Source of the DNA: Raillietiella orientalis | Lineage: Eukaryota | NCBI GenBank assembly: GCA_036172245.1 | Contig: JAYWIR010000045.1 | Location: forward strand, 744,001 to 808,000 | Direction of reading: 5' to 3' | DNA: 64,000 nt | Shown here: piece after piece, positions 1 to 64,000 of the stretch | Layout: each line of letters begins with the position of its first letter | Numbering within the stretch: position 1 is the stretch's first letter | Notes under the pieces: model-generated | The model's input: only the letters and a program-made list of their open reading frames with translations | What the model was told of the DNA's origin: nothing | Databases searched by the model: none | Position numbers and translations under genes: made by a program

Positions 1-691
1 CACAATAAAAAATGGCACCAGTAAATGATAATTTTTTCAGCAACGATACATTTACAATGTAACTTACAATTATAACTCACTTTAATTTTTCCATTAAACT
101 GTAATCTAAAAATGCTTCTCAGGCAGAAGGCCACCAAGAAATCCTATTTCATAATGAGCTGAATGAAGGTGAACTTACTAATACAGAGTTTCAGTTGGTC
201 AAGGTTACGAATGCTTAACATTACAAATGTCTTACAACTTGCACTTTCTTAGTTCGGAAACTCTTGGATTATTCTTTCCAAGGATTCTACAGCCAAACGT
301 CAGACTTCAGCGTTGATGAATACGAAATGAGTTGGCTACACCAGCAGAGGAATGTTGCAAGGATCATTCTCACTCAGTGACACCCATGTTGTGTACGCTG
401 TGTCAAAAACCAATCTCATTTGCAGGTATCATTACTGTTCTTGAAGAAACACGATGCCACTTGAATAAAGCCAAAACATACAAAGCAAAAATTCCACTGA
501 AATTTTCTGCAAAAAAATTAAGAAAACCCTTTTGTTCAAAAATTTTTCAAAAGAAATAAAATAGGTGGTGGCGGGACTTCTATGGAATAAATATGAAAAT
601 GCATATCAAAAAATTGTTATTCACTAAAATCACCGGTAAGCTAATGAGATTTACCTATATGGTAATGAAATTTCATGTCTTGCCTTTGAAA

Positions 692-2685
692 TTACACAAA
701 CTGCACACCATCTCGCAAAAGAGGCTTTGCTTCCATAGAAATGTCGTATTTTTTGGTCCAGTCAGTGTTTTCTTTCTCTGGACATCCATAACATTGGCAT
801 CCGAACATATTTACGGCATTAAGTAAAATACCTCGACTAAAGAAATGGTCTGAATGCAGAGGAAAAAAAAAAAAAACACATACTCGAAAGGGCTCTTGAA
901 ATGATTGCTGCTTTCAAAATGCTCGTAACGATCACAGTTGATACGTTCATTTGTAGTCATTCCAAGAATGAGAACCTACGGTCACAAACTGGCTGCAGCT
1001 GCATGCTCCTACTAGTAACTAACCTGGTACATTTGACAAATGAACAGAATGCTGACCCATAAAGCATGAATCACAGCATTAATTGCTATCCATATAACCC
1101 AAACATCACAAGTTGACGATGATTTTAAATGAGATGGAATTTTCATAACAATGTCTTGGGCACATCCTGTTTCCTGTAGATAAACCAGACAACCATATGC
1201 CACCAAGGAAGTAAGAATTGTAAGGAGAAACAGAAACACTAGAAAATGCTTGTGGTTTCCAGCACCTAATAAGAAATATAGTCAGAGTGACATCCTTCTT
1301 TGTCCTCTGGCATTACCAATACAGTTTCCTACCCAAGGGCAATGATGATCAAATTTGGCCACACAATGATTACAAACAGAACAATGTTTAGACCGCAATG
1401 GACGTTTCACCAAACAAGTGGTACAAAACGATGTTGATTCAAAACCATTCGTCTTACCTAATTCTAAAATAGTCTTTATTTTCTCTGAATGAGTGGATAA
1501 AATAAAACCAGGATCATCCTTCCAAGTGTGCAGAAAGCTATACCAGAGCAAAATTGACAAAAGGAAAAATGGAATGGTAAAGGAGAAGCCCACAACAGCA
1601 TGCAACCAGAAGATCCAGGTCACATACATCCAAAATTTGGTTGATAAGTAAATGCCTAAAGGGATGTTATGCATATAGGTATAAAGAAAGGGGCATAGCC
1701 AGTGGCTGATATGCCCTAGTGCAACTACGGACAGCAGCAACATGAACTTCATAAAGTGACTGAGATGTGTGCTGATTAGAATACCAACTGCAGCAAAAGA
1801 GACAAATGGAAAAAAATCCACGACTAGTCTACAAAAGTGCTGCAAGAGGCTTGAGTCACTCTGATAATGCATTACTCACTTTATTGGTCAGAAACTTGTA
1901 GAAAGGTATCCACCGAGTGGTTCTTAGATGCAATTGTCTGATAGCTTGCTTGCTCAACTGATGCTGTTTCAACTGCAGTATCAAATCATAAGGCTTCTCT
2001 CCTAATTTGTTTGTAATACTGCGATCTGCACCATGTTCTAACAAAAGCTGAATTGCAATTTCATTGCTGCCAAGCACTGCCCAGTGCAAAGGGGTATTGC
2101 CATGCACATAATCTTGTAATGATGTACTAGCACCAAATGTTAATAAAACACGCATAGGATCCACATTTCTGACACGTAAGGAACACCACATAAGTGGTGA
2201 CATGCCAGAGTTGTCTCTTTCATCAACTGAAAGACCTTTGGCTAATAAATAAGCCACTATAGCAGTATGGCCAAACTGAGAAGCTAAATGAATACAAGTA
2301 TAGCCTTCATCATCACAAATGGACGGATCTGCTCCATGATCCAACAAAATGACTATCACAGGTAGATGACCTTGTCTTGTTGCCCAATGCAGTGGTGTAG
2401 AAAGTAAGGTTCCACCTATAGCATTAACGTCTGCTCCATGTGATAAATAAAGTCTGATGAAACTTATGTCAAACAGAATCCATAAACTTACTTCACTATG
2501 TCCACATGATTGTTGATTGCAGCCCAATGCAAAACAGTAACTCCTTCAGCATCTTTCTGATTTACATCAAAGCCTTTATCAAGAATCTCTTGACAAGTGC
2601 TCAGCTGACCATACTAATAAGCAATATATATTAAAGATATGCATTGAAAGCCATGTATCACCTGTGTAGCTTTTACAATATCCAT
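692..2685 (-). CDS. ZDHHC17: Ankyrin-repeat DHHC palmitoyltransferase, HIP14/ZDHHC17 family (7 exons, ~573 aa; true start may be further upstream)
   Basis: Exons 2685-2662, 2613-2492, 2453-1880, 1839-1317, 1265-1024, 975-884 and 836-692 join in frame through GT-AG introns of 48, 38, 40, 51, 48 and 47 nt (1722 nt total). The protein begins [43 protein letters not shown]. It has ankyrin TPLHWA repeats, transmembrane segments, an intact cysteine-rich domain [37 protein letters not shown], a TTNE motif and a C-terminal DWTKKY, as in HIP14/ZDHHC17/13. Confidence 0.93.
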
Positions 2686-3188
2686 CTTCCTTACACAATG
2701 CTCTTTTGTCAAGAGCACTCAGTAGTAACTATGGCTTCATCTACCTAATAGGTCACTCCAATGGCAGAGCCATTTTATAATAAAAATATTGAATCACCAA
2801 GAAAAGCTGATGCACATTTGCAAAGTGCTTAAAAAAAGCTTAGTGATCAATTAAAGTAAGTGGTGGTACTTGTTGGGGTGATAAGACATCTCCCACCTCC
2901 CAGACATCTTATACTTAATCAAATACTATATGTTTCTTAACTTTGCATGAAAATAATTGAAGCTTTATTTCTGAATGCCAGGATTGGTCTGCAGGTTAAA
3001 GAAGCCACTCCAGAGAGAATTAGAGTGGCAACATGAAGTACAAAAATCATGAAGAAGAAAAAATGTCATTGCAGCTCTGATTGCACAGAATGTGCTTTTT
3101 ATCCTCAGCAGCAACAGGGTATTTTCCTTTTGCTAATGCAACAACGTAAACTTATATGAACCATATAGACTTGCAGCATGCAGCAAAA

Positions 3189-6100
3189 TCATATTTTCGG
3201 TTTCTGTGCAGATTTGTTTTCCGTTTGGCTTCGAATAGCTAGAAAGCTTTCATGTAGTTTCTATGTACACATCCACTTCAATACTGCTTACCTGATGGAC
3301 GAACATTTCCTTCCTCTGTATGCTTAGATGCAGGTGAATTCCCAACTGTCTCACTAAAATTTTGCAGCTGCTGTTCCTGTTTCTGATCTACAACATCTGC
3401 ACAATATACTAATTTCAGAAGTTCTTGTATACTTACTTTTTCTTGGGTTTAACCCCATTCTTCCCCTTTTGCCATTTATTCCATTGGCTGTAGTTGAACT
3501 TCCTCTTGCTCCTCTAGAGTATCCTCTAGAATAACCACCTCTGGGAGCGCGGGATCGAAAATATTCCTTTTTGGATGGTCCCGTAGATGAAAGAAAATTA
3601 TCCACGGGCACATCACTCTGCCACTGAGTTTGTGTTACATCGGAACTTTTGTCTTCTTGTTTTTGAAGCATTTGATTATTGTCTCCTGAAGGTTTTCTCT
3701 GTGCAGATTTTCTGTTATTAGATGTTAACGAAGGACCAAAAGTATTGGTAGTTTGTCCATCTCCTGATCCACTTACAATATAACTACTGGGGTTTGATGT
3801 TGCCACAACTTTTTCTGTTACCGAGGGCGAGAAACTTGAATTTGAAATGCCAAAACTGGCTTGACCAAATCCAGGTCCCGTGGCAAGAGAGGGAATCGGA
3901 TCTAGAGATTTCTCGATTTTATCACTGTAAGGAACCATTGGTATCATAGTTGGTAAATTTGCTAACATTGGAGAGAAACCTTTGACACCTTCCAAGAAAG
4001 TGTATATTGTATTTGGGGGTAAAGATTGTAATAATTCCCCTCTACCAGAAGAATCTAATTTACGAACATTATGAGTTGGATTTCCACCTTGTGAGGTAAA
4101 GATTGTATCGTGGCTAGGAGGAGATATAAATGGGGAAGTAGCAGCAACACTGGAGTGGTTTTGTGTAGCTGCCATGGAAACTACCAATTACGTTACTTGC
4201 ACAATCAACTGTATTCAGCTACTTACCTTTTAAATTCATTTGAGAATCAATGAAGTATGGATAATTATCTTTGGTGGCAGGAAAGTTTTCAGGTAATGTG
4301 GACTGATAAATTGGCTGGGAACTGCGATTGAATACAAACAATGATGATGAAAATATCAGAACAACGATGAAAGAATGCATCATTAATTTTGCATATTGCT
4401 CACAAGCAATCAAGAGAAAATAAAACTCAAATGCTGTTTTTTCAACAAAAAAAAAAAATTTTTTAACTCTGTAAGAAATAAAATTCTAAAACAACAATAA
4501 CTTTTAAAACAAAAGTAAGCTCAAGCCAATAAATGAAGAATTGAAAACAGCAAAAACTTCGACTTCTGGAACACAATGGAAAATAATGCACTACCAAAAT
4601 ATAAAACATGTAAAATCTGGGAATGCATGTACTACGAATCTGGGAATTGGAAAATCTCAAATATCTGGGTATCATTTGAATGAATTAACAAGAAATCCAA
4701 GAAAACCACAATTGTCAGTAACAGACATGCCAACGAAAATAATACGGAATGAATCATTTGAAGCTAAAAGATAAGCTATTGTCAAATATGAGACCTTGAC
4801 CTCCAAAACTTTTTAAAAATCATACAAAACAGACAACAGTTCATTGTAGAAATCAAATTATGTTAAAGTAACAGAAAAAAAAACCCATGAAGCCAAGTGG
4901 TTGGATGTATGTGGAATGTGATAAAGATACAAATATATAAAAAGCATGATGCCACCTCCATCAAAACATATTAAAACAAATCACTGGAGGCATACCCAGT
5001 GTATTAAAAAAATAAGTTTCAAAATGACAATAAACAATACTTCAATGTTTGAGACATTTGATTCAACACAAAAATATTCAATGCCTACTTTTTCAAAGTA
5101 TGAAACAGAAATCGTTGTATGACTAAAGGTTACCTGGTTTTACTTCAGATGAATGCTAGGTTCGAATTAGGTCCAAATAACTTCAAAGCTATTGGACTCT
5201 ACAAACTCTCTCTCTAACAGTACTAATTCCATTTGAAATTTATAATCCAGCAAATTAATGGACTTTACAATAATTTCGTATATTTATAATTACAAACTTA
5301 AAGGTGATACATCCATTCAACAAATCGAATAATTATTTTTTAATCTAATAATTTTAGAAGGATAAACTAATAATAATCCCCTACCAACCTTTCAAAGATA
5401 AATTGCTTTCTAAAGCCAAAATATTTTTCTTTTCAGTATTATACTTTCGATTGTTAAAGTAAATGAACCAATCACTTGCTGATGGAAAAACAATCTGCTT
5501 TCAATTTTAATTTGCCAGTATGATATTCGGTTTTACTTGTACAGTTCTTATTTCACCCTGTTAATTTTACGATTTGAAGGCATAATTTTGGAATACAGCA
5601 TGCCAATGTTCTGATAGTACTTAAATTACATTAATTGCATCTTAAATTACATTAATTACAAACATTCTTAAATAATCGTATGAAAAGTGACATAAATTAT
5701 ACAAACAATTGTACAGATAGTATAATTGGATACATAACCAATTTATTTCTTTAATTAATTAATACTTTCATCAGTAATAATGAAACAATAAAATTAAGAA
5801 TACTTTCAACTAAATACTCCGTATGTAAATAAAGACAGCATTAGAACTTATTTACCTGAAAAGAACTGGATTGATTACTTGAGAAGATAATGATTTTTGC
5901 TCTTCACCATCGAATTTACACTTGGGATGGGCATTAATGCTATCAGAAACACCAAACTCAAAGGCAACGTCTTCCTCTTCCTCTTCTTCAAAGATCTTGA
6001 GGAAAACCAATCCTTATGAAAATAAAATACTTAAAATTACCCTTTCAGGCTCCTCTTGGAGTTGTAAAGAATGTCCAAAATAATTACTCAAGCAAATGGC

Positions 6101-9100
6101 ATTAATCAAGTGTTTCAATTCTTTATATGTAGAATGAAGAAATGCCTGATTTTTAGCTTCAAGCAAATTATGCAAATGATGTGAAGCAATTTGAACCTTC
6201 TATAGGAAAACAGGAGAATATAACCATCCAGAAAAAAGAAACAATTTTTAAAGCATGAACTCAATCAATAAAATGATTAGGAATTAATAAATGAATTTAA
6301 AATTCACAACTAACATGAAGTACTTACAAGTACCATAAAAGAACAATACAAATAATCACCTCAAAGTGCTGAATAACATGGTCATTGTGGTTTACAGGAA
6401 ATATAAGCATGCAAAGTTGATGAAGTTGTTCTATTTGTTGTTCTGATAATTTAATAGCTCCATTCAGACCTTCAATAAAATCTTTACGGACTGATTCTAA
6501 ATTAAAACTATACAACACGTTCTAGAAAAAAACAATCAATACCACTTTTAAAAACACATATTACCTGTATAATAAGTATTTGATTAACTTTCTTAAAATC
6601 CTCAATCTGTTTATCATGATGCTCCCTTTTAACTAGCTTCTTCTCTTCTTTATGGCGCTTATTAACAATTGTAGATAACAACTTCATCAATTCTGTTGAA
6701 AAGTCCAACATTTGTGTAACCTCATCATACTTCTGGATAGCATTTAACTGATCCTTTATTAACTCTTTGCCTTTAACCAAGTCACTTCGATATCCATCTA
6801 ACTTCACCTGAGATACAAAAAAATAATGCAACAAAAAGAACTGTAACCAAAAATCAGCTTTGCAAATTGGCTGAAAACCATAATTAAGGCAACTTTACAG
6901 CTAGATCAAGTATACTACTGTTATTTGGGGGATTCAAAGGTGACACACATGACTGTCTTTAAAAAATAATGAATAAAAAAACTGAAAAAGTCCAAAAACC
7001 CCTTAACACATGTATAAGTACTATACAATACTTTAATAAGCAACAAAAACAATGTTGAAACTTGCTGTGATACAAAAATGACCAATTTGTCTGCTGCTGT
7101 TTGTTATTATTTGGTATGACAACCAAACAACTGGAAAAATAAAATACAAGCCATGCTTACTTAGTATGCATCAGATCACATACCAACAAAAAAAATTCTG
7201 ATAATAAATAGATGCAATAATGAATAAAAAACCTGATTACTGATTTAGAAAAATGCCTTTCTTGCACGACCCAAGTCAACAATAAATCTTCAACATAATG
7301 CATGGTATGCATTTTCCAAACTACCATATTTACAAGGAATAATGAAAACTATTTTAGCGACCTACTTCTCATTAATGAATACATAAACTAAGTTTATAAA
7401 CATACTTGATGTTCCAAATGATAGAAGCAAAACATTGATTAAAATGAATGAAAACTATGACTTTGGTAAGAATGACCAAAGGTTATATGCATATTTATGG
7501 TGATCCCAGATCTTAACCAAGGATTATTTTATGGTATAACGAAAGAAAACCTACTGTGCTGAGTTGATCTCAGCTACTCCCTGATGAACTAGTGAACTAA
7601 TGAACAGCTACTCCCTATTTTGATTCCAGAATATAACACCTTGGGATGTGCTCAATTTTTCCATTAGCAAGACACTATGCACGCAGATCTCAAACAATAG
7701 GAATTTGAATTTGTAAATGAGAACAAAGAGGAATTCAAGAGAAAAACATTTTTTGCTTCTAGTGATCAAACACAAAATCATTTCATTTTCAGAGATAAGT
7801 AATCTCTTAAGTGATAATGATAAATATTTCGTGGATGAATTCCATTTTCATTTAGAGGCAAACCCACAGATATAACAGAATAATGACAAGTAATGAGAAG
7901 GAATATTGTAATGGAAAACTGCAAATTTTGAAAACTATGTGCTGATAGTTAAGACTTAAAGTAAAAGCCAAACATGCCTTGCATGCATCCTTCTCCTCAT
8001 TTACTTTCATCTTGTATCATTCTTACTCTGCAAATCTTCCATCTCAGGAAAATTTATTTAAATAAGCTGGGGTGAAAGATAATTGATATATGAAAATGAT
8101 GGCACAATGTGATAATCACGAAAAATACAGCAACTCCCGAAGTATAGGATGTAGGTAGCTAACCAAAAAACTATAGGATGCTTTTGCAAAGCTTTCACAG
8201 AAAACAACCAACTTCAGCACAATGGTCCCACTTTGGGTGCAATATCTTACTAGCTCCAAATAATTACATAACAAACAAAATATAATTAATCTTTTTTTCC
8301 ATTATTTAAAATGTCATTCCCGAGCATCTGCGTACCATTTGTTATTTTGATTGTGCAAATGTGGTAAATCTGAATTAACTACAAGTCCAAAGGATTAACA
8401 TCTGCCACATTTCATCCACTGCTTTTAGCAACACTCATGCATACATTAATCAATAAAAACTTAAAATGCATTGATTTCAAAATTAAAACATAAAAGCATG
8501 TTTTTATTCTAACACTAAGAGGAAGATGCCATGAAATCTCTGCCAATTTCAGAAAATATACAAAATTTGGAAATCACTGAATGGATATAATGAAATTATA
8601 ATGGAATACATGTTTATTGCAATACACTTTAAACACAATTCTGCATTTTGATTTGTTTTCAAAACATTTTGAATAACAGACGGAATTTATTATGCATTCC
8701 ATCTGGGTCAAGATCCTAAATCTATGATTATCTGCAACATAAACTCCCATGCCTTATAATTTCCAATTTAACACAGCAAAGGCTTATATCATGCTGAACA
8801 TTCAGCCTAAAACATTTAGACAATTACTGCTTTCCCATAATCTTCAGCAGTAATTACAATCTAGAATATTAATGCCCTTCTTGAGCATTTAGGAACAAAA
8901 AAATACAAATTTTCTAATAAAGATTACAAACTTATTCAAGAATGACGAAAGTCATGAAATCAATAAACTCTTTGCTAAGTATCTGCCCTACACACCAACT
9001 ATGCCTGTCTTGGATCAAAATAAAACCACTGTTCTATGTAAAAACTGAAAATTTTAAACTTACTAACAAAGAAAAATGCTGACTGAAGTTATACCTTCAA

Positions 9101-10757
9101 TAAGCTATTCCATATTGTGCTTAAGCAAAGTTCACAACAATAACTGATGCTACCAAATGAGCAGTACAATACTTTTAAAAGTAATCTATCGTGTAAAACT
9201 TATTTGTGAACAACAATTACTGCTACATCCTTTCAAGATACTAAAATTTTGAAGTTGCTGAAACCCCAAATACCTTCAGAAAATTTTCAAAGTGCACAGC
9301 AATATATGGACTTTGTTAACATTAATTTTATAGACTTACAAAATATGATGCTCCTAAAAGAAGTTTTCAGCTTATACATGACTTGTAAATGTAAACTGCA
9401 AAAATACATTTGGAAAACATACATCATTATAAAGTGTCATTTCATTCTGGAACTTTTAAATTTCTCAAACACGCCATAATATGAAGAGTATGTATTTTTA
9501 GATCACAGCCTTAAAAGTTCTTCAGCTGAATATTAAAATCAGGTTATTAGTGATTATCGAAAATAGTTTATGCGTCTTTTGTTTTTAAATTTAAGATGAC
9601 AAATTCGCAATTTTTTCCTTGGGCATTTTATGAGCTTATGCTTCTCCTTTAGAACAAGACAAATGAAAATGTACATTATTATTAGTCCTATCTGAGATTT
9701 TATTTGTAATATTCTAATATTTACGAAGTTATTAGAAATACATTGCAAACAAAATAAATGCTATGCTTGTCTAAGTCTATCCAACAAATCATTGACGAAA
9801 GAAAATTCGATTAATAGAGAAAAGTAAACACAAAATTCCAAAATTAAATGATGGTTATTTTGATGAAAATCAAATGAGGGTTCCTTTAATTTCATTTTCA
9901 ACTAAGAAGTCACATATGGATGGAGAAACGTCCATTAATTAATTGAAGCCCACATATTTAAATATGATGGTAATGAAAATAAACCATCAGATACCTTGCT
10001 TCAAATCATTCATGTAGAAACGAAGAAATATAATTCCGAACAAAACTGGAGATCATAAATCATGTTCTCCCTAACTAATAAGAACTAACTTCCAGGTGTA
10101 CAACTGCCAATAAACAACATGGGCATTGATGGCTTTCTCTTACCATACACAAACAAATTAATTTGTGAAACTGACAATGGAAAATTTTTATTCTCCCAAA
10201 TGCTTACAGAGTACAAATAAGACTCTCAATGACCAAACACATACAAAGAATTACGCCTGAATCTTACCATATTAATGCATGTAGAATTACGGTTAATTAC
10301 TAAAACTTTTCTTTTCAAATAAATTCTCAAAAATAAAAGAGGCGATTCTTCTACTCTCACTATGCTTTATGTCTACTATAAACATTAATACAACAAGTTT
10401 AAATCCATGACAAAGTCCTTGCATAAGATGTAAAGGTCGAAATCATTAAAACCATACAGGTTTTTCACGGATTTCTCCATACGTGCAAGATCCTGTGTGT
10501 ATTCAAAATACCACGACGGGGGAATATGCCAAAAAAAAAACAAATACAACGAAAACAAAACAACATTTGCACACCCACATGGCAACACACTACAAACTTC
10601 TCCATTAAGAAAAGAACACGATAAATACAAAATCAATCACCTTGCGCTTATGAAGATTCCTAGTCTTTTTCTCGATCAACAAAATGGTCTCATGAAGTAA
10701 TGAATCTACTGTTTCAACAGGATGCTTCTTTTCAGATTTTTCTGACAACGAAGGCAT
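3189..10757 (-). CDS. CAPRIN1: Caprin-family RNA-binding / stress-granule protein (9 exons, ~604 aa)
   Basis: Exons 10757-10641, 6807-6565, 6521-6360, 6199-6041, 5995-5856, 4321-4227, 4180-3437, 3396-3292 and 3238-3189 are phase-compatible with GT-AG introns (1815 nt). The HR1 region reads IEKKTRNLHKRK|VKLDGYRSDLVKGKELIKDQLNAIQKYDEV, VRKDFIEGLNGAIKLSEQQIEQL and ASHHLHNLLEAKNQAFLHSTYKELK, matching Caprin-1 as I recall it. It is followed by an acidic patch, an S/T-rich low-complexity region and RGG boxes (RGGYSRGYSRGARG). The exon 5 acceptor and the last two exons are less certain. Confidence 0.88.
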
Positions 10758-13449
10758 ACTTTTCCCTTCCTGGCTTTCCGTCACACGAAATCTCACTTCG
10801 TTTAACGATTGAATATCCTCGTGTTTACCGATAATAAAAAGTACTCCGCAAGCAGTGTACCAATGTCAAATTGCGCCTGGGCCACGGTTAAAGTTAATAA
10901 AACAGTATTCGGTGAAAAATTTTTTTTTTTGCAAAATCGTGGGGAAGTACCGATCTCTCTTTAAAAGTAGCAAGGAAAACAGCAGATAGGCCTTCTTTTT
11001 TTTTTAATAATTTGCATATTTTGACACATCTAATGTGCGAAGCAGTGTAAAAAAAAAAAAAAAAACTGCCATTCAGGAACAGTTCCTGGGATCACATCGT
11101 ACATATCACTGTAATTTGTATTTTCATGTGGTCACAATTAGACACGCTCCAAATTTACATCACAATGAGCTAATATTTCATCAGATAGTCTTGTATTTCA
11201 CCACACAATGAACAATGAAAAATCGGAACTCAACAGTGGAAATTGTAGTTTTTGTTACAAGTCTTTAACATTCGTCTTCCTCATGATTATAATAATAAGT
11301 ACTCCAGCGACGATCTGAAGATGTGTGCAGTTCTTATATCTATTATCGAAGAGCTGCTTCTTCTTAATCAGTACTATGAAGCATCCTGAGAACTCCAGAC
11401 AGGACAGTCGATAGCTATTTGATTGTGGAAGGTCAAGACTCGTATAGAAATAAATTTTATCGTTTAATTGGGTTTCATTGTTAACAGTCAGCTGAGGATT
11501 AATAAGTCATCGTATTTATTTAGCCGTTTACTATTTTTTAATAGCTATTTACATTGATTCAAAACCTTTGATTCTAATTCTAACTCTGTATGTTACTTTT
11601 AACTTCTTTGAGATGGATTATTTTGTGAACATTAAAATACCTATGGGAAGTTACTTTGCTTATGGTATAGTTAAATTCTTCAAATAAATTTATAATAAAT
11701 TTCCTGAACAGACACTGTGAATCTTGAATTCCCACTGAAATTCATGTTTAAAGAAATTTTATTTTATTTTGAACAAATGGTGCTTTTTTCTAGTGCAAAT
11801 AGAAATCAGTTACTTCAAGGAAGGAATTAACTATCTCTGAATTTGAGAGCAACCTAAGAATCTAAGGAAGGAAACAAGAGAAAATAATTATTTAATGAAT
11901 GTGCACTTGGACTGTGAACTGTAGCTTACTGAGTACGCCTTTTAGCCTAGGTTTTAAGTAGTATTCAGTATTTTCAGATACTTTGTACCATATCATTTCT
12001 GAAGTTCGCCTTCATTTCAAATTTTTCAGAAAACATAGGAAAATTTGAAAGAAAAGTTTTTTTTCAAACAATTAATAGTCTAATAATTTTTGGATCACTA
12101 GACTTGATGAATTCAGATTGAAAAATCCTAGCAAATAACTAACTCAAAAACCCTGGATTTGAAAACCAGGATTTGAAAAGAATCCAAATAAATGTGAGAA
12201 GTAAAATAAGAAGACAATGATGGCAACATGAGAGAAATTAAAGCAAGTTTAAGATTCACAAAAAGGAAGCGTCGTTTTCAAATAAGGAAACTATAGATTA
12301 AAGAAATGAAGAAACAGCTTAAGGCAAAACATTTGAATAGAGCACGATTTAGAATTTAGAAGTTACAAAGGATAAAAACGTTTTATAGTGCCCTTTATTT
12401 GTTTTAGAATTTGTATTTAATATTCCATTTTACAATGGCATCTGAATAGAAAAGGGTTGGGAATATTGAACTGTTCTTCTTGATCATAAAAAAATAAAAG
12501 ATCTATATTAAAGAGGCTGAACTGGTGTATACCTTTGCTCTTGACTGCTATTCTTAAATTGTCTCTAAAGATGTTTATATATTATTTATTCGAGTATAGA
12601 ATCTATTTGCATATACATACATAGAAAATCACGTAAGGGTATGTTTCGTAGGATAAACATATATTACTGGCTTGACATGTTTTTTTTTTTTTTATTTCCC
12701 CTGATAGAAACTGACACCATCCTGATAGAAGGATGTTATTAGTACTAATCAAGAAATATTCGCATATCAAAAGAACAAAGTACTCATAATGGAATGGTAT
12801 TTTGCAATTAAGCAAATATAAATTTTTGCAAGTTCTTTCAAAGCCTTTACTTCATCAGAAGTGTCTTTTAATGGTTTTTCTTCGAATAAAGATTTAGCTC
12901 CAATTCCAATGACAGTTCTGCAAAGCCCATTGATGAAAACGGAGTTCAACTCTTATATCAGAATGGAGGCACATCACACTTTTAGAGCTTCAGGAATGAA
13001 GTTAAAAATACGAATCGTGGTTCTATGTGTAACATGTGCAGACTGCAAAGGTAGTCATCGAATGAGAGTGCAGTTCAGTTTCGAGAGGAGTAGTAATCAT
13101 ACACTTAATCGCAAATCGATCTGTTAGCATTTTTGTCCTATACTTGTCATGTATGAGCTACAGACAAGGATAGCTTATTCAAACTCATGTACGGAAAGAC
13201 CTTGTACGACGTGAGTTTAGACTTTGTAAATGTGTCATTGCATGGTGGATCCTGAAGAACTCTAGAACTCAATGAAATGCAATTTGGAAAGCCAATATAG
13301 CGTACTATCCTACAATGTTAGAACATCTTTTCCTTCTTGCTTTCTGTACTTTAGCAAAAGACCTTTTGTCACTGTGGCCACAAGTGTCTCTTGTCACAAT
13401 TGAAAAAGACTCCTATTAACACGCCAAAGGAGTACAAATTGTTCCATGT

Positions 13450-14900
13450 TCGTTAATTTCAAAGAACAGTTGGTACCAAGTGGCTTTGTTTTCTGATTTT
13501 GTTTTTCGTTATCGAAAGAGGTGTAGTAGGCAAAGTGGGAAAGTTTGAGATTTTGAGAGAGTTGCTTCCTGATACTCATAGAGTAGGTCGGATTTAGGAA
13601 GCCACTTTCTTTCCATCTTAACATATGGTTCAAGTCCAGTAAATAAAACTAGTGAGTGAAATTCTGTTCTGAAAGTATACAGACTCAACAACAGGTGAAC
13701 TGAGGTCGTTGAGATTGATCAACCTCCACAACAGCAGAAAATTCATGAATCTGACTGGAAAGACTGCACAATCTGTATTACGAACTTGGGCGGAGAAAAG
13801 AAACCCATGAAGAGCTCGTGTATTTCTTGATGTGTGTACAAGAAAAAACATGTTTATATTTCTTTAAATAAAATCCCAAGTCTAATTCCATCGATTTCGG
13901 ATTTTTGGTATTCCCTTTTTTCTTCCTGTACTCCTTCCTACAAAGAAGTGAATTAAAGAAGAGGAATTACAACTCTGTTAGACTGGTGATCTTCGTAAGC
14001 AAAATGAGCTTAATTTGATAAATCCGCAGCATTGGGATTTACTGTATGAAATCATGAAAGACAATCGTACAGATCGTGTACATCTAATCAGATTGGTTAA
14101 GTGTATTTCACACATTCATTCATTAATAGTTGTAATGATAATGAAGATATTCAAATATGCCTAGCACCGACAAATTTCCAGAAGATAGATTCAGCATGCG
14201 TACGAAATATTCATCAACCTGTTTTTACTATGGATTTCAGAATATTTATATTCTATGAGATCTGTTTTCTTTTACAGGCTAATCTGTGTAAGAGCGTCCG
14301 ATTATACCACCCCTGAAAAGTGCCCCGCGGACTCAACTGCTCAGCTCCTACATCGGAGGTGGTACAGCCATATAAACACTTGGGAAGGCCGTATGCATTG
14401 GAATCCAATCCAAACGGACTCCAATACCAGCCTTCCATAGAGCAAATTCTGACCATGGCGACGTGCACTCTGGAATGTTACCTGTAGGTCTGGTTGAAGT
14501 AGGATGCTGTACCACTGGATCTATTAGATGACAGGTTGCAACAGATTCTATGCATCCTTTTCATGAAATGCAAGAAAAAGGATTTATCTAGCCCATTCGT
14601 AGGTAAAAAGCACTATTATAGAAAGAACGAAAGGCTTATATTTCCAGTGGATGATGATGATGAACATGGAGGTTTGAAGCAGGAGGAGGAAGACTGTAGT
14701 GAAGCTGCAAAATGTTTTGCCGATTACTTCGGATGGATGATGAATTCATGAAATACAACGAAGCAAGATGATATTGGAAGTCTTGTAAGGTGAGCAAAGC
14801 ATCAATAATGTTCGATTTTGGTACACATAATAGATGTTCGAAAACATTCTTCACGATATTGGTGCAATGCCAGTGCCAGCATCCAGCAGAGGAAAGAGAC
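13450..14900 (-). mobile_element. Degenerate Ty3/gypsy-type LTR retrotransposon integrase remnant
   Basis: Collinear decayed motifs on the minus strand: LLCVPKSNIIDALLTLQDFQYHLA (integrase Zn-binding lead-in), YGLPKCL...TTSDVGAEQLS (FGxPxxITSDxGxQFxS) and LSLYTFRTEFHS..TGLEPY...LPKSDL (YRTxxHxxTGxSPY...PxDL). Many stops and frameshifts. Confidence 0.55.
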
Positions 14901-17769
14901 ATACTATGACTACATTTGGATCAACAGAAAAGGTGAACAACTGTAAGCGGTCCACCAGCAGGACAGCAAGGTGGTAGTGGGAATTGTTCAGAATCCTCCT
15001 CGAGCATAGGCTTTGCGCCCAAATCGAACAATGGAGAAAGAATGTGAACAAAGTATCGGTCGTTTGTTTTTATTCATCTACTTGAAAAACATGCACGATA
15101 AACATGTTTTTGTGAATCTAATGGATCATCAGCTTCCTAAAGATTTTCGCTATTCGAATGTGTTGTAATGCCAGTTGTAATTCTTTTTGTGCAATGCAGA
15201 AGGACCACGCCTAAGTGTAAGGAGAATAAGTGAGGGTAAACTGAAATGCACACCTGGAACGCAGACAGAAAGACCACACAACTCGCGCAAAAGGCACAAA
15301 TCCTTTGAATTAAGGAAGAACATACCTTCTTCAAAAGCTGATTCCTCCAAAAGCCATACACAAAATTTATTCGAATCAGGTAGAAATCTTTCTGCAAAGA
15401 AGAGAACGGATCAAATGGAGACTTCTATATGGAATCCAAACTTGTACCGAAGAGTGGAAGCTCCAGTTCAAAAACAGGATGCAGATCCCTGATATAAAAG
15501 CTGCATCTCAGTCATTCAGCAAAACAGAATGAAACTTTCTTTGCTAAACGTGGAAGATCCATTTCATTTCTTTGCATCTCAGTTCATCCATCCAGAAACG
15601 GTTTCGGGCACCGTTGAAAGGGAAACCGACCAGACATCACTCATTCAGCTTGCTTATTTTTTGGTAAATAATCATCTAATTCTAATTAAGGTTATTATTC
15701 TAACAAACAAGGAAAAGGGAAAATTTTAGAATGTATCAGGAAATAAGCAAGAATATGGGGAAGATGGAGGAAAGAGATCAGTGCTACCAAGGAGGAATAC
15801 TGGGTGGTGTGTTTTCCCTTTTATCTATTAAGTAGCTACTTCACACCAGGTCTAGCTCGAGTAAGCATTAGAAACGATATTCCGCTACGAAACTCTTGCC
15901 TGAAGCATACTATGTTGAGCAAAACAACAACGCTGAGCATGCAGGGATTCTTTTTCCAGACCGGCTCGACCGGCCAAGGCACAATCAGACTATTACGTTC
16001 CCGAAGCACACCAAAAGCAAAAGAACAATGGCTTAAGAAATTCAATGAATCCAAACAGATATTTGTGATCTTTTTACTATCTCCAAAACGCGTTCGAGTC
16101 TCTGAGAAAACATTTTGTGCATACATGATCTGTACATATGTTGTTTGACCGTTTGAACACCAAGCGAATGTACCCAAGTAGCCTATTGCTGACTCCTCTA
16201 CTAATGCAACCCAAGAAAGCAATATTCTCTTACATGCATGAGGGATTCTCCCCAAATTTCAAAGGAATGAAGAAGAAATCCAGAGTGTCTTCGAGAACTT
16301 GAATCTCCGTATTTTTCATTCCGAAACAAGAAACACTTCTTTTATAGGTATAAGTGTGCTTCAGATTGTCTATTTCAGAACGGAAACAATATGTTGTCTA
16401 GATGAAATACATAGAACACGGTGTTTAAGAATGTTGGTATTATCGACGAAAGTAGAGCAAGCACAGTTGCCAAACTTCAAAAGCTGTAGAGAGTCTTCAC
16501 GGTTGCACTATTGGTAGGAAGAAGCAAAGTTAATCCATAAATTCCAAACAAATTCCACCTTTATTCATGAGTGATACCATCTGCAAAGATGATTATTTGG
16601 TTGATCATCTGGATAGCATATTTCCTATTGGCTTTCCACTCTCATCATAGTATCATTATAGTACAGCAGACAGCCACTGACTTTTAAATTGCTTTTTTCG
16701 GTGGTTTTCAATGTGGATCCAGAATGCCAACACTTCCTACGCCATGAGTGTCTACAAAAGGAAAAGCTTCTGGGAACTTCATCTGCTGGGGGGCACTTGA
16801 CTGTTGTTGTGCTTAATAATCATGCTTACATTCTGTTTTGGAAATGTTGAAAGTCGCAGGTGTATAAACGATCAATGTTGTCTCTATCTAAAAATCCATG
16901 TATTATCAGCTCATGCAAATGCCCGGTTCTAATTTATGAAAATTGTGCTTGTGATTTCACTTAATTCTGTAATAAAGAGATTCAGAGAGTTTCCATCAGG
17001 AAAACGTTTTTATGGATGATAGAGCTTATTTCTTATTGATTTAGCTACTGCATCCAACATAATGAAACATTATAAATTAAAGAAGTGTCGAAGACTCATA
17101 CTCAGATGTTAGTTAGAAACCGATAACTAGACCCCGTTATTTTGCTAAAAACGACTGAATGAATCAGTCACCTTTCAGTCAAGTGATCTTGAAGGAGATG
17201 ATGAGCAATTATATGCAAAAAGATTTTCTGCCAAATTTCATCTTTCACATATGATTTCACACCGTGTGTGCATTAGTTCCGTCTTTACATTTAGGCAAAA
17301 AGAAAAACATCTCCGACTTAAAAGAACACCAGCTTTCAAGATACATGGACAACGAAGGTAGAAAATAAATCAGACTACATTCACTGTCTAAGAATATGTA
17401 GCACTCGAGACTCCATCGTTTTCGCAGCTAAGCACATCTTGTCTGATATCCAGTAGGCAAGAATAGCTCAAAACAAATGACATATACTACTCATCCTGCT
17501 TCGAATGATAACCATTCGTGGTAAAATCTTGAGCTTATGTAAAAGAATTCTTAACCTAAGAAGGACTAGGGAGCATCCGTTGTCATTTCCGAATGCAAAG
17601 GTCAAATTTCTGTATTTCTAAGTTTATGTAAAGTAGAAGTTTATGTGATAACCTTTGCACGTATGTATACTATAAATCGAAGGAAATATTTCTTATCAAT
17701 GAATTTTGGGGGTTTGCAAATGAAATGAACAATTTCAGGTCATGTTCTCACGTAGGTTTGAATGAACTT

Positions 17770-19270
17770 ATAACCCCGGTTCGAGATCTTGCATCGTCAT
17801 ACAAAGAAACACATTGTATGAATTGCTCACTCGGACTGAAACATCGTAGTCTGCTGGAGCGGTATCACTGCTCTTATTCATCGGCAAGTTAGCTTCGGTC
17901 ATATAGTAACGACTGACCGAATGTGAGACTTTAGATGAGCCAAGAGCATGGGAATCCGCGAAGACGGTCAACATTGCGACTGTTTATGACGTTACAGGAG
18001 ACCAGAAGCAGCTAACTGAAGACACGCCATCATTCGTATATTAAAGTTTTCCCTCTGCTTTAGGCACTTTTAAAGAGATTGTTCTGATAAAGACAATAAA
18101 TTAAATGCAACGAACAGTTTTATTATTTAGCTGCTTGTTTGTTTGTAGGTTTACTATGACCAAATCACCAAACTGCGGAGGATTTGAAAAGTAACCATGC
18201 ACCATTGTAGAATAGCATTATCTACCATTTATAGCTCTGCTTTATTCACACTTTCTGAAAGGAAACACAAGAGCTATTTTGCATTATATGCCAATTATTT
18301 CAACGGTTTGTTTCTGTTCATCTTTTATTCGTTCTGAAATTTCTGAGAAAAACTTAGAAAAACTGAGAAAAGCTCCCAGGGATGAAGAAAACGAAGCAAG
18401 AACATTTGATATCCTCTGAGGTGTTGTGAATTAAAATTTCCTTTCACTCTGTAATCCGGAGCATCTTCTATAGTTCTCTGATTTTTTCGTAGGCATGTCG
18501 TTTTTTCTCAGCATGGAATCATCTTCAACCGAATGACCATCTTCAGCAGGTCTTGCTTGACGACCTTTGGTGAAATTCAACGTCTCCTGTCCAAGAGGGA
18601 ATGGTCTTAGCCCATTCTTTGGGTGACCCAACTCATCAGTCTCCCTGCCCGACACCACCTCAGCAAAGTCCTGATTATAGAGCAATTTTTTCCTTCATCT
18701 TTCTTGATATGATCATTAAACACTAAAGCTTTAGACTTATCAAACAGTTTCTGCATTCAGGTAAAAAGAAATCATTTTGAACAGCGGAAGACGGATAAGC
18801 CAAAAGGTATTGGAATAGAGACGAAAACTTCCATTTCTTTTTTCTTTTTCTTGACACAACGTTAGCATAGAGTGCTTAGAAAAAAATGCACTAAAAAGGT
18901 TAAGCAAAAATCATATCAGAAAAATAACAAAAAAAAAAAGGAAAATGTGTCGAATGTGGGCTCGTCTCATCTTTCGGTGAATTTTCAATTCAATAGCTTT
19001 ATTGCTTTTTTATTTTCATGATTCAATTGGCTTCTCCCATTGTTCTTCTACAGTCATTTATTTTGATGTCTGGATTCTTGGTCCATATGCATAACTGTGT
19101 TCTTACTGGTTCTCGATGTTTGTGTGCATCCCAAGAAAATAGAGATTTTTCCTCCGTGGGAACTAAAGGCCTCGATTTCGTCATATTTAAAAAGAAGTTT
19201 AAATGAGGTTTTAAACCTTCTGTTACTGTCGTGAAAGTTTCAAAGTTGGTGTTCTCGAACAAGGAATACA
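17770..19270 (-). mobile_element. Highly degenerate BEL/Pao LTR retrotransposon pol remnant
   Basis: Minus-strand fragments in the expected order: LNFFLNMTKSRPLVP (LNDCLxxGPNL), NGLRPFPLGQETLNF...PTKK (LGxxWxxxxDxLxF...TKR) and LTVFADS...ANLPMNKSSDTAP (LHxFADAS...LxMSKSRVAP). Weak similarity only. Confidence 0.4.
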
Positions 19271-20278
19271 AAAATTATTGACTGTGATTTCTAACAAAGT
19301 TCCCATCAGCATGAAAGATGCGGGTTCCTCAGAGTTGAAGCTTTTTTAAGCAATGCAGAGTGATAAGATATCAATCACTTAGATAAGATATACAGTATGA
19401 TCTGTCGGACAAACACGTGTCAATGATGGTTTGCTGGAATTTTTAGGCCAGAGCAGAAAACAGAAACTATTGTGTTTATCTACCAGCAGATTGAATTAGG
19501 TAATTTTTCAAAACCATCACATCTTGTGCTACTACGAAGCCCGTTCTGTTTACAAGTGCTAAATGAAAGTTGAGTATATGATCCCAAAGCATCTGATCCT
19601 TCGAAATTGCCTGAAACCACAGATTAATTCATTTATTTTTTCCGAGAACACGAAGCTGTTGGGAATCTCATTTTTGTTTTGCCATCTAGCTGAGTACCAA
19701 GTTTGAGTACCTCTCGATTTCCATTAATTATTTAAACTTCATGCTTAAGCAATAACTTGTTTTCTAAGGTAGTTTTCGTGGTCGGAATTTGTTAAAATTT
19801 ACGTGGGAGTGTGAGCAGTTGAAGTGATAATCAGGATAATCCCAAAAATATCAACTAAAGGCTATCCATGTAAATGTAACCCAATAAATGGGATACTTTG
19901 CAATCATGAAAGTAGTAAGATCAATGTTTCAGCATGTTGATGTTTCCTGAAGGCTGTTTGAAAACAATGAGATCCCTCAAGTTTGGAAAATAATTGGTGT
20001 GTGTTCTTGCAAACATATACTGTGGTGATAGGAATATTTGGGGCATGAGGAATATCCAGTATTAATTCATGGCAATGGATGAAAGATTAGATACTGCTGT
20101 AGCCTAGAAACCACAAAAAATAGGTCCAAAGACAAGTTATTTATAGTCATATCACATTGGGTCTCATTTGGTGGCACAGTGTCTATGATGGGTCATGAAG
20201 TATGTTCCAAGATTTATATGTCCATGATAAGTTATCAAACTAATCTACAGTCATTTATTTTGATGTCTGGATTCTTGG
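19047..20278 (+). repeat. Exact 35-bp direct repeat (19047-19081 and 20244-20278)
   Basis: tctacagtcatttattttgatgtctggattcttgg occurs identically at both positions, with unrelated flanks. Confidence 0.95.
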
Positions 20279-20851
20279 GATATTTTCTTGACAAGTTTTT
20301 CAAGCAACAAATCAAAAGCATCAAATGATTCACTATTCTGAATACAAAGCAATCTTTAGGAAAACAATATGTTTGAACTAACTCCATGAACTAAGGGATA
20401 ATGTTAACTAAACTTAACCTTATTTGAGAATGAAGAAACATTGGCAAACAAAAAACTCTCAGTAAGTTAATGGCAAACTTTAAAATCTCACGAACAAATA
20501 ATTAATGGATTGAAATTTGGCTGTAAGCTACTTTTAAAATTGCTAGATGGAACAGAAAGATTATCTATCCTTTTTGCTCAAAGTTTCAGTAATTTGGTTG
20601 TGAATGCTAAATATCAACTTAGATCAGTTTACTTGCTATCATGATCAACTGTTTTTGTCTTCTTTTCAGTAGTTTCCCCATATTAAAAGTAGGGTATCAA
20701 CATACTAAGTGTCTTTGCCTCAAGACCCAATTCTTTCTCTTGAACTATGAACTAAGACAATAAGTTAAATGTCTTGTCCTTTCCAGTTTCAACCTTCAGA
20801 TTGGACTGTTGCAGTTTAAGTGGCAAACTTCACTTTCCATATGCTGATAAA

Positions 20852-23800
20852 ATGGTATCAAGTAATTGTAGTACACAGGACTGGAATGAAAAGTTAGTGT
20901 TTTGTGAGTTAAATTGTTTCAAAAAAAAACTGTTTGAGCCATCCACAAAAGAAACCATAAAGGTGGAACTCCAATTTTTGGTATGATCTGAGGTCTAAAC
21001 ACTTTTTCTAATTAGTTATTGTGTTTTGATGCATTCAAACAAAACATCCTTTTTGGTTCAAGTGATGGAAGCATTTACATATTCGAGAGAAATCACATGA
21101 AACTTCTGGATTCACTCTCGATCACTGTAATTTTATTATATTTCTACAAATTCAATTAATTCTTTCCATATTAAGGGATTTTAGCATTGAGATTATCAAT
21201 GTCTGGGTTGGATGTTTTTAAAGTACCCAACTATAGTGGTTCATTATTTTTAAAATAAGATGGTGTTTGGAGTTAAAATAGAATTTCAGTTTTATTTCAT
21301 CTTCATGATTACCATTTTATATTCATTAATTCTCCTAATTTGTTATTAAAAATTACCACTGAGGAAGTTAGAATTAAATATAGCAATATTCTAGGAAAAT
21401 GCTATCATTAAGGTATCCATTTCTGTGACTGGTGATAAAGTTGCAGTTGTTACAAAAACATGGCAGCTTTATATTTGCCCTCTGAATTTTTTACGCAAAG
21501 AGAGATTGCAAAGCGTTTATCACAACAATTCAAGTGAGATTACTACTTTGTGTTGGCACAACTCACTGGATCAAATTTTTGTTGGATGCAAAGATGGTTG
21601 GCTTGTAGCAGTGAATAGCACTCAATGCCGGGTATGTTTGCTTGACCGCTGGGATGCAAATAATGTAAATGATCTTTAATTAACGACCTTAATTTACTTA
21701 TAGGTGCTTGACCTTCTAGAGGAACCTAGTTGTGAGCTTGTCAGATTTGATGGTAGCATTAATCAGATTAGTGTCTGGGAAGAACATGTGGTTAGCTGTA
21801 CTTATGGATATTGCTACATTTTCAATACAGAATCATGCACTGTTATTAAAGTATGTGCTTATGTCAGTGCTATTTTTACATGCTGCATTTTTTATGTACT
21901 GTAGCTTAATATGGGGGTAGCTGATGTAGTTGTGGGAATCTCCATTGTTGAAAAAGATTCGAAATTGAATGGCAACACAAATCCTTTTGTTTTCTGGTCT
22001 GCATATTCAAATTTGAAAATAATGGAAAGCAATTTTATTGGTAATGTACTTGAAGTATGGGATCTAGAGAGCATCTTAAAACAATCTAGTCTACCTCAGA
22101 TAATGCACATTTCAAAACAACATGATGCTCCATGTTTTCTAGAGTGTTCTACACCTGTTAACATAACAAGAGATAATTGTACTTATCATATGCAATCTAT
22201 CATGGATCGTAAGATGGTGATGTTGCATAGCAATCATAGCATGTTTTTTCTTGATGGTAAAAATAGCAATATATTTTGCCATTTTCTGTATTCAACAGAA
22301 AGTATTCAACAGTTGTGCTGCGTTGATAATGAAATTATTCTGTGGATGCAAGATGGTAGTTTACACACCTTGGCATTGTTTAATAGTCTTGATTATCTGT
22401 ACTTTCTGTTGCGCAAACAATTGCTTCCACTATGTTACAATCAGATTGCCAACATTATGAGACTGGTAAAAGAAGGCAATCAGAGTGAAGATGCTTTGCA
22501 AAGCCTGCTACAAATACTTGCTGATCTACAAGCTGAAGGATTTTATGAAAAGCAGATTGATGACTTAAAATCTGAAATACAACAACTGATGAAGAAAGAA
22601 CTTCTAGCCAGACAGAATGTTCATGATTTTGGTTATTCTAAATTTTTCCGTGATCATCATATAGCAACATCTTTATTTTGTCCTGACTCACATCTTGTTG
22701 ATAGTTCTTTTGGTAGTGCAGATATGGGAGATGTAATCATTGAAAGCAGAAAACATTCTAATTTAGATGTTTCACAGAAGTCTTTTGGAACATCAGTGGC
22801 CAGGGTATTTTGTGAATGGTTCCGAAATTCAGAATTTGTTTTTTTGAAAGGTTCGTTAGGTCTTGAAAAATTCACTTGCATTTTGCTTCAGTATTTTGAA
22901 GAAAGTTGTCCGGTTCCGATTTGTTTACAGGATCAGCAACATTTAGGTATCCCAAAATGCACATATGAATCCCAGTGGGATGAGAGGTTGCTTTCTTTGT
23001 TGAGTTTCTTTGAAGTGGAACCTGAGATGATTTTAGACTTTTTACAAGCAAAGCAGTGTTGGTGTTTCTTAACTTGGTGTGAAGTCTTGAAGCGTTTAAC
23101 TCATCAGTATTGTTTTCCTGTTCTTTGTGCAAATAATGCCTTCTTGCTACTAGAATCAGATCAACAATCATGTTGCAAAAAAAAAGCAGTTCTAACTCAC
23201 ATTGCTACTTCCGTCTCAAAAGAGAAATTTATTGATCTCCTGCTGTCTTGTGTTGAACATTTGACCCCTAGAGATGCTATGTACTTGTTACTAGGATCAC
23301 TTCCAGTTGCACAACAAGATAATTTGCTTTTGGATCACAATTGTCATCTGGTGTATAACCTAATACATAAATTAAGCATCAAGCACGCAGATCTTTGGAC
23401 AGAGTCTTTCCTCAGTGAACCGGTCCTTGCATTGTGGATTGCCCAAGCCATTCTTTCTCATGTTCACATGACATTGGAGCCGTATTTATGCAGCTGTGGC
23501 TATCCATCTTCCAGGACATGGAAAATTTGGAAGGAAAAGAATTTTGTAATTCATTTTCTTTGGAAAGTGAATCAGCAGTCTCGTATGCGTGATTGGCTGC
23601 TCACAACTGTTGCAGAAAAAGGATTCTGGTGGATTCTTCCTTTTTTGCATCCAAAAACATTAGACAATTCAATTACAGACAAGTCATTGCAAGTTTGTCT
23701 TCAGTTTGGCAAAATAAACCTTTTTATTAAGCTGTGCCCTATTCTTGATGAAGAGTCGATGAAAAAGCTGTTTCAGTATCACATACAACAAGGGCAAGAC

Positions 23801-24414
23801 AAACAAAACTGTTGTGCATGCAAAGCAAGTTGGCCAGTGCATTTTCTCAATTCAGAAGTGCAGTTATCCACCATCCGTTGGGCTGATTTATTTCTTTTGT
23901 GTTTATTTTATTTGGGACCCACAATCACTTTGAAGATGATGCATTGCTATAGCACATATCTGAGCAACATGAACACCAGGTTGGTTGCATTTTTCACATG
24001 TTATATCATGCCTTTCCAGTGTTTACAGGGCAGTGCTTACTGCAATAGTATTGCATAAAGCGGATGCTCCACAGGCTAAAATCCAACAGATTTTATATTC
24101 TATGCTGACTGCTTGTTATCCTTCTTTGCCAGTGCCAGTATGTTGGATTTAGTTAAAGTCATTGTCTGTCTTAGATTTTACAGAAATTTTTGCATAAGTC
24201 ACCGTTAGACTTGGAGTATCTTGGGCGGGTGCCTGATCACCATTGGGGGACTACAGTAGAATGGGCAAAGAAATGCTGCATGTGTTGTTCCTTACCATTA
24301 CTCACCGCGGGGCTTTCTGAAAACGCGGGTGTTTACATATTTTCTTGTGGACATGCATACCATAGACAGTGTTTGGCAGTATATAAAAAAGACAAATGCT
24401 TAATGTGTGCATAA
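20852..24414 (+). CDS. HPS5: HPS5-like (BLOC-2 subunit family) beta-propeller/alpha-solenoid protein with C-terminal RING-H2 finger (7 exons, ~1018 aa)
   Basis: Exons 20852-20980, 21016-21126, 21395-21631, 21704-21850, 21905-23979, 24020-24137 and 24175-24414 join in frame through GT-AG introns of 35, 268, 72, 54, 40 and 37 nt (3057 nt). The N-terminus has CFDAFKQNILFGSSDGSIYIF, AIIKVSISVTGDKVAVVT and ITTLCWHNSLDQIFVGCKDG, which resemble HPS5/TECPR2 WD40 blades. There is an internal LCSCGYP motif and a terminal CGHAYHRQC...CLMC. The gene structure is solid; the family assignment is by recall. Confidence 0.78.
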
Positions 24415-25039
24415 GGAGCAAATATTACAGATTTATGCAATAATTAGAAACTTTATTATTGCAAGTTTCAAACTCATTGTTTTCAAGTTTATTTTAAAAT
24501 TTAAAATTTGTGAAATTTTGGAACCATCCGTTGGAACGTATTGCTTTGACGCGGTAAAACATAACTGAATAAAATTAGTGTGCAAAGCAACACAAGCTTT
24601 AATGAACTGTGGGAAATAAATAAAAAAAACGAGGAAATTGCACCCAGTGGTGCTAAAAGTGCATTTTAGTCAAATAATTAAATGCCAAGCAACGCCGTTT
24701 TGTTGACCACATAGATTGTCAATCGGGTGGCCTTCTCCCATAAGACAAGCGCTTCAAGGTCATTTAGGTCTTGTACATGAAGATTAAAGCCATCAATTAC
24801 GGATGGCGAGCAAATGCGCGCTTACCTTTGCTCTGTGTACACGTCGATCTCTGAGCTGGGAAATTAAAGGCATGCAATACGAGATTCATTCATTTTTAAG
24901 ATTTATTATAGGAGCCATTTGCAGTGTAATCATTGAATATTAAAGCAAGTAAGAGCAAGATGTTGAAGTGTGTTAATTGTCATTCGAGCAGGGTATTGAG
25001 GTATTTTAATTGTCAGGTCTTTTGTAGTCTTGAAATAAT

Positions 25040-26200
25040 AGGTTTTTATGTGCCACTGCTGAATGTAAAGATGTCCTGATCTCTATAACAGAACTATCTG
25101 AAGCAGAGAATGCTTCAGATGGCCTTTTGAAGAAAGCAACCCAATGAAGACTTTTGACCTGGAACGGATTCGTCACAGTTGCTCCTTAGCTTGTATCTGG
25201 TAGAGACCACTCCATCGCTCACAGTCCTTGAAATGCTATCTACCATTCTGAAATTAGAGTTTCATAATGACTCATCTCCTTAAGTTAGGATAACGCTACG
25301 AGGTAGGCTTTCTTGCTAGCATCGTCAGAGTAACTAAGTCCTCACGAACAACGGTGTGAAGTTCATTTTTTTTTTCCTTTTCTTTTACAATCTCTCTTCT
25401 GCGTACGTTCTGAAGTCCATTGCTGTGTCGCAAAGATTTTCAAGCCAGCTTAATAGACCGAAAAACTGGTTGTACTGTGTGTAATGCATTCAAAGTCGAA
25501 TCAGAACACTCGTAGGAAGAACATGCAGCAAAGGATTGTGGCTTTTAGATTCATAAAATATATCAATTAGATGACCGAGCCGCAAGGGGCATCAAAAAAA
25601 CATTGCTTCTATAATACTTATGAGAGATTGCATGCTTACTAGAAAAAAAAAAAAAGAAAAGATAATTAGTTTAAATCTATAGATGCCTGCTCTCTGGGAG
25701 ATGACATGAATAAATACCTCTACCAGAGATCTTCGTGGAAACCTCTAACACGGCTTCATTTTCAATTAGAATCAATAAGAGTACATATCGAAGAGGACTT
25801 TGGTAACAGAATCGGCTGAAGCGGTTATAAAATTATTACAAGCGCAAGAATAATTCTGGACAGCGATACTCTGCAAAAATGTTAAGGATCTACAACGCTG
25901 GAAAGATTCTCAAATAAGGCCAAGTACCACGGGGGGCATCATTCACAGCAGCAGCTGCGCTCAGGTAATTTTTCCACGCGAGAGCCATGCCACGGACATG
26001 ACTGATTCCAGCACCGACACTTTCGTCATCGCTCTTCAACTACTTGTTCAGCCATCAAACTCAAGTGTGTCGTTTCCCTGAGTTTCCAGCGGCACTTCAC
26101 CTCATTCCATACTAATCGGCGTTTACAAAATAATTCACGGCAGGGAATGGTTTGCAGATTTCTGGTTTCCTGCCCCCCTTGCAATATTTATTAAATGCCG
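25040..26200 (+). mobile_element. Degenerate BEL/Pao RNase H-integrase remnant
   Basis: W(fs)TDSSQLL at ~25160 (WTDSxxVL), MTDSSTDTFVIALQLLV at ~26000 (xxDLSTxxFxxALxRF), VSSGTS (SDNGTNF-like) and QGMVCRFLVSCPP (GIxWxFxPxxAP). Confidence 0.5.
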
Positions 26201-27269
26201 TCTTGGTTTCATCAGGCGAGACTCACAAACTCATTGCGTTTGCAGACTGGGAGATTGCAGCAATTTCGAGATGAATTCGGGGAACTATGGAAATTGGATT
26301 CCGCTTGTACTGCGTTTTGTTGGTTGTGACTGCATCCTAGCTGTTACCTTGATAAACCATAATGCCAATATACAGTGTCAAAATATTATGTATGTGCTGT
26401 GAAAAAATATTAAACTTGACCATCTTTCCCGATGTAGGTTGTTGTCGCAGCTGAGAAGGCCGAGCTTTCCTGAATCTTCATTGAAAGGAAGAATTGCAGT
26501 CAAGAATCAAAATTTTGACAGTATCTTGTAAAAGGCAGTTGTAGAGAATAATGCACTCCAAATGCTAAGAAGTTTCAGTTATGTGCTTTGGAAGGAATGA
26601 AAGCATTTATTGTTTGTGTTACGTGAAAGAAGAGGAATCATGGAGGGAAAGATAAGAAACGGCGAAGCTGCGTCCCAACTTGTCATTCCCAAATCTGAAG
26701 ATCCGAGGACCTCTTGACTCCAACACATGCATACCCGAATACATACGGATTTAAACGGATATTTGGGGTGAAGAAATTTTTCTTAAGCATCATCCATTCA
26801 TCGTCTAAAAGCCCTATCTTTCTGACATCCTTTTAATCCTCCACGTTTTGCTGCATCCAAAGATGAAGCAAAACTGAATCATGACACTACGAACCAGAAT
26901 TCTTTGCTGGAGGAGATCTTCGAGTCAGATGCTTCAGTTTTCAGGCTACCAAAATGCAGTGAATATGCATGCAAATGAAGATTGGATGCTGTGTGCAATC
27001 CGGAGGAAAGTGGGACGTATCGCTTGCACCCAGGATTTCAATTATCACCATAGAGATCTGACTACGAAGTTGCTGGAAATCATCGCAGAGACCTGGCTTA
27101 TCGAATCTGACTGAGAATTTTCTGGCGAATAATGCATGCAAGGGATTCCGATTACCAAATCAGAGGAAGGAAGTGGAATATGCAAATCTGGTTCTGAGAA
27201 CGAACTTTAATTTAACAGCAAGCAACGGAAGCGCAATAACTTCAGTGGCACATGGAGGAATGGGACGAT

Positions 27270-28880
27270 CATCTGGATAAGGGAAAGAACGGTATTTTGA
27301 AAGATTTCGGTTGGTCTAATGGACAGTCACATCTGGTACACGACGAGTAGCAATCTGCGAAAATCAAGAGCGACTTCACGCAGGTTTCCGATACGAAATG
27401 CGCACGGCTATACGGTGCTCGTGCGCCCGCCTCGCACGCAAAGCTCATCTCCACGGAGGCATCTCCGAACTGCTTGAGCACCTGTTCCTGATCCTCTTTC
27501 CTCTCTTCTGGAATGATCAATCTCTAACGATTGAGCAAAAGTTCTTCCCCACACAAAACAGGCTTAACATTTTTGGTTTTCCAGTTGCATATTATTGGTG
27601 TGCTGTCAAGTCTTCAATACACACTCTAGCCAAAAAGGAAAAGAAGAAAAAACTCCACCTACTGTAGAGGTGTGCTTTCGAGGCATGCAAATCATTACTC
27701 TCGGATTCATGGCTGGTATTTTTATCTGTAAGAGAGTCACTATGCTGTAGGGAGAAGGGCAAATTGATGCCCTTCGTAATTGGCGCGAAAGGATTTGTAG
27801 AATCCCACAAAAGCGGTTCAGCTTACACTTGCGTGTCAAACTGTTGCGGCCATTCCTCGTTTCGGGGGAAGGCATGCGATTCCTCAAAACTCCCTCAGGA
27901 CGAGAACACCCGCTACTCCTTCCCGATGTTTTTAAACCAAAGATCGAACCACGTTTCTGCTATTCTGATTTGACCAGAAAAGAAGGCTTTCTGTGCTGTG
28001 AGAGCCGTGCCGAGAGGATGCAATGCTGAATTATGATCGATCTGAGGTATAGTAGACGAGTGTAATAGTGCTGCTATAGCAGTCCGATAATCAATAACGT
28101 GCTCTCTGTACATCACATAGTGTTTCACGTGTTGGAGTTTTGCAATACTTGACGAAAGGCTCGGTAATCCATTGCGTAGAAAACCGCGTGACGTCAGCTG
28201 GTGTTGCCTGATGAGGAACGCGATAACAAACTCTTCAGAGTAATCGCCACGGTGTTAGCGATAGAGCTGTCTATCCTGATGAGACGGAGACAGAGAGGAT
28301 GGTATTCGTTTGGTCCGGATTCTGCTAAACAGAGATTTGTATGAAGCCAGCAACATTTACGTCCAGTTTCTTGGACGTTGATATTGCTGGCGTGCGATTT
28401 GAGAGCACTTTTTTTCCCCTCTCCTCCAGCGTTCCCTGCGATTTAGGCCTGTGAATCGAGGTTACTCCAACTCCAACTCTCACGTAGCCATTTTGCCAAG
28501 CTCGGATGCTTCATCTACCTTATTCAGTTGTCTCTGAGACAGCGGAGGTACTTTGGCTCCATGCAGGTAATAATCCTTGAGACAGAAACGGCTGGTTCCA
28601 CAGGCATCCAGCAAGAGTCTAGTTGTCCTCGGAGGCGAAAGCATCATGTCAATGTGACTCCAGTCGAAAAAAATGCTTCCCGTACGAACAAAACATCCAC
28701 TGGTATTGATCGAAAACCAATCTTTCTTGAGACCAGATGCTTGCTTAAGCAGTCAGCATGTTGACTGCGATCTTTCTCCTTGGCAAAAGCTGGATGTGTG
28801 TTTTTTTTTTCCTTGTTGACAACCAGAGGACTGGTACACATCGGAACGCAGACCGGATCTTCATACAAATCTGTATTTGG
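27270..28880 (-). mobile_element. Degenerate BEL/Pao pol (RT/RNase H) remnant
   Basis: In the expected order on the minus strand: HYVMYREHVIDY, LTRKCKLNRFCGI / WDSTNPFAPIT (TKRxxLS..FDPxGxxAP), IPEERKEDQEQVLKQF (WDxxIPxE) and KSLLIFADC (LHIFADAS). Confidence 0.55.
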
Positions 28881-29249
28881 CAAATTATCAAGAAATGTAT
28901 TGATCTTCTGTGAAGAGAGGCAAATAAATATTTATATGGAGAGAACGCTCGAAGGGATCTTTCGATCGGTCAGTCTGTCGGAAGAGACCGACAACTTCGC
29001 CGGATGGCTTGCTCAAGATGCCAGCATCTCCAGAGCAAGCCATCAGAAAACTCTCCAGACCATCCGAAGGGCGATGGTCTCAAAAAAAAAAAAAAAAACT
29101 AATCGACACTCTCACACATACCATGAGCTCTCGTGTCTGGTATGATATTCGAAGAGGTGACCAAAGCAAGCAATGGGCAGCTGGATCCCTAGCACCTGGA
29201 CGGGTGCAAGCGCCGCAGCATATTGAAATCTTCTTGATCCGTCATCGAG

Positions 29250-29660
29250 AAAGTCTAGGAAACCAGGACAAGATAAACCATCCTGGTCTCCTAAATGAAC
29301 TATTCTTGCGTCTAAGCGGCAGAAAGCCTTAGTTCTCCTGGATCCGCGTTAGCGGTCCCGTGGCTGCTGCTGCTTGCAAGTTCGAATTCGCAGTGGAGGA
29401 TCAATGCCGAGAATGGGGGAGATCATCGTGGGTTTCCAGTCCCTTCATCAGGATGATACTGGTTGGCCTGCAGGTGTGGCACTGGATGAAACCGGAAACC
29501 GGAAGCGCTCGATGACCAGCCGGGATTTGGAAGTTTATCCTCTGGGGTCCCTTCTGGGATTCAAGGAGCCAGTTCCATTCGGACTTCCCCTCCGGTTGCC
29601 AAAGCTGTGCTAGGGAGATAGAAAAGCGAGCTGTTTCTTCCCACGGAAGGGGAGGGGAAC
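29250..29660 (+). repeat. Copy A of unclassified dispersed repeat family (also at 36750-37510, 52545-53140, 53990-54640)
   Basis: Aligns by eye with the reverse complement of 37160-37510, for example aaaccatcc(t/c)ggtctcct(a/g)aatgaact, and with 52860-53135. Confidence 0.8.
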
Positions 29661-29669
29661 CCTATATTC

Positions 29670-30750
29670 TTCCTGAAGATCCTGAACCCAACACGACAAT
29701 GGCAAATTCACCTTTTGGATCCGCGCGTTTTAACTCAAGGAAGCAATTTAACTCTATCTAAAAGAGTATCTAAAAGCAGCTCCTGGATCAGTGGAAGTCA
29801 TGATCCATGCTGGACTGCGTCGCGTCCTCGTCCACTTCTTGCATGCCGGGGATCACCTGCGCTTCTCCAGCTTCGTGCAGGAGGCTCGATTACATCTGCC
29901 GGCGCGAGCGGGGCACCCGCAAGAAGGGTTGCAGACCGCGCGTGTCGGAGAGATGCTCGAGGTGGGATGAGCTGAGGGTTAGCGTCACGGAGCTCCTGAT
30001 GCGACGCTCATCGGGTACCATGGAGGGTGCCGGCTGCTGCGGACAGTTGCAGGGCGGTAGGCAACCAGGCAAGTTGGGATCCGCTGAGGAGTGCTCGCAG
30101 CGACTCTTTGCCCGGAGCATCAGCCCGGCCCAGGGGACGGGCGGCGCACATGCGTCACGCCGGGACAGAACCGGTTCTTCTCTCCACCGCTGCGCGCAGA
30201 ATGGTTCCGACGCCGTCACGAATTTGGCGCTACCATCGCCATCCAGGAAGGTGGCGCAAGAAGGTGGAAGAGGTTGAGGAAGGGGGGGGGGGGCGGAGAT
30301 TCCCGCGGAACCGCATACCTCCCAGAACGAAAGTCGGGGTAGAGTCAGCATGCGCAGTGCTGCCTGGCCACCGGAAGAAACTCGGCGGCAGGGCTGGAAG
30401 AAGAGAGGCAAAGGAAGACGCCAAATACAGGCGGCGGCCTCTCCCTCTCGGGCGACAGAGAGTGCTAGCTCCACTGGGAACGGCTGCGTAGGATTTTGGG
30501 AAATCTGAGATTCGAAGAGCAGAGGGATTTCCGGAGAACTGTGATCCCCTGCGGACAGGCAGAAGGTTGGAAGGTGATGGTGGTGTGCGTTAGCATCCAG
30601 CACAGCCAGGACATATTCTGGGGGACACATTTGTGTCAACCGGGAAGGGCGAGCTATCGGCAGGCGAGCAAGATGGCAGAAATGGAGGAGTCCTACGTCT
30701 CACGCATCCATCTGAGAAATAAGACTGCAGATGAAGTTCAGCGTTAGTAA
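29670..30750 (-). mobile_element. Degenerate LINE ORF2 fragment (endonuclease, linker, RT start)
   Basis: YVLAVLDANAHH (GDFNAHH), GLMLRAKSR (linker GAxxRSxxR) and VKLLP*...ICHCRVGFRIFRK (RT N-terminal RPIxLxxxxYKIF). Segment 29980-30190 has a diverged same-orientation copy at 39970-40170. Confidence 0.45.
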
Positions 30751-31289
30751 ATCAACCATTTGCATGGATCGAAAATCAGCTTGTCCTCACCTCAAACCCC
30801 TCTCTTCACGGGATGCACAGGGAGGGGCGGAGGATGTAGAATGCTTGGGAGGTAGAAACGAAATAGATGATAGAAATCCCTCTGGGTTCTTTTTTTTGAC
30901 CGCTTTCCTTTCAGCTTTTTTTTCTTCTGGTTCTCCAAGTCTGAAAAACCATTTGCTTCCTCAGAGGGAGCTCTTCAACGCTGGTCCACGCCGCTCGAGG
31001 GTGCATGCAATTCCTCGAGTTAGGGGCCACCCTGCAGAGACCACTCTATAAATGCAGGAAGGCTCCGCAGAGAGGAGTCCATTCCTCTCACTCTCGAAAG
31101 TGGACCTCAAAAGAAACCCTCGCTCTGATTTCCACCGGGACACGCCGTGGCGTTTCTTGGAATTAAAAAGAAGACTCACAAATTGTGGTGGGATGCGTGG
31201 TCCTAACACGATCAGTTTGTGCATGGACCTGCCAGGTTGCCAGTCCGCAGACCGGTGAGGTTCACCTCATTAGTGGAGGGGAAGGGGAA

Positions 31290-34200
31290 ACAAAATAAAA
31301 CAAAATTAAAAGAAATAAAAACACTGTGGAGGGACAGGAAGGAATCACAGTCTGCTGGAGGGAATCCTCTACATCCTTTCCAGGATACCGGATAGGTTGG
31401 TCCTGATTGTACTCAGGTGAAGCCGTCTTGCTGCTATCCGCAGAAAGGGAAGTGCATACTCGATGGCGTCCCTTTCGTTCGTTCCTGCATCAGCCTCGCT
31501 CCAGGCCGCCACAATCCCGCCAATGTAGCAATGAGCTGCTAAGGCTACGGTTGGCGGTAGGGTATCCCGTGTAGAGAGGCGTTTTACAAGGTTCCCAGAG
31601 TTGCCAACCGGGGTCCGTAGGGTCGTCTTCAAAAGTTCTAATAGGGGCCAAAGGGCAACACATCTACAAGCAAGTGAAGGAGGGACTCTCGTTCTCCGCA
31701 CCTGCGACAGTACAGGCTCACACTCCCCAGTGTCCCCAACTTGCTCTCCAGGAACGGGCTAAGTGCCATCTCTACTCTGTGGAGAAGGCCAGACCAGGCT
31801 TCTAGTAGGCAGAATTTCCCCAATAAAACGCCAAGGTGCTTCAAGCCCTTTGGCTGGACGGCCCACTTTACACTAACCGCAACCACCGACGATTTTGACC
31901 TGTTCACTTCCAAGCCTGTCCAGTGGCTTAACAACTCGAAGTCCTCGATTTATGACGCCAGAGTGGACGAGAGGAGAAGCAGCAGAAGATCGTTGGCATA
32001 CGCTGACACGGCAGGCGCACCGAGGCAGGAGCTCGGCAGAGTGGCCAGAGTCGTCGTGTATGCTCTCAACACCAACTCTATGTTAAAGAGCAGGGGATCA
32101 GGCTATCTCCCTGCCTTATGCCGCGCCGAATAGTCAAAACGTCATGCACGCTTCGACTGCTGAAAGAAATGTTTTTCAGAGCGTCTCGCCAGCGGGAGCG
32201 CAGGTAGTTCGTTAATGAGGCCAGGAAGGCGATTCATTCCAGAAGGAGCTCCTGGTCGACGCAGTCGAATGCTTTTTGCTGCAGCCATTGACATCTTTTT
32301 CACAAAGTTTATTTTTTTTTTTTTAATAAACGACCCGGAAAAATCCGGGTGAAAATCAAATGCCTTTCGCAGGTCGACTGCGACCGCTAGGATTCCTATT
32401 CCCTCTGGCTTTCCTTTTCCTCCCCAGCGGACATCCCGAGATTCGGGTTGCCGACAATCCTTTTCTTTCCCTCCTCCTCTTTGTGTCTCAAACCATGTGC
32501 TATAGAAGAACAGTTTGCCATCCATACTTTGCCCGGGAACAGCGTAGGTCTGCTCCGGGCTGACTATGGATCCCGCCACCCGTCCCAATCTCTCAGCCCA
32601 TAGTTTCTCCAGCAACTTGGCGTCCGCGTTCACCACGGTGATCGGACGCCAATTGTTTATTAATCTAAGGTCTCCTCCGTTGAGGAGGAGATGCACCCTT
32701 GATGATCGGAACGAGGCGGGAACATCGCCTGCATCCCTAATCAGCAAAGTTAACTCCAGGGAGGTTATCCTGTCGCGAAGCACTGGTAAAACTACGCAGA
32801 CAGGTCGTCTTCCCCTGGAGCCTTCTGTCACAGTCAGAGGCGCCCTACACACCTCCTGAACATGGCTGACTCTGGTGGTGCTGCAGTCGCAACATTCTAT
32901 GTCTCCGCTCCCCTGGTACCTTCCACCTCTTGAGCTTCCCGACGGCATGGTTATCTCACCGATTGTGAAAGGTTCGTTAAGGCTTACCCTCATCCTCCTC
33001 TATCGCTGGAGCGACCATCTGGCAGCAAAAGCTGCTAGAAATGTCGCTCCGAAGGTTCCCTCGCGTAAAGGGAGGAAGGAAATCTTATTGAAATTTTTAC
33101 CTGCGATGGAATCCAGTGTTCCTAGTCCTGGTCATCCAGCAAGCTGGCCAACCCACACTGCCAGGCGGGTGGCTGCCAACCCTTGGCGCTCAGTCCCGGC
33201 TCTGTACTACGCAAGGCGTCGCACGTTGGGGTTTCCTGGTGTAACGTCGGACGTGCAAGTACGCCCTTTCGTTACGGACCCCTTCTCCAAACCCTACCTT
33301 GCTCACGGGCAGTATCGCCGCCGCTGATCTTCAGGGAGGCGCAATTATTGCTAGCTGAAAACAACTCCAAACCCTACGGGCAGATGGTCCGGGGGAAACT
33401 GCTCGCAGAATTCTCTGACTGAGCGTTTCAAACGATTCCAGTCCAAAAGATTCTGGAGGGTCAAGTCTCTCAGGAATTCGTGAAGATATTCCGCTGCTCC
33501 AGGGAGGTTCAACCAGTTCTCTGAGAGGCGCCGGGTCTTGGAAGGAGGTCCTTTGTAGCATGGGCAAATCTTAAAGGAAGTCATCCGATCCGGGAATGGT
33601 CGGAGAGAGTCGATCTCAATCTGCCTCGCTCGCCGACCCGTGGGCACAGGTCTTGGTCGAGGAAGACGTGGTCGAAGCTGCCCTTTATCCCCAATTGTCC
33701 CTCCAACAAGTTGCGCTCGCGCATTGCCTCTCACAACTCGTTGGCCGCGTCTTCCTGTGCACGCGGCACATGGGAAAGCAGGTGGAGGTTGGAATCTCCG
33801 CCTATCAGGCGCGCCCACCTGCCTCGGCCACCATTCGCGCTTCAAATAGTTCAAGAACGTAGTTCTCTTTGCATGCCCGTTCTTGCCTCTGGGAGCATAC
33901 ACGTCGGTTACGACAAGGGCGCTAGAGTCGGTCCACCTGAGAATCAGCTGGCCGGGAAGCGAGCGCGTCCCGTACGGCTGCGTCGACGGTTGGTTGCAGA
34001 AGGTACATCACCCTACGGGATTTACGGGGACCGCAACGCCATAGCAGCCATCCCTCCAGTTGCCTACTGGCGGGGTGGGAGGTTGTCTGAACTATCGCAG
34101 GAGCCACCCGACCCTTGGGCGACTGGAGGACTTGCGAGCTGGCAGACGACGACGCTCCTCTCAGTTGTGCCAAGGGACTCTTTCGGTGGGGCGAACTCCC

Positions 34201-36560
34201 GAGTGTGTCCCCCGAAGAACTTGTGGTTTCTCCCACGTGCGTGGACACTTCTATGTTTCCCTTTCCATGGAAACAGGACGTGCTTTTGCTGGTGATTGGG
34301 GCTATCATTGCAACCAGCGCGCAAACATTGTTTCCGGGGGAGTTGTCTCCTTGAACGCTTCCGCCCCTGCTCTTTGACTGAGATGTCCTCCAAGAACTGT
34401 GGCAAAGGCTCCAGCACTCCTGCACCAGAGGGACACCACAAGGACTTCTAGGCGCCGCTTCTTCTCACCAGGCGGCCCTTTGTTAGGTGCGGTCATCACA
34501 ACGATCTGTCTCATCCGCGTCATCGCCACGGCCCGCCGCCATCTGGAGTCGCGCGCGATTCTTCGAGAGGTCATCTCAATCGCCGACGTCAACATGACGG
34601 CTGCCAGTGGCCTCATCTTCCAGAAGAAGCGAGGAAGGAGATCTCCGGTAGCCAATGCCGGTTCTGAAAGGATGGAATGACCGAATCCAAAGACTCCTGT
34701 CCTCAACTCCCCTCATATCTTTTTTGTATTTTTTAGATATTTACTTGTGGTCCCCTCCCTCCCATTCTGGACTTTCGGTGTGACCGACTTGCGTGTCGGA
34801 GAGCTCACCCTCGAACTTCTGTTCCCTTTTTCTGGGAACCTTGTTCCCAGATAGTTTTTAATAAACGCCCCGGTTCACCTGGATGAAAAGCAGCCGTCCT
34901 TCTGTGATTGTTTAGATCACCTGGGCGTCCTCTGCGGAGATCACATGGATCTCCTGCAGGAGCACCACGTCGAAGTTTCTCAGCGCGGTGGCTATGTCTC
35001 GTCTTCGTCGCGCAGCTCGTTGACGTTCCAGCAGGCCACGCAGATTCTGCGGCAGGAGGCGACCTCATTCCCTATTGCTGGGAAGTTAGCATTGCAGCTC
35101 CCGCCTGTTGCTCGGCGGGATGCGAGTAGAGAGATCGAGTACCTGAGCACAGCAAGAGCGCGGCCGGGAAGCCCATGCGTACTAGAAGAAGCTCCTGGTC
35201 GACGCATCACGGATACCCTGCTCGGAGTTGAAGCGTGGGACTTTTTCACCCTGGAAGTCCCGCGTTCCCATGCTGCAGGATTCCCCTTCGGACGCCAGCT
35301 TTTTCTCCTAGCAAAGGGGGACGTACCTCTGCGGCGCCTTGGACTTGCATCCTGACTCCCTGAGGGGCCTCGACGGAGGATGCGCTTCCGGCCTCGCGGC
35401 GGGAGTCTGAGATATCTCTCCCCCCTCTGAGGTCACGGACCGTTTCAGGGTCTTTTTCGCGTCCTGGACTGGCTGTCTCAGCATGGCTGCCAGCACCTCC
35501 ACCGCTTGCACGAAGGTGGCGTCCTGGCGTCCAGCCGGTGAGTCGCTCAGTTCATCCTCTGCTTGCAGAAAACGTTCGCGTTCGCGAGTCCCAGAGGAGG
35601 GAGCGGTTTCTCTTGCGGTAGCAGCTTCGATTGCCGGAACGCGACCGATGGCCACCTTGCATTTTCGGATTTTTTCGCAACGCGGGTGGAGGAGTTGTCC
35701 GTTTTTGCCTGCCTTCTTTCCTTCCTTTTGGAACTCTACCAGCTTCCAGACCTCTTCTGCGTCAGCTGCTTCGGAAATTTGTGTTTCCGACTTCTGCTGT
35801 TCGTGTTGGAACTTTGCCTGCTGATGTCATCCGTCCTCCTTTTGTTTTTTCTTTTTCGGTTTGTAAGCGCGCTTTCCTTTCCTGAGCCATTGAGGACTGG
35901 AAATACATTTTTCGGGCACATTTGCCTAACTTGTCCCTTGTTTCCGCAAAGGTGGCACTGAATGCTTGAGCATCTCTTTTTTAAATGTCCCGTGACATCA
36001 CAGTGGCCACCGTACTTGGGCTTCCCCACGCACCAAAATCGACCGGATCGGTGTCGATCTTCAGTTTGTGGAGGGGCCCGCCGTTCTCGCTCTCTGAGTG
36101 TAGCCCTCCAAAGCCCTTAGAGGGGCTGCGCTTGGCCCATCTTGCGTGAACGGTGACGTATTTTTCAAGTTCCACATGCACATCATTCTTGAGCATGGGG
36201 AGCGTGATGCCCGTGAGGTGGACCACTATGGAGCGGTCCTCCGTCACGGGAAAGATCTTGCGGCTTTCCGCCGTAATTGGGGTCTTCAGCGAGCGTTGTG
36301 CTAGCTCTGCATTCTTGCAGGTCAGCTCAACTGCTGGCTCACGCTTCGTATGGAAAGCCCTTTGAAGTCTTCCTCCTGGACACTTAAATTGCGCAGCTCC
36401 CTCGCGAAGAAGCGCGCAGTGCTTTCCTCAGACAGGCCCTACCTTGTAGATCAGGGAGGGTTTGTAGGCCTGGGCCCGATAAGCATTCGATTCGGCCATG
36501 AATGCCGCTAATGATGCTGCAGTCACAGCACTCCATTTCTTTGCTCCGGCGAGGTTGATT
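31290..36560 (-). mobile_element. Decayed two-ORF non-LTR retrotransposon (L1/Tx1-like), internally deleted and interrupted
   Basis: ORF1 has IVVHLTGITLPMLKNDVHVELEKY and zinc knuckles HCDVTGHLKKRC..CHLCGNKGQVRQMC. The ORF2 endonuclease has CWNVNELR, FDVVLLQEIH, YAP and IGGDSN. The RT has NWRPITVVNADAKLL, IVSPEQTYAVPG, VDLRKAFD, RRGIRQGDSL, SAYANDL (YADD), GLEVNRSKS and KHLGV. The C-terminus has CRRCGERESLLHLL, followed by a T-rich 3' end. Many frameshifts and stops. Confidence 0.85.
34060..34800 (+). mobile_element. 3' fragment of a second LINE nested antisense within the Tx1-like endonuclease
   Basis: Separates the DVVLLQE motif from the YAP/GDSN motifs by ~0.8 kb. The plus strand reads TLPPLLFD*DVLQELWQRL (decayed ETxxHLLFDCxxxxxLW) and LIRVIATARRHLESR, followed by a T-rich tract at 34715-34745. 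Confidence 0.4.
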
Positions 36561-36749
36561 CCGTGAAGGCGGGCGCCTTCATTCCCACTGCTCCGGGAGA
36601 AGAATTGGTCTCCTCTCCCCTAACATATATCGTGGTGTCTTCTGGCATTGCTACCATGCAGCACAAGAGTCGATGCAGCATTACACAAACACTGAGGAAA
36701 AAGTCCCCGACTTTAGGCTAGTTGAAGCACTGAAAAAGCACGTCCGCAC

Positions 36750-37510
36750 AGTATGGGGATCTCCGAAGGGAACCTCTTCCTTATTCTTTCCGGGAAAAGC
36801 AAGAGAAATCAAGGGGAAAGCAAGGGAATCCCTGAAGATTTGCCTTTCTTCCTGAGGTACAAAGGGAAGGATTTATTATCTTATTCTCTCCAGAGAGACC
36901 TCCCGGAGGAGGCCACTCCTCGTTTCTTCCCCGAAGGGAATCCGGAAAGGATCTGCTCCTGGAATTTCTCCTCCGAAAGGAACCCGCAAGAGAACCTTGT
37001 TACTCCTTTGAGGAGAAGGAACGCTTCCAAATTTCCCTAAAGGGTCCGCTCCCCGACGGGAGCAGTGAGCTTCTCAAACTCTGGAGAGGCATCAAACAGC
37101 TCCATGGTACGCGATGGAGGGTTCCCTTCTGAGGATGAGAAATAGCTTCATCTTTCACAACCGAGGAAAACCGACTTGATTCGTGGAAGGATCCCGGAGG
37201 GTCGAATTCTTATCCGGTCAGTCAACGGGGACATCGTATTTCCGGCTTCCATCAGTGCTGCACCTGAAGCCTACAGACCAGCCAGAGTCATCCTGAGAAG
37301 GAGACTCGAAACCCACGACTCTCCCCCTGTTCCCAGCGTTGATCCTTCCCTGGATTGGATTAGAACCCGTGACGCTTGGTGCACTGAGCAGCAGCCTCAG
37401 CCCCGGACCGCCAACGTGGGCCCAGGAGAGCTAGTTCTTGCTGCCTAAACCCAAGAAGAGTTCATTCAGGAGACCGGGATGGTTTCTGTAGTCCTGGCTT
37501 CTAAGATTTT
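36750..37510 (-). repeat. Copy B of unclassified dispersed repeat, with degenerate ~40-bp tandem sub-repeats (36760-37040) and a conserved hairpin (37099-37122)
   Basis: Sub-repeat units such as tccccgaagggaatccggaaaggatctgctcctggaatttct. The 24-mer gctccatggtacgcgatggagggt is identical to 52807-52830. A partial copy lies at 38580-38640. Confidence 0.85.
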
Positions 37511-37736
37511 CTCAATGGCAAATCAAAAAGGTTTTAGCTCTTATCCACCCTTCCAGCGACTTTCCCTTCCGTTGGGCAGTATTAACCCCTGAGATGCTTC
37601 TTTCCACACTCTTGAAACGAAGATGATCGATCATCGGGTGTGTTATTAGAAGTGAAAGATCACATCGTCTTTCCACTTTGCATGTCTCTCCCGCAGCGCA
37701 TGAGATCTCCATGCTCATGTTTTCTCCCATTCGAAT

Positions 37737-37780
37737 GGTCCATCCAAATGGAGTCGGTCACGGCTCCATTTGGATGGACC
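37737..37780. repeat. Perfect 17-bp inverted repeat (hairpin)
   Basis: ggtccatccaaatggag-tcggtcacgg-ctccatttggatggacc. The stem extends to 20 bp with one G-U pair, leaving a 4-nt loop. Confidence 0.95.
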
Positions 37781-38699
37781 TTCCGGTTCCTTCCTTGAAA
37801 TGCTGCCATAATGACCTGCGCCGCCTTCATTCTGCCTAGTCGTTAAGCTAAGGGCCACGTGTCGCTAACTGCCCACGCACTTAGCCAGTCCTCCAGTCTG
37901 GGAGCCGCGCTTCCAGTGTGAAGCTCCGGCACTTGCTGCACTTAGGAGGTGGGAGGAACCCTTGCTTCTTCCGCACTGCTGAAGGCGGCTCAAATGACCC
38001 GCGGCATAAGATGAAACGTGCGCACGCGGATGTCCGCCACACACGCTCAGTCTCTCCGCTTCCTTTCTCTTTCCCGTTTCCTCTGGCAGCGTTAAGCGTG
38101 GGTTTCGAAGTTACGGGTTGCGACCCGCCCTTATTGTGTGTCCGGTTTTCCCCTTTGTTAGCAGCAGAGCGTTTTGCAATACCTCAGGGGAGCGAAGGAC
38201 ACGTCCCGGCAGGCTTCCGCACGCTCCTCGCGGGAGAAAAACAGCAGGATGCTGGGGAAGTCGCGTCCACATTCTCCCTGAGGCCTCCGTGTTCAAAACT
38301 CTCGAACCCAAAAGCGGTCCGTGGGATGAGGTGCCGGGAATTCGACACCTTCCAAGAGGATCGTCTGCAGGCTGAACCCAGCCTCATGGAATTCGCCTCC
38401 TTGCAAACGAAAACACACAGCACAAGCGTTCTGGAAGCGAACCAGCGGGGCTCCAAACTCGTGGCTCTGTGGAAATGGCGTTGGCTCAGTGGCAGACGTG
38501 AGGTCTCTTTGTCATCTGTGAGCACACTTGGATGCAAAGAAAACCGGTACAGACTTTGGGCACAAAGTAGGAGCACAAAGGGAGAGCAAGGGAATCCGTG
38601 GAGGTCCGCCTTCCTTCCTGAGGTACAGAGGGAAGAAATTTATCAGGAACTTCGTTTTTCTGTTTTTTTTTTTATTTTCATTTTTTCTTTCTATGAACG

Positions 38700-39640
38700 G
38701 GATATGATGAGCGGAATCGAGGTGGACGCTAATCGTTTTCCTCTATTCCGCAGAGATCTGTTGACCACTTCCTCGAAGAAACTTTTTGTTTTTTTCCCGG
38801 CTTTCGTGGCACTGTCGTATTGGCCAACGTTGGGGTGCTGCTTGGGCGACCGCTGGCTTCCCGAGATTTTACGAAAGGGTGTCGAGACTCCTACTGGGTT
38901 CGCAGCGCTTCCCGTTGCGAGTAAGCATTCGCGTTGGTGTTCTTCCTCATAGGAAGGAGGCCTCCGCCGTCGTCATAGGCTCCACCGTCTCTCCTGAGAG
39001 GCATCGCCTCCTCCGCCCCCACCTCCTTTCCTCACCCAACGAAATGGCTGCTGCGACCGGGTTCTACCGGGTCCTTTGGGCTATCTCCTGCTCTTCCGAA
39101 CGAATTCGTGCTTTGGAGAGTCAGGGAAAGAACGCTGGTCACGTTTGTCCTCGTGACAAAAGGATACAGGTACAGAAGGTGGAGGAAGCGAGAATTCGAC
39201 AGCCAAAGGACACCGATGCCCGAAGAAGAAAACTCCGAAAATCAGGAGGCGGTCCGTTCGGGAGAAATCCACGGCACAGTCGATGGAATCCGTCCGTCCA
39301 AACAACACCGTGTCGGCGGCCTTTAAAAGTTCACCTCTAAACCTCCGTGTGAATGTGACCCTGCCACACTCTTGGGAACTGTCGCAGTCCTCTGCCTTCC
39401 TTCCACTCCCTTTCTCAATAATTAAAGACTTTCTGAGAGTCCACTCAAGTCTGGAACCTTTGATACGCTATCCGGGAAGCACTCCAGCTGCAGTGATACG
39501 TTTTCCAGCAGGAAACAACTTTGCTTTTTCTTCGAAACCCCACTATGGTCTCGCACCCTCCTTCTTCCCTTTCCTTCCTTACTCCTCTTCCCACTCTGGA
39601 GTGAACCTTTTTTCTTCATCTCTGAATTCGCTCAGTGACG
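38700..39640 (-). mobile_element. Degenerate hAT transposase remnant (SPIN/Buster/GTF2IRD2-like)
   Basis: The minus strand has DEEKRFTPEWEEE (RxFxxEW), PPSYEEEHQRECLLA...P...FRKISGSQRS (PFxxGEFxKECLL...FxxISLSxxT) and, after a frameshift, STDLCG (DESTD). Confidence 0.4.
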
Positions 39641-42600
39641 ATGGCGAACCGTATGGGGTCAGTTCGCCGTCGTCACTGGAGCAATGTACGCTCCAAGGTC
39701 GACTGTGACCCGCCGCCAGGGTGTAGGAGAGAAGGACGAATCGAGCCACTTCATGGCCATACCTCCCTCAGGATAGGTGACGCTCGTCGGAGAAGAAGAA
39801 AACAGGGGACACTCATCCGGTAAAGCGAATGATAAGAGGTCTCGAAGCCGAAATAACCTCAACCTGTCCTCAACCTCTGATTGGGCGACAAGCCCAGCAA
39901 TGTCCGCGTTCTGAAGCTCCAGGATCCACGATAGCGACTAGCGGATCCATTCTGGTGAACCGGAGCTTAGGGTTGGGTCACGGCGCTCCCAGTGCGACGC
40001 TCATCGGGTGCCATAGGAGGTGCTGGTGCTGCGGACAGCAAGACGATGACAACCAGGGCAGTTGGGAAGCGATAAGGAGTGCTCGCGGCGATTTGTTGCC
40101 CGAAGCAACCGTCCCAGGGTGGCGCTCAGGCGTTCTTCACGCTTAGGCAGAGTTGGTTCTTCCTTCCAGCGTGGGCAGTGGGTTCCCCAGGTCACTGCGA
40201 GTAGGGGGAAGTGGGCTCAGAAGGTATCTTCTGGATCCTAGTCCTTCGTCCAGATTTCGTTGGTAGCAACGTATGCTCCAGACAGATCTCGGAGATCTGA
40301 CATGCAGCAGGGGTTCCACTCGCATGGATCTTGATCACGATTCAGTCGACCGTAAGTCTCCGAAAAAGTCGGGACGATTGAGCCTTTCGGAAAAAGATCT
40401 TCTTGTCGGGTCTTCGTTCAGTTAAGAAATTTCAAGTTTGCTTCTATCACAGCACGATTCCATCTTACCTCCACGTCATCTCACCGTCATCTGCATGAAA
40501 CGGAGGGGAGACGATGCAAGGTGCTGCGCCATCTTGAATCGTTTCGCCGACAAAAGCGCTCGGAAACTACGAATTTGCCATTGTCGTCTTTCCCTTGCTT
40601 GCTGGGTGTTTCTCACTCAGTGAGATCAGAAAAGTGGGCCGTCATCTCAAAGTAAGCCGTTCACATTTTCTTCTCAAAGGAAGCCCCCTGTGTATACCAT
40701 TTACTCATGTAACGCGAGCATCACATCCGTGCTTTCGAACTTTCTCAGCATGTGAAACGCGCGCTAGAAGTTATGACTTTCTTTCCCTTCTCCATTTCAA
40801 TCGAGAAGAAAATCATCTTGACCACACCCTTGATCTGCTGGAGTTCAGAGTTCTCCTGAGAGCTGGTGAGCCACGTGAAACACGCACAAGAGAGAGCGCT
40901 CTCCGGGCATACCAGCCTCCGTTATCTCCAGTGGCACAGACGTCTGAGGACCTTCCTGCTGATCGGAAAGAGAAAGCTGGAAGTCGGAGGCGCTGCCAGG
41001 ATTCGAGTGAAACGAAGAGTGACCTCCCTTTTCCCTCTCTCAGCCCGCGCAGCTCCCTCCGAAGGAAGAGATGCGCGGAGGCTACTGCCCCACCCTTTCC
41101 AAGATGACGCGCACTCCCGTTTGGCACGCAGCATGATGGCACATCCTCCGCCTGCGGAAAGCTCTCTGATCCCTTGGCCGGCGCGGATCCGCAGCCGCTT
41201 TCCTGTCCGTGCCGGCATGCGTTCCTAAGGCAAGTGTGGCGGGGCTCGGAGAGGACAGCTCCCGTTCGAACAAGACATTCACGGGAAATGCTCCCCATCA
41301 TCTATGAGTCGGGCCGCCCCTGAGATGCTACAGAGGCTTTCGTACATTCCTCGCGCGCGCGCGGGATAGGAGAAGGGGAAAGGAAGAGAGGGAGGAAGGA
41401 TCTCCTTTAATCTGCAGCGCGCGCGTTCCCTCGAGGCCCCGCCCGCAGGTTCGCGATGCCATTCCTCGTGACGGGGCCGGCCCCAAAGGAACAGCCAGCG
41501 TAGGCTGGAAGCCGGTAACCCGGAAGAAGGGTCCAGGCGCTCACCCAAAAGCTTCGGGTGAGCGCGCAGCTTCCTCAGGTGATCGGGAGAAAAGTTGCAG
41601 CCAGAAGCTTGGAGTGAAGGGACAGAACTGCCGCTGGTAGGCGCGCGTTCCTCCGGAGACAAATTCCCCCTCTTCGAGAGCCACCCCTTCCTCATTCCCT
41701 TTCCTCCTCAGCCTCCTTCGTTCCTCTTCCTTCTCCTTTTCCTCTTCCTCCCCTTCCCCTTCCTCCCGCCTCCAGAGGACGCAGCAACTCCTCCAGAGTC
41801 GGCAGCAGACTCCCTGCCTCCTCTCCCGGCGCGCAGGGAAAGGGGAAGGGATCGTGGCTCCTCCCCCGGACAACGCTCCCGGCAACTCCCGGCCGACGAG
41901 CTCAGTAGCTTCGCTAGCAACGAGCGGCTCGTGACCCGCTGAAGAATCCGAGGGAGCTCCCCTGGAGAGAGAGGGGACAGGGAGAAGGCAGCTCTTGGAC
42001 AGCTGCAGGCGGCCGCGCTTCTGCTGTCCGTTCGAAGGAGCATCGCGCGCGCTGCAGGTCTTGAGAGCTCGGAAGCGGACCGGCAAGGAGGACCTTCATC
42101 TGGTCAAAGCGTGGCTGCGCGGCTCGATCTCCGCGCAAACCCGGTCGAAGGTCGGGACTTCCGTCCTTCAACCGCCTCCCAGTAGAAGGGGAGGGGAGAG
42201 ACCCCTGCTGTCCTGGATGCTGGTGAGCACCGTCTCCTCCCTCGCGAGTCCTCACGGGTGGGGATCTCCCGCGCGTCATTGAGCATTCGCCGCATCCCAC
42301 GGTGCCTCCCGCGCCATGGCGGCGCGTTTGATAGTTTCGTCCTGCAGTCGAGTCCTGGGACGCACTGGCTTAGAGGTGGCGGCGGGCGCGTAGTGGGGGG
42401 TTCCTCATGCGCCTTGTGGGCGCTTCGTAGGCGACGTCGGGATCGGTCCCGGCGTTCGGTGGTCGCGCAGGCGGCAGGCGCGCTGTTCTGCTCGGGAGGT
42501 GCGAAGTGGTGGTTCTCTGGTGCGCGAGGAAGGACGGCCCGAGGTACGACCCCAGTCGAGTCGCCGCCTTCCCTCGATGAGGATTCTCCGGCACGGGGAG

Positions 42601-42899
42601 AACCAGGAGGGTTTCTCTGGCTCGCCAAGGCAGCAGGGAGGCCTTTTCCCAGTTGGGGCCGAGTGCGCCTTTCGTCCGGCCAGCTTCGGAGGGAGGAAGA
42701 TGCGCCGGGAAAAATCTGCCCTCCAGTCGCTCACGCCGGACACCAAATGATTCGACTCTGCAGCTGCAGCCCGAAACAAATCGCAAGCACATCCAGACGG
42801 ACGCGTGAAAGGACTGGGAAGCACCCTGGATTTGTCAAATTATTTTTGCCCTGTTGTTGCTTGTCGTGCGTCTCCTCCCCTTTTCTCAGCGTTTCCTCA

Positions 42900-44150
42900 C
42901 TCCACCGGAAGAGAACTCAACTTTAGGTACTTCAGTATTCCGAGCGGAAGTTCTTGTAGTCATCAGCAGTTTGGTTCCTAATGAGCCGATGCTGGGGACG
43001 GCTTTGGAGAGTTTCTTCGAGGAGTCCCGAATAGGGAGTGCAGGCAGACGGAGTCGGCAGTTTTCTATCTTCGTTTTGCTTGCCCCAGGGTTGCCGTGCC
43101 CTCGTCTCTCTCTTCCTTCCCCCCTTCTTTCGCTTTCCCGCTGCAGCGCGAATTATGACCTCTACCGTACGCGGCCTCCGATTCCCGGGTACGAAGATCG
43201 GGAGTTGAGTCTCCTTGGTCGAAAGTCAGAGGTTTCAAATCTTTGCTCAGAACGTGCTGCATCCTGGCTTTCTTTTGGAGGAGGAATGGAGAGTAGGAGT
43301 CAGCGGGAAGTCCTGCTTTCCAATAGGAGCAGGGGAGTGTCCGCCTTTCCTCCGTGGGAGAGAGGGTCGCAAGCGAGGAAGAGGCATTGAAGACGGGTTC
43401 TACAGAAATTTTCAAGCAAGCTTCTCCCAAGAATCTGGCCAGCATCCTCCTCCTGCTCTCCCCATTCCCACCCCATGAGATCGTACGGGTTTGTGGGCAA
43501 AGGAAGCTTGCTGCTGTTTCCATGGAGCATTCCGAGTCATCAGAGAGCGCTGCTTCCCGCAGTAGTCGGAGGGCCGGAGAAGTGCCCAGGTGGTCTTCTC
43601 TTCTGAGAGAGCAGCAAGGGTCAAGTAACTTCTGACCCTGCCTGCTCGTTTCAAGCCGAAGTAACGATGAGATGGGGGCTCAGTTTCCATACACGCCTGC
43701 GCGGGAAACGGAAGCAAAACAGGAAAGAACGGGACTCCTGCTCCCTTGACGCTGGATGAGAGGGGAGCTCGCAGGCAGGGTCACATGAAGGTGTTGGGAA
43801 AGAAGGAAGCGTTCTCCAGGCTCTCTTCGCCGCTGGCATCGGACCTCAGCTCTCGAGGCAGTCAGAACCGGGGATTAGAGAAGGATCTATGGATCGAGAG
43901 AACGAAAAGAAGGAAGTCGGGACTCTCCCGGAGAAGAGAGGAAGAGTAGCACCCCACGGGGAGTAGCGAAGGTCTTTTCAGATCCCGGAACCTTTCTTCT
44001 CACAGGAATGCGTGGACGGAAAGATGGAAGAGGGCGGAGTACCTCCGCGCCGAGAGGTTCGATGGTGCTGCCTCGTTCCGCGCTCCGATCGGCACTGTTC
44101 CAAGGAGTGCCGCTTCAGGAGTGCGGAAGCGCCGTTGCCTTAAGGATCTC
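42900..44150 (+). mobile_element. Degenerate LINE RT and C-terminal remnant (R1/I-like)
   Basis: VPNEPMLGTALESFFEE (PQGSxLGPxLWxxxxD), SANYDL (YADD), VRVCGQ, SVLQALFAAGIGP (EALQVxAGxxP) and ECGS. Strongly decayed. Confidence 0.38.
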
Positions 44151-44629
44151 ATTTCCGGATCGAGTCGCTCAGGAACATCCCAGGAGGCTACTGCTTCCCG
44201 TGGGAGAGAACATGGAAGCTTCGGGAAACGCGCCGGTTGCATCTCACCACCGTTCCAGCTCGACCTCTTCGCGATCCCGGTTTTAAGCAGACTCGCCAAA
44301 GTCCAGATCTCGTTGAGGTCGGGTGGAGAGGGCGACCGTCGCACGTGGCAACGGTCGCGCTCGATTTGGATCCAGCAAGTAGCCGCACGTCCCTTTTCCC
44401 TCCCTTCCTGCCTCTCTTTCTTCTCCCCTTTTTATCTCCCTAGAGTGTCCCCTTGCTAGCTGCAGCCCATCTAGAACAAACATCCCTCTCCTTCTGCTGC
44501 CCTACTGAGGCGATGGCAAATGGCGAACGCGGCTCGCCCGTCGCCGCCGCCGCCGATTCCCACAGCATCCCGCTCAGTCCCCGGAGCAGACCAGCGAGCG
44601 CTCAGAAAGCAAGGAGGGAATGACCTCTC

Positions 44630-45000
44630 TCTGCCTCACCCCGTCCGCCAAGCACCCTTTCGATGCTGTCTTTCGGCTCTGTTTCCTTGAGGCGTCCTCG
44701 AGAGCAGGTACCTCCTACGATTCTCCTTCCTTCCGCTCACCCCTGGAGCGGAGGGAGAGACCCATAGGATGCGGACGATGGTGCCTTCGACGGTGGGAAG
44801 AAGTCTTTCACGATCGGCGAAATGACCCCCGACTTTACTGAGGTGACGCAAGGGAGCCACTCCCTGCTCCCGTGACCTTCCCCCTTCGGTCTTCTTTTCC
44901 TCTAGTCCACCGTGAGGGAGAGACCACGGGATCAAATAGATCGTGGCCAACAGCCACAGGTCGACGGCGACGCATCCTCGTCCTCCTCCCCCTCCTTCCA
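44630..45000 (-). mobile_element. Degenerate LINE RT fragment
   Basis: GCVAVDLWLLATIYLIPWSL (xxDxxxAFDxxxW) followed by SRTPQGN (GVPQGS) at a plausible spacing. Confidence 0.42.
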
Positions 45001-46844
45001 CCTCTTTCGAGTCATATGCCTCGCCGGAGGTGGGAAGCGCGCCTTCCTTCTTTCCAGATGCTCCTGACTCGCAGTCCGGACGAGGCGAGGTCCTGTCCCA
45101 TCTTGTCGCGTCCTCGGAAGGGCACGTTCCTCGGGATCCACAGGCACGGGGGACGTAAACCGGAAATTCTGGCTCTGAGAGACGTCTGCCTAGGAGACCT
45201 AGTCTTTCCTGGACGCGGACCCTTGGGCTTCAGAGGAGAGAAGCGACCAGAAACCGAGACGGAACTTCAACGCGGCGAACACGACAGCCAGCGACCACCT
45301 TCGCCTCGGAAAGCGGACCGCTCGTCGGGGGCGCCACGACTTTCATCCTCCACGGGTGTCCTCGACCGTGCCGGCGTTAGGAGGACGGGACGAGGAGGAG
45401 GCGTCAGAGGGCCACGGGCCCGATAGTCGCGCGGGGATCTGAGCGCGCTCCCGCACGTCCACCCTTTTGCTGCTCCCTTCCGGCGCTCTCCTCGTCGGAG
45501 GGGAGCTTTCGCTGTCCGGGGAGATAAGGGGGGGGTCTTTACATGCATGGGTATGGCGCCACTCTCATTTTTTCGCTGGCGCAGCTTCGTGCTCCGGAAA
45601 TGCCTTTTCCCGGAGTGAGGAGGCGGGCCAAAGACGTACCTCCACGGGCGTCCTAGGAAGGAGGGGGTGTCTCAATTCCTCCTGAGAGGACCAGACGGGC
45701 GGAGGCAGAAGCCACGCGACTCGGAAGACCGAGGTGAGGTGGATCCGCGGGCTGGCGCAAGTCTCGGAGCTTCCGCAAGGCGAGCAGAGGGGCGAGAGGG
45801 AGGGAAGGTGGCTCCCTCATTGCAGGTCAGACCGGACGGAAGAGATTTCTCTGGAGAAGCGGCTGCTTCGGTGGTCCTCATGGAGTGATCGGAAGATCCT
45901 CTCCTGAAAGAGAATCTTCCGTCTGAAAGAGGAAGAAGTTCTTTTGCGAGTGGAGGAGGAACCACGAAAGGACGCCAAGCGAGGAGCTGAGAATCGTGAA
46001 AGGAAGGATGGCGATGTCACTTTTTCTATTCGTGTACCGAGCGAGTCCTGGTCTACCCATTCGCCTGAAAACGGGAGAGTCGAGGGCTCCCTCAGAGACA
46101 TTTTCCGAGGACACACGCGATGACTGCCCCTCACCCTGCTAGCGCCTTTCTCACTGGCCGACTAAGCCGTCCATGCCTGACTCCCATGGGGGGGGGATCT
46201 TCCAGGTTTTCCAGGATCTCACGGAAGTTCCCTCCCTGCGCGAAGGCGAGCCCCGAGCTCCCAGGAAAGACCTCAAACGCGCGGGGCTGCTCGCGTCGTC
46301 TGCGAAATAGGGGATGACACGCGCAGCCATACAGTGCATGAGGAGACCCCAGGAAGAAGAAGGGGGAGTTGGAGAGGCGTTGCCCCTCTGCCGCAGTTCC
46401 GAGCACATCGCCCTCAGGGCTTCTAAGGAGGACCAATTCTCCTATTCTCTTCCTCCCCTCACTGGGACCAACTGACTCGATCGAAAAGCTGCTGTCTCCC
46501 TTTCCATCTTTCCCAACCAGGAGCTCATCTTGGGGGCTGGGGAGCAGCGGGGACGAGCGACTGCAGCCGCGGACTGCCGCATGAATGCACGCGGAAGACG
46601 CCGAGGAGCAGAAGGGAGACTGCTAATCTCCAGTGAGTTGCTTCGGCTGCCTACGTCACGGGGGATAGCGTGGACACGGACCTGTAAGAGCCACAGCCGT
46701 CCTTCTGCCAATTTTTCTTCAGTTTTCTCCGATTTCCCCGTGGACTGCCTCTCCCGGTTTCTTCTATCCAGGATTCAGGACCTTTGTGGGTGGTAAAACG
46801 CATCCACCTCACGTGCCCCTTCCCCTCATGAGTCTTCCCAGCTT

Positions 46845-46950
46845 GATCATCCGCCCCTTGTGCCTATTTGCTTACTCATTTATCATTAGCCCTATCCCCT
46901 CTGCTCCTACTCCTCACCGTCCCCGCCCTCAATGAAATTTCAAACCCCTT
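46845..46950 (+). pseudogene. CYTB: Possible second mitochondrial cytochrome b NUMT fragment (C-terminal part)
   Basis: IRPLCLFAYS followed, after a frame change, by LSLALSPLLLLLTVPALN. This resembles cytb IQPEWYFLFAYA...(GGV)xALxxSxxxLxxxPxxN with an internal deletion. The strand is C-rich and G-poor, like the NUMT at 48840. Confidence 0.4.
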
Positions 46951-46969
46951 CATTTCGCATCGGCTCGTG

Positions 46970-47800
46970 TCGCTCCCTACAAATTGCCCGAATTTCCTTC
47001 CTTTCTTGTCGATAAATGGGACCTGCAGCCTGCAGAAGGTGCCCAGAGCCCGCGCGCTCCATAGGGAGCATCGCGGGAATGTGCAGGCCGGTTTTTGCAC
47101 ACGCGCGCGTGAGACGAGGCCTCCCGCAGCCATCGCTGCGCGCGCGCCTTCTCGGGGGGCATCCTCAGCACATTCCGCCGAGAGCTGAGACCTTTCCTCG
47201 AGGAAGGTCTGTTCTCCCCGCGCCAAGTCCATTGGCACCTCCTCCCTTCCTTCCAACGATCGCGCCCACCGGACCGTTACCGATCCAGAGCGATGGGTCC
47301 TCGCGTCCCACGCGCTCAAATCCAACCCACTTTACCCTGTCTTCCCTCTGTAGCGTCTCCGCCTCCAGATGGATTCGCACCCACCTGTGAGCATTCCCCC
47401 ATTCCCCCTTCTCCCTCCCTGTTTTCTCTTACTTGCTTTCCCTTCCCTCCCTTTTCCCCATCCAACGCAACAATTCGGATTTTCCGCATTCCCTTTTCTG
47501 TGCGTCTTTCCGATGATCGTGTCCGTGCGAGCGTCGGAGGTGGAATGGAAATACCACCGTGGGTAATTGACCTCGTCTTCAGTTATTACCGCCGCCTCCC
47601 GACGTGCAGACGGAGACACCGCCTGTCCCCGTGACGCAATCAGAAATGGAATTTCTGCATCACCGGACGTGAATACAGCGCGGCCGACGCGCGCGTCGAG
47701 GGCCGTCAGCTCCCGGTGGCCTCTTTTCCCGGCTGTCCGCCGTGCTCGTGATGCGCTCCTTTTCGTGCAGCCGCCTTTAGAATGCCTCATCCCCACCCTT
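46970..47800 (-). mobile_element. Degenerate hAT transposase remnant
   Basis: In order: AVFTSGDAEIPF (FFxxxxIPF), YFHSTSDARTDT (xxTxDGWTD), EGARAAMAAGGLV (DNAxNMxAAxxL) and CSLWSARAL (CxAHxL), spaced like the hAT catalytic core. Confidence 0.55.
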
Positions 47801-48839
47801 CCCTCGTCTCATCCTTGCCGACAGGGTGGCCCGGGGAGGTTGGGGGGATAGAAGCCAGAACGGACGCCCTCTTTTCCTTTCTTGGTTCCCTCGCAAGCAG
47901 CTGCGTACTCGAGGGAACCGAAAAAGGAAAGGAATACAAGGAAATGGGAGTGAGAAAAAGCTCAGCAGTCGCGGTGGATGCGTGGAACCGAAGAAACCTC
48001 CGGTTTCCCTGGATACCCCCCGTTGAGATCCCGAGACAAAAGTGACACCGTCCCTGAGGTGTGCGCCGCCACCGCTGCCGCCGCCAGCCGTCCAGGTGAA
48101 TCTGCACGCTTCTTATACAGGAGCGATCGGCCCACCGGAGCGTTTCCATGCCTGCCCTCGAAGGAAATCAGGCAGATCCTGCGCGTAAGTCGGGAGTCTC
48201 CAGCGGAATGCGGAGGGCGACCGGCCAACCGACTTCCGAGCTCCGTCATGTGAACGCTGACGGACACCACAAGAGTTTGACCGACCGAGCATGAGCCGTC
48301 TCCCCTGTTGGGTCCTCCGGAGGCATCCTCATTCCGGATTGCGGCCGGGATCCTATTTCAAATAGGTAAACAAGGTCAATTACGTTGGATACCGCCACGT
48401 GTCGGTCCGTAAGCACAGGTACCCCCCACTGGTGATACAACAAAAGAGTTCAGCAGAGGGAGACGAGAAAGGGATGATAAATAAATAAGTGGGGAATGGG
48501 ATGAGCTGACCGCGCGGGACCCAGCGAGATTCCGAGAGCCTTGGGTAGGTAAGAGATGGCAGGAAAGGGTTTCTCCGCGTTTACTGGTGCCTGCGCACAA
48601 TCATCCGAACTTTCCCTTGAGCCCTCAAACGTCCCAGATTGAGGCGCTTTGTCTCTCTGAGCACGTGGGTGGTGTCCTCGGGATGACAGCCGCATCATCC
48701 CTGCATTTTGGCGGTCGCCACTTCGCGCACTTGGCCGAAGATCGCCCGAAGAGGGGGCAACCGGCACGCCTGGAGGAGTGAGCGATCTTCCTTTAAGAAG
48801 GGCAGCTTCCTATAGAGAGCTGAAGTGGCCCTGCTATGC

Positions 48840-49090
48840 ACTCCATAGTAATCACCTCCCTATCACGCCTATTCTTTCTCCATAAAAACTTTCCTTCAAA
48901 TCCTCTAGGAACCAAAAGAAACCTATACGTACTCCCCTTCCGATCATTCTTCATCACTAAAGACCTAACAAGCCTTCTACCACTCGCTACACTTCTAAAA
49001 TATTCACTTAAATATTTTTTGGAGTTTTTGAACATCACCATAGAGTGAAATCTATCAATAATTTCATAATCAAATCCCAATAAACTCAAG
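48840..49090 (+). pseudogene. CYTB: Nuclear mitochondrial insertion (NUMT) of cytochrome b
   Basis: An AT-rich, G-poor island in GC-rich DNA that translates (invertebrate mitochondrial code) as SRLFFLHKNFPSNPLGTKSNLYVLPFRSFFITKDL, matching the cytb signature HLxFLHxxGSxNPLG...IPFHPYFxxKDL. AGA is read as Ser there. The 3' ~90 bp are less certain. Confidence 0.85.
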
Positions 49091-49299
49091 GACAGGGTTC
49101 CCAATGTCCTGCAGGGGGAGCACTCCTTGGGCACTTTTCCCGCCGAGGCGCGGCGGCGTTCCTCGAGAAGAGCGATGCAAGATGAAGTCTGCTGGTAACG
49201 TGGAGGAACAAAGACGGCGGCGGAGCCCATCAGCAGGCCCGGAATCTCAAGGTCTTCACGGGGAGTCCCGAAAAACTCGATCCACCTCGCGGACCCTCA

Positions 49300-51450
49300 G
49301 CAAGGCATGGTTTCGCTCGCGAGTCGAGACGCTGCCCGTTGGGAGACGGGCTTGTTGGCCTCCGCGGTCCGGCAGGTTACCGCCCACGCTGCTGGAGTGT
49401 CGGTCTCCTCTTCATCCAGGAAGGAGGACTCGTGGCATCTCGAATGGTCTCCCGCTGAGCCCTGGGAAGCAGACTCGCATCGTCCAGGATGTCTTCGGTT
49501 GGAAGTATCTCCTCAAGCAGCTGATGGGACTGCTGTTGGGGAAACCATCCAGATGCCCCCGTATTTACAGTGCCTCTTGCCACCGAATGTTTCCGCGAAG
49601 CGGGCCGCAGGGTGCGCGACTCGCTTTCGCGACAGTCAGCAAGGCTCGCTGCAGGAAGGTGACCTCCCAGCAGGCACTCAATCGGGGAAGCAGGTGACAC
49701 GGGCATCTCCCGCGCACGCGGCTATGTGGGAGGATGGCCGCGAGTCCTCCGCAGCTTACCGCATCCTTCAGGAGGATGCGCGAAGAAGACACACCAGTGG
49801 CTGTTCCACATCCTCTCCATGGGAGGAACCAACCTCCGGAAGGAGGCTTGCAGCTGCCCGTATTCGGAGAAGACGTGGGGACCCCACGCATCCTGGAGAG
49901 GGGGGAGCCCAGTCTTCCTCCGCAGTTCTTTCCGATCGGGCAGAGTCCCTCAAGACATGCCGCATCAGGTCGGAGACCTGAAGGGGCACTCGGCAGTCGT
50001 CGGTGTAGGCAGAGGCCAGAAGCACGGCGGGACAATGAGGTCCCACCGTAGATGCCTACCCGGGATGCGGAAGCTCCCTGTCGCTAAAGGGAGAGGGGAG
50101 ATACGCTGTGACCCGATCGGCTCTACGGGACCGTACTTCCCTCGGGAAGGAGGGACTCGCCAACGCCTCCATCCCCCCCCCCCCCCAAAGTGAGGGATCC
50201 GCCCACGAAAATTTCTGAGGGGGACCCCGTTGTCATCTGTTGAGCAGCCAAATGTCAGGATTTTCGACTTCCGCTGACCTGGGTGTCGGCACCCTTGCAC
50301 AGGAACTCGGAACGAGGCTGCAGGGATCTCCTTAGGAGGCACGAGGAGCGCCTCATCTGCGTGTGGCACTGCTCAATTGGAATTTCAGGGATCGGAGCCA
50401 AGATGAGACCATGAGGGCGCAAGGCCGGAAGTGAAATTTATCCGCCTGAGCAAGGGGTCCGTAAGCGAGCTGACACAAGCGGGGAAGAGGGGTTGAGCAA
50501 CAGACAGGACCGCTGTTCGATTCTGTTCGTCAGGAAGCTCTCCTAGTCCACTCCGAGCAAATAGGGGACTCTTCGGTAGCTCCCTATGCTCTCAGAGAAA
50601 TGCAAGACACCTCTCCCACAATGCTCATCCCAAGCCAGAAAGACGAGCCGATGTCCCGGATCCGAAGGGTCACCCGGAGGCGACCAAGAGCAGGCGGCGG
50701 CCTCTGGCCAGTCCGTCTTCGGGATGGACTCCACGCTTCGACGGCATGGGGTGCTCCGGGGAGGGCGAGGGTCAAACGACCTTGCAGGAAGTCCGCCATC
50801 CTTCCAGGATAGCAGGAGAGTTCCTCGTGAGGGATGCAGGGATCCGTCGAAGGACCTGGAGATGGACAGAATTCCGAGGAGACGAGTGGAGCGCATCAGA
50901 AAAGGCGTGAACACGGGGGCGCTCCCAAGACGCGTGATGGAAGAAGCGAATGGATCATCGACTCTACTGGCATCTCCCTGAGGGGCCACAGATTTCTGTG
51001 AGGCCGGGTCAGAGGAAGCAGGCAGGCTACGGGAGCGGTGGAAAGTGACTCCTCCCTTTCCCTCCCTTTGACTCCTTTGTCGATACCCCATTCCCCCTGC
51101 TCCTTCGTGATTGAAACAACAGAACCTGAGGGCATTCCATGCAGCTTCCCTGTTCGTTGGTTCCTCGGGGAGGACGATCGATCGGTTTCCCTCGGGATGG
51201 TCGTGGTAGAGGTCGGAACTTGCGAAAGATGCCGGGCCGGACGGGCCTGACTCTCCACGAAAGCAGACAGGATCATTCTTCCTGTTCGAAGGGTGGTCCA
51301 GCGCATGCAGCGAGGGCCAAAGCGGGCTGGTGAAGGAGGCGTGGCCGGCAACCACAACGTGGGCGTGGAGAAGATGTCTCGTCGGGAAGCTCCTGAAGAA
51401 GAGGAAGGTGGACTGATCGCGAGGAGTTCGTTCCTCCACGCCATCTCGTC
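49300..51450 (+). mobile_element. Degenerate LINE ORF2 (endonuclease to RT start), R1/I/Jockey-like
   Basis: AGVSV, YLQCLLPPN (xxYxPP), EGDL..AHAAMWED.GRE (GDFNAHxxxWG), KMPG(fs)DG (KAPGPDG) at ~51225 and WRRCLVGKLLKKRK (WKxAxVxxxxKxGK). Confidence 0.5.
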
Positions 51451-51559
51451 CGCGTCTCCTCCGCTGCTGCACCATGGACACGACTCGCAAGCAAGCAAAA
51501 GTGAATGATCCCGGAAGCCCGACGGCGGGAGGAATCGGTCGCGCACCTCGTCAGGATGC

Positions 51560-51950
51560 TGCTGACAAGGCGCGTTGGCGAATTGCCTCAGCCCTTAGGG
51601 ATTGCTGGCGCCGTTTCTGGAGCCGTGCGTCCGGATAACAGAACCTAGATCCCGGATCGCATCCGGCGATTCCAGTACTCTTGCACGGTTTCCCAGGAGC
51701 GCCCGAATCGCCGTTCAGCGACTTTCCGCAATGCAGGAAAAAACAAAAAAAAAAAAACGCACCCGAAAGAGACCCGAATCTTCGCGGATGCCACACGCAT
51801 GCACGCACGCACGCACGTACGCACACGCCTCCGTAGAGATTTTTGGTTAACGCTCGATAACACTGTCCGAGAATCAAAAAGATTCCATCTTAGCCGGAAG
51901 TTTGCCTCCGCCGCCGCCGCTACTTGCACTTGGTGCCGGGCGAAACATGG
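51560..51950 (-). mobile_element. Degenerate BEL/Pao RT C-terminal fragment, interrupted by a (GCAC)n microsatellite at 51793-51828
   Basis: AEANFRLRWNLFDSRTVLSSV (GFNLRKWxSNSxxVL), KSTGIAGCDPGSRFCY (KxLGxxWDPxxDxF) and LQKRRQQS (TKRxxLS). Confidence 0.4.
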
Positions 51951-52099
51951 AGCTCAGAAAGCTCAAGCAAAAAAAAAAAAAAGAAAAAAAAAAATACACT
52001 TCCGTGATGCCTCGTGTGCTCGGGAGAGGGCAGGAAGACGGATGGCACACGTTGGACGAACGGCATCATTCATCCCATCTTATTCATTTATTTAGTTTT

Positions 52100-53745
52100 T
52101 TGCTCCCGGGATCTGTGAAAAATGAGCGCGATCGGGCTTCCCGTTCCGTCATCTGCTTTGCTGGCACCGCGCGTTCCGCTTGCTCGACAACACGCGTCGC
52201 CCAGGGAGACGGACGTTTTGGCACAGCGCCGTGCGGAATAGATCGCCAGAGAACGGGGAGGTAGGGAGACGAAGGGAGGCATGGGGATTTTGCACAACTG
52301 ATCGGGACGGAACACCGTGTCCGGAACGCCCAACGAAGTGCGCACATGGCCGGGTCGGCTTAGAAAGACGAGCCGGGTCAGCCTTCCTCCGGGACGAACA
52401 TCTGTGTCCGCTGGACTCGCTGGTAGAGAGGTGTCACCGGCATCTAAAAGTGCTGAAGGACCATTCTCCTCCTTAGGGAGGAATGGATCACGAAGCTGTT
52501 TGACGATGTCCACGCCGCCCGAGGGTGCGTGCAACTCTTCAAGTTAGGGAAGGGGGGGGGAGATAACCCCTGAGGGACCGCCTCTTGTTCTCCCGGAGGA
52601 GGCCGCTCCTCGTTTCTTCTCCAGAGGCAACCTGGAAACGATCCACACCTGGAACTTCTCAGGAAGGACCTCTTGGAAAGGATCTGCTCCTTGTCTCCTC
52701 TGAAGGGAACCCCGAAGGGATGCTTCCAGATTTCTCTGAAGGATAGTTCCCCGAAAGAAGCAACGCGCTTCTGACATTCTGGAGGAGCAACCTCCGAGGG
52801 GAGTTGGCTCCATGGTACGCGATGGAGGGTGTCCACCGAGTGGGTGGGAGGTCGGTTCCATTTGCACAACCGTAGGGGAACTGACTCCTTGATTCCTAAA
52901 AGGGGCCTCGGAGGGTCAACTTCCAATCCCAGAGGCCAGTCAGCGGGGGCGCCCGCCATCCACCAGGCTGCACCCGAAGCCTCACAGGCCGACCAGAGTT
53001 CTTCCGAGGGAGGGGCTCGAAACCCGCGATGCATCTCCATTTCCCGGCATCGATCCTCCATGTGGGGATTCCAACCCTCGAAGCTTGGCGCGGCACGTGG
53101 CAGCGGCAGCAACTGCCCGGCCGCCAACGTGGAAGAGCCGCTGCCCGCCGATGACCGCGGACGGAAGCGAGACTTCCCAGCGGATGGCGCCTCCGCGACT
53201 TCGGTGGAGCGATTCGTCTCGAAGGTCGTTTTCCTTGGTCGGCTACGGCTCCGTTCAACGCTCAGCAGGACCACAGCCTGGAGGCCTCGCACCTCGCCGG
53301 CTGCAGGAGCATCGTACAGATATGTCGGGCAAAAAATGCGATGGGCTGGCTAAAAATAGATTCGAAGACTTCGGCCTGGGGTGAGAGGGCGCGAAACACT
53401 GGGCAACGGCAAAATCAGCACCTCTATCTTGGGAAAGCATGCAAAGAAGCGCTGGCAGGAGAAAATGTTCTTGTCGCGAGCATTCGGAAACCACCCGCCG
53501 AGAGAACGCAGCTCTCCTATCCGGAAGCTGCTCCTTTTCGCTCTGCGCTCACTGCATCGGATCCGCACCATCGAAGAAGCGACGCGTCCTGAATGCCGCG
53601 GGAGCTTTCGGGCCCGCCCGTCCGAGCTCCAAGGAGCGGCTTCGAGTTTGCCCGGACGAAAGTGAATCTCGCTGCCTGGGAAACGGCACGCTGGGGGAGA
53701 GGTCAGATGGACAGGGGGGAGAGGAGAGTTTCCGCCTGTCCACTT
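52100..53745 (-). mobile_element. Degenerate piggyBac-like transposase split by an insertion
   Basis: In order: DLSPSVPFPRQRDSL (DExMVPFxGR), DKNIFS/PALLCML..RG (DNFFTS), AVVLLSVE (VxLLSTxH), then the insertion at 52545-~53160, then SGGVDIVKQLR (GGVDxxDQ) and a Cys-containing tail. The spacing fits once the insertion is removed. Confidence 0.55.
52545..53140 (-). repeat. Copy C of unclassified dispersed repeat (inserted in the piggyBac remnant)
   Basis: Collinear with 36890-37420, including ctcccggaggaggcc(g/a)ctcctcgtttcttc, ggaaaggatctgctcc and the identical 24-mer at 52807-52830. Confidence 0.85.
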
Positions 53746-53989
53746 GACAGTTGGTTTCCCGGCGGCTGATGAAAACCGAAACGGCAGACAGGCAGGCGAC
53801 GAACCGGGAAATCCCTGACCCCAGGCCGCGCGTAAACAGATTCGTTTTCGAAGTCGCTCCGCGTCGGGGCCTCGGCGCCGCCGGACGCCAGGGGCATTGT
53901 CTTGGGATGGAGTGCATCTCCGAGTGCTTTCGACCTCGTGGGGAGCGAGTAATCGATCTGGTCATCCGGAGAAATAGGGCAGGAGAGGA

Positions 53990-54640
53990 ATCCGGAGTCC
54001 ACGTCGGAGTCTGCGGAGCTGCTGAGGTCTCCACGTGTGGCACCACCAAGCGTCGCGGGCTCGAATACTCGGAAAGAAATCGACGCCGAGAGATGGGGAG
54101 GTGCGTCGCGGGTTCGAGTTTCTCCCGCGAGATGACGCAGATTGGCCTCCGTTCATTCGGGTGCGGCGGCACTCGTAGGGGTTCAAACCGGATTCTTCCG
54201 TTGAGGGCCGAGACAATGGGAGTCTATCTTCAGGTCCGTCCAAGAATCAAGGAGTGGGGAATTCCCCCTCCGGTTGTACAAAGGAGAGCAGAATCCTCAG
54301 TGTGGGGGACCCCTTCGCGTCGTACTGATGGAGTAGGTATGCAGCTACCTCTCCAGAGAGTACAGAGAAGCTGCCGCTCCCTTCGGGGAAACAGTGCACT
54401 TCTGAACTTTGGAAGCGTCCCCCTTCAGAGGAGGAGGAAACAGGAGCGGTTGTCTGGCTGGTTCCCACCGGAGAAAAAATTCCGACTAGCAGATCCTTTC
54501 CGGGTTCCCTTGGGGGAAGAAAAATGGAGCAAACCCCTCCGGGGGTCCTTCCAGAGAGAATCAGGGAGAAGATTCCTTTCGGGGTTCCTTTCGGAGACAA
54601 CCAGGGTGAAAGTGATCTCCATTCCGGAGATCCCTCCCTA
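53990..54640 (+). repeat. Copy D of unclassified dispersed repeat (inverted relative to copy C)
   Basis: The reverse complement contains 4-5 units of ~40 bp (consensus approximately TCTCCGAAGGGAACCCGGAAAGGATCTGCTCC..TTTC) and the same body, for example cccg(c/t)gacgcttggtg shared with copy B. Confidence 0.8.
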
Positions 54641-54739
54641 GGCGTGAGAAGAACGGACTCCGATCCCATTCCTGGATTCATAGGGAGGACCCCTCCCTAA
54701 ATGCCCCCCTATCTTGAAGAATTACACGCACCCCTCGGA

Positions 54740-55820
54740 TGGCGTGGAACCTTGTTAAAGTGAATGCCAACTGGGCGAATTCCCAGGATCGGCGCGCTTC
54801 GAACGCAGGCCTGCATCCCCATGTCCCCCCCTTCTCCCGAGGGTCGTTCGTTCTGCATACGTTCCCCCGTTCCACAGCATCTGCGTTCCGCAAGGGGAGA
54901 CTCGGAACGGGCGTTACCAAGCGGGACGCACTCCCCTTTCTACAGTTTCTCCTTCCGAGGTCACCTCTGCACGAAGAGAGAATCCCGAAGGCTCACAGGT
55001 GGCAACAGGAAAAGGGAAGACCGTCCCAGCTCCTCCTTGCCTCTTCGGTCCGCCTCCCGGTCGCTTACGGAAGAGAATGCGCGGCAACCCCTCCTTTCTT
55101 GGGCGATCGGCCGTCGTGGATTTTCACACGCTAAGGTCACCGGTGGAAGAGCAAAGGAATTAGGTGGTTGGACAACGGGCCAGCTTGAGGACTCTGTGGC
55201 CCCAAGTGCTTCATCGAAAGGACCATTACGATGAGGTGAGCTGCTGGGAATCTCACAGGAAGACCTCGAGTGGCCCCCAGTACTAAAGAATCGCCAGACC
55301 CTCTTCCTGAAGTGGCAGGAGTCGGTACTTCTGCCGTTCACTGGGGTCTCCCGTGCAACGCCCGCCGCTCCCACTGCATCCGGGGTCTGTGGACTCAACT
55401 GTTGCAGATGAGGGGAATGGGAATCCCTACCTCACCTGCTCTTAGACTGTGTTGCCCTCCGGCCCCTGTGGTTGCGTTACGCAACGGCGCTTGGTGCACC
55501 GACGGACAATCCCATGGACGCGATAAAGCGTCTCTTGTGCGATGGCCTTTCGCCTGCGGCAGCCCTAGAAGCTCTTTGCTGCTGCCTACGTGGGATTGTG
55601 TCGAACTGGAGCTACGCGAGAGGAGGACGGCGCGATAGGGACGCCATCTGCTTATCCCTGCGCTTCCTGCGGACGGCAGCAAGATGGCTCCACCTGGGGC
55701 ATACTCGGATGGAATTCGCCGACATCCTGGAAACGATGCAGAGGACGCCCTCCAGCACCCAGTGATCGCTTTCCGTGCCTCCCAGAGTTTTTCTATTATT
55801 GATTTTATTTTTGCTTATCC
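54740..55820 (+). mobile_element. Degenerate LINE ORF2 C-terminal half (R1/LOA-like)
   Basis: LGTGV, RPSQLLLASSVRLPVAYG (RRLLxSVVxxxxxYG) and LKWQES (WQxRW), followed by a T-rich tract at 55788-55820. Confidence 0.4.
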
Positions 55821-56199
55821 TTGTCCCCTCTGTCGTCGAGGCGAACTTCGCCTGTCTGCGTGCCGTTCGGCAGGTTCCGAACATTTTCGGACAATGTAGG
55901 GTCGACGGCCCTACGCAGGTTTGTTTGTTATGTTTATAATCCACGTCCCAGCATAACCAGGTGATAAACCAAGGTGACTGGCTGCTAGAGAAAACTCATC
56001 TCTCGTCACCATGATGGGGAGGGGGAGGACTGTGCTTGCAGGTGGCAGTTCTGACCAACCGAAAGGGCGCGCGCGCGTCGACGCGCACCGAAAGGCGAGC
56101 GCGCTCGCAGACTTGCCGGCGGCCACCCAGTAGGAACGCATGCGCCTGGAGCTCTCGCGCTGTAATCGAGAGGCTTCTGGTTCACCCCCGGGAGATGGA

Positions 56200-56790
56200 G
56201 GGAAGGGGCAGGAGAGCGAGATTCCTGCCGTCACCAGCAGGCTCTTCACCTGAGAGGATCCGTGGAATCGTCGAACACCGTTTTCCTCCCGGAACGCTCG
56301 ATGAAATTTGGAGGTTCCCGAGTGCTCTTCCCTCGCATCGTCTTCCGGCCAAGGGAGGGTCTCGTGGCCACGGTGCTTCCGCGGGCATAGGCACTCCTAA
56401 CTCTACGTTTCGTTCAGAGAGGGCACCACCAGTTGCTCGGCAGAGAACGGACTTTGTGCGCATCGCCTCGGAAACCCGTGTTGCTGCATCTGCAAGGGGA
56501 GGTGCACCTTGGTCAAGCTTCCCTGCCAGTGTTGGGATCCCTCCGGGAGAGGACATCGATGAAGGTGCCGAGCAGACCTCCCGAGTAAGGGAGGTGGTTG
56601 TTCCCATACGGCAGAGGCGACTGCACGTCCCACTTTCCCCTCGAACCCGCTCGATCTCGTCTCGGGGCCAACGAGAAAGATATCTTCCTACGCCGTTTGA
56701 AAACGCTGCTGCCCTCCCCCTCCCCATACGCGGAACGAAAGTGCGATGGGCTTGTGAGCCAGTTTCCGGTAGCCAGGCAACTCTTAGCAC
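56200..56790 (-). mobile_element. Degenerate LINE endonuclease fragment (RTE-like)
   Basis: RVAWLPET (DIxxLxET), NGVGRYL (GVGFxV), VCSAPSS (VYAPTS) and SERNVELG (GDFNAKxG) in order in one frame. Confidence 0.5.
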
Positions 56791-56796
56791 GCTGGG

Positions 56797-57720
56797 TGCT
56801 TCGCTATCCCTACCGCCTATTCGGGAGCTCGCGAGAGGTTACTCGTACCTTTTCTCTGGCCAATGCCCACCCCCGCTTCGCATCGCATGCCCTCCTGGCT
56901 GCTGAGTGCAGGAGAAGCGCCGTCGCGTTCGCTTCGCCGCAAGTTTTCAAGCATCCCGCGATTAAGGAAGGGAAGAAAGGAGAAGGAGAAAAGGCTACAG
57001 ACTACCTTCGGCGAAAATCGCTCCGGATTCCCAAGATGCATCCGGATGGCTCCCAAGGAGCGAGGCGACCGGCATCCCGTGAAAGGAAGAGCTCGAAGCT
57101 TTCTCGCCATTGTTCCGAAAGAAGGTCCTTGCTGCCCGGGTGCCACGAGGGCTTGGCCGAGCAGGAGGGGTGGAGCCTTCCGCAGCGCGTGGACGGTGGA
57201 AGCTTCGACTTGGGCTCGCCGAAGACACGCAGGTCCCGTGAGAAAATACTACCCCCCCCCTTCCCTAAAAAAAAAAAGAAAGGAAGAAAGGAAGGAAGCG
57301 ACAGCGACGCCCTCGAAAGCGTAACCGTGCAAAACGTTCTCGCCTCGGATTTCTGGACCTTTCCGTAGAGGATCGAGGGAACGCCACCGCTGGCCCTTGG
57401 AAGAAGGGGAGAGGAACGCGACGACGCTTCTCCTGCACTCAGCAGCCAGGAGGGCATGCGATGCGAAGCGGGGGTGGGCATTGGCCAGAGAGGAGGCTCG
57501 CTAGAGGTAACCCCTCTCGAGACCTTACTCTCGGAGAGGACCTCACCGGTCGATGGCAAGTCCTTCGCGCGTGGTGGCACCTAATATTCCACCACGAAAT
57601 CATTCGGACGACTTTATCGTGGAATTCTTGCGAACAAAAATTTTAATAATAAGTGCCTCGGCACATCCGTGTGATAAACCTCTCGCGAGCTCCCGAATAG
57701 ACGGCAGGGATAGCGAAGCA
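56797..57720. repeat. Nested inverted repeat / fold-back structure
   Basis: Inner arms 56853-56930 and 57414-57491 (78 bp, 1 mismatch). Outer arms 56797-56840 and 57677-57720 (44 bp, 2 mismatches). The central spacer is 483 bp, with 12 bp between the left arms and 185 bp between the right arms. Confidence 0.95.
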
Positions 57721-60700
57721 GCCGTAAGGATAAGGGTGGAGCGAGAGAGAGGGGGAGGAGGAAGAGGGAGTGGCGAGCACGCTCGGGGTGCACGCTTTTC
57801 GTGTTTCCCTGCCTCCTTCCGCCTCGGAACCGCGCGCGCTCGAGCGGGCGAGGCGAAGAGAGAGATGGGAGGAGGAGGAGGAAGAGGAAGACTCCACGTC
57901 GAGCAGGCGGGAAGAAGGAGGAGCCGGAGCTGCCCGCCCGTCACCCCTGCCACGCGACGCAGAAAGCGTGTTACAAGATGTTCGCCAACGGTGTGTCGCT
58001 TCCTGCCGCCATACCAACTGCAGTCAGGCAATGTTTCGGGGAAGGGAGAGGGAGTGGAAGAAAAGGAGGGGGATGGGGAGAGAAGCGGATTCCTGCTTCT
58101 TCCTTCGCCGAAGAACGGGAGAAATACGGGGGTAATAAAGCAAAACTTTCATTTATCTTGCAGGCCCTATCCGCCGAGGCATGCACAATTCAACATGCCT
58201 GGCAACGATTTGTCTTCTCGGAACGCTTTCGTTCGCTCTGCCGTGGAGGGGAAGTGAGCTGCAGACTTTCATCATTTAAATAAATAAAGACGGGATGTGT
58301 ATACAGATGAAATTATGTAAATGCGAGCAACATAGTTCCGAGAGGGGGAGGAGGAGGAAACGCGCCGCGCTGCGAGGCAGCCTGAGGACGCAGCACGAAA
58401 GGGAGGGAGGAGGAGTCGGGGGTCGTCACGAGGAGGGGGAAGGGAGATCTCGCCACCCCGAGGATGCTCGGACCACCTCTCCTTCCTCCCCCCGCGCGCG
58501 ACCGAAGCGCCAGAGTCCGCCGAGGCCTCCCCGCGTGGCGCAGGAGGCGAAAGGAGTGGGGCCTCCCGTTCGAGAGCCCGGGAAACTCGGAGGGGGAGAG
58601 GGCAGAACACGGGACACCACGCTGTGGGTGTCTTTCTAGCCTGGGGAGCGTGCAACGCAGGCGCCGCTCCCTCTTTTCAGGGGGTGCTGCTGGAGGAAGC
58701 CGCGCTCTCCACGGGGCGGTCCGGGAGGAACGAGAGCTCCCGACGAGACCCGCCGCTCCAGTCTGGCTGCCGTCGTGCGCGTCGACCGCCGAAGATCCGG
58801 GGAGCGGGCGGTGTCACGGGACTCTCACGTCCTCCCGCCGGACTGCTGGGGAACTCGCTCGGTCGCGCCCACGCGAAGAGCCAGCCGGCGTCACAGGGTG
58901 CGCTCCAAAGGGAAAAGAAATTCTCGCTCCCTTCCTGCGTGAGGGGTTTGCCCCGAGGGTCCCTTTTCTTTCCCTCCTTTCCGAAGGCACATACCGGGAC
59001 CGTTGGTTCAGATCAGAACTTGCGAGGAAGATCCATCGAGGCCTGAGGCCTGCGGCTTCCCTGAGAGGCATCCTGATGCCAGAATGGCTCCGCAAGATCG
59101 TAGAGCGACTCCAACGATCTCAAGGTCGGCGGCCCCTGCATCAGTAGGTGACGAGGCTCATGTACGGGGGGTAGCTGCTCCTGGGAGTCTCCATGGCTTC
59201 TTCCCGGGATCACCCTAGTCCTAACCGCGGGTTGCTCGGCAGATGTCTTCAGCGGCGGGGGGAAGGGAAGAGACCTGGCTCGAGAGTCGCCGTCGCCAGA
59301 TGTCGCTCCCCATGCCTTCACGAGGCGCCCACGCCTCGGCCGCCACCGCTTCCAAGCCGTCGCTGGGATCTTCCCGCAGAGATCTTCGTCAGCATCCTGA
59401 AGAGCCATCCCTGTTCTTGTTGTTTTCGTTTCGACGTTCGCAGCTCTTTGCTGAGAGGCTGCGAACGAGCGCTGCGGGCGGCCTGGTCTGATCCCGAGGC
59501 CGGCGCAAAGGCACCGTTAGATGCATCCCAGATTCGGTGAGCGAGACGGTTGCCGCGGCAATGGAGAAAGCTTTTCGGAAGGCTTTCCCCGCTCTCCGAG
59601 GATCAGTCGCGAGGTCCTCTGCGAGTTTTTTCCGGCCTTTCTCGCTGCCGCTTTGGCCCGTGCCATTGAAGGGGGATTACCTGGAAGGGGACAGAGGGAG
59701 AGGGAAGGGAGGAGGGGCTACTCAGCAGCGCGGACCGCAGCAACAACTGGGGTCGGTGTCACCCATTGTTTCCCGCATCTTGAGAGGAGCGATGGCAAAG
59801 CTGGCGCGGGGCGGCGCGATTGTGCAGAGCAGCATCAGCCTCTATCCTGGAGATCCCCACGTTTCTGCTGGGTTCGAGTGCCGTTTTTCCCCTTTTCCTC
59901 CCCCCCTTTCCTCCGGGGAGCAGTAGCCGAGTCAACCCGGCTGCCTTCGCGGGTCCAGCTCCGGGGAGCCGAGCTCGGTCTGTCCCCTGCAAGGGTGGTT
60001 CACGGAAACAAGAGCCTGACCGGAGGCTGCGTTCTTCGAGACGCTCGCACCTTTCAGAGCTAGGAGGTTCGTCCGGCCTCAGTCCATCCCCACCTCTCTC
60101 TCTGGAGACGAAGAGGGAGATTTTCACTCTTCCTTTTCGGCGTTTCGGCGACGGCCTGGCTGCTGATGGACCCGCCCAGTCGATTCGTTCACCCCACCCC
60201 CAATCCTCCAGAGGAAGAAGGGGAATGACGAGACCGACACCTCACGCCATGGCACGAGGAGCAGGAGCAGCAGAGGAACGGCATCCTCCCGGTTCTTCTT
60301 CCTGGTTTCCGGAACGCCCTTTTCGTCCGCTCCTCTCCCTGCTTGGAGGCTAGGGGTTGCCTGAGGGGAGGAAGGGAATGCGATACCCTTCCTCCGATAG
60401 ACTCGAGAGCCCCCCATTTCCCGAGACATGGCAGTGGAGGCAGGAGCTCTTGCACTTTTCCTCCCCTTCTTTTGGTCTCGAAGATTCCCATGCCACCTCC
60501 TTCCCTCAGCGAAGAGCCGAGCTGTGGGATGAGGGGATTCATTCCACAGCTTCCCCCTAGGTCGGGGGGCTGTCTGGAACGCGCGGTAAGAAAAATCTCC
60601 TCCTTCTCCATCCTCCTACTAGGGTGACGCCCCTCCGTGCGGCGGCGGCAGAGTTCCTTCCACGAGCGCGGCAGCAGCAGTCGGCATCTTGGGCTACATC

Positions 60701-63700
60701 TGCAGCACCGTGGCAGCCCTCATCGCAGACGGGACTCGGTCAGCAGACGAAGGAGGCTGACTCGTCCCAATGGCCACCTGCACCCTGCATGAGCGACCAG
60801 GAGACTTCAGCCGACTCCAACAGCGAGGGCAGGCATCTCTTGCGTCGCTCAAGGGCTGAGGACCGGAAGGACCATAGCCCGGTGACCTTCCATGATTTAT
60901 TCCTTGTCGATCCCTCCCATTGCCACTGCAGCCCATGCCCCGGACTCCAACTGCACTCCCATGCACGTCGGGCAGTGGCCCTCCCCTTTTTCCTCGTTCC
61001 AGCGCCCTGTGCGCCTGTGGCAATGCGCGCCTTTATTTTTAATAAACAGACGCCCCGAGGCTGCCCTTCTCATCCCGGATTACCGGGCTGTTTATTTAAA
61101 ACAAAAGGGAGGCACCGACATGTACCGTCCTGAAACGAATGGACAGAGCCGGGAAGGGAGAGGGGAACCGGAGGGAGGACCAATGGATAAGTAAATAGGA
61201 GTGGGAATGACCTGACTCACAAGGAGAGAGACAAACACGGTTTCCCGGAGCGCCCAGGCATCAAATCCGAGGAGGAACTACTCGAAAAGGAGCCTTGCGC
61301 CCTGGTAAATCCTCTCCTTTGCTGGCGGTGGCGAAGCAAGCGGCCGAAGAGCTGCAATGGCGAGGAGGAGAGCGGGGGCGCGGGCGTCTTGTTCCATATG
61401 GCGTCGCCCAATCGCAGGTCGGCAGCACCAGAGGGGTACGGGGCGCGCGAGAGAAGGTCCGGCGGCTGCGACGACGAAGACATTCTTCGTCCTGGTGTCA
61501 TCCAGGGCATACGCTGCTGTCAGTCAAGCGCCGGGAGGGAGGCGGAAGGAATTCCAGCTTCGTCCGCCGCTAATGCGTCGGGGGAGTCCCTTGGGTTCAA
61601 GGGCGCCAGCGTCTCTCGCACATGCCTCCGCCAAAGTGGTGCCCGGTCCCGCCCGAGAGAGAGCACCCTGAGCCCCTCCATTTCGCCCTGGCGAGGGAGG
61701 TCTCCCGTTACTCGTCCGAGTGGGCCGCTCACCCGCGGAGGCGGTCAGCCGCCGGGTCGCTGCCGGAACCCGCGCGTCGAACCTCGGGGGAGGAGGTCAT
61801 CGCTCACGCCCAACGGAGGGAGGAGACGCGAGAAGACGTGGACGAGGAATGCGGCGGCGAAGGAGAAGCAGCGCGGCTCCCTCCGGCATTCCGCGGCCGG
61901 ACGCTGGCGGTGGACGCTGCCGAGAAGAGGCGGGGGCGGAGCGAGTCGGAGAGGGCGCGATCCTCTCCGAGGACCCCGCGGCATCTGCTGGTCCCGGAGA
62001 GGGAAATCCCGCCGCCTCGCCCCTATCTGGACAGTCCTTCGACCCCGCCCACAGTCCGTTTCCCTCTTCTTTTTGCGTTCCTCCTGGATTCCTACCGGTG
62101 GCAGGCTGCCTTCCGCATCCGACCGGTGCCTGAGCGGCGGCGCGACTTTACCGGTTCTCCCGCCCCCCCTCCCTTTCTCACGGGAGTGAAGTCCTTCCCG
62201 GAAGACGGCCGCTTTCTCACACACCCCTTTCTGGATGGCTCTTCCCTTCGGAGTGTCCCCTGCCGGAGGGATCGTCACCCCTCGACAGGGGACCCTGCGG
62301 CGAAGCTTTCCGGGACTGTCAGCCTTCCTTCCGAGAAGCGGCATCTCCCTTCATCGATTCCGGTTCACTCCCTTCGCTCCTGGAGGGTGGAGTGACCTTC
62401 GTCCCGCTCGCGCGAAACGCTGGAGAGTCGAACTCCTGCCTCCGCTCGCGCGTCGAGCAGGCCCAGTTGGAGGGAAGGGCGTCCTGGAGATGGTCCATCC
62501 GCAAGGCTGTACCCGGTGGGCGTATGCATCTCTTCCAGGAGGCACTCGCTCCTCCTTTCCGGTGCCTCCCTGCACAGGAAGCAGCTGGAGACGTGTACAA
62601 GCGGGAACGATGCTCAAAGGTGGAGGGGTGGGGAGGGTGGACCGTGCTCCCAGGATTGGAGACTTTCTGAAACAACCCCGCGGAGGGATTCCCACGGTCC
62701 ATCGTCATCCACGTGGGCGAGGAGGTGCCGGACCACCGCGGAGTCCTGCAGGACCCCGCAGGGCCGATCTTCCCCACTGACGATATCGTACGTGAGAGGA
62801 GGTGGACGGAACCAGCGGCGAGGTCCTGATCCTTCGGCTGTCGGCATGCTGAGAAAGCGATCCTTCTATTCCCCCCCCCCCATTCCCTTCCCTCCCCCGA
62901 TTCTTCCCTCTCGACCGGTGGCCGCGGAAATTTCGCGCGCCCCTCGAACGGCGGCGGAAGCGCAGCGGGCAGTGAGGCTCCCTTCCCTATCCGAAGCCGG
63001 TGGGATCTTGGCGGGAGGAGGAAAGCGGCGGTGACCTGGATGCGCGGGAGGTGGAAGGGACAGAGAGAGCGCGCAAGCCCGGAGGCATTGTGTCCTGCGA
63101 GTCATCCGGGAAGAGCTCTCTCCTCCCGGGGGACGATGCAGGCCAGCGCGTCTATCCTGTTGCGATCCAGAGCTGTAGCGAGCTCCACCACAGGAAGAAG
63201 GAAGAAGACGCTCTGCTCCCTCCTCCTCCTCCCTCCTTCGAGGCACCGCTTCCAGAGCTCAGACCCTATTCTCTCCTCCTCCTCCTCCTCCTCTTTTGTG
63301 GACCCCGACTGAGAGTGGAGCGCGCCGCCGCCGCATACGAAAGGAAGACGCGCGCCCGCCCATCGTGTCGCTTCCCCCAGGAAAAAGAGGCCTTTGAAAA
63401 ATGGCGCCGTCCCCCTCCGGAGCAGAAGAGAAGAGAGAAAGAAAAAAAAAAAATGAAAAGAAGGAAAAAAATGGGGCCTTCTCTGGAAATTACGCCGACG
63501 CTTCTGCTCTTCCTTCCCCGTTCTCAGCCTCTCTCCCGAGTCGCGGCCGCTCTTCGCTCCGCCGTGCGAGGAAGTGGTAAAGTAATTTACACCGTGCTTG
63601 AGCACTCCCATCGCAAAGGCCCCATTATGCTCCTGTCAGATGAACAATTTGTCCTTGATGCGACGGTAATCATTGTTCTCGGGAAGGGGGTACGGTTTAT

Positions 63701-64000
63701 TCTCGAGGGATGTCCGTTCTTAAGGGTTTTTGTGTTCCCGAACGATTTATTTTTATCTTTTCGCAGCATCTTCTCCTCTCCCGCGAGTTATTAGCGCTCT
63801 CGGATGCGAGCGAAAAGCACACACGAGGAGTGGGCGCGCGGGCGGAGTGCGGCTCGAGAGGCCGGGCCTCGCGCGCGCTCACAAAGAAGCGGCCATGCTG
63901 ATGCGACCCCAGCGGGAAAACTCGGAGGGAGGGCATGGCGGTGGCGTCCGTTGGCATTCTCGTCGACGACGACACCGGCGGCGGCGCTCGAGATTCAGCG

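Follow-up and report, generated by a model that had tools for sequence, protein, structure and literature searches.

Vertebrate isochores are GC domains shaped by GC-biased gene conversion (gBGC), and in vertebrates, as a rule, dead transposons become richer in AT and are depleted of CpG. In fungi, RIP produces AT-rich isochores, and the repeats within them demonstrably mutate after insertion. Honeybee genes lie in the AT-rich part of the genome. A honeybee study reports very strong gBGC (B=5.71), with a predicted GC* of about 0.96 at a genome GC of 0.34 (PMC4406589). Honeybee GC domains are also the subject of PMC5635611. For a fig wasp with ~30% GC, a further study (PMC12405890) describes methylation only in gene bodies and unmethylated transposable elements (TEs), and TE insertions lift local GC above that of the extremely AT-rich introns. 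The same study reports that copies of one TE family differ between compartments in the ratio of GC-decreasing to GC-increasing changes, and the authors credit gBGC for the GC contrast; in TE-rich regions, genes have lower GC3 and TE copies are relatively more GC-decreasing, for which they blame missing gBGC (PMC12405890). Mosaic gene-body DNA methylation of invertebrates is the subject of two further papers (PMC8857917, PMC8857923).

The locus analysed here, a stretch of 64,000 nucleotides (the window), consists of two parts: positions 1-25000 have a GC content of 0.347 and an observed/expected ratio (o/e) for CpG of 0.48, and positions 25001-64000 have 0.564 and 0.90. Computed per 2 kb, GC stays at 0.29-0.40 until 26 kb, rises from 0.41 to 0.55 between 25 and 31 kb and is 0.53-0.64 thereafter, as far as 64 kb; this is a stretch of elevated GC of at least 34 kb with a defined boundary at 24-30 kb, as expected of an isochore-like domain. 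The steep AT-to-GC ramp described in an earlier note on this DNA is real, by GC as well as by CpG o/e, and the five 60-nt lines counted there by hand are exact (0.20, 0.35, 0.35, 0.633 and 0.75). In a 500-bp profile, a ramp from 24.0 to 30.0 kb fits best (SSE 0.882, against 0.956 for a step plus slope and 1.128 for a plain step), and past 30 kb, after this gradual climb, GC continues to increase rightwards by ~0.026 per 10 kb. The dinucleotide signature of the transition zone is intermediate, with monotonic changes of rho(TA), rho(CA), rho(GA) and rho(AC); rho(TA) in the right domain is 0.43-0.45. CGCG, noted earlier as frequent on the right, has a density of 5.9-8.4 per kb there against 0.2-0.4 per kb on the left, yet this is only 1.3-1.4 times the dinucleotide (Markov-1) expectation (101 against 72.5 and 142 against 107). 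Fungal RIP isochores are similar in that gene-rich DNA borders sharply on a compartment full of repeats whose composition is very different, but the direction is opposite, and the repeats tested here did not shift after insertion.

Table 1. Features of the window, with positions counted from its first nucleotide
Feature	Position	Strand	Evidence and remarks
ZDHHC17/13-like palmitoyltransferase (ankyrin repeats + DHHC)	1012-2542	-	Pfam; AT-rich, CpG-depleted
Caprin-like gene (dimerisation-domain exons, RGG-rich C-terminal exon)	3354-6518, 5' side possibly further	-	Pfam
VPS8/HPS5-like gene (beta-propeller, solenoid, RING)	21395-24411	+	Pfam, Atlas clusters; last gene before the GC-rich domain
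Transition zone	24500-30000	.	CpG o/e already ~0.6-1.1; GC 0.38 to 0.55
Family A, copy A4	29126-29596	-	GC 0.531; self-BLAST, MAFFT; within transition zone
GC-rich domain	30001-64000	.	GC 0.58, CpG o/e 0.90, TpA-poor; continues past window edge
Non-LTR retrotransposon (LINE) reverse-transcriptase (RT) fossil	31752-33142	-	phmmer, tblastn; frameshifts and in-frame stops
Degenerate U4 snRNA copy (probable pseudogene)	33295-33436	+	Rfam RF00015, 50.6 bits (gathering 46)
Family A, copy A1	36880-37534	+	GC 0.531; self-BLAST, MAFFT
Repeat C	39963-40171	+	second copy 29969-30189 (+), 73% identical
Family A, copy A2	52570-53232	+	GC 0.611; self-BLAST, MAFFT
Family A, copy A3	53900-54584	-	GC 0.574; self-BLAST, MAFFT
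Repeat B	55382-55860	+	second copy 31246-31728 (-), 66% identical

The recognisable genes lie in the AT-rich part, as the earlier note had it: the DHHC/ankyrin, Caprin and VPS8/HPS5-like genes all lie left of 24.5 kb (Table 1). Pfam searches of 1-26 kb, covering the 89 ORFs that reach 55 aa, identified Ank_2 (1.3e-37, 1856-2542) and DHHC (3.6e-19, 1282-1872; 7e-09, 1012-1278) in the palmitoyltransferase, whose ankyrin ORF matches the ANK domain of human ZDHHC17 (5w7j_A) with 1.2e-58. The Caprin-like gene has two Caprin-1_dimer matches (5.2e-09 at 6324-6518 and 7.7e-08 at 6014-6196), and the C-terminal ORF at 3354-4184 probably belongs to it. The VPS8/HPS5-like gene matches Beta-prop_HPS5 (7.1e-08, under the curated cut-off) and a Vps41/Vps8-type RING (1.3e-06), and its nearest Atlas clusters are VPS8 and HPS5 (0.90, 0.89 and 0.87); its in-frame stops fall within short intron-like stretches, and the introns are short and in-frame. 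On the right, the 136 ORFs that reach 120 aa gave no Pfam match apart from a weak RT.

In the gene bodies of 1-10 kb and 20-24 kb, CpG o/e lies at 0.17-0.44; it amounts to 0.59-0.76 from 10 to 20 kb and to 0.71-1.01 beyond 24 kb. The 500-bp profile has a step at ~24.5 kb, with 0.40 in 24001-24500 and 0.96 in 24501-25000, which coincides with the 3' end of the VPS8/HPS5-like gene. Left gene bodies have a rho(CG) of 0.31 and a rho(CA/TG) of 1.36, compared with 0.86-0.93 and 0.87-0.94 in the right domain; CpG loss with an excess of TpG/CpA is thus limited to gene bodies, the pattern of mosaic gene-body methylation. Repeats outside genes, as represented by family A, show no CpG hypermutability: transitions affect 9 of 164 consensus CpG sites and 57 of 635 other C/G sites, a comparison in which consensus filtering biases the CpG count downwards. 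The likeness to mosaic methylation in invertebrates (PMC8857917, PMC8857923) extends to CpG near expectation in repeats and intergenic DNA. The locus differs in that the intergenic 10-20 kb on the left are intermediate and in that methylation is deduced here from sequence: germline methylation would underlie the gene-body CpG loss, and the right domain is presumably unmethylated, because its CpGs are kept. Since the CpG loss is restricted to gene bodies and stops at the 3' end of a gene, and since the CpGs of family A have no excess of transitions, the CpG richness needs no mutator; CpG parity on the right is an absence of CpG decay, not a gain of CpG.

The W/S polarisation rests on repeat family A, whose four copies all lie within this window. 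Like the fig wasp study (PMC12405890), it compares W→S with S→W changes through copies of one TE family, but the repeat domain here is the GC-rich one (56-64%). A 2-state star-tree maximum-likelihood fit to 327 four-copy and 274 three-copy columns gave an ancestral GC of 0.60 (bootstrap 0.53-0.67; 0.63 after alignment filtering), with present copies at about 0.57-0.61; at the 60-70% identity of the copies, alignment error pulls such estimates towards present composition. The ancestral GC was at least 0.50 whichever GC* was tested. The two directions of change are balanced, with P(W→S) of 0.199 and P(S→W) of 0.185 (equal-rates test, 2dlnL 0.09); by parsimony on the 3:1 columns, 85 W sites have 36 W→S changes, and 146 S sites have 57 S→W changes. 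The estimated GC* was 0.52 (bootstrap 0.40-0.62; 0.46-0.51 with alignment filtering). With all columns, GC* values of 0.30 (p 0.0003), 0.35 (p 0.0048) and 0.65 (p 0.017) were rejected, but after filtering the p for 0.35 was only 0.04-0.13. A W→S bias with a GC* at or above present GC, as gBGC would give, was thus not seen in this one family, where GC* is 0.46-0.52. The resemblance to honeybee gBGC domains lies in the AT-rich background, the large GC shifts over short distance and the proposed GC-favouring fixation bias; the differences are that the elements tested here have no net W→S excess, that a GC* of ~0.5 is not above present GC, and that CpG o/e on the left, at 0.2-0.4, falls below the honeybee value.

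The LINE fossil has 874 relatives at E<=1e-3 (phmmer). The best of these, P0123 (6.7e-40, 60% identity), comes from elsewhere and carries a full RVT_1 domain; by tblastn its residues 1-420 align with 33142 to 31752 as four pieces spread over several frames, identifying a LINE-homologous RT domain that is now broken. In Pfam, the fossil has a weak RVT_1 match (16.6-16.7 bits, E 0.006), and the six-frame scan gave no endonuclease match. Its coding periodicity is kept (GC1/2/3 of 0.565/0.439/0.603 over 310 codons), with a GC3 of 0.603 compared with 0.24-0.41 in four host exons. The GARP fraction of the fossil is lower than that of P0123 (0.286 and 0.347), and replacements between the two comprise 7 FYMINK→GARP and 9 GARP→FYMINK; across aligned segments of the 150 RT relatives listed, the fossil has a mean GARP of 0.311 against 0.244 and is higher in 133. 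Because the periodicity with a GC3 of 0.60 persists and P0123 is even richer in GC-codon residues, the codon data point to an element that was GC-rich already while active.

Dead elements had been thought to have drifted from AT to GC and to have gained CpG, and this is contradicted by every polarisable element: neither family A nor the LINE fossil has a net W→S excess. Both match the pattern that the earlier note itself had named as speaking against its proposal, GC-rich consensus sequences with copies drifting to AT. No new mutational process is needed, because the testable repeats were already GC-rich on arrival; with W↔S changes balanced and ancestors GC-rich, the undescribed mutator postulated to act opposite to RIP or methyl-C decay becomes superfluous. 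The more general idea of a regional GC-favouring bias survives in part: as a force that maintains the domain, such a bias, for example the already described gBGC that the earlier note gave as one option, is plausible, since the implied GC* (0.46-0.52) lies above the left-part GC of 0.35 (a GC* of 0.35 is rejected at p=0.005 with all columns, but only at p=0.04-0.13 after filtering; the left part has no repeat in which to measure GC*), but it is not seen as a W→S excess. The finding as it stands needs no new mechanism.

The named fossils on which the decay argument had been built were not recovered. Six-frame read-through Pfam scans (18 frame translations; cut-off E<=0.01 over 25-38 kb and E<=0.05 over 38-64 kb) contained no hAT, piggyBac or cytochrome b family in 25-64 kb, and the replacements by GC-codon residues cited for hAT and cytb could not be located. 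The best candidate for the hAT 'DART' motif, at 46.0-48.6 kb (- strand), matched no Pfam family even at E<=10. For the LTR fossils placed at 13-19 kb, six frames of 12.4-20 kb gave no Pfam family and the ORFs of 1-26 kb none of an LTR element; in self-BLAST, direct repeats that could be a pair of LTRs were absent, with nothing beyond a 35-bp match. More decayed fossils could be missed by such scans, because the true LINE fossil scored only E 0.006 in Pfam.

Further repeats of the right part are listed in Table 1. In two of three repeat pairs the GC-richer flank holds the GC-richer copy (B 73:49, A1/A2 50:71), and pair C runs the opposite way (17:27). The U4 copy matches the model over its full length (1-138) with several broken or non-canonical base pairs, which suggests a pseudogene; a hand count against the Rfam consensus gives about 8 changes from W to S and 6 from S to W. 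Element and flank are similar in GC: 0.535 and 0.546 for U4, 0.521 and 0.557 for the LINE, and 0.53-0.61 and 0.51-0.59 for A1-A4. Only ~5.4 of the 39 kb of the right part are assigned to repeats, and to call it made of GC-rich repeats is therefore an extrapolation. Self-BLAST found no repeats common to the left and right parts.

The locus is probably best explained by an isochore-like boundary combined with invertebrate-type gene-body methylation, with repeats that are GC-rich by nature filling the GC-rich side. On this view it is a border between compositional domains in an animal genome of invertebrate type, whose introns are short, whose exons are long and whose gene bodies are CpG-depleted. 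To the left of the border, three housekeeping-type genes form a compact, AT-rich cluster and have lost CpG to TpG/CpA, as germline methylation usually leaves it. To the right lies DNA with no recognisable gene, which consists, in part at least, of old interspersed repeats; these would have been GC-rich already at insertion. After insertion, the copies would have held or slightly lost GC, which would place the equilibrium of the right domain near 50% GC rather than at the 35% of the left. A known regional force, most likely recombination-linked gBGC increasing rightwards, may keep the equilibrium GC high. Tentatively, a more pointed version can be put forward, in which two substitution regimes meet within ~6 kb: gene-free repeats with a GC* of ~0.5-0.6 and no CpG decay, and methylated genes at ~0.35, the repeat compartment being maintained by an unusually sharp local boundary of GC-biased conversion or of another GC-favouring repair bias. 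LINE and SINE-like families would then be matched in composition to their compartment (GC3 0.60) and not to the host genes (0.24-0.41).

The mechanism of the earlier note might still be right on a deeper time scale: an older regional process, such as strong gBGC in a recombination-rich or subterminal domain, could have enriched the DNA in GC, with the polarised repeats as later insertions or local duplications that would therefore look GC-rich at birth. The continuing rightward GC increase, the closeness of the unrelated elements U4, LINE and A1-A4 to flank GC, a GC* above the left-side 0.35 and the W→S surplus in the U4 hand count all fit. Every family A copy is local, and these copies could be local duplications of already GC-enriched DNA, in which case the inferred ancestor would be uninformative on a transposon consensus. 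We nevertheless regard an older process as unlikely: a net W→S excess is absent in all tested elements, the LINE fossil retains its GC3 periodicity while P0123, from elsewhere, is richer still in GC-codon residues, and the 64-kb window has no telomere repeats. Far less probable, and the least probable of all, is a mutator or repair bias of a new, region-specific kind that turned AT-rich hAT, piggyBac, LTR and mitochondrial fossils GC- and CpG-rich. The contrast in GC and CpG is real, CGCG is in modest excess over Markov-1, and the RT fossil is GARP-richer than most listed relatives. However, the named fossils are undetectable in Pfam scans, the ancestor of family A was GC-rich under each GC* tested, with W→S about equal to S→W, the GARP fraction of the LINE is below that of its nearest relative, CpG parity reflects missing decay, and gBGC is already described in AT-rich insect genomes (PMC4406589). 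By its own criterion, the GC-rich consensus, the mutator version is largely refuted.

An assembly artefact, with a join within 24-31 kb that links sequences from two organisms or from two unrelated loci of a single genome, would account for the delta* of 0.144-0.162 that separates the right domain from intergenic DNA on the left (0.044 inside the right domain) and for the lack of a common repeat. We consider it very improbable: there is no single break coordinate, as the CpG step lies at the gene end and the GC ramp extends over 24-30 kb, the ramp model beats the step, and the dinucleotide signature is graded through the transition zone. Copy A4 of a right-type repeat sits within the ramp, the window contains no N, and the right part resembles neither prokaryotic nor gene-dense foreign DNA, its 39 kb having a single eukaryotic-type RT as their only Pfam family, plus the U4 copy.

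The isochore-like boundary thus presents three composition changes, each in its own place: CpG steps up at 24.5 kb, GC ramps up over 24-30 kb, and a slow gradient follows. If the boundary is continuous, it would be a compact natural case that separates repeat input, methylation loss and recombination-linked maintenance, which are usually confounded. For readings made from sequence alone it carries a caution: the vertebrate rule of TE decay may fail for repeats that carry no methylation and are born GC-rich.

The steep rise from AT-rich to GC-rich sequence described in the earlier note is real and far beyond chance; the five 60-nt lines that had been counted by hand have exactly the GC contents stated (0.20, 0.35, 0.35, 0.633 and 0.75). 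Positions 1-25000 have a GC content of 0.347 and a CpG observed/expected ratio (o/e) of 0.48, positions 25001-64000 have 0.564 and 0.90; 2-kb windows remain at a GC of 0.29-0.40 up to 26 kb, reach 0.55 by 29-31 kb and then stay at 0.53-0.64 to the end. The boundary is striking in its steepness, and the CpG and GC transitions are at different places: CpG o/e steps from 0.40 in 24001-24500 to 0.96 in 24501-25000, and GC rises gradually. Of three models fitted to 200-bp bins, a flat-ramp-slope model with a ramp from 24.0 to 30.0 kb had the lowest SSE (0.882, against 0.956 for a step plus slope and 1.128 for a simple step), and beyond the ramp there is a further GC gain of about 0.026 per 10 kb. 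The motif CGCG is 15-40 times commoner on the right than on the left, yet only 1.3-1.4 times as common as predicted from dinucleotides. On the left, the dinucleotide observed/expected ratio (rho) is 0.31 for CG and 1.36 for CA/TG, a pattern apparently left by methyl-C deamination, whereas the right has values of about 0.9 for both. TpA is very strongly depleted in 28001-64000 (rho 0.43-0.45 versus 0.67-0.70 on the left). No telomere repeats were found in the window.

A boundary this steep could be an artificial join of unrelated DNA at 24-31 kb, and the right domain does stand at a sizeable signature distance from the left intergenic DNA (0.144-0.162, against 0.044 inside the right domain). 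However, the CpG step falls at the end of a gene, the GC ramp extends over 6 kb and rho(TA) falls progressively from left intergenic DNA (0.67) through the transition zone (0.60) to the two right halves (0.45 and 0.43); other dinucleotides also shift monotonically across the junction, and a copy of a repeat family of the right-hand type (family A) sits within the ramp. Such a join is improbable. The GC-rich part was also judged not to be a contaminant from bacteria or algae: the about 130 long open reading frames (ORFs) on the right have no Pfam family, one weak reverse-transcriptase match apart.

Features assigned in the window, with the evidence for each
Feature	Position	Strand	Evidence or remark
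Ankyrin + DHHC palmitoyltransferase gene	1.0-2.5 kb	-	Pfam
Caprin-like gene, dimerisation-domain exons	6.0-6.5 kb	-	Pfam
Beta-propeller + solenoid + RING gene, VPS8/HPS5-like	21.4-24.4 kb	+	Pfam, nearest clusters
LINE reverse-transcriptase fossil	31752-33142	-	874 relatives at E<=1e-3
U4 snRNA copy, degenerate, full-length	33295-33436	+	Rfam
Repeat family A, four copies	29.1, 36.9, 52.6, 53.9 kb		60-70% identical

Pfam scans of stop-to-stop ORFs identified three genes in the AT-rich part (see table). The ankyrin ORF matches the ANK domain of human ZDHHC17 at 1.2e-58, and an RGG-rich ORF at 3354-4184 probably belongs to the Caprin-like gene. The VPS8/HPS5-like gene consists of long exons split by short stretches with in-frame stops, which we read as probable short introns; an alternative genetic code was rejected, as the stops fall in these intron-like stretches. 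With its short introns, long exons and a CpG loss restricted to gene bodies, the genome looks like that of an invertebrate-type animal. A comparison of P0001 with solved structures gave no match. Protein searches gave nothing for the 717-aa ORF and generic ankyrin proteins alone for the ankyrin ORF, and clusters from Chordata and Arthropoda scored about alike. The ZDHHC17/13-like, Caprin-like and VPS8/HPS5-like genes all lie within 25 kb (1-24500); in human, ZDHHC13, CAPRIN1 and HPS5, their counterparts, are all on chromosome 11p, possibly a trace of old synteny. The left intergenic DNA at 10000-20000 has an intermediate CpG o/e (0.59-0.76), a slightly raised GC (up to 0.40, at 14-16 kb) and no Pfam-detectable content. 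AT-rich LTR fossils had been proposed for 13-19 kb, but there was no Pfam family in six frames and no LTR-like repeat pair by self-BLAST.

Of the window's 136 ORFs of at least 120 aa, those right of 28 kb matched no Pfam family except for the weak RVT_1 match, and read-through translations of 25-38, 38-51 and 51-64 kb, scanned in all six frames, added nothing. The hAT, piggyBac and cytochrome b fossils on which the proposed decay towards GC had been built were not recovered: six-frame Pfam scans of 25-64 kb found no similarity to any of them, and the most hAT-like context of the 'DART' motif (46.0-48.6 kb, minus strand) matched no family even at E<=10. The region 28-64 kb has 129 ORFs of at least 120 aa, versus 37.2 +/- 5.3 in mononucleotide shuffles and 111.8 +/- 9.1 expected from an order-2 Markov model. 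Hidden coding was rejected as the cause of this excess, since order-2 composition accounts for most of it: the ORFs are long because TpA, TAA and TAG are depleted (on both strands of 28001-64000, TAA is at 0.49, TAG at 0.43 and TGA at 0.92 of expectation). ARAGORN found no tRNAs in the window. The repeats and fossils assigned on the right total about 5.4 kb of 39 kb. A set of nested inverted repeats at 56794-57723 is much younger than any other repeat in the window. Its inner arms (56853-56930 and 57414-57491) are 98.7% identical, or 88% when extended to 108 bp, and its outer arms (56794-56840 and 57677-57723) are 93.6% identical; it may be a foldback/MITE-like element or a recent inverted duplication. 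The GC-rich domain also has two short imperfect palindromes of about 80% self-complementarity, at 37732-37785 (54 bp) and 47870-47933 (64 bp).

The LINE fossil retains coding periodicity (GC1/2/3 of 0.565/0.439/0.603 over 310 codons), with a GC3 above the 0.24-0.41 of the host exons. Its closest listed relative is P0123, a 619-aa protein with a complete RVT_1 domain, which aligns to the fossil as four separate segments broken by frameshifts and stop codons. Metagenome loci yielded only distant relatives of P0123, at 22-35% identity, and one at 61% over 28 residues. In segments aligned to the 150 reverse-transcriptase relatives listed, residues with GC-rich codons (GARP) have a mean fraction of 0.311 in the fossil versus 0.244 in the relatives, and the fossil is higher in 133 of the 150. 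However, P0123 is GARP-rich too (0.349 over the whole protein, versus a median of 0.227 across the same 150), the fossil is below it (0.286 versus 0.347) and replacements between the two are balanced, with seven from residues of AT-rich codons (FYMINK) to GARP and nine in reverse. The GC-richness of the LINE would therefore be that of its family and not a product of decay. Roughly 150 bp separate the U4 copy from the point where recognisable reverse-transcriptase similarity stops on its N-terminal side. The copy may be a retro-copy or there by coincidence; as it lies on the strand opposite to the LINE, a simple LINE-snRNA chimeric retrocopy is less likely. A hand count against the Rfam consensus gave about eight changes from A/T to G/C (W->S) and about six in reverse (S->W), too few to weigh.

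Apart from two further two-copy repeats (B and C), the right domain has the four copies of family A, and these allow the direction of change to be estimated. A two-state (W/S) star-tree likelihood over 327 four-copy and 274 three-copy columns gave an ancestral GC of 0.60 (bootstrap 0.53-0.67), with P(W->S) of 0.199 and P(S->W) of 0.185 (equal-rates test, 2dlnL = 0.09) and an equilibrium GC (GC*) of 0.52 (bootstrap 0.40-0.62). Parsimony on 3:1 columns agrees (W->S at 36 of 85 W sites, S->W at 57 of 146 S sites), and well-aligned columns alone gave an ancestral GC of 0.63, a GC* of 0.46-0.51 and a present GC of 0.58-0.61. An ancestral GC of 0.60-0.63 with balanced changes indicates that family A was GC-rich at its origin and, if anything, appears to have lost GC slightly since. 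C/G transitions are found at 9 of 164 consensus CpG sites versus 57 of 635 other C/G sites; CpG in this family appears simply undecayed. The 5' part of family A has internal tandem sub-repeats of about 40 bp (in the alignment, at 36880-37100, 52570-52800 and 54350-54584), and ARAGORN found no tRNA-like head.

The implied right-side GC* of about 0.5 is still higher than the left GC of 0.35. With all columns of family A, a GC* of 0.30 is rejected (p 0.0003), as is 0.35 (p 0.0048, but only 0.04-0.13 after alignment filtering) and also any value of at least 0.65 (p 0.017). Copies with GC-richer flanks are themselves the GC-richer ones in repeat pair B (73:49) and in the pair of family A copies at 36880-37534 and 52570-53232 (50:71), with a two-sided p near 0.03 and 0.06, respectively, by normal approximation; the third pair, C, has the opposite direction (17:27). 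Copy by copy, S->W:W->S in family A is 13:5 and 11:4 at 29 and 37 kb, and 13:14 and 20:13 at 53-54 kb, a pattern that, in small samples, would fit a GC-favouring force growing rightwards.

Systems with comparable features are known. GC-biased gene conversion (gBGC) has already been described in an AT-rich insect genome, that of the honeybee, with a B of 5.71 and a predicted GC* of about 0.96, at a genome GC of 0.34 (PMC4406589). A fig wasp study found methylation in gene bodies only, a rise in GC where TEs had inserted into very AT-rich introns and, among copies of a single TE family, a ratio between GC-decreasing and GC-increasing substitutions that varies by compartment; the authors put the compartment contrast in GC down to gBGC (PMC12405890). 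In that wasp, GC is lower in the TE-rich compartment, whereas here it is the repeat domain that is GC-rich. Some tunicates are reported to have bimodal GC in genes (PMC13746493).

Thus, the steep GC/CpG contrast stands, the fossils named for it were irreproducible, and the elements open to testing, family A and the LINE, contradict a decay towards GC and CpG. Most likely, the picture combines three known things: repeats that would be intrinsically GC-rich, methylation that would be confined to gene bodies and absent outside them, and a regional GC-favouring bias that may hold equilibrium GC at about 50%.
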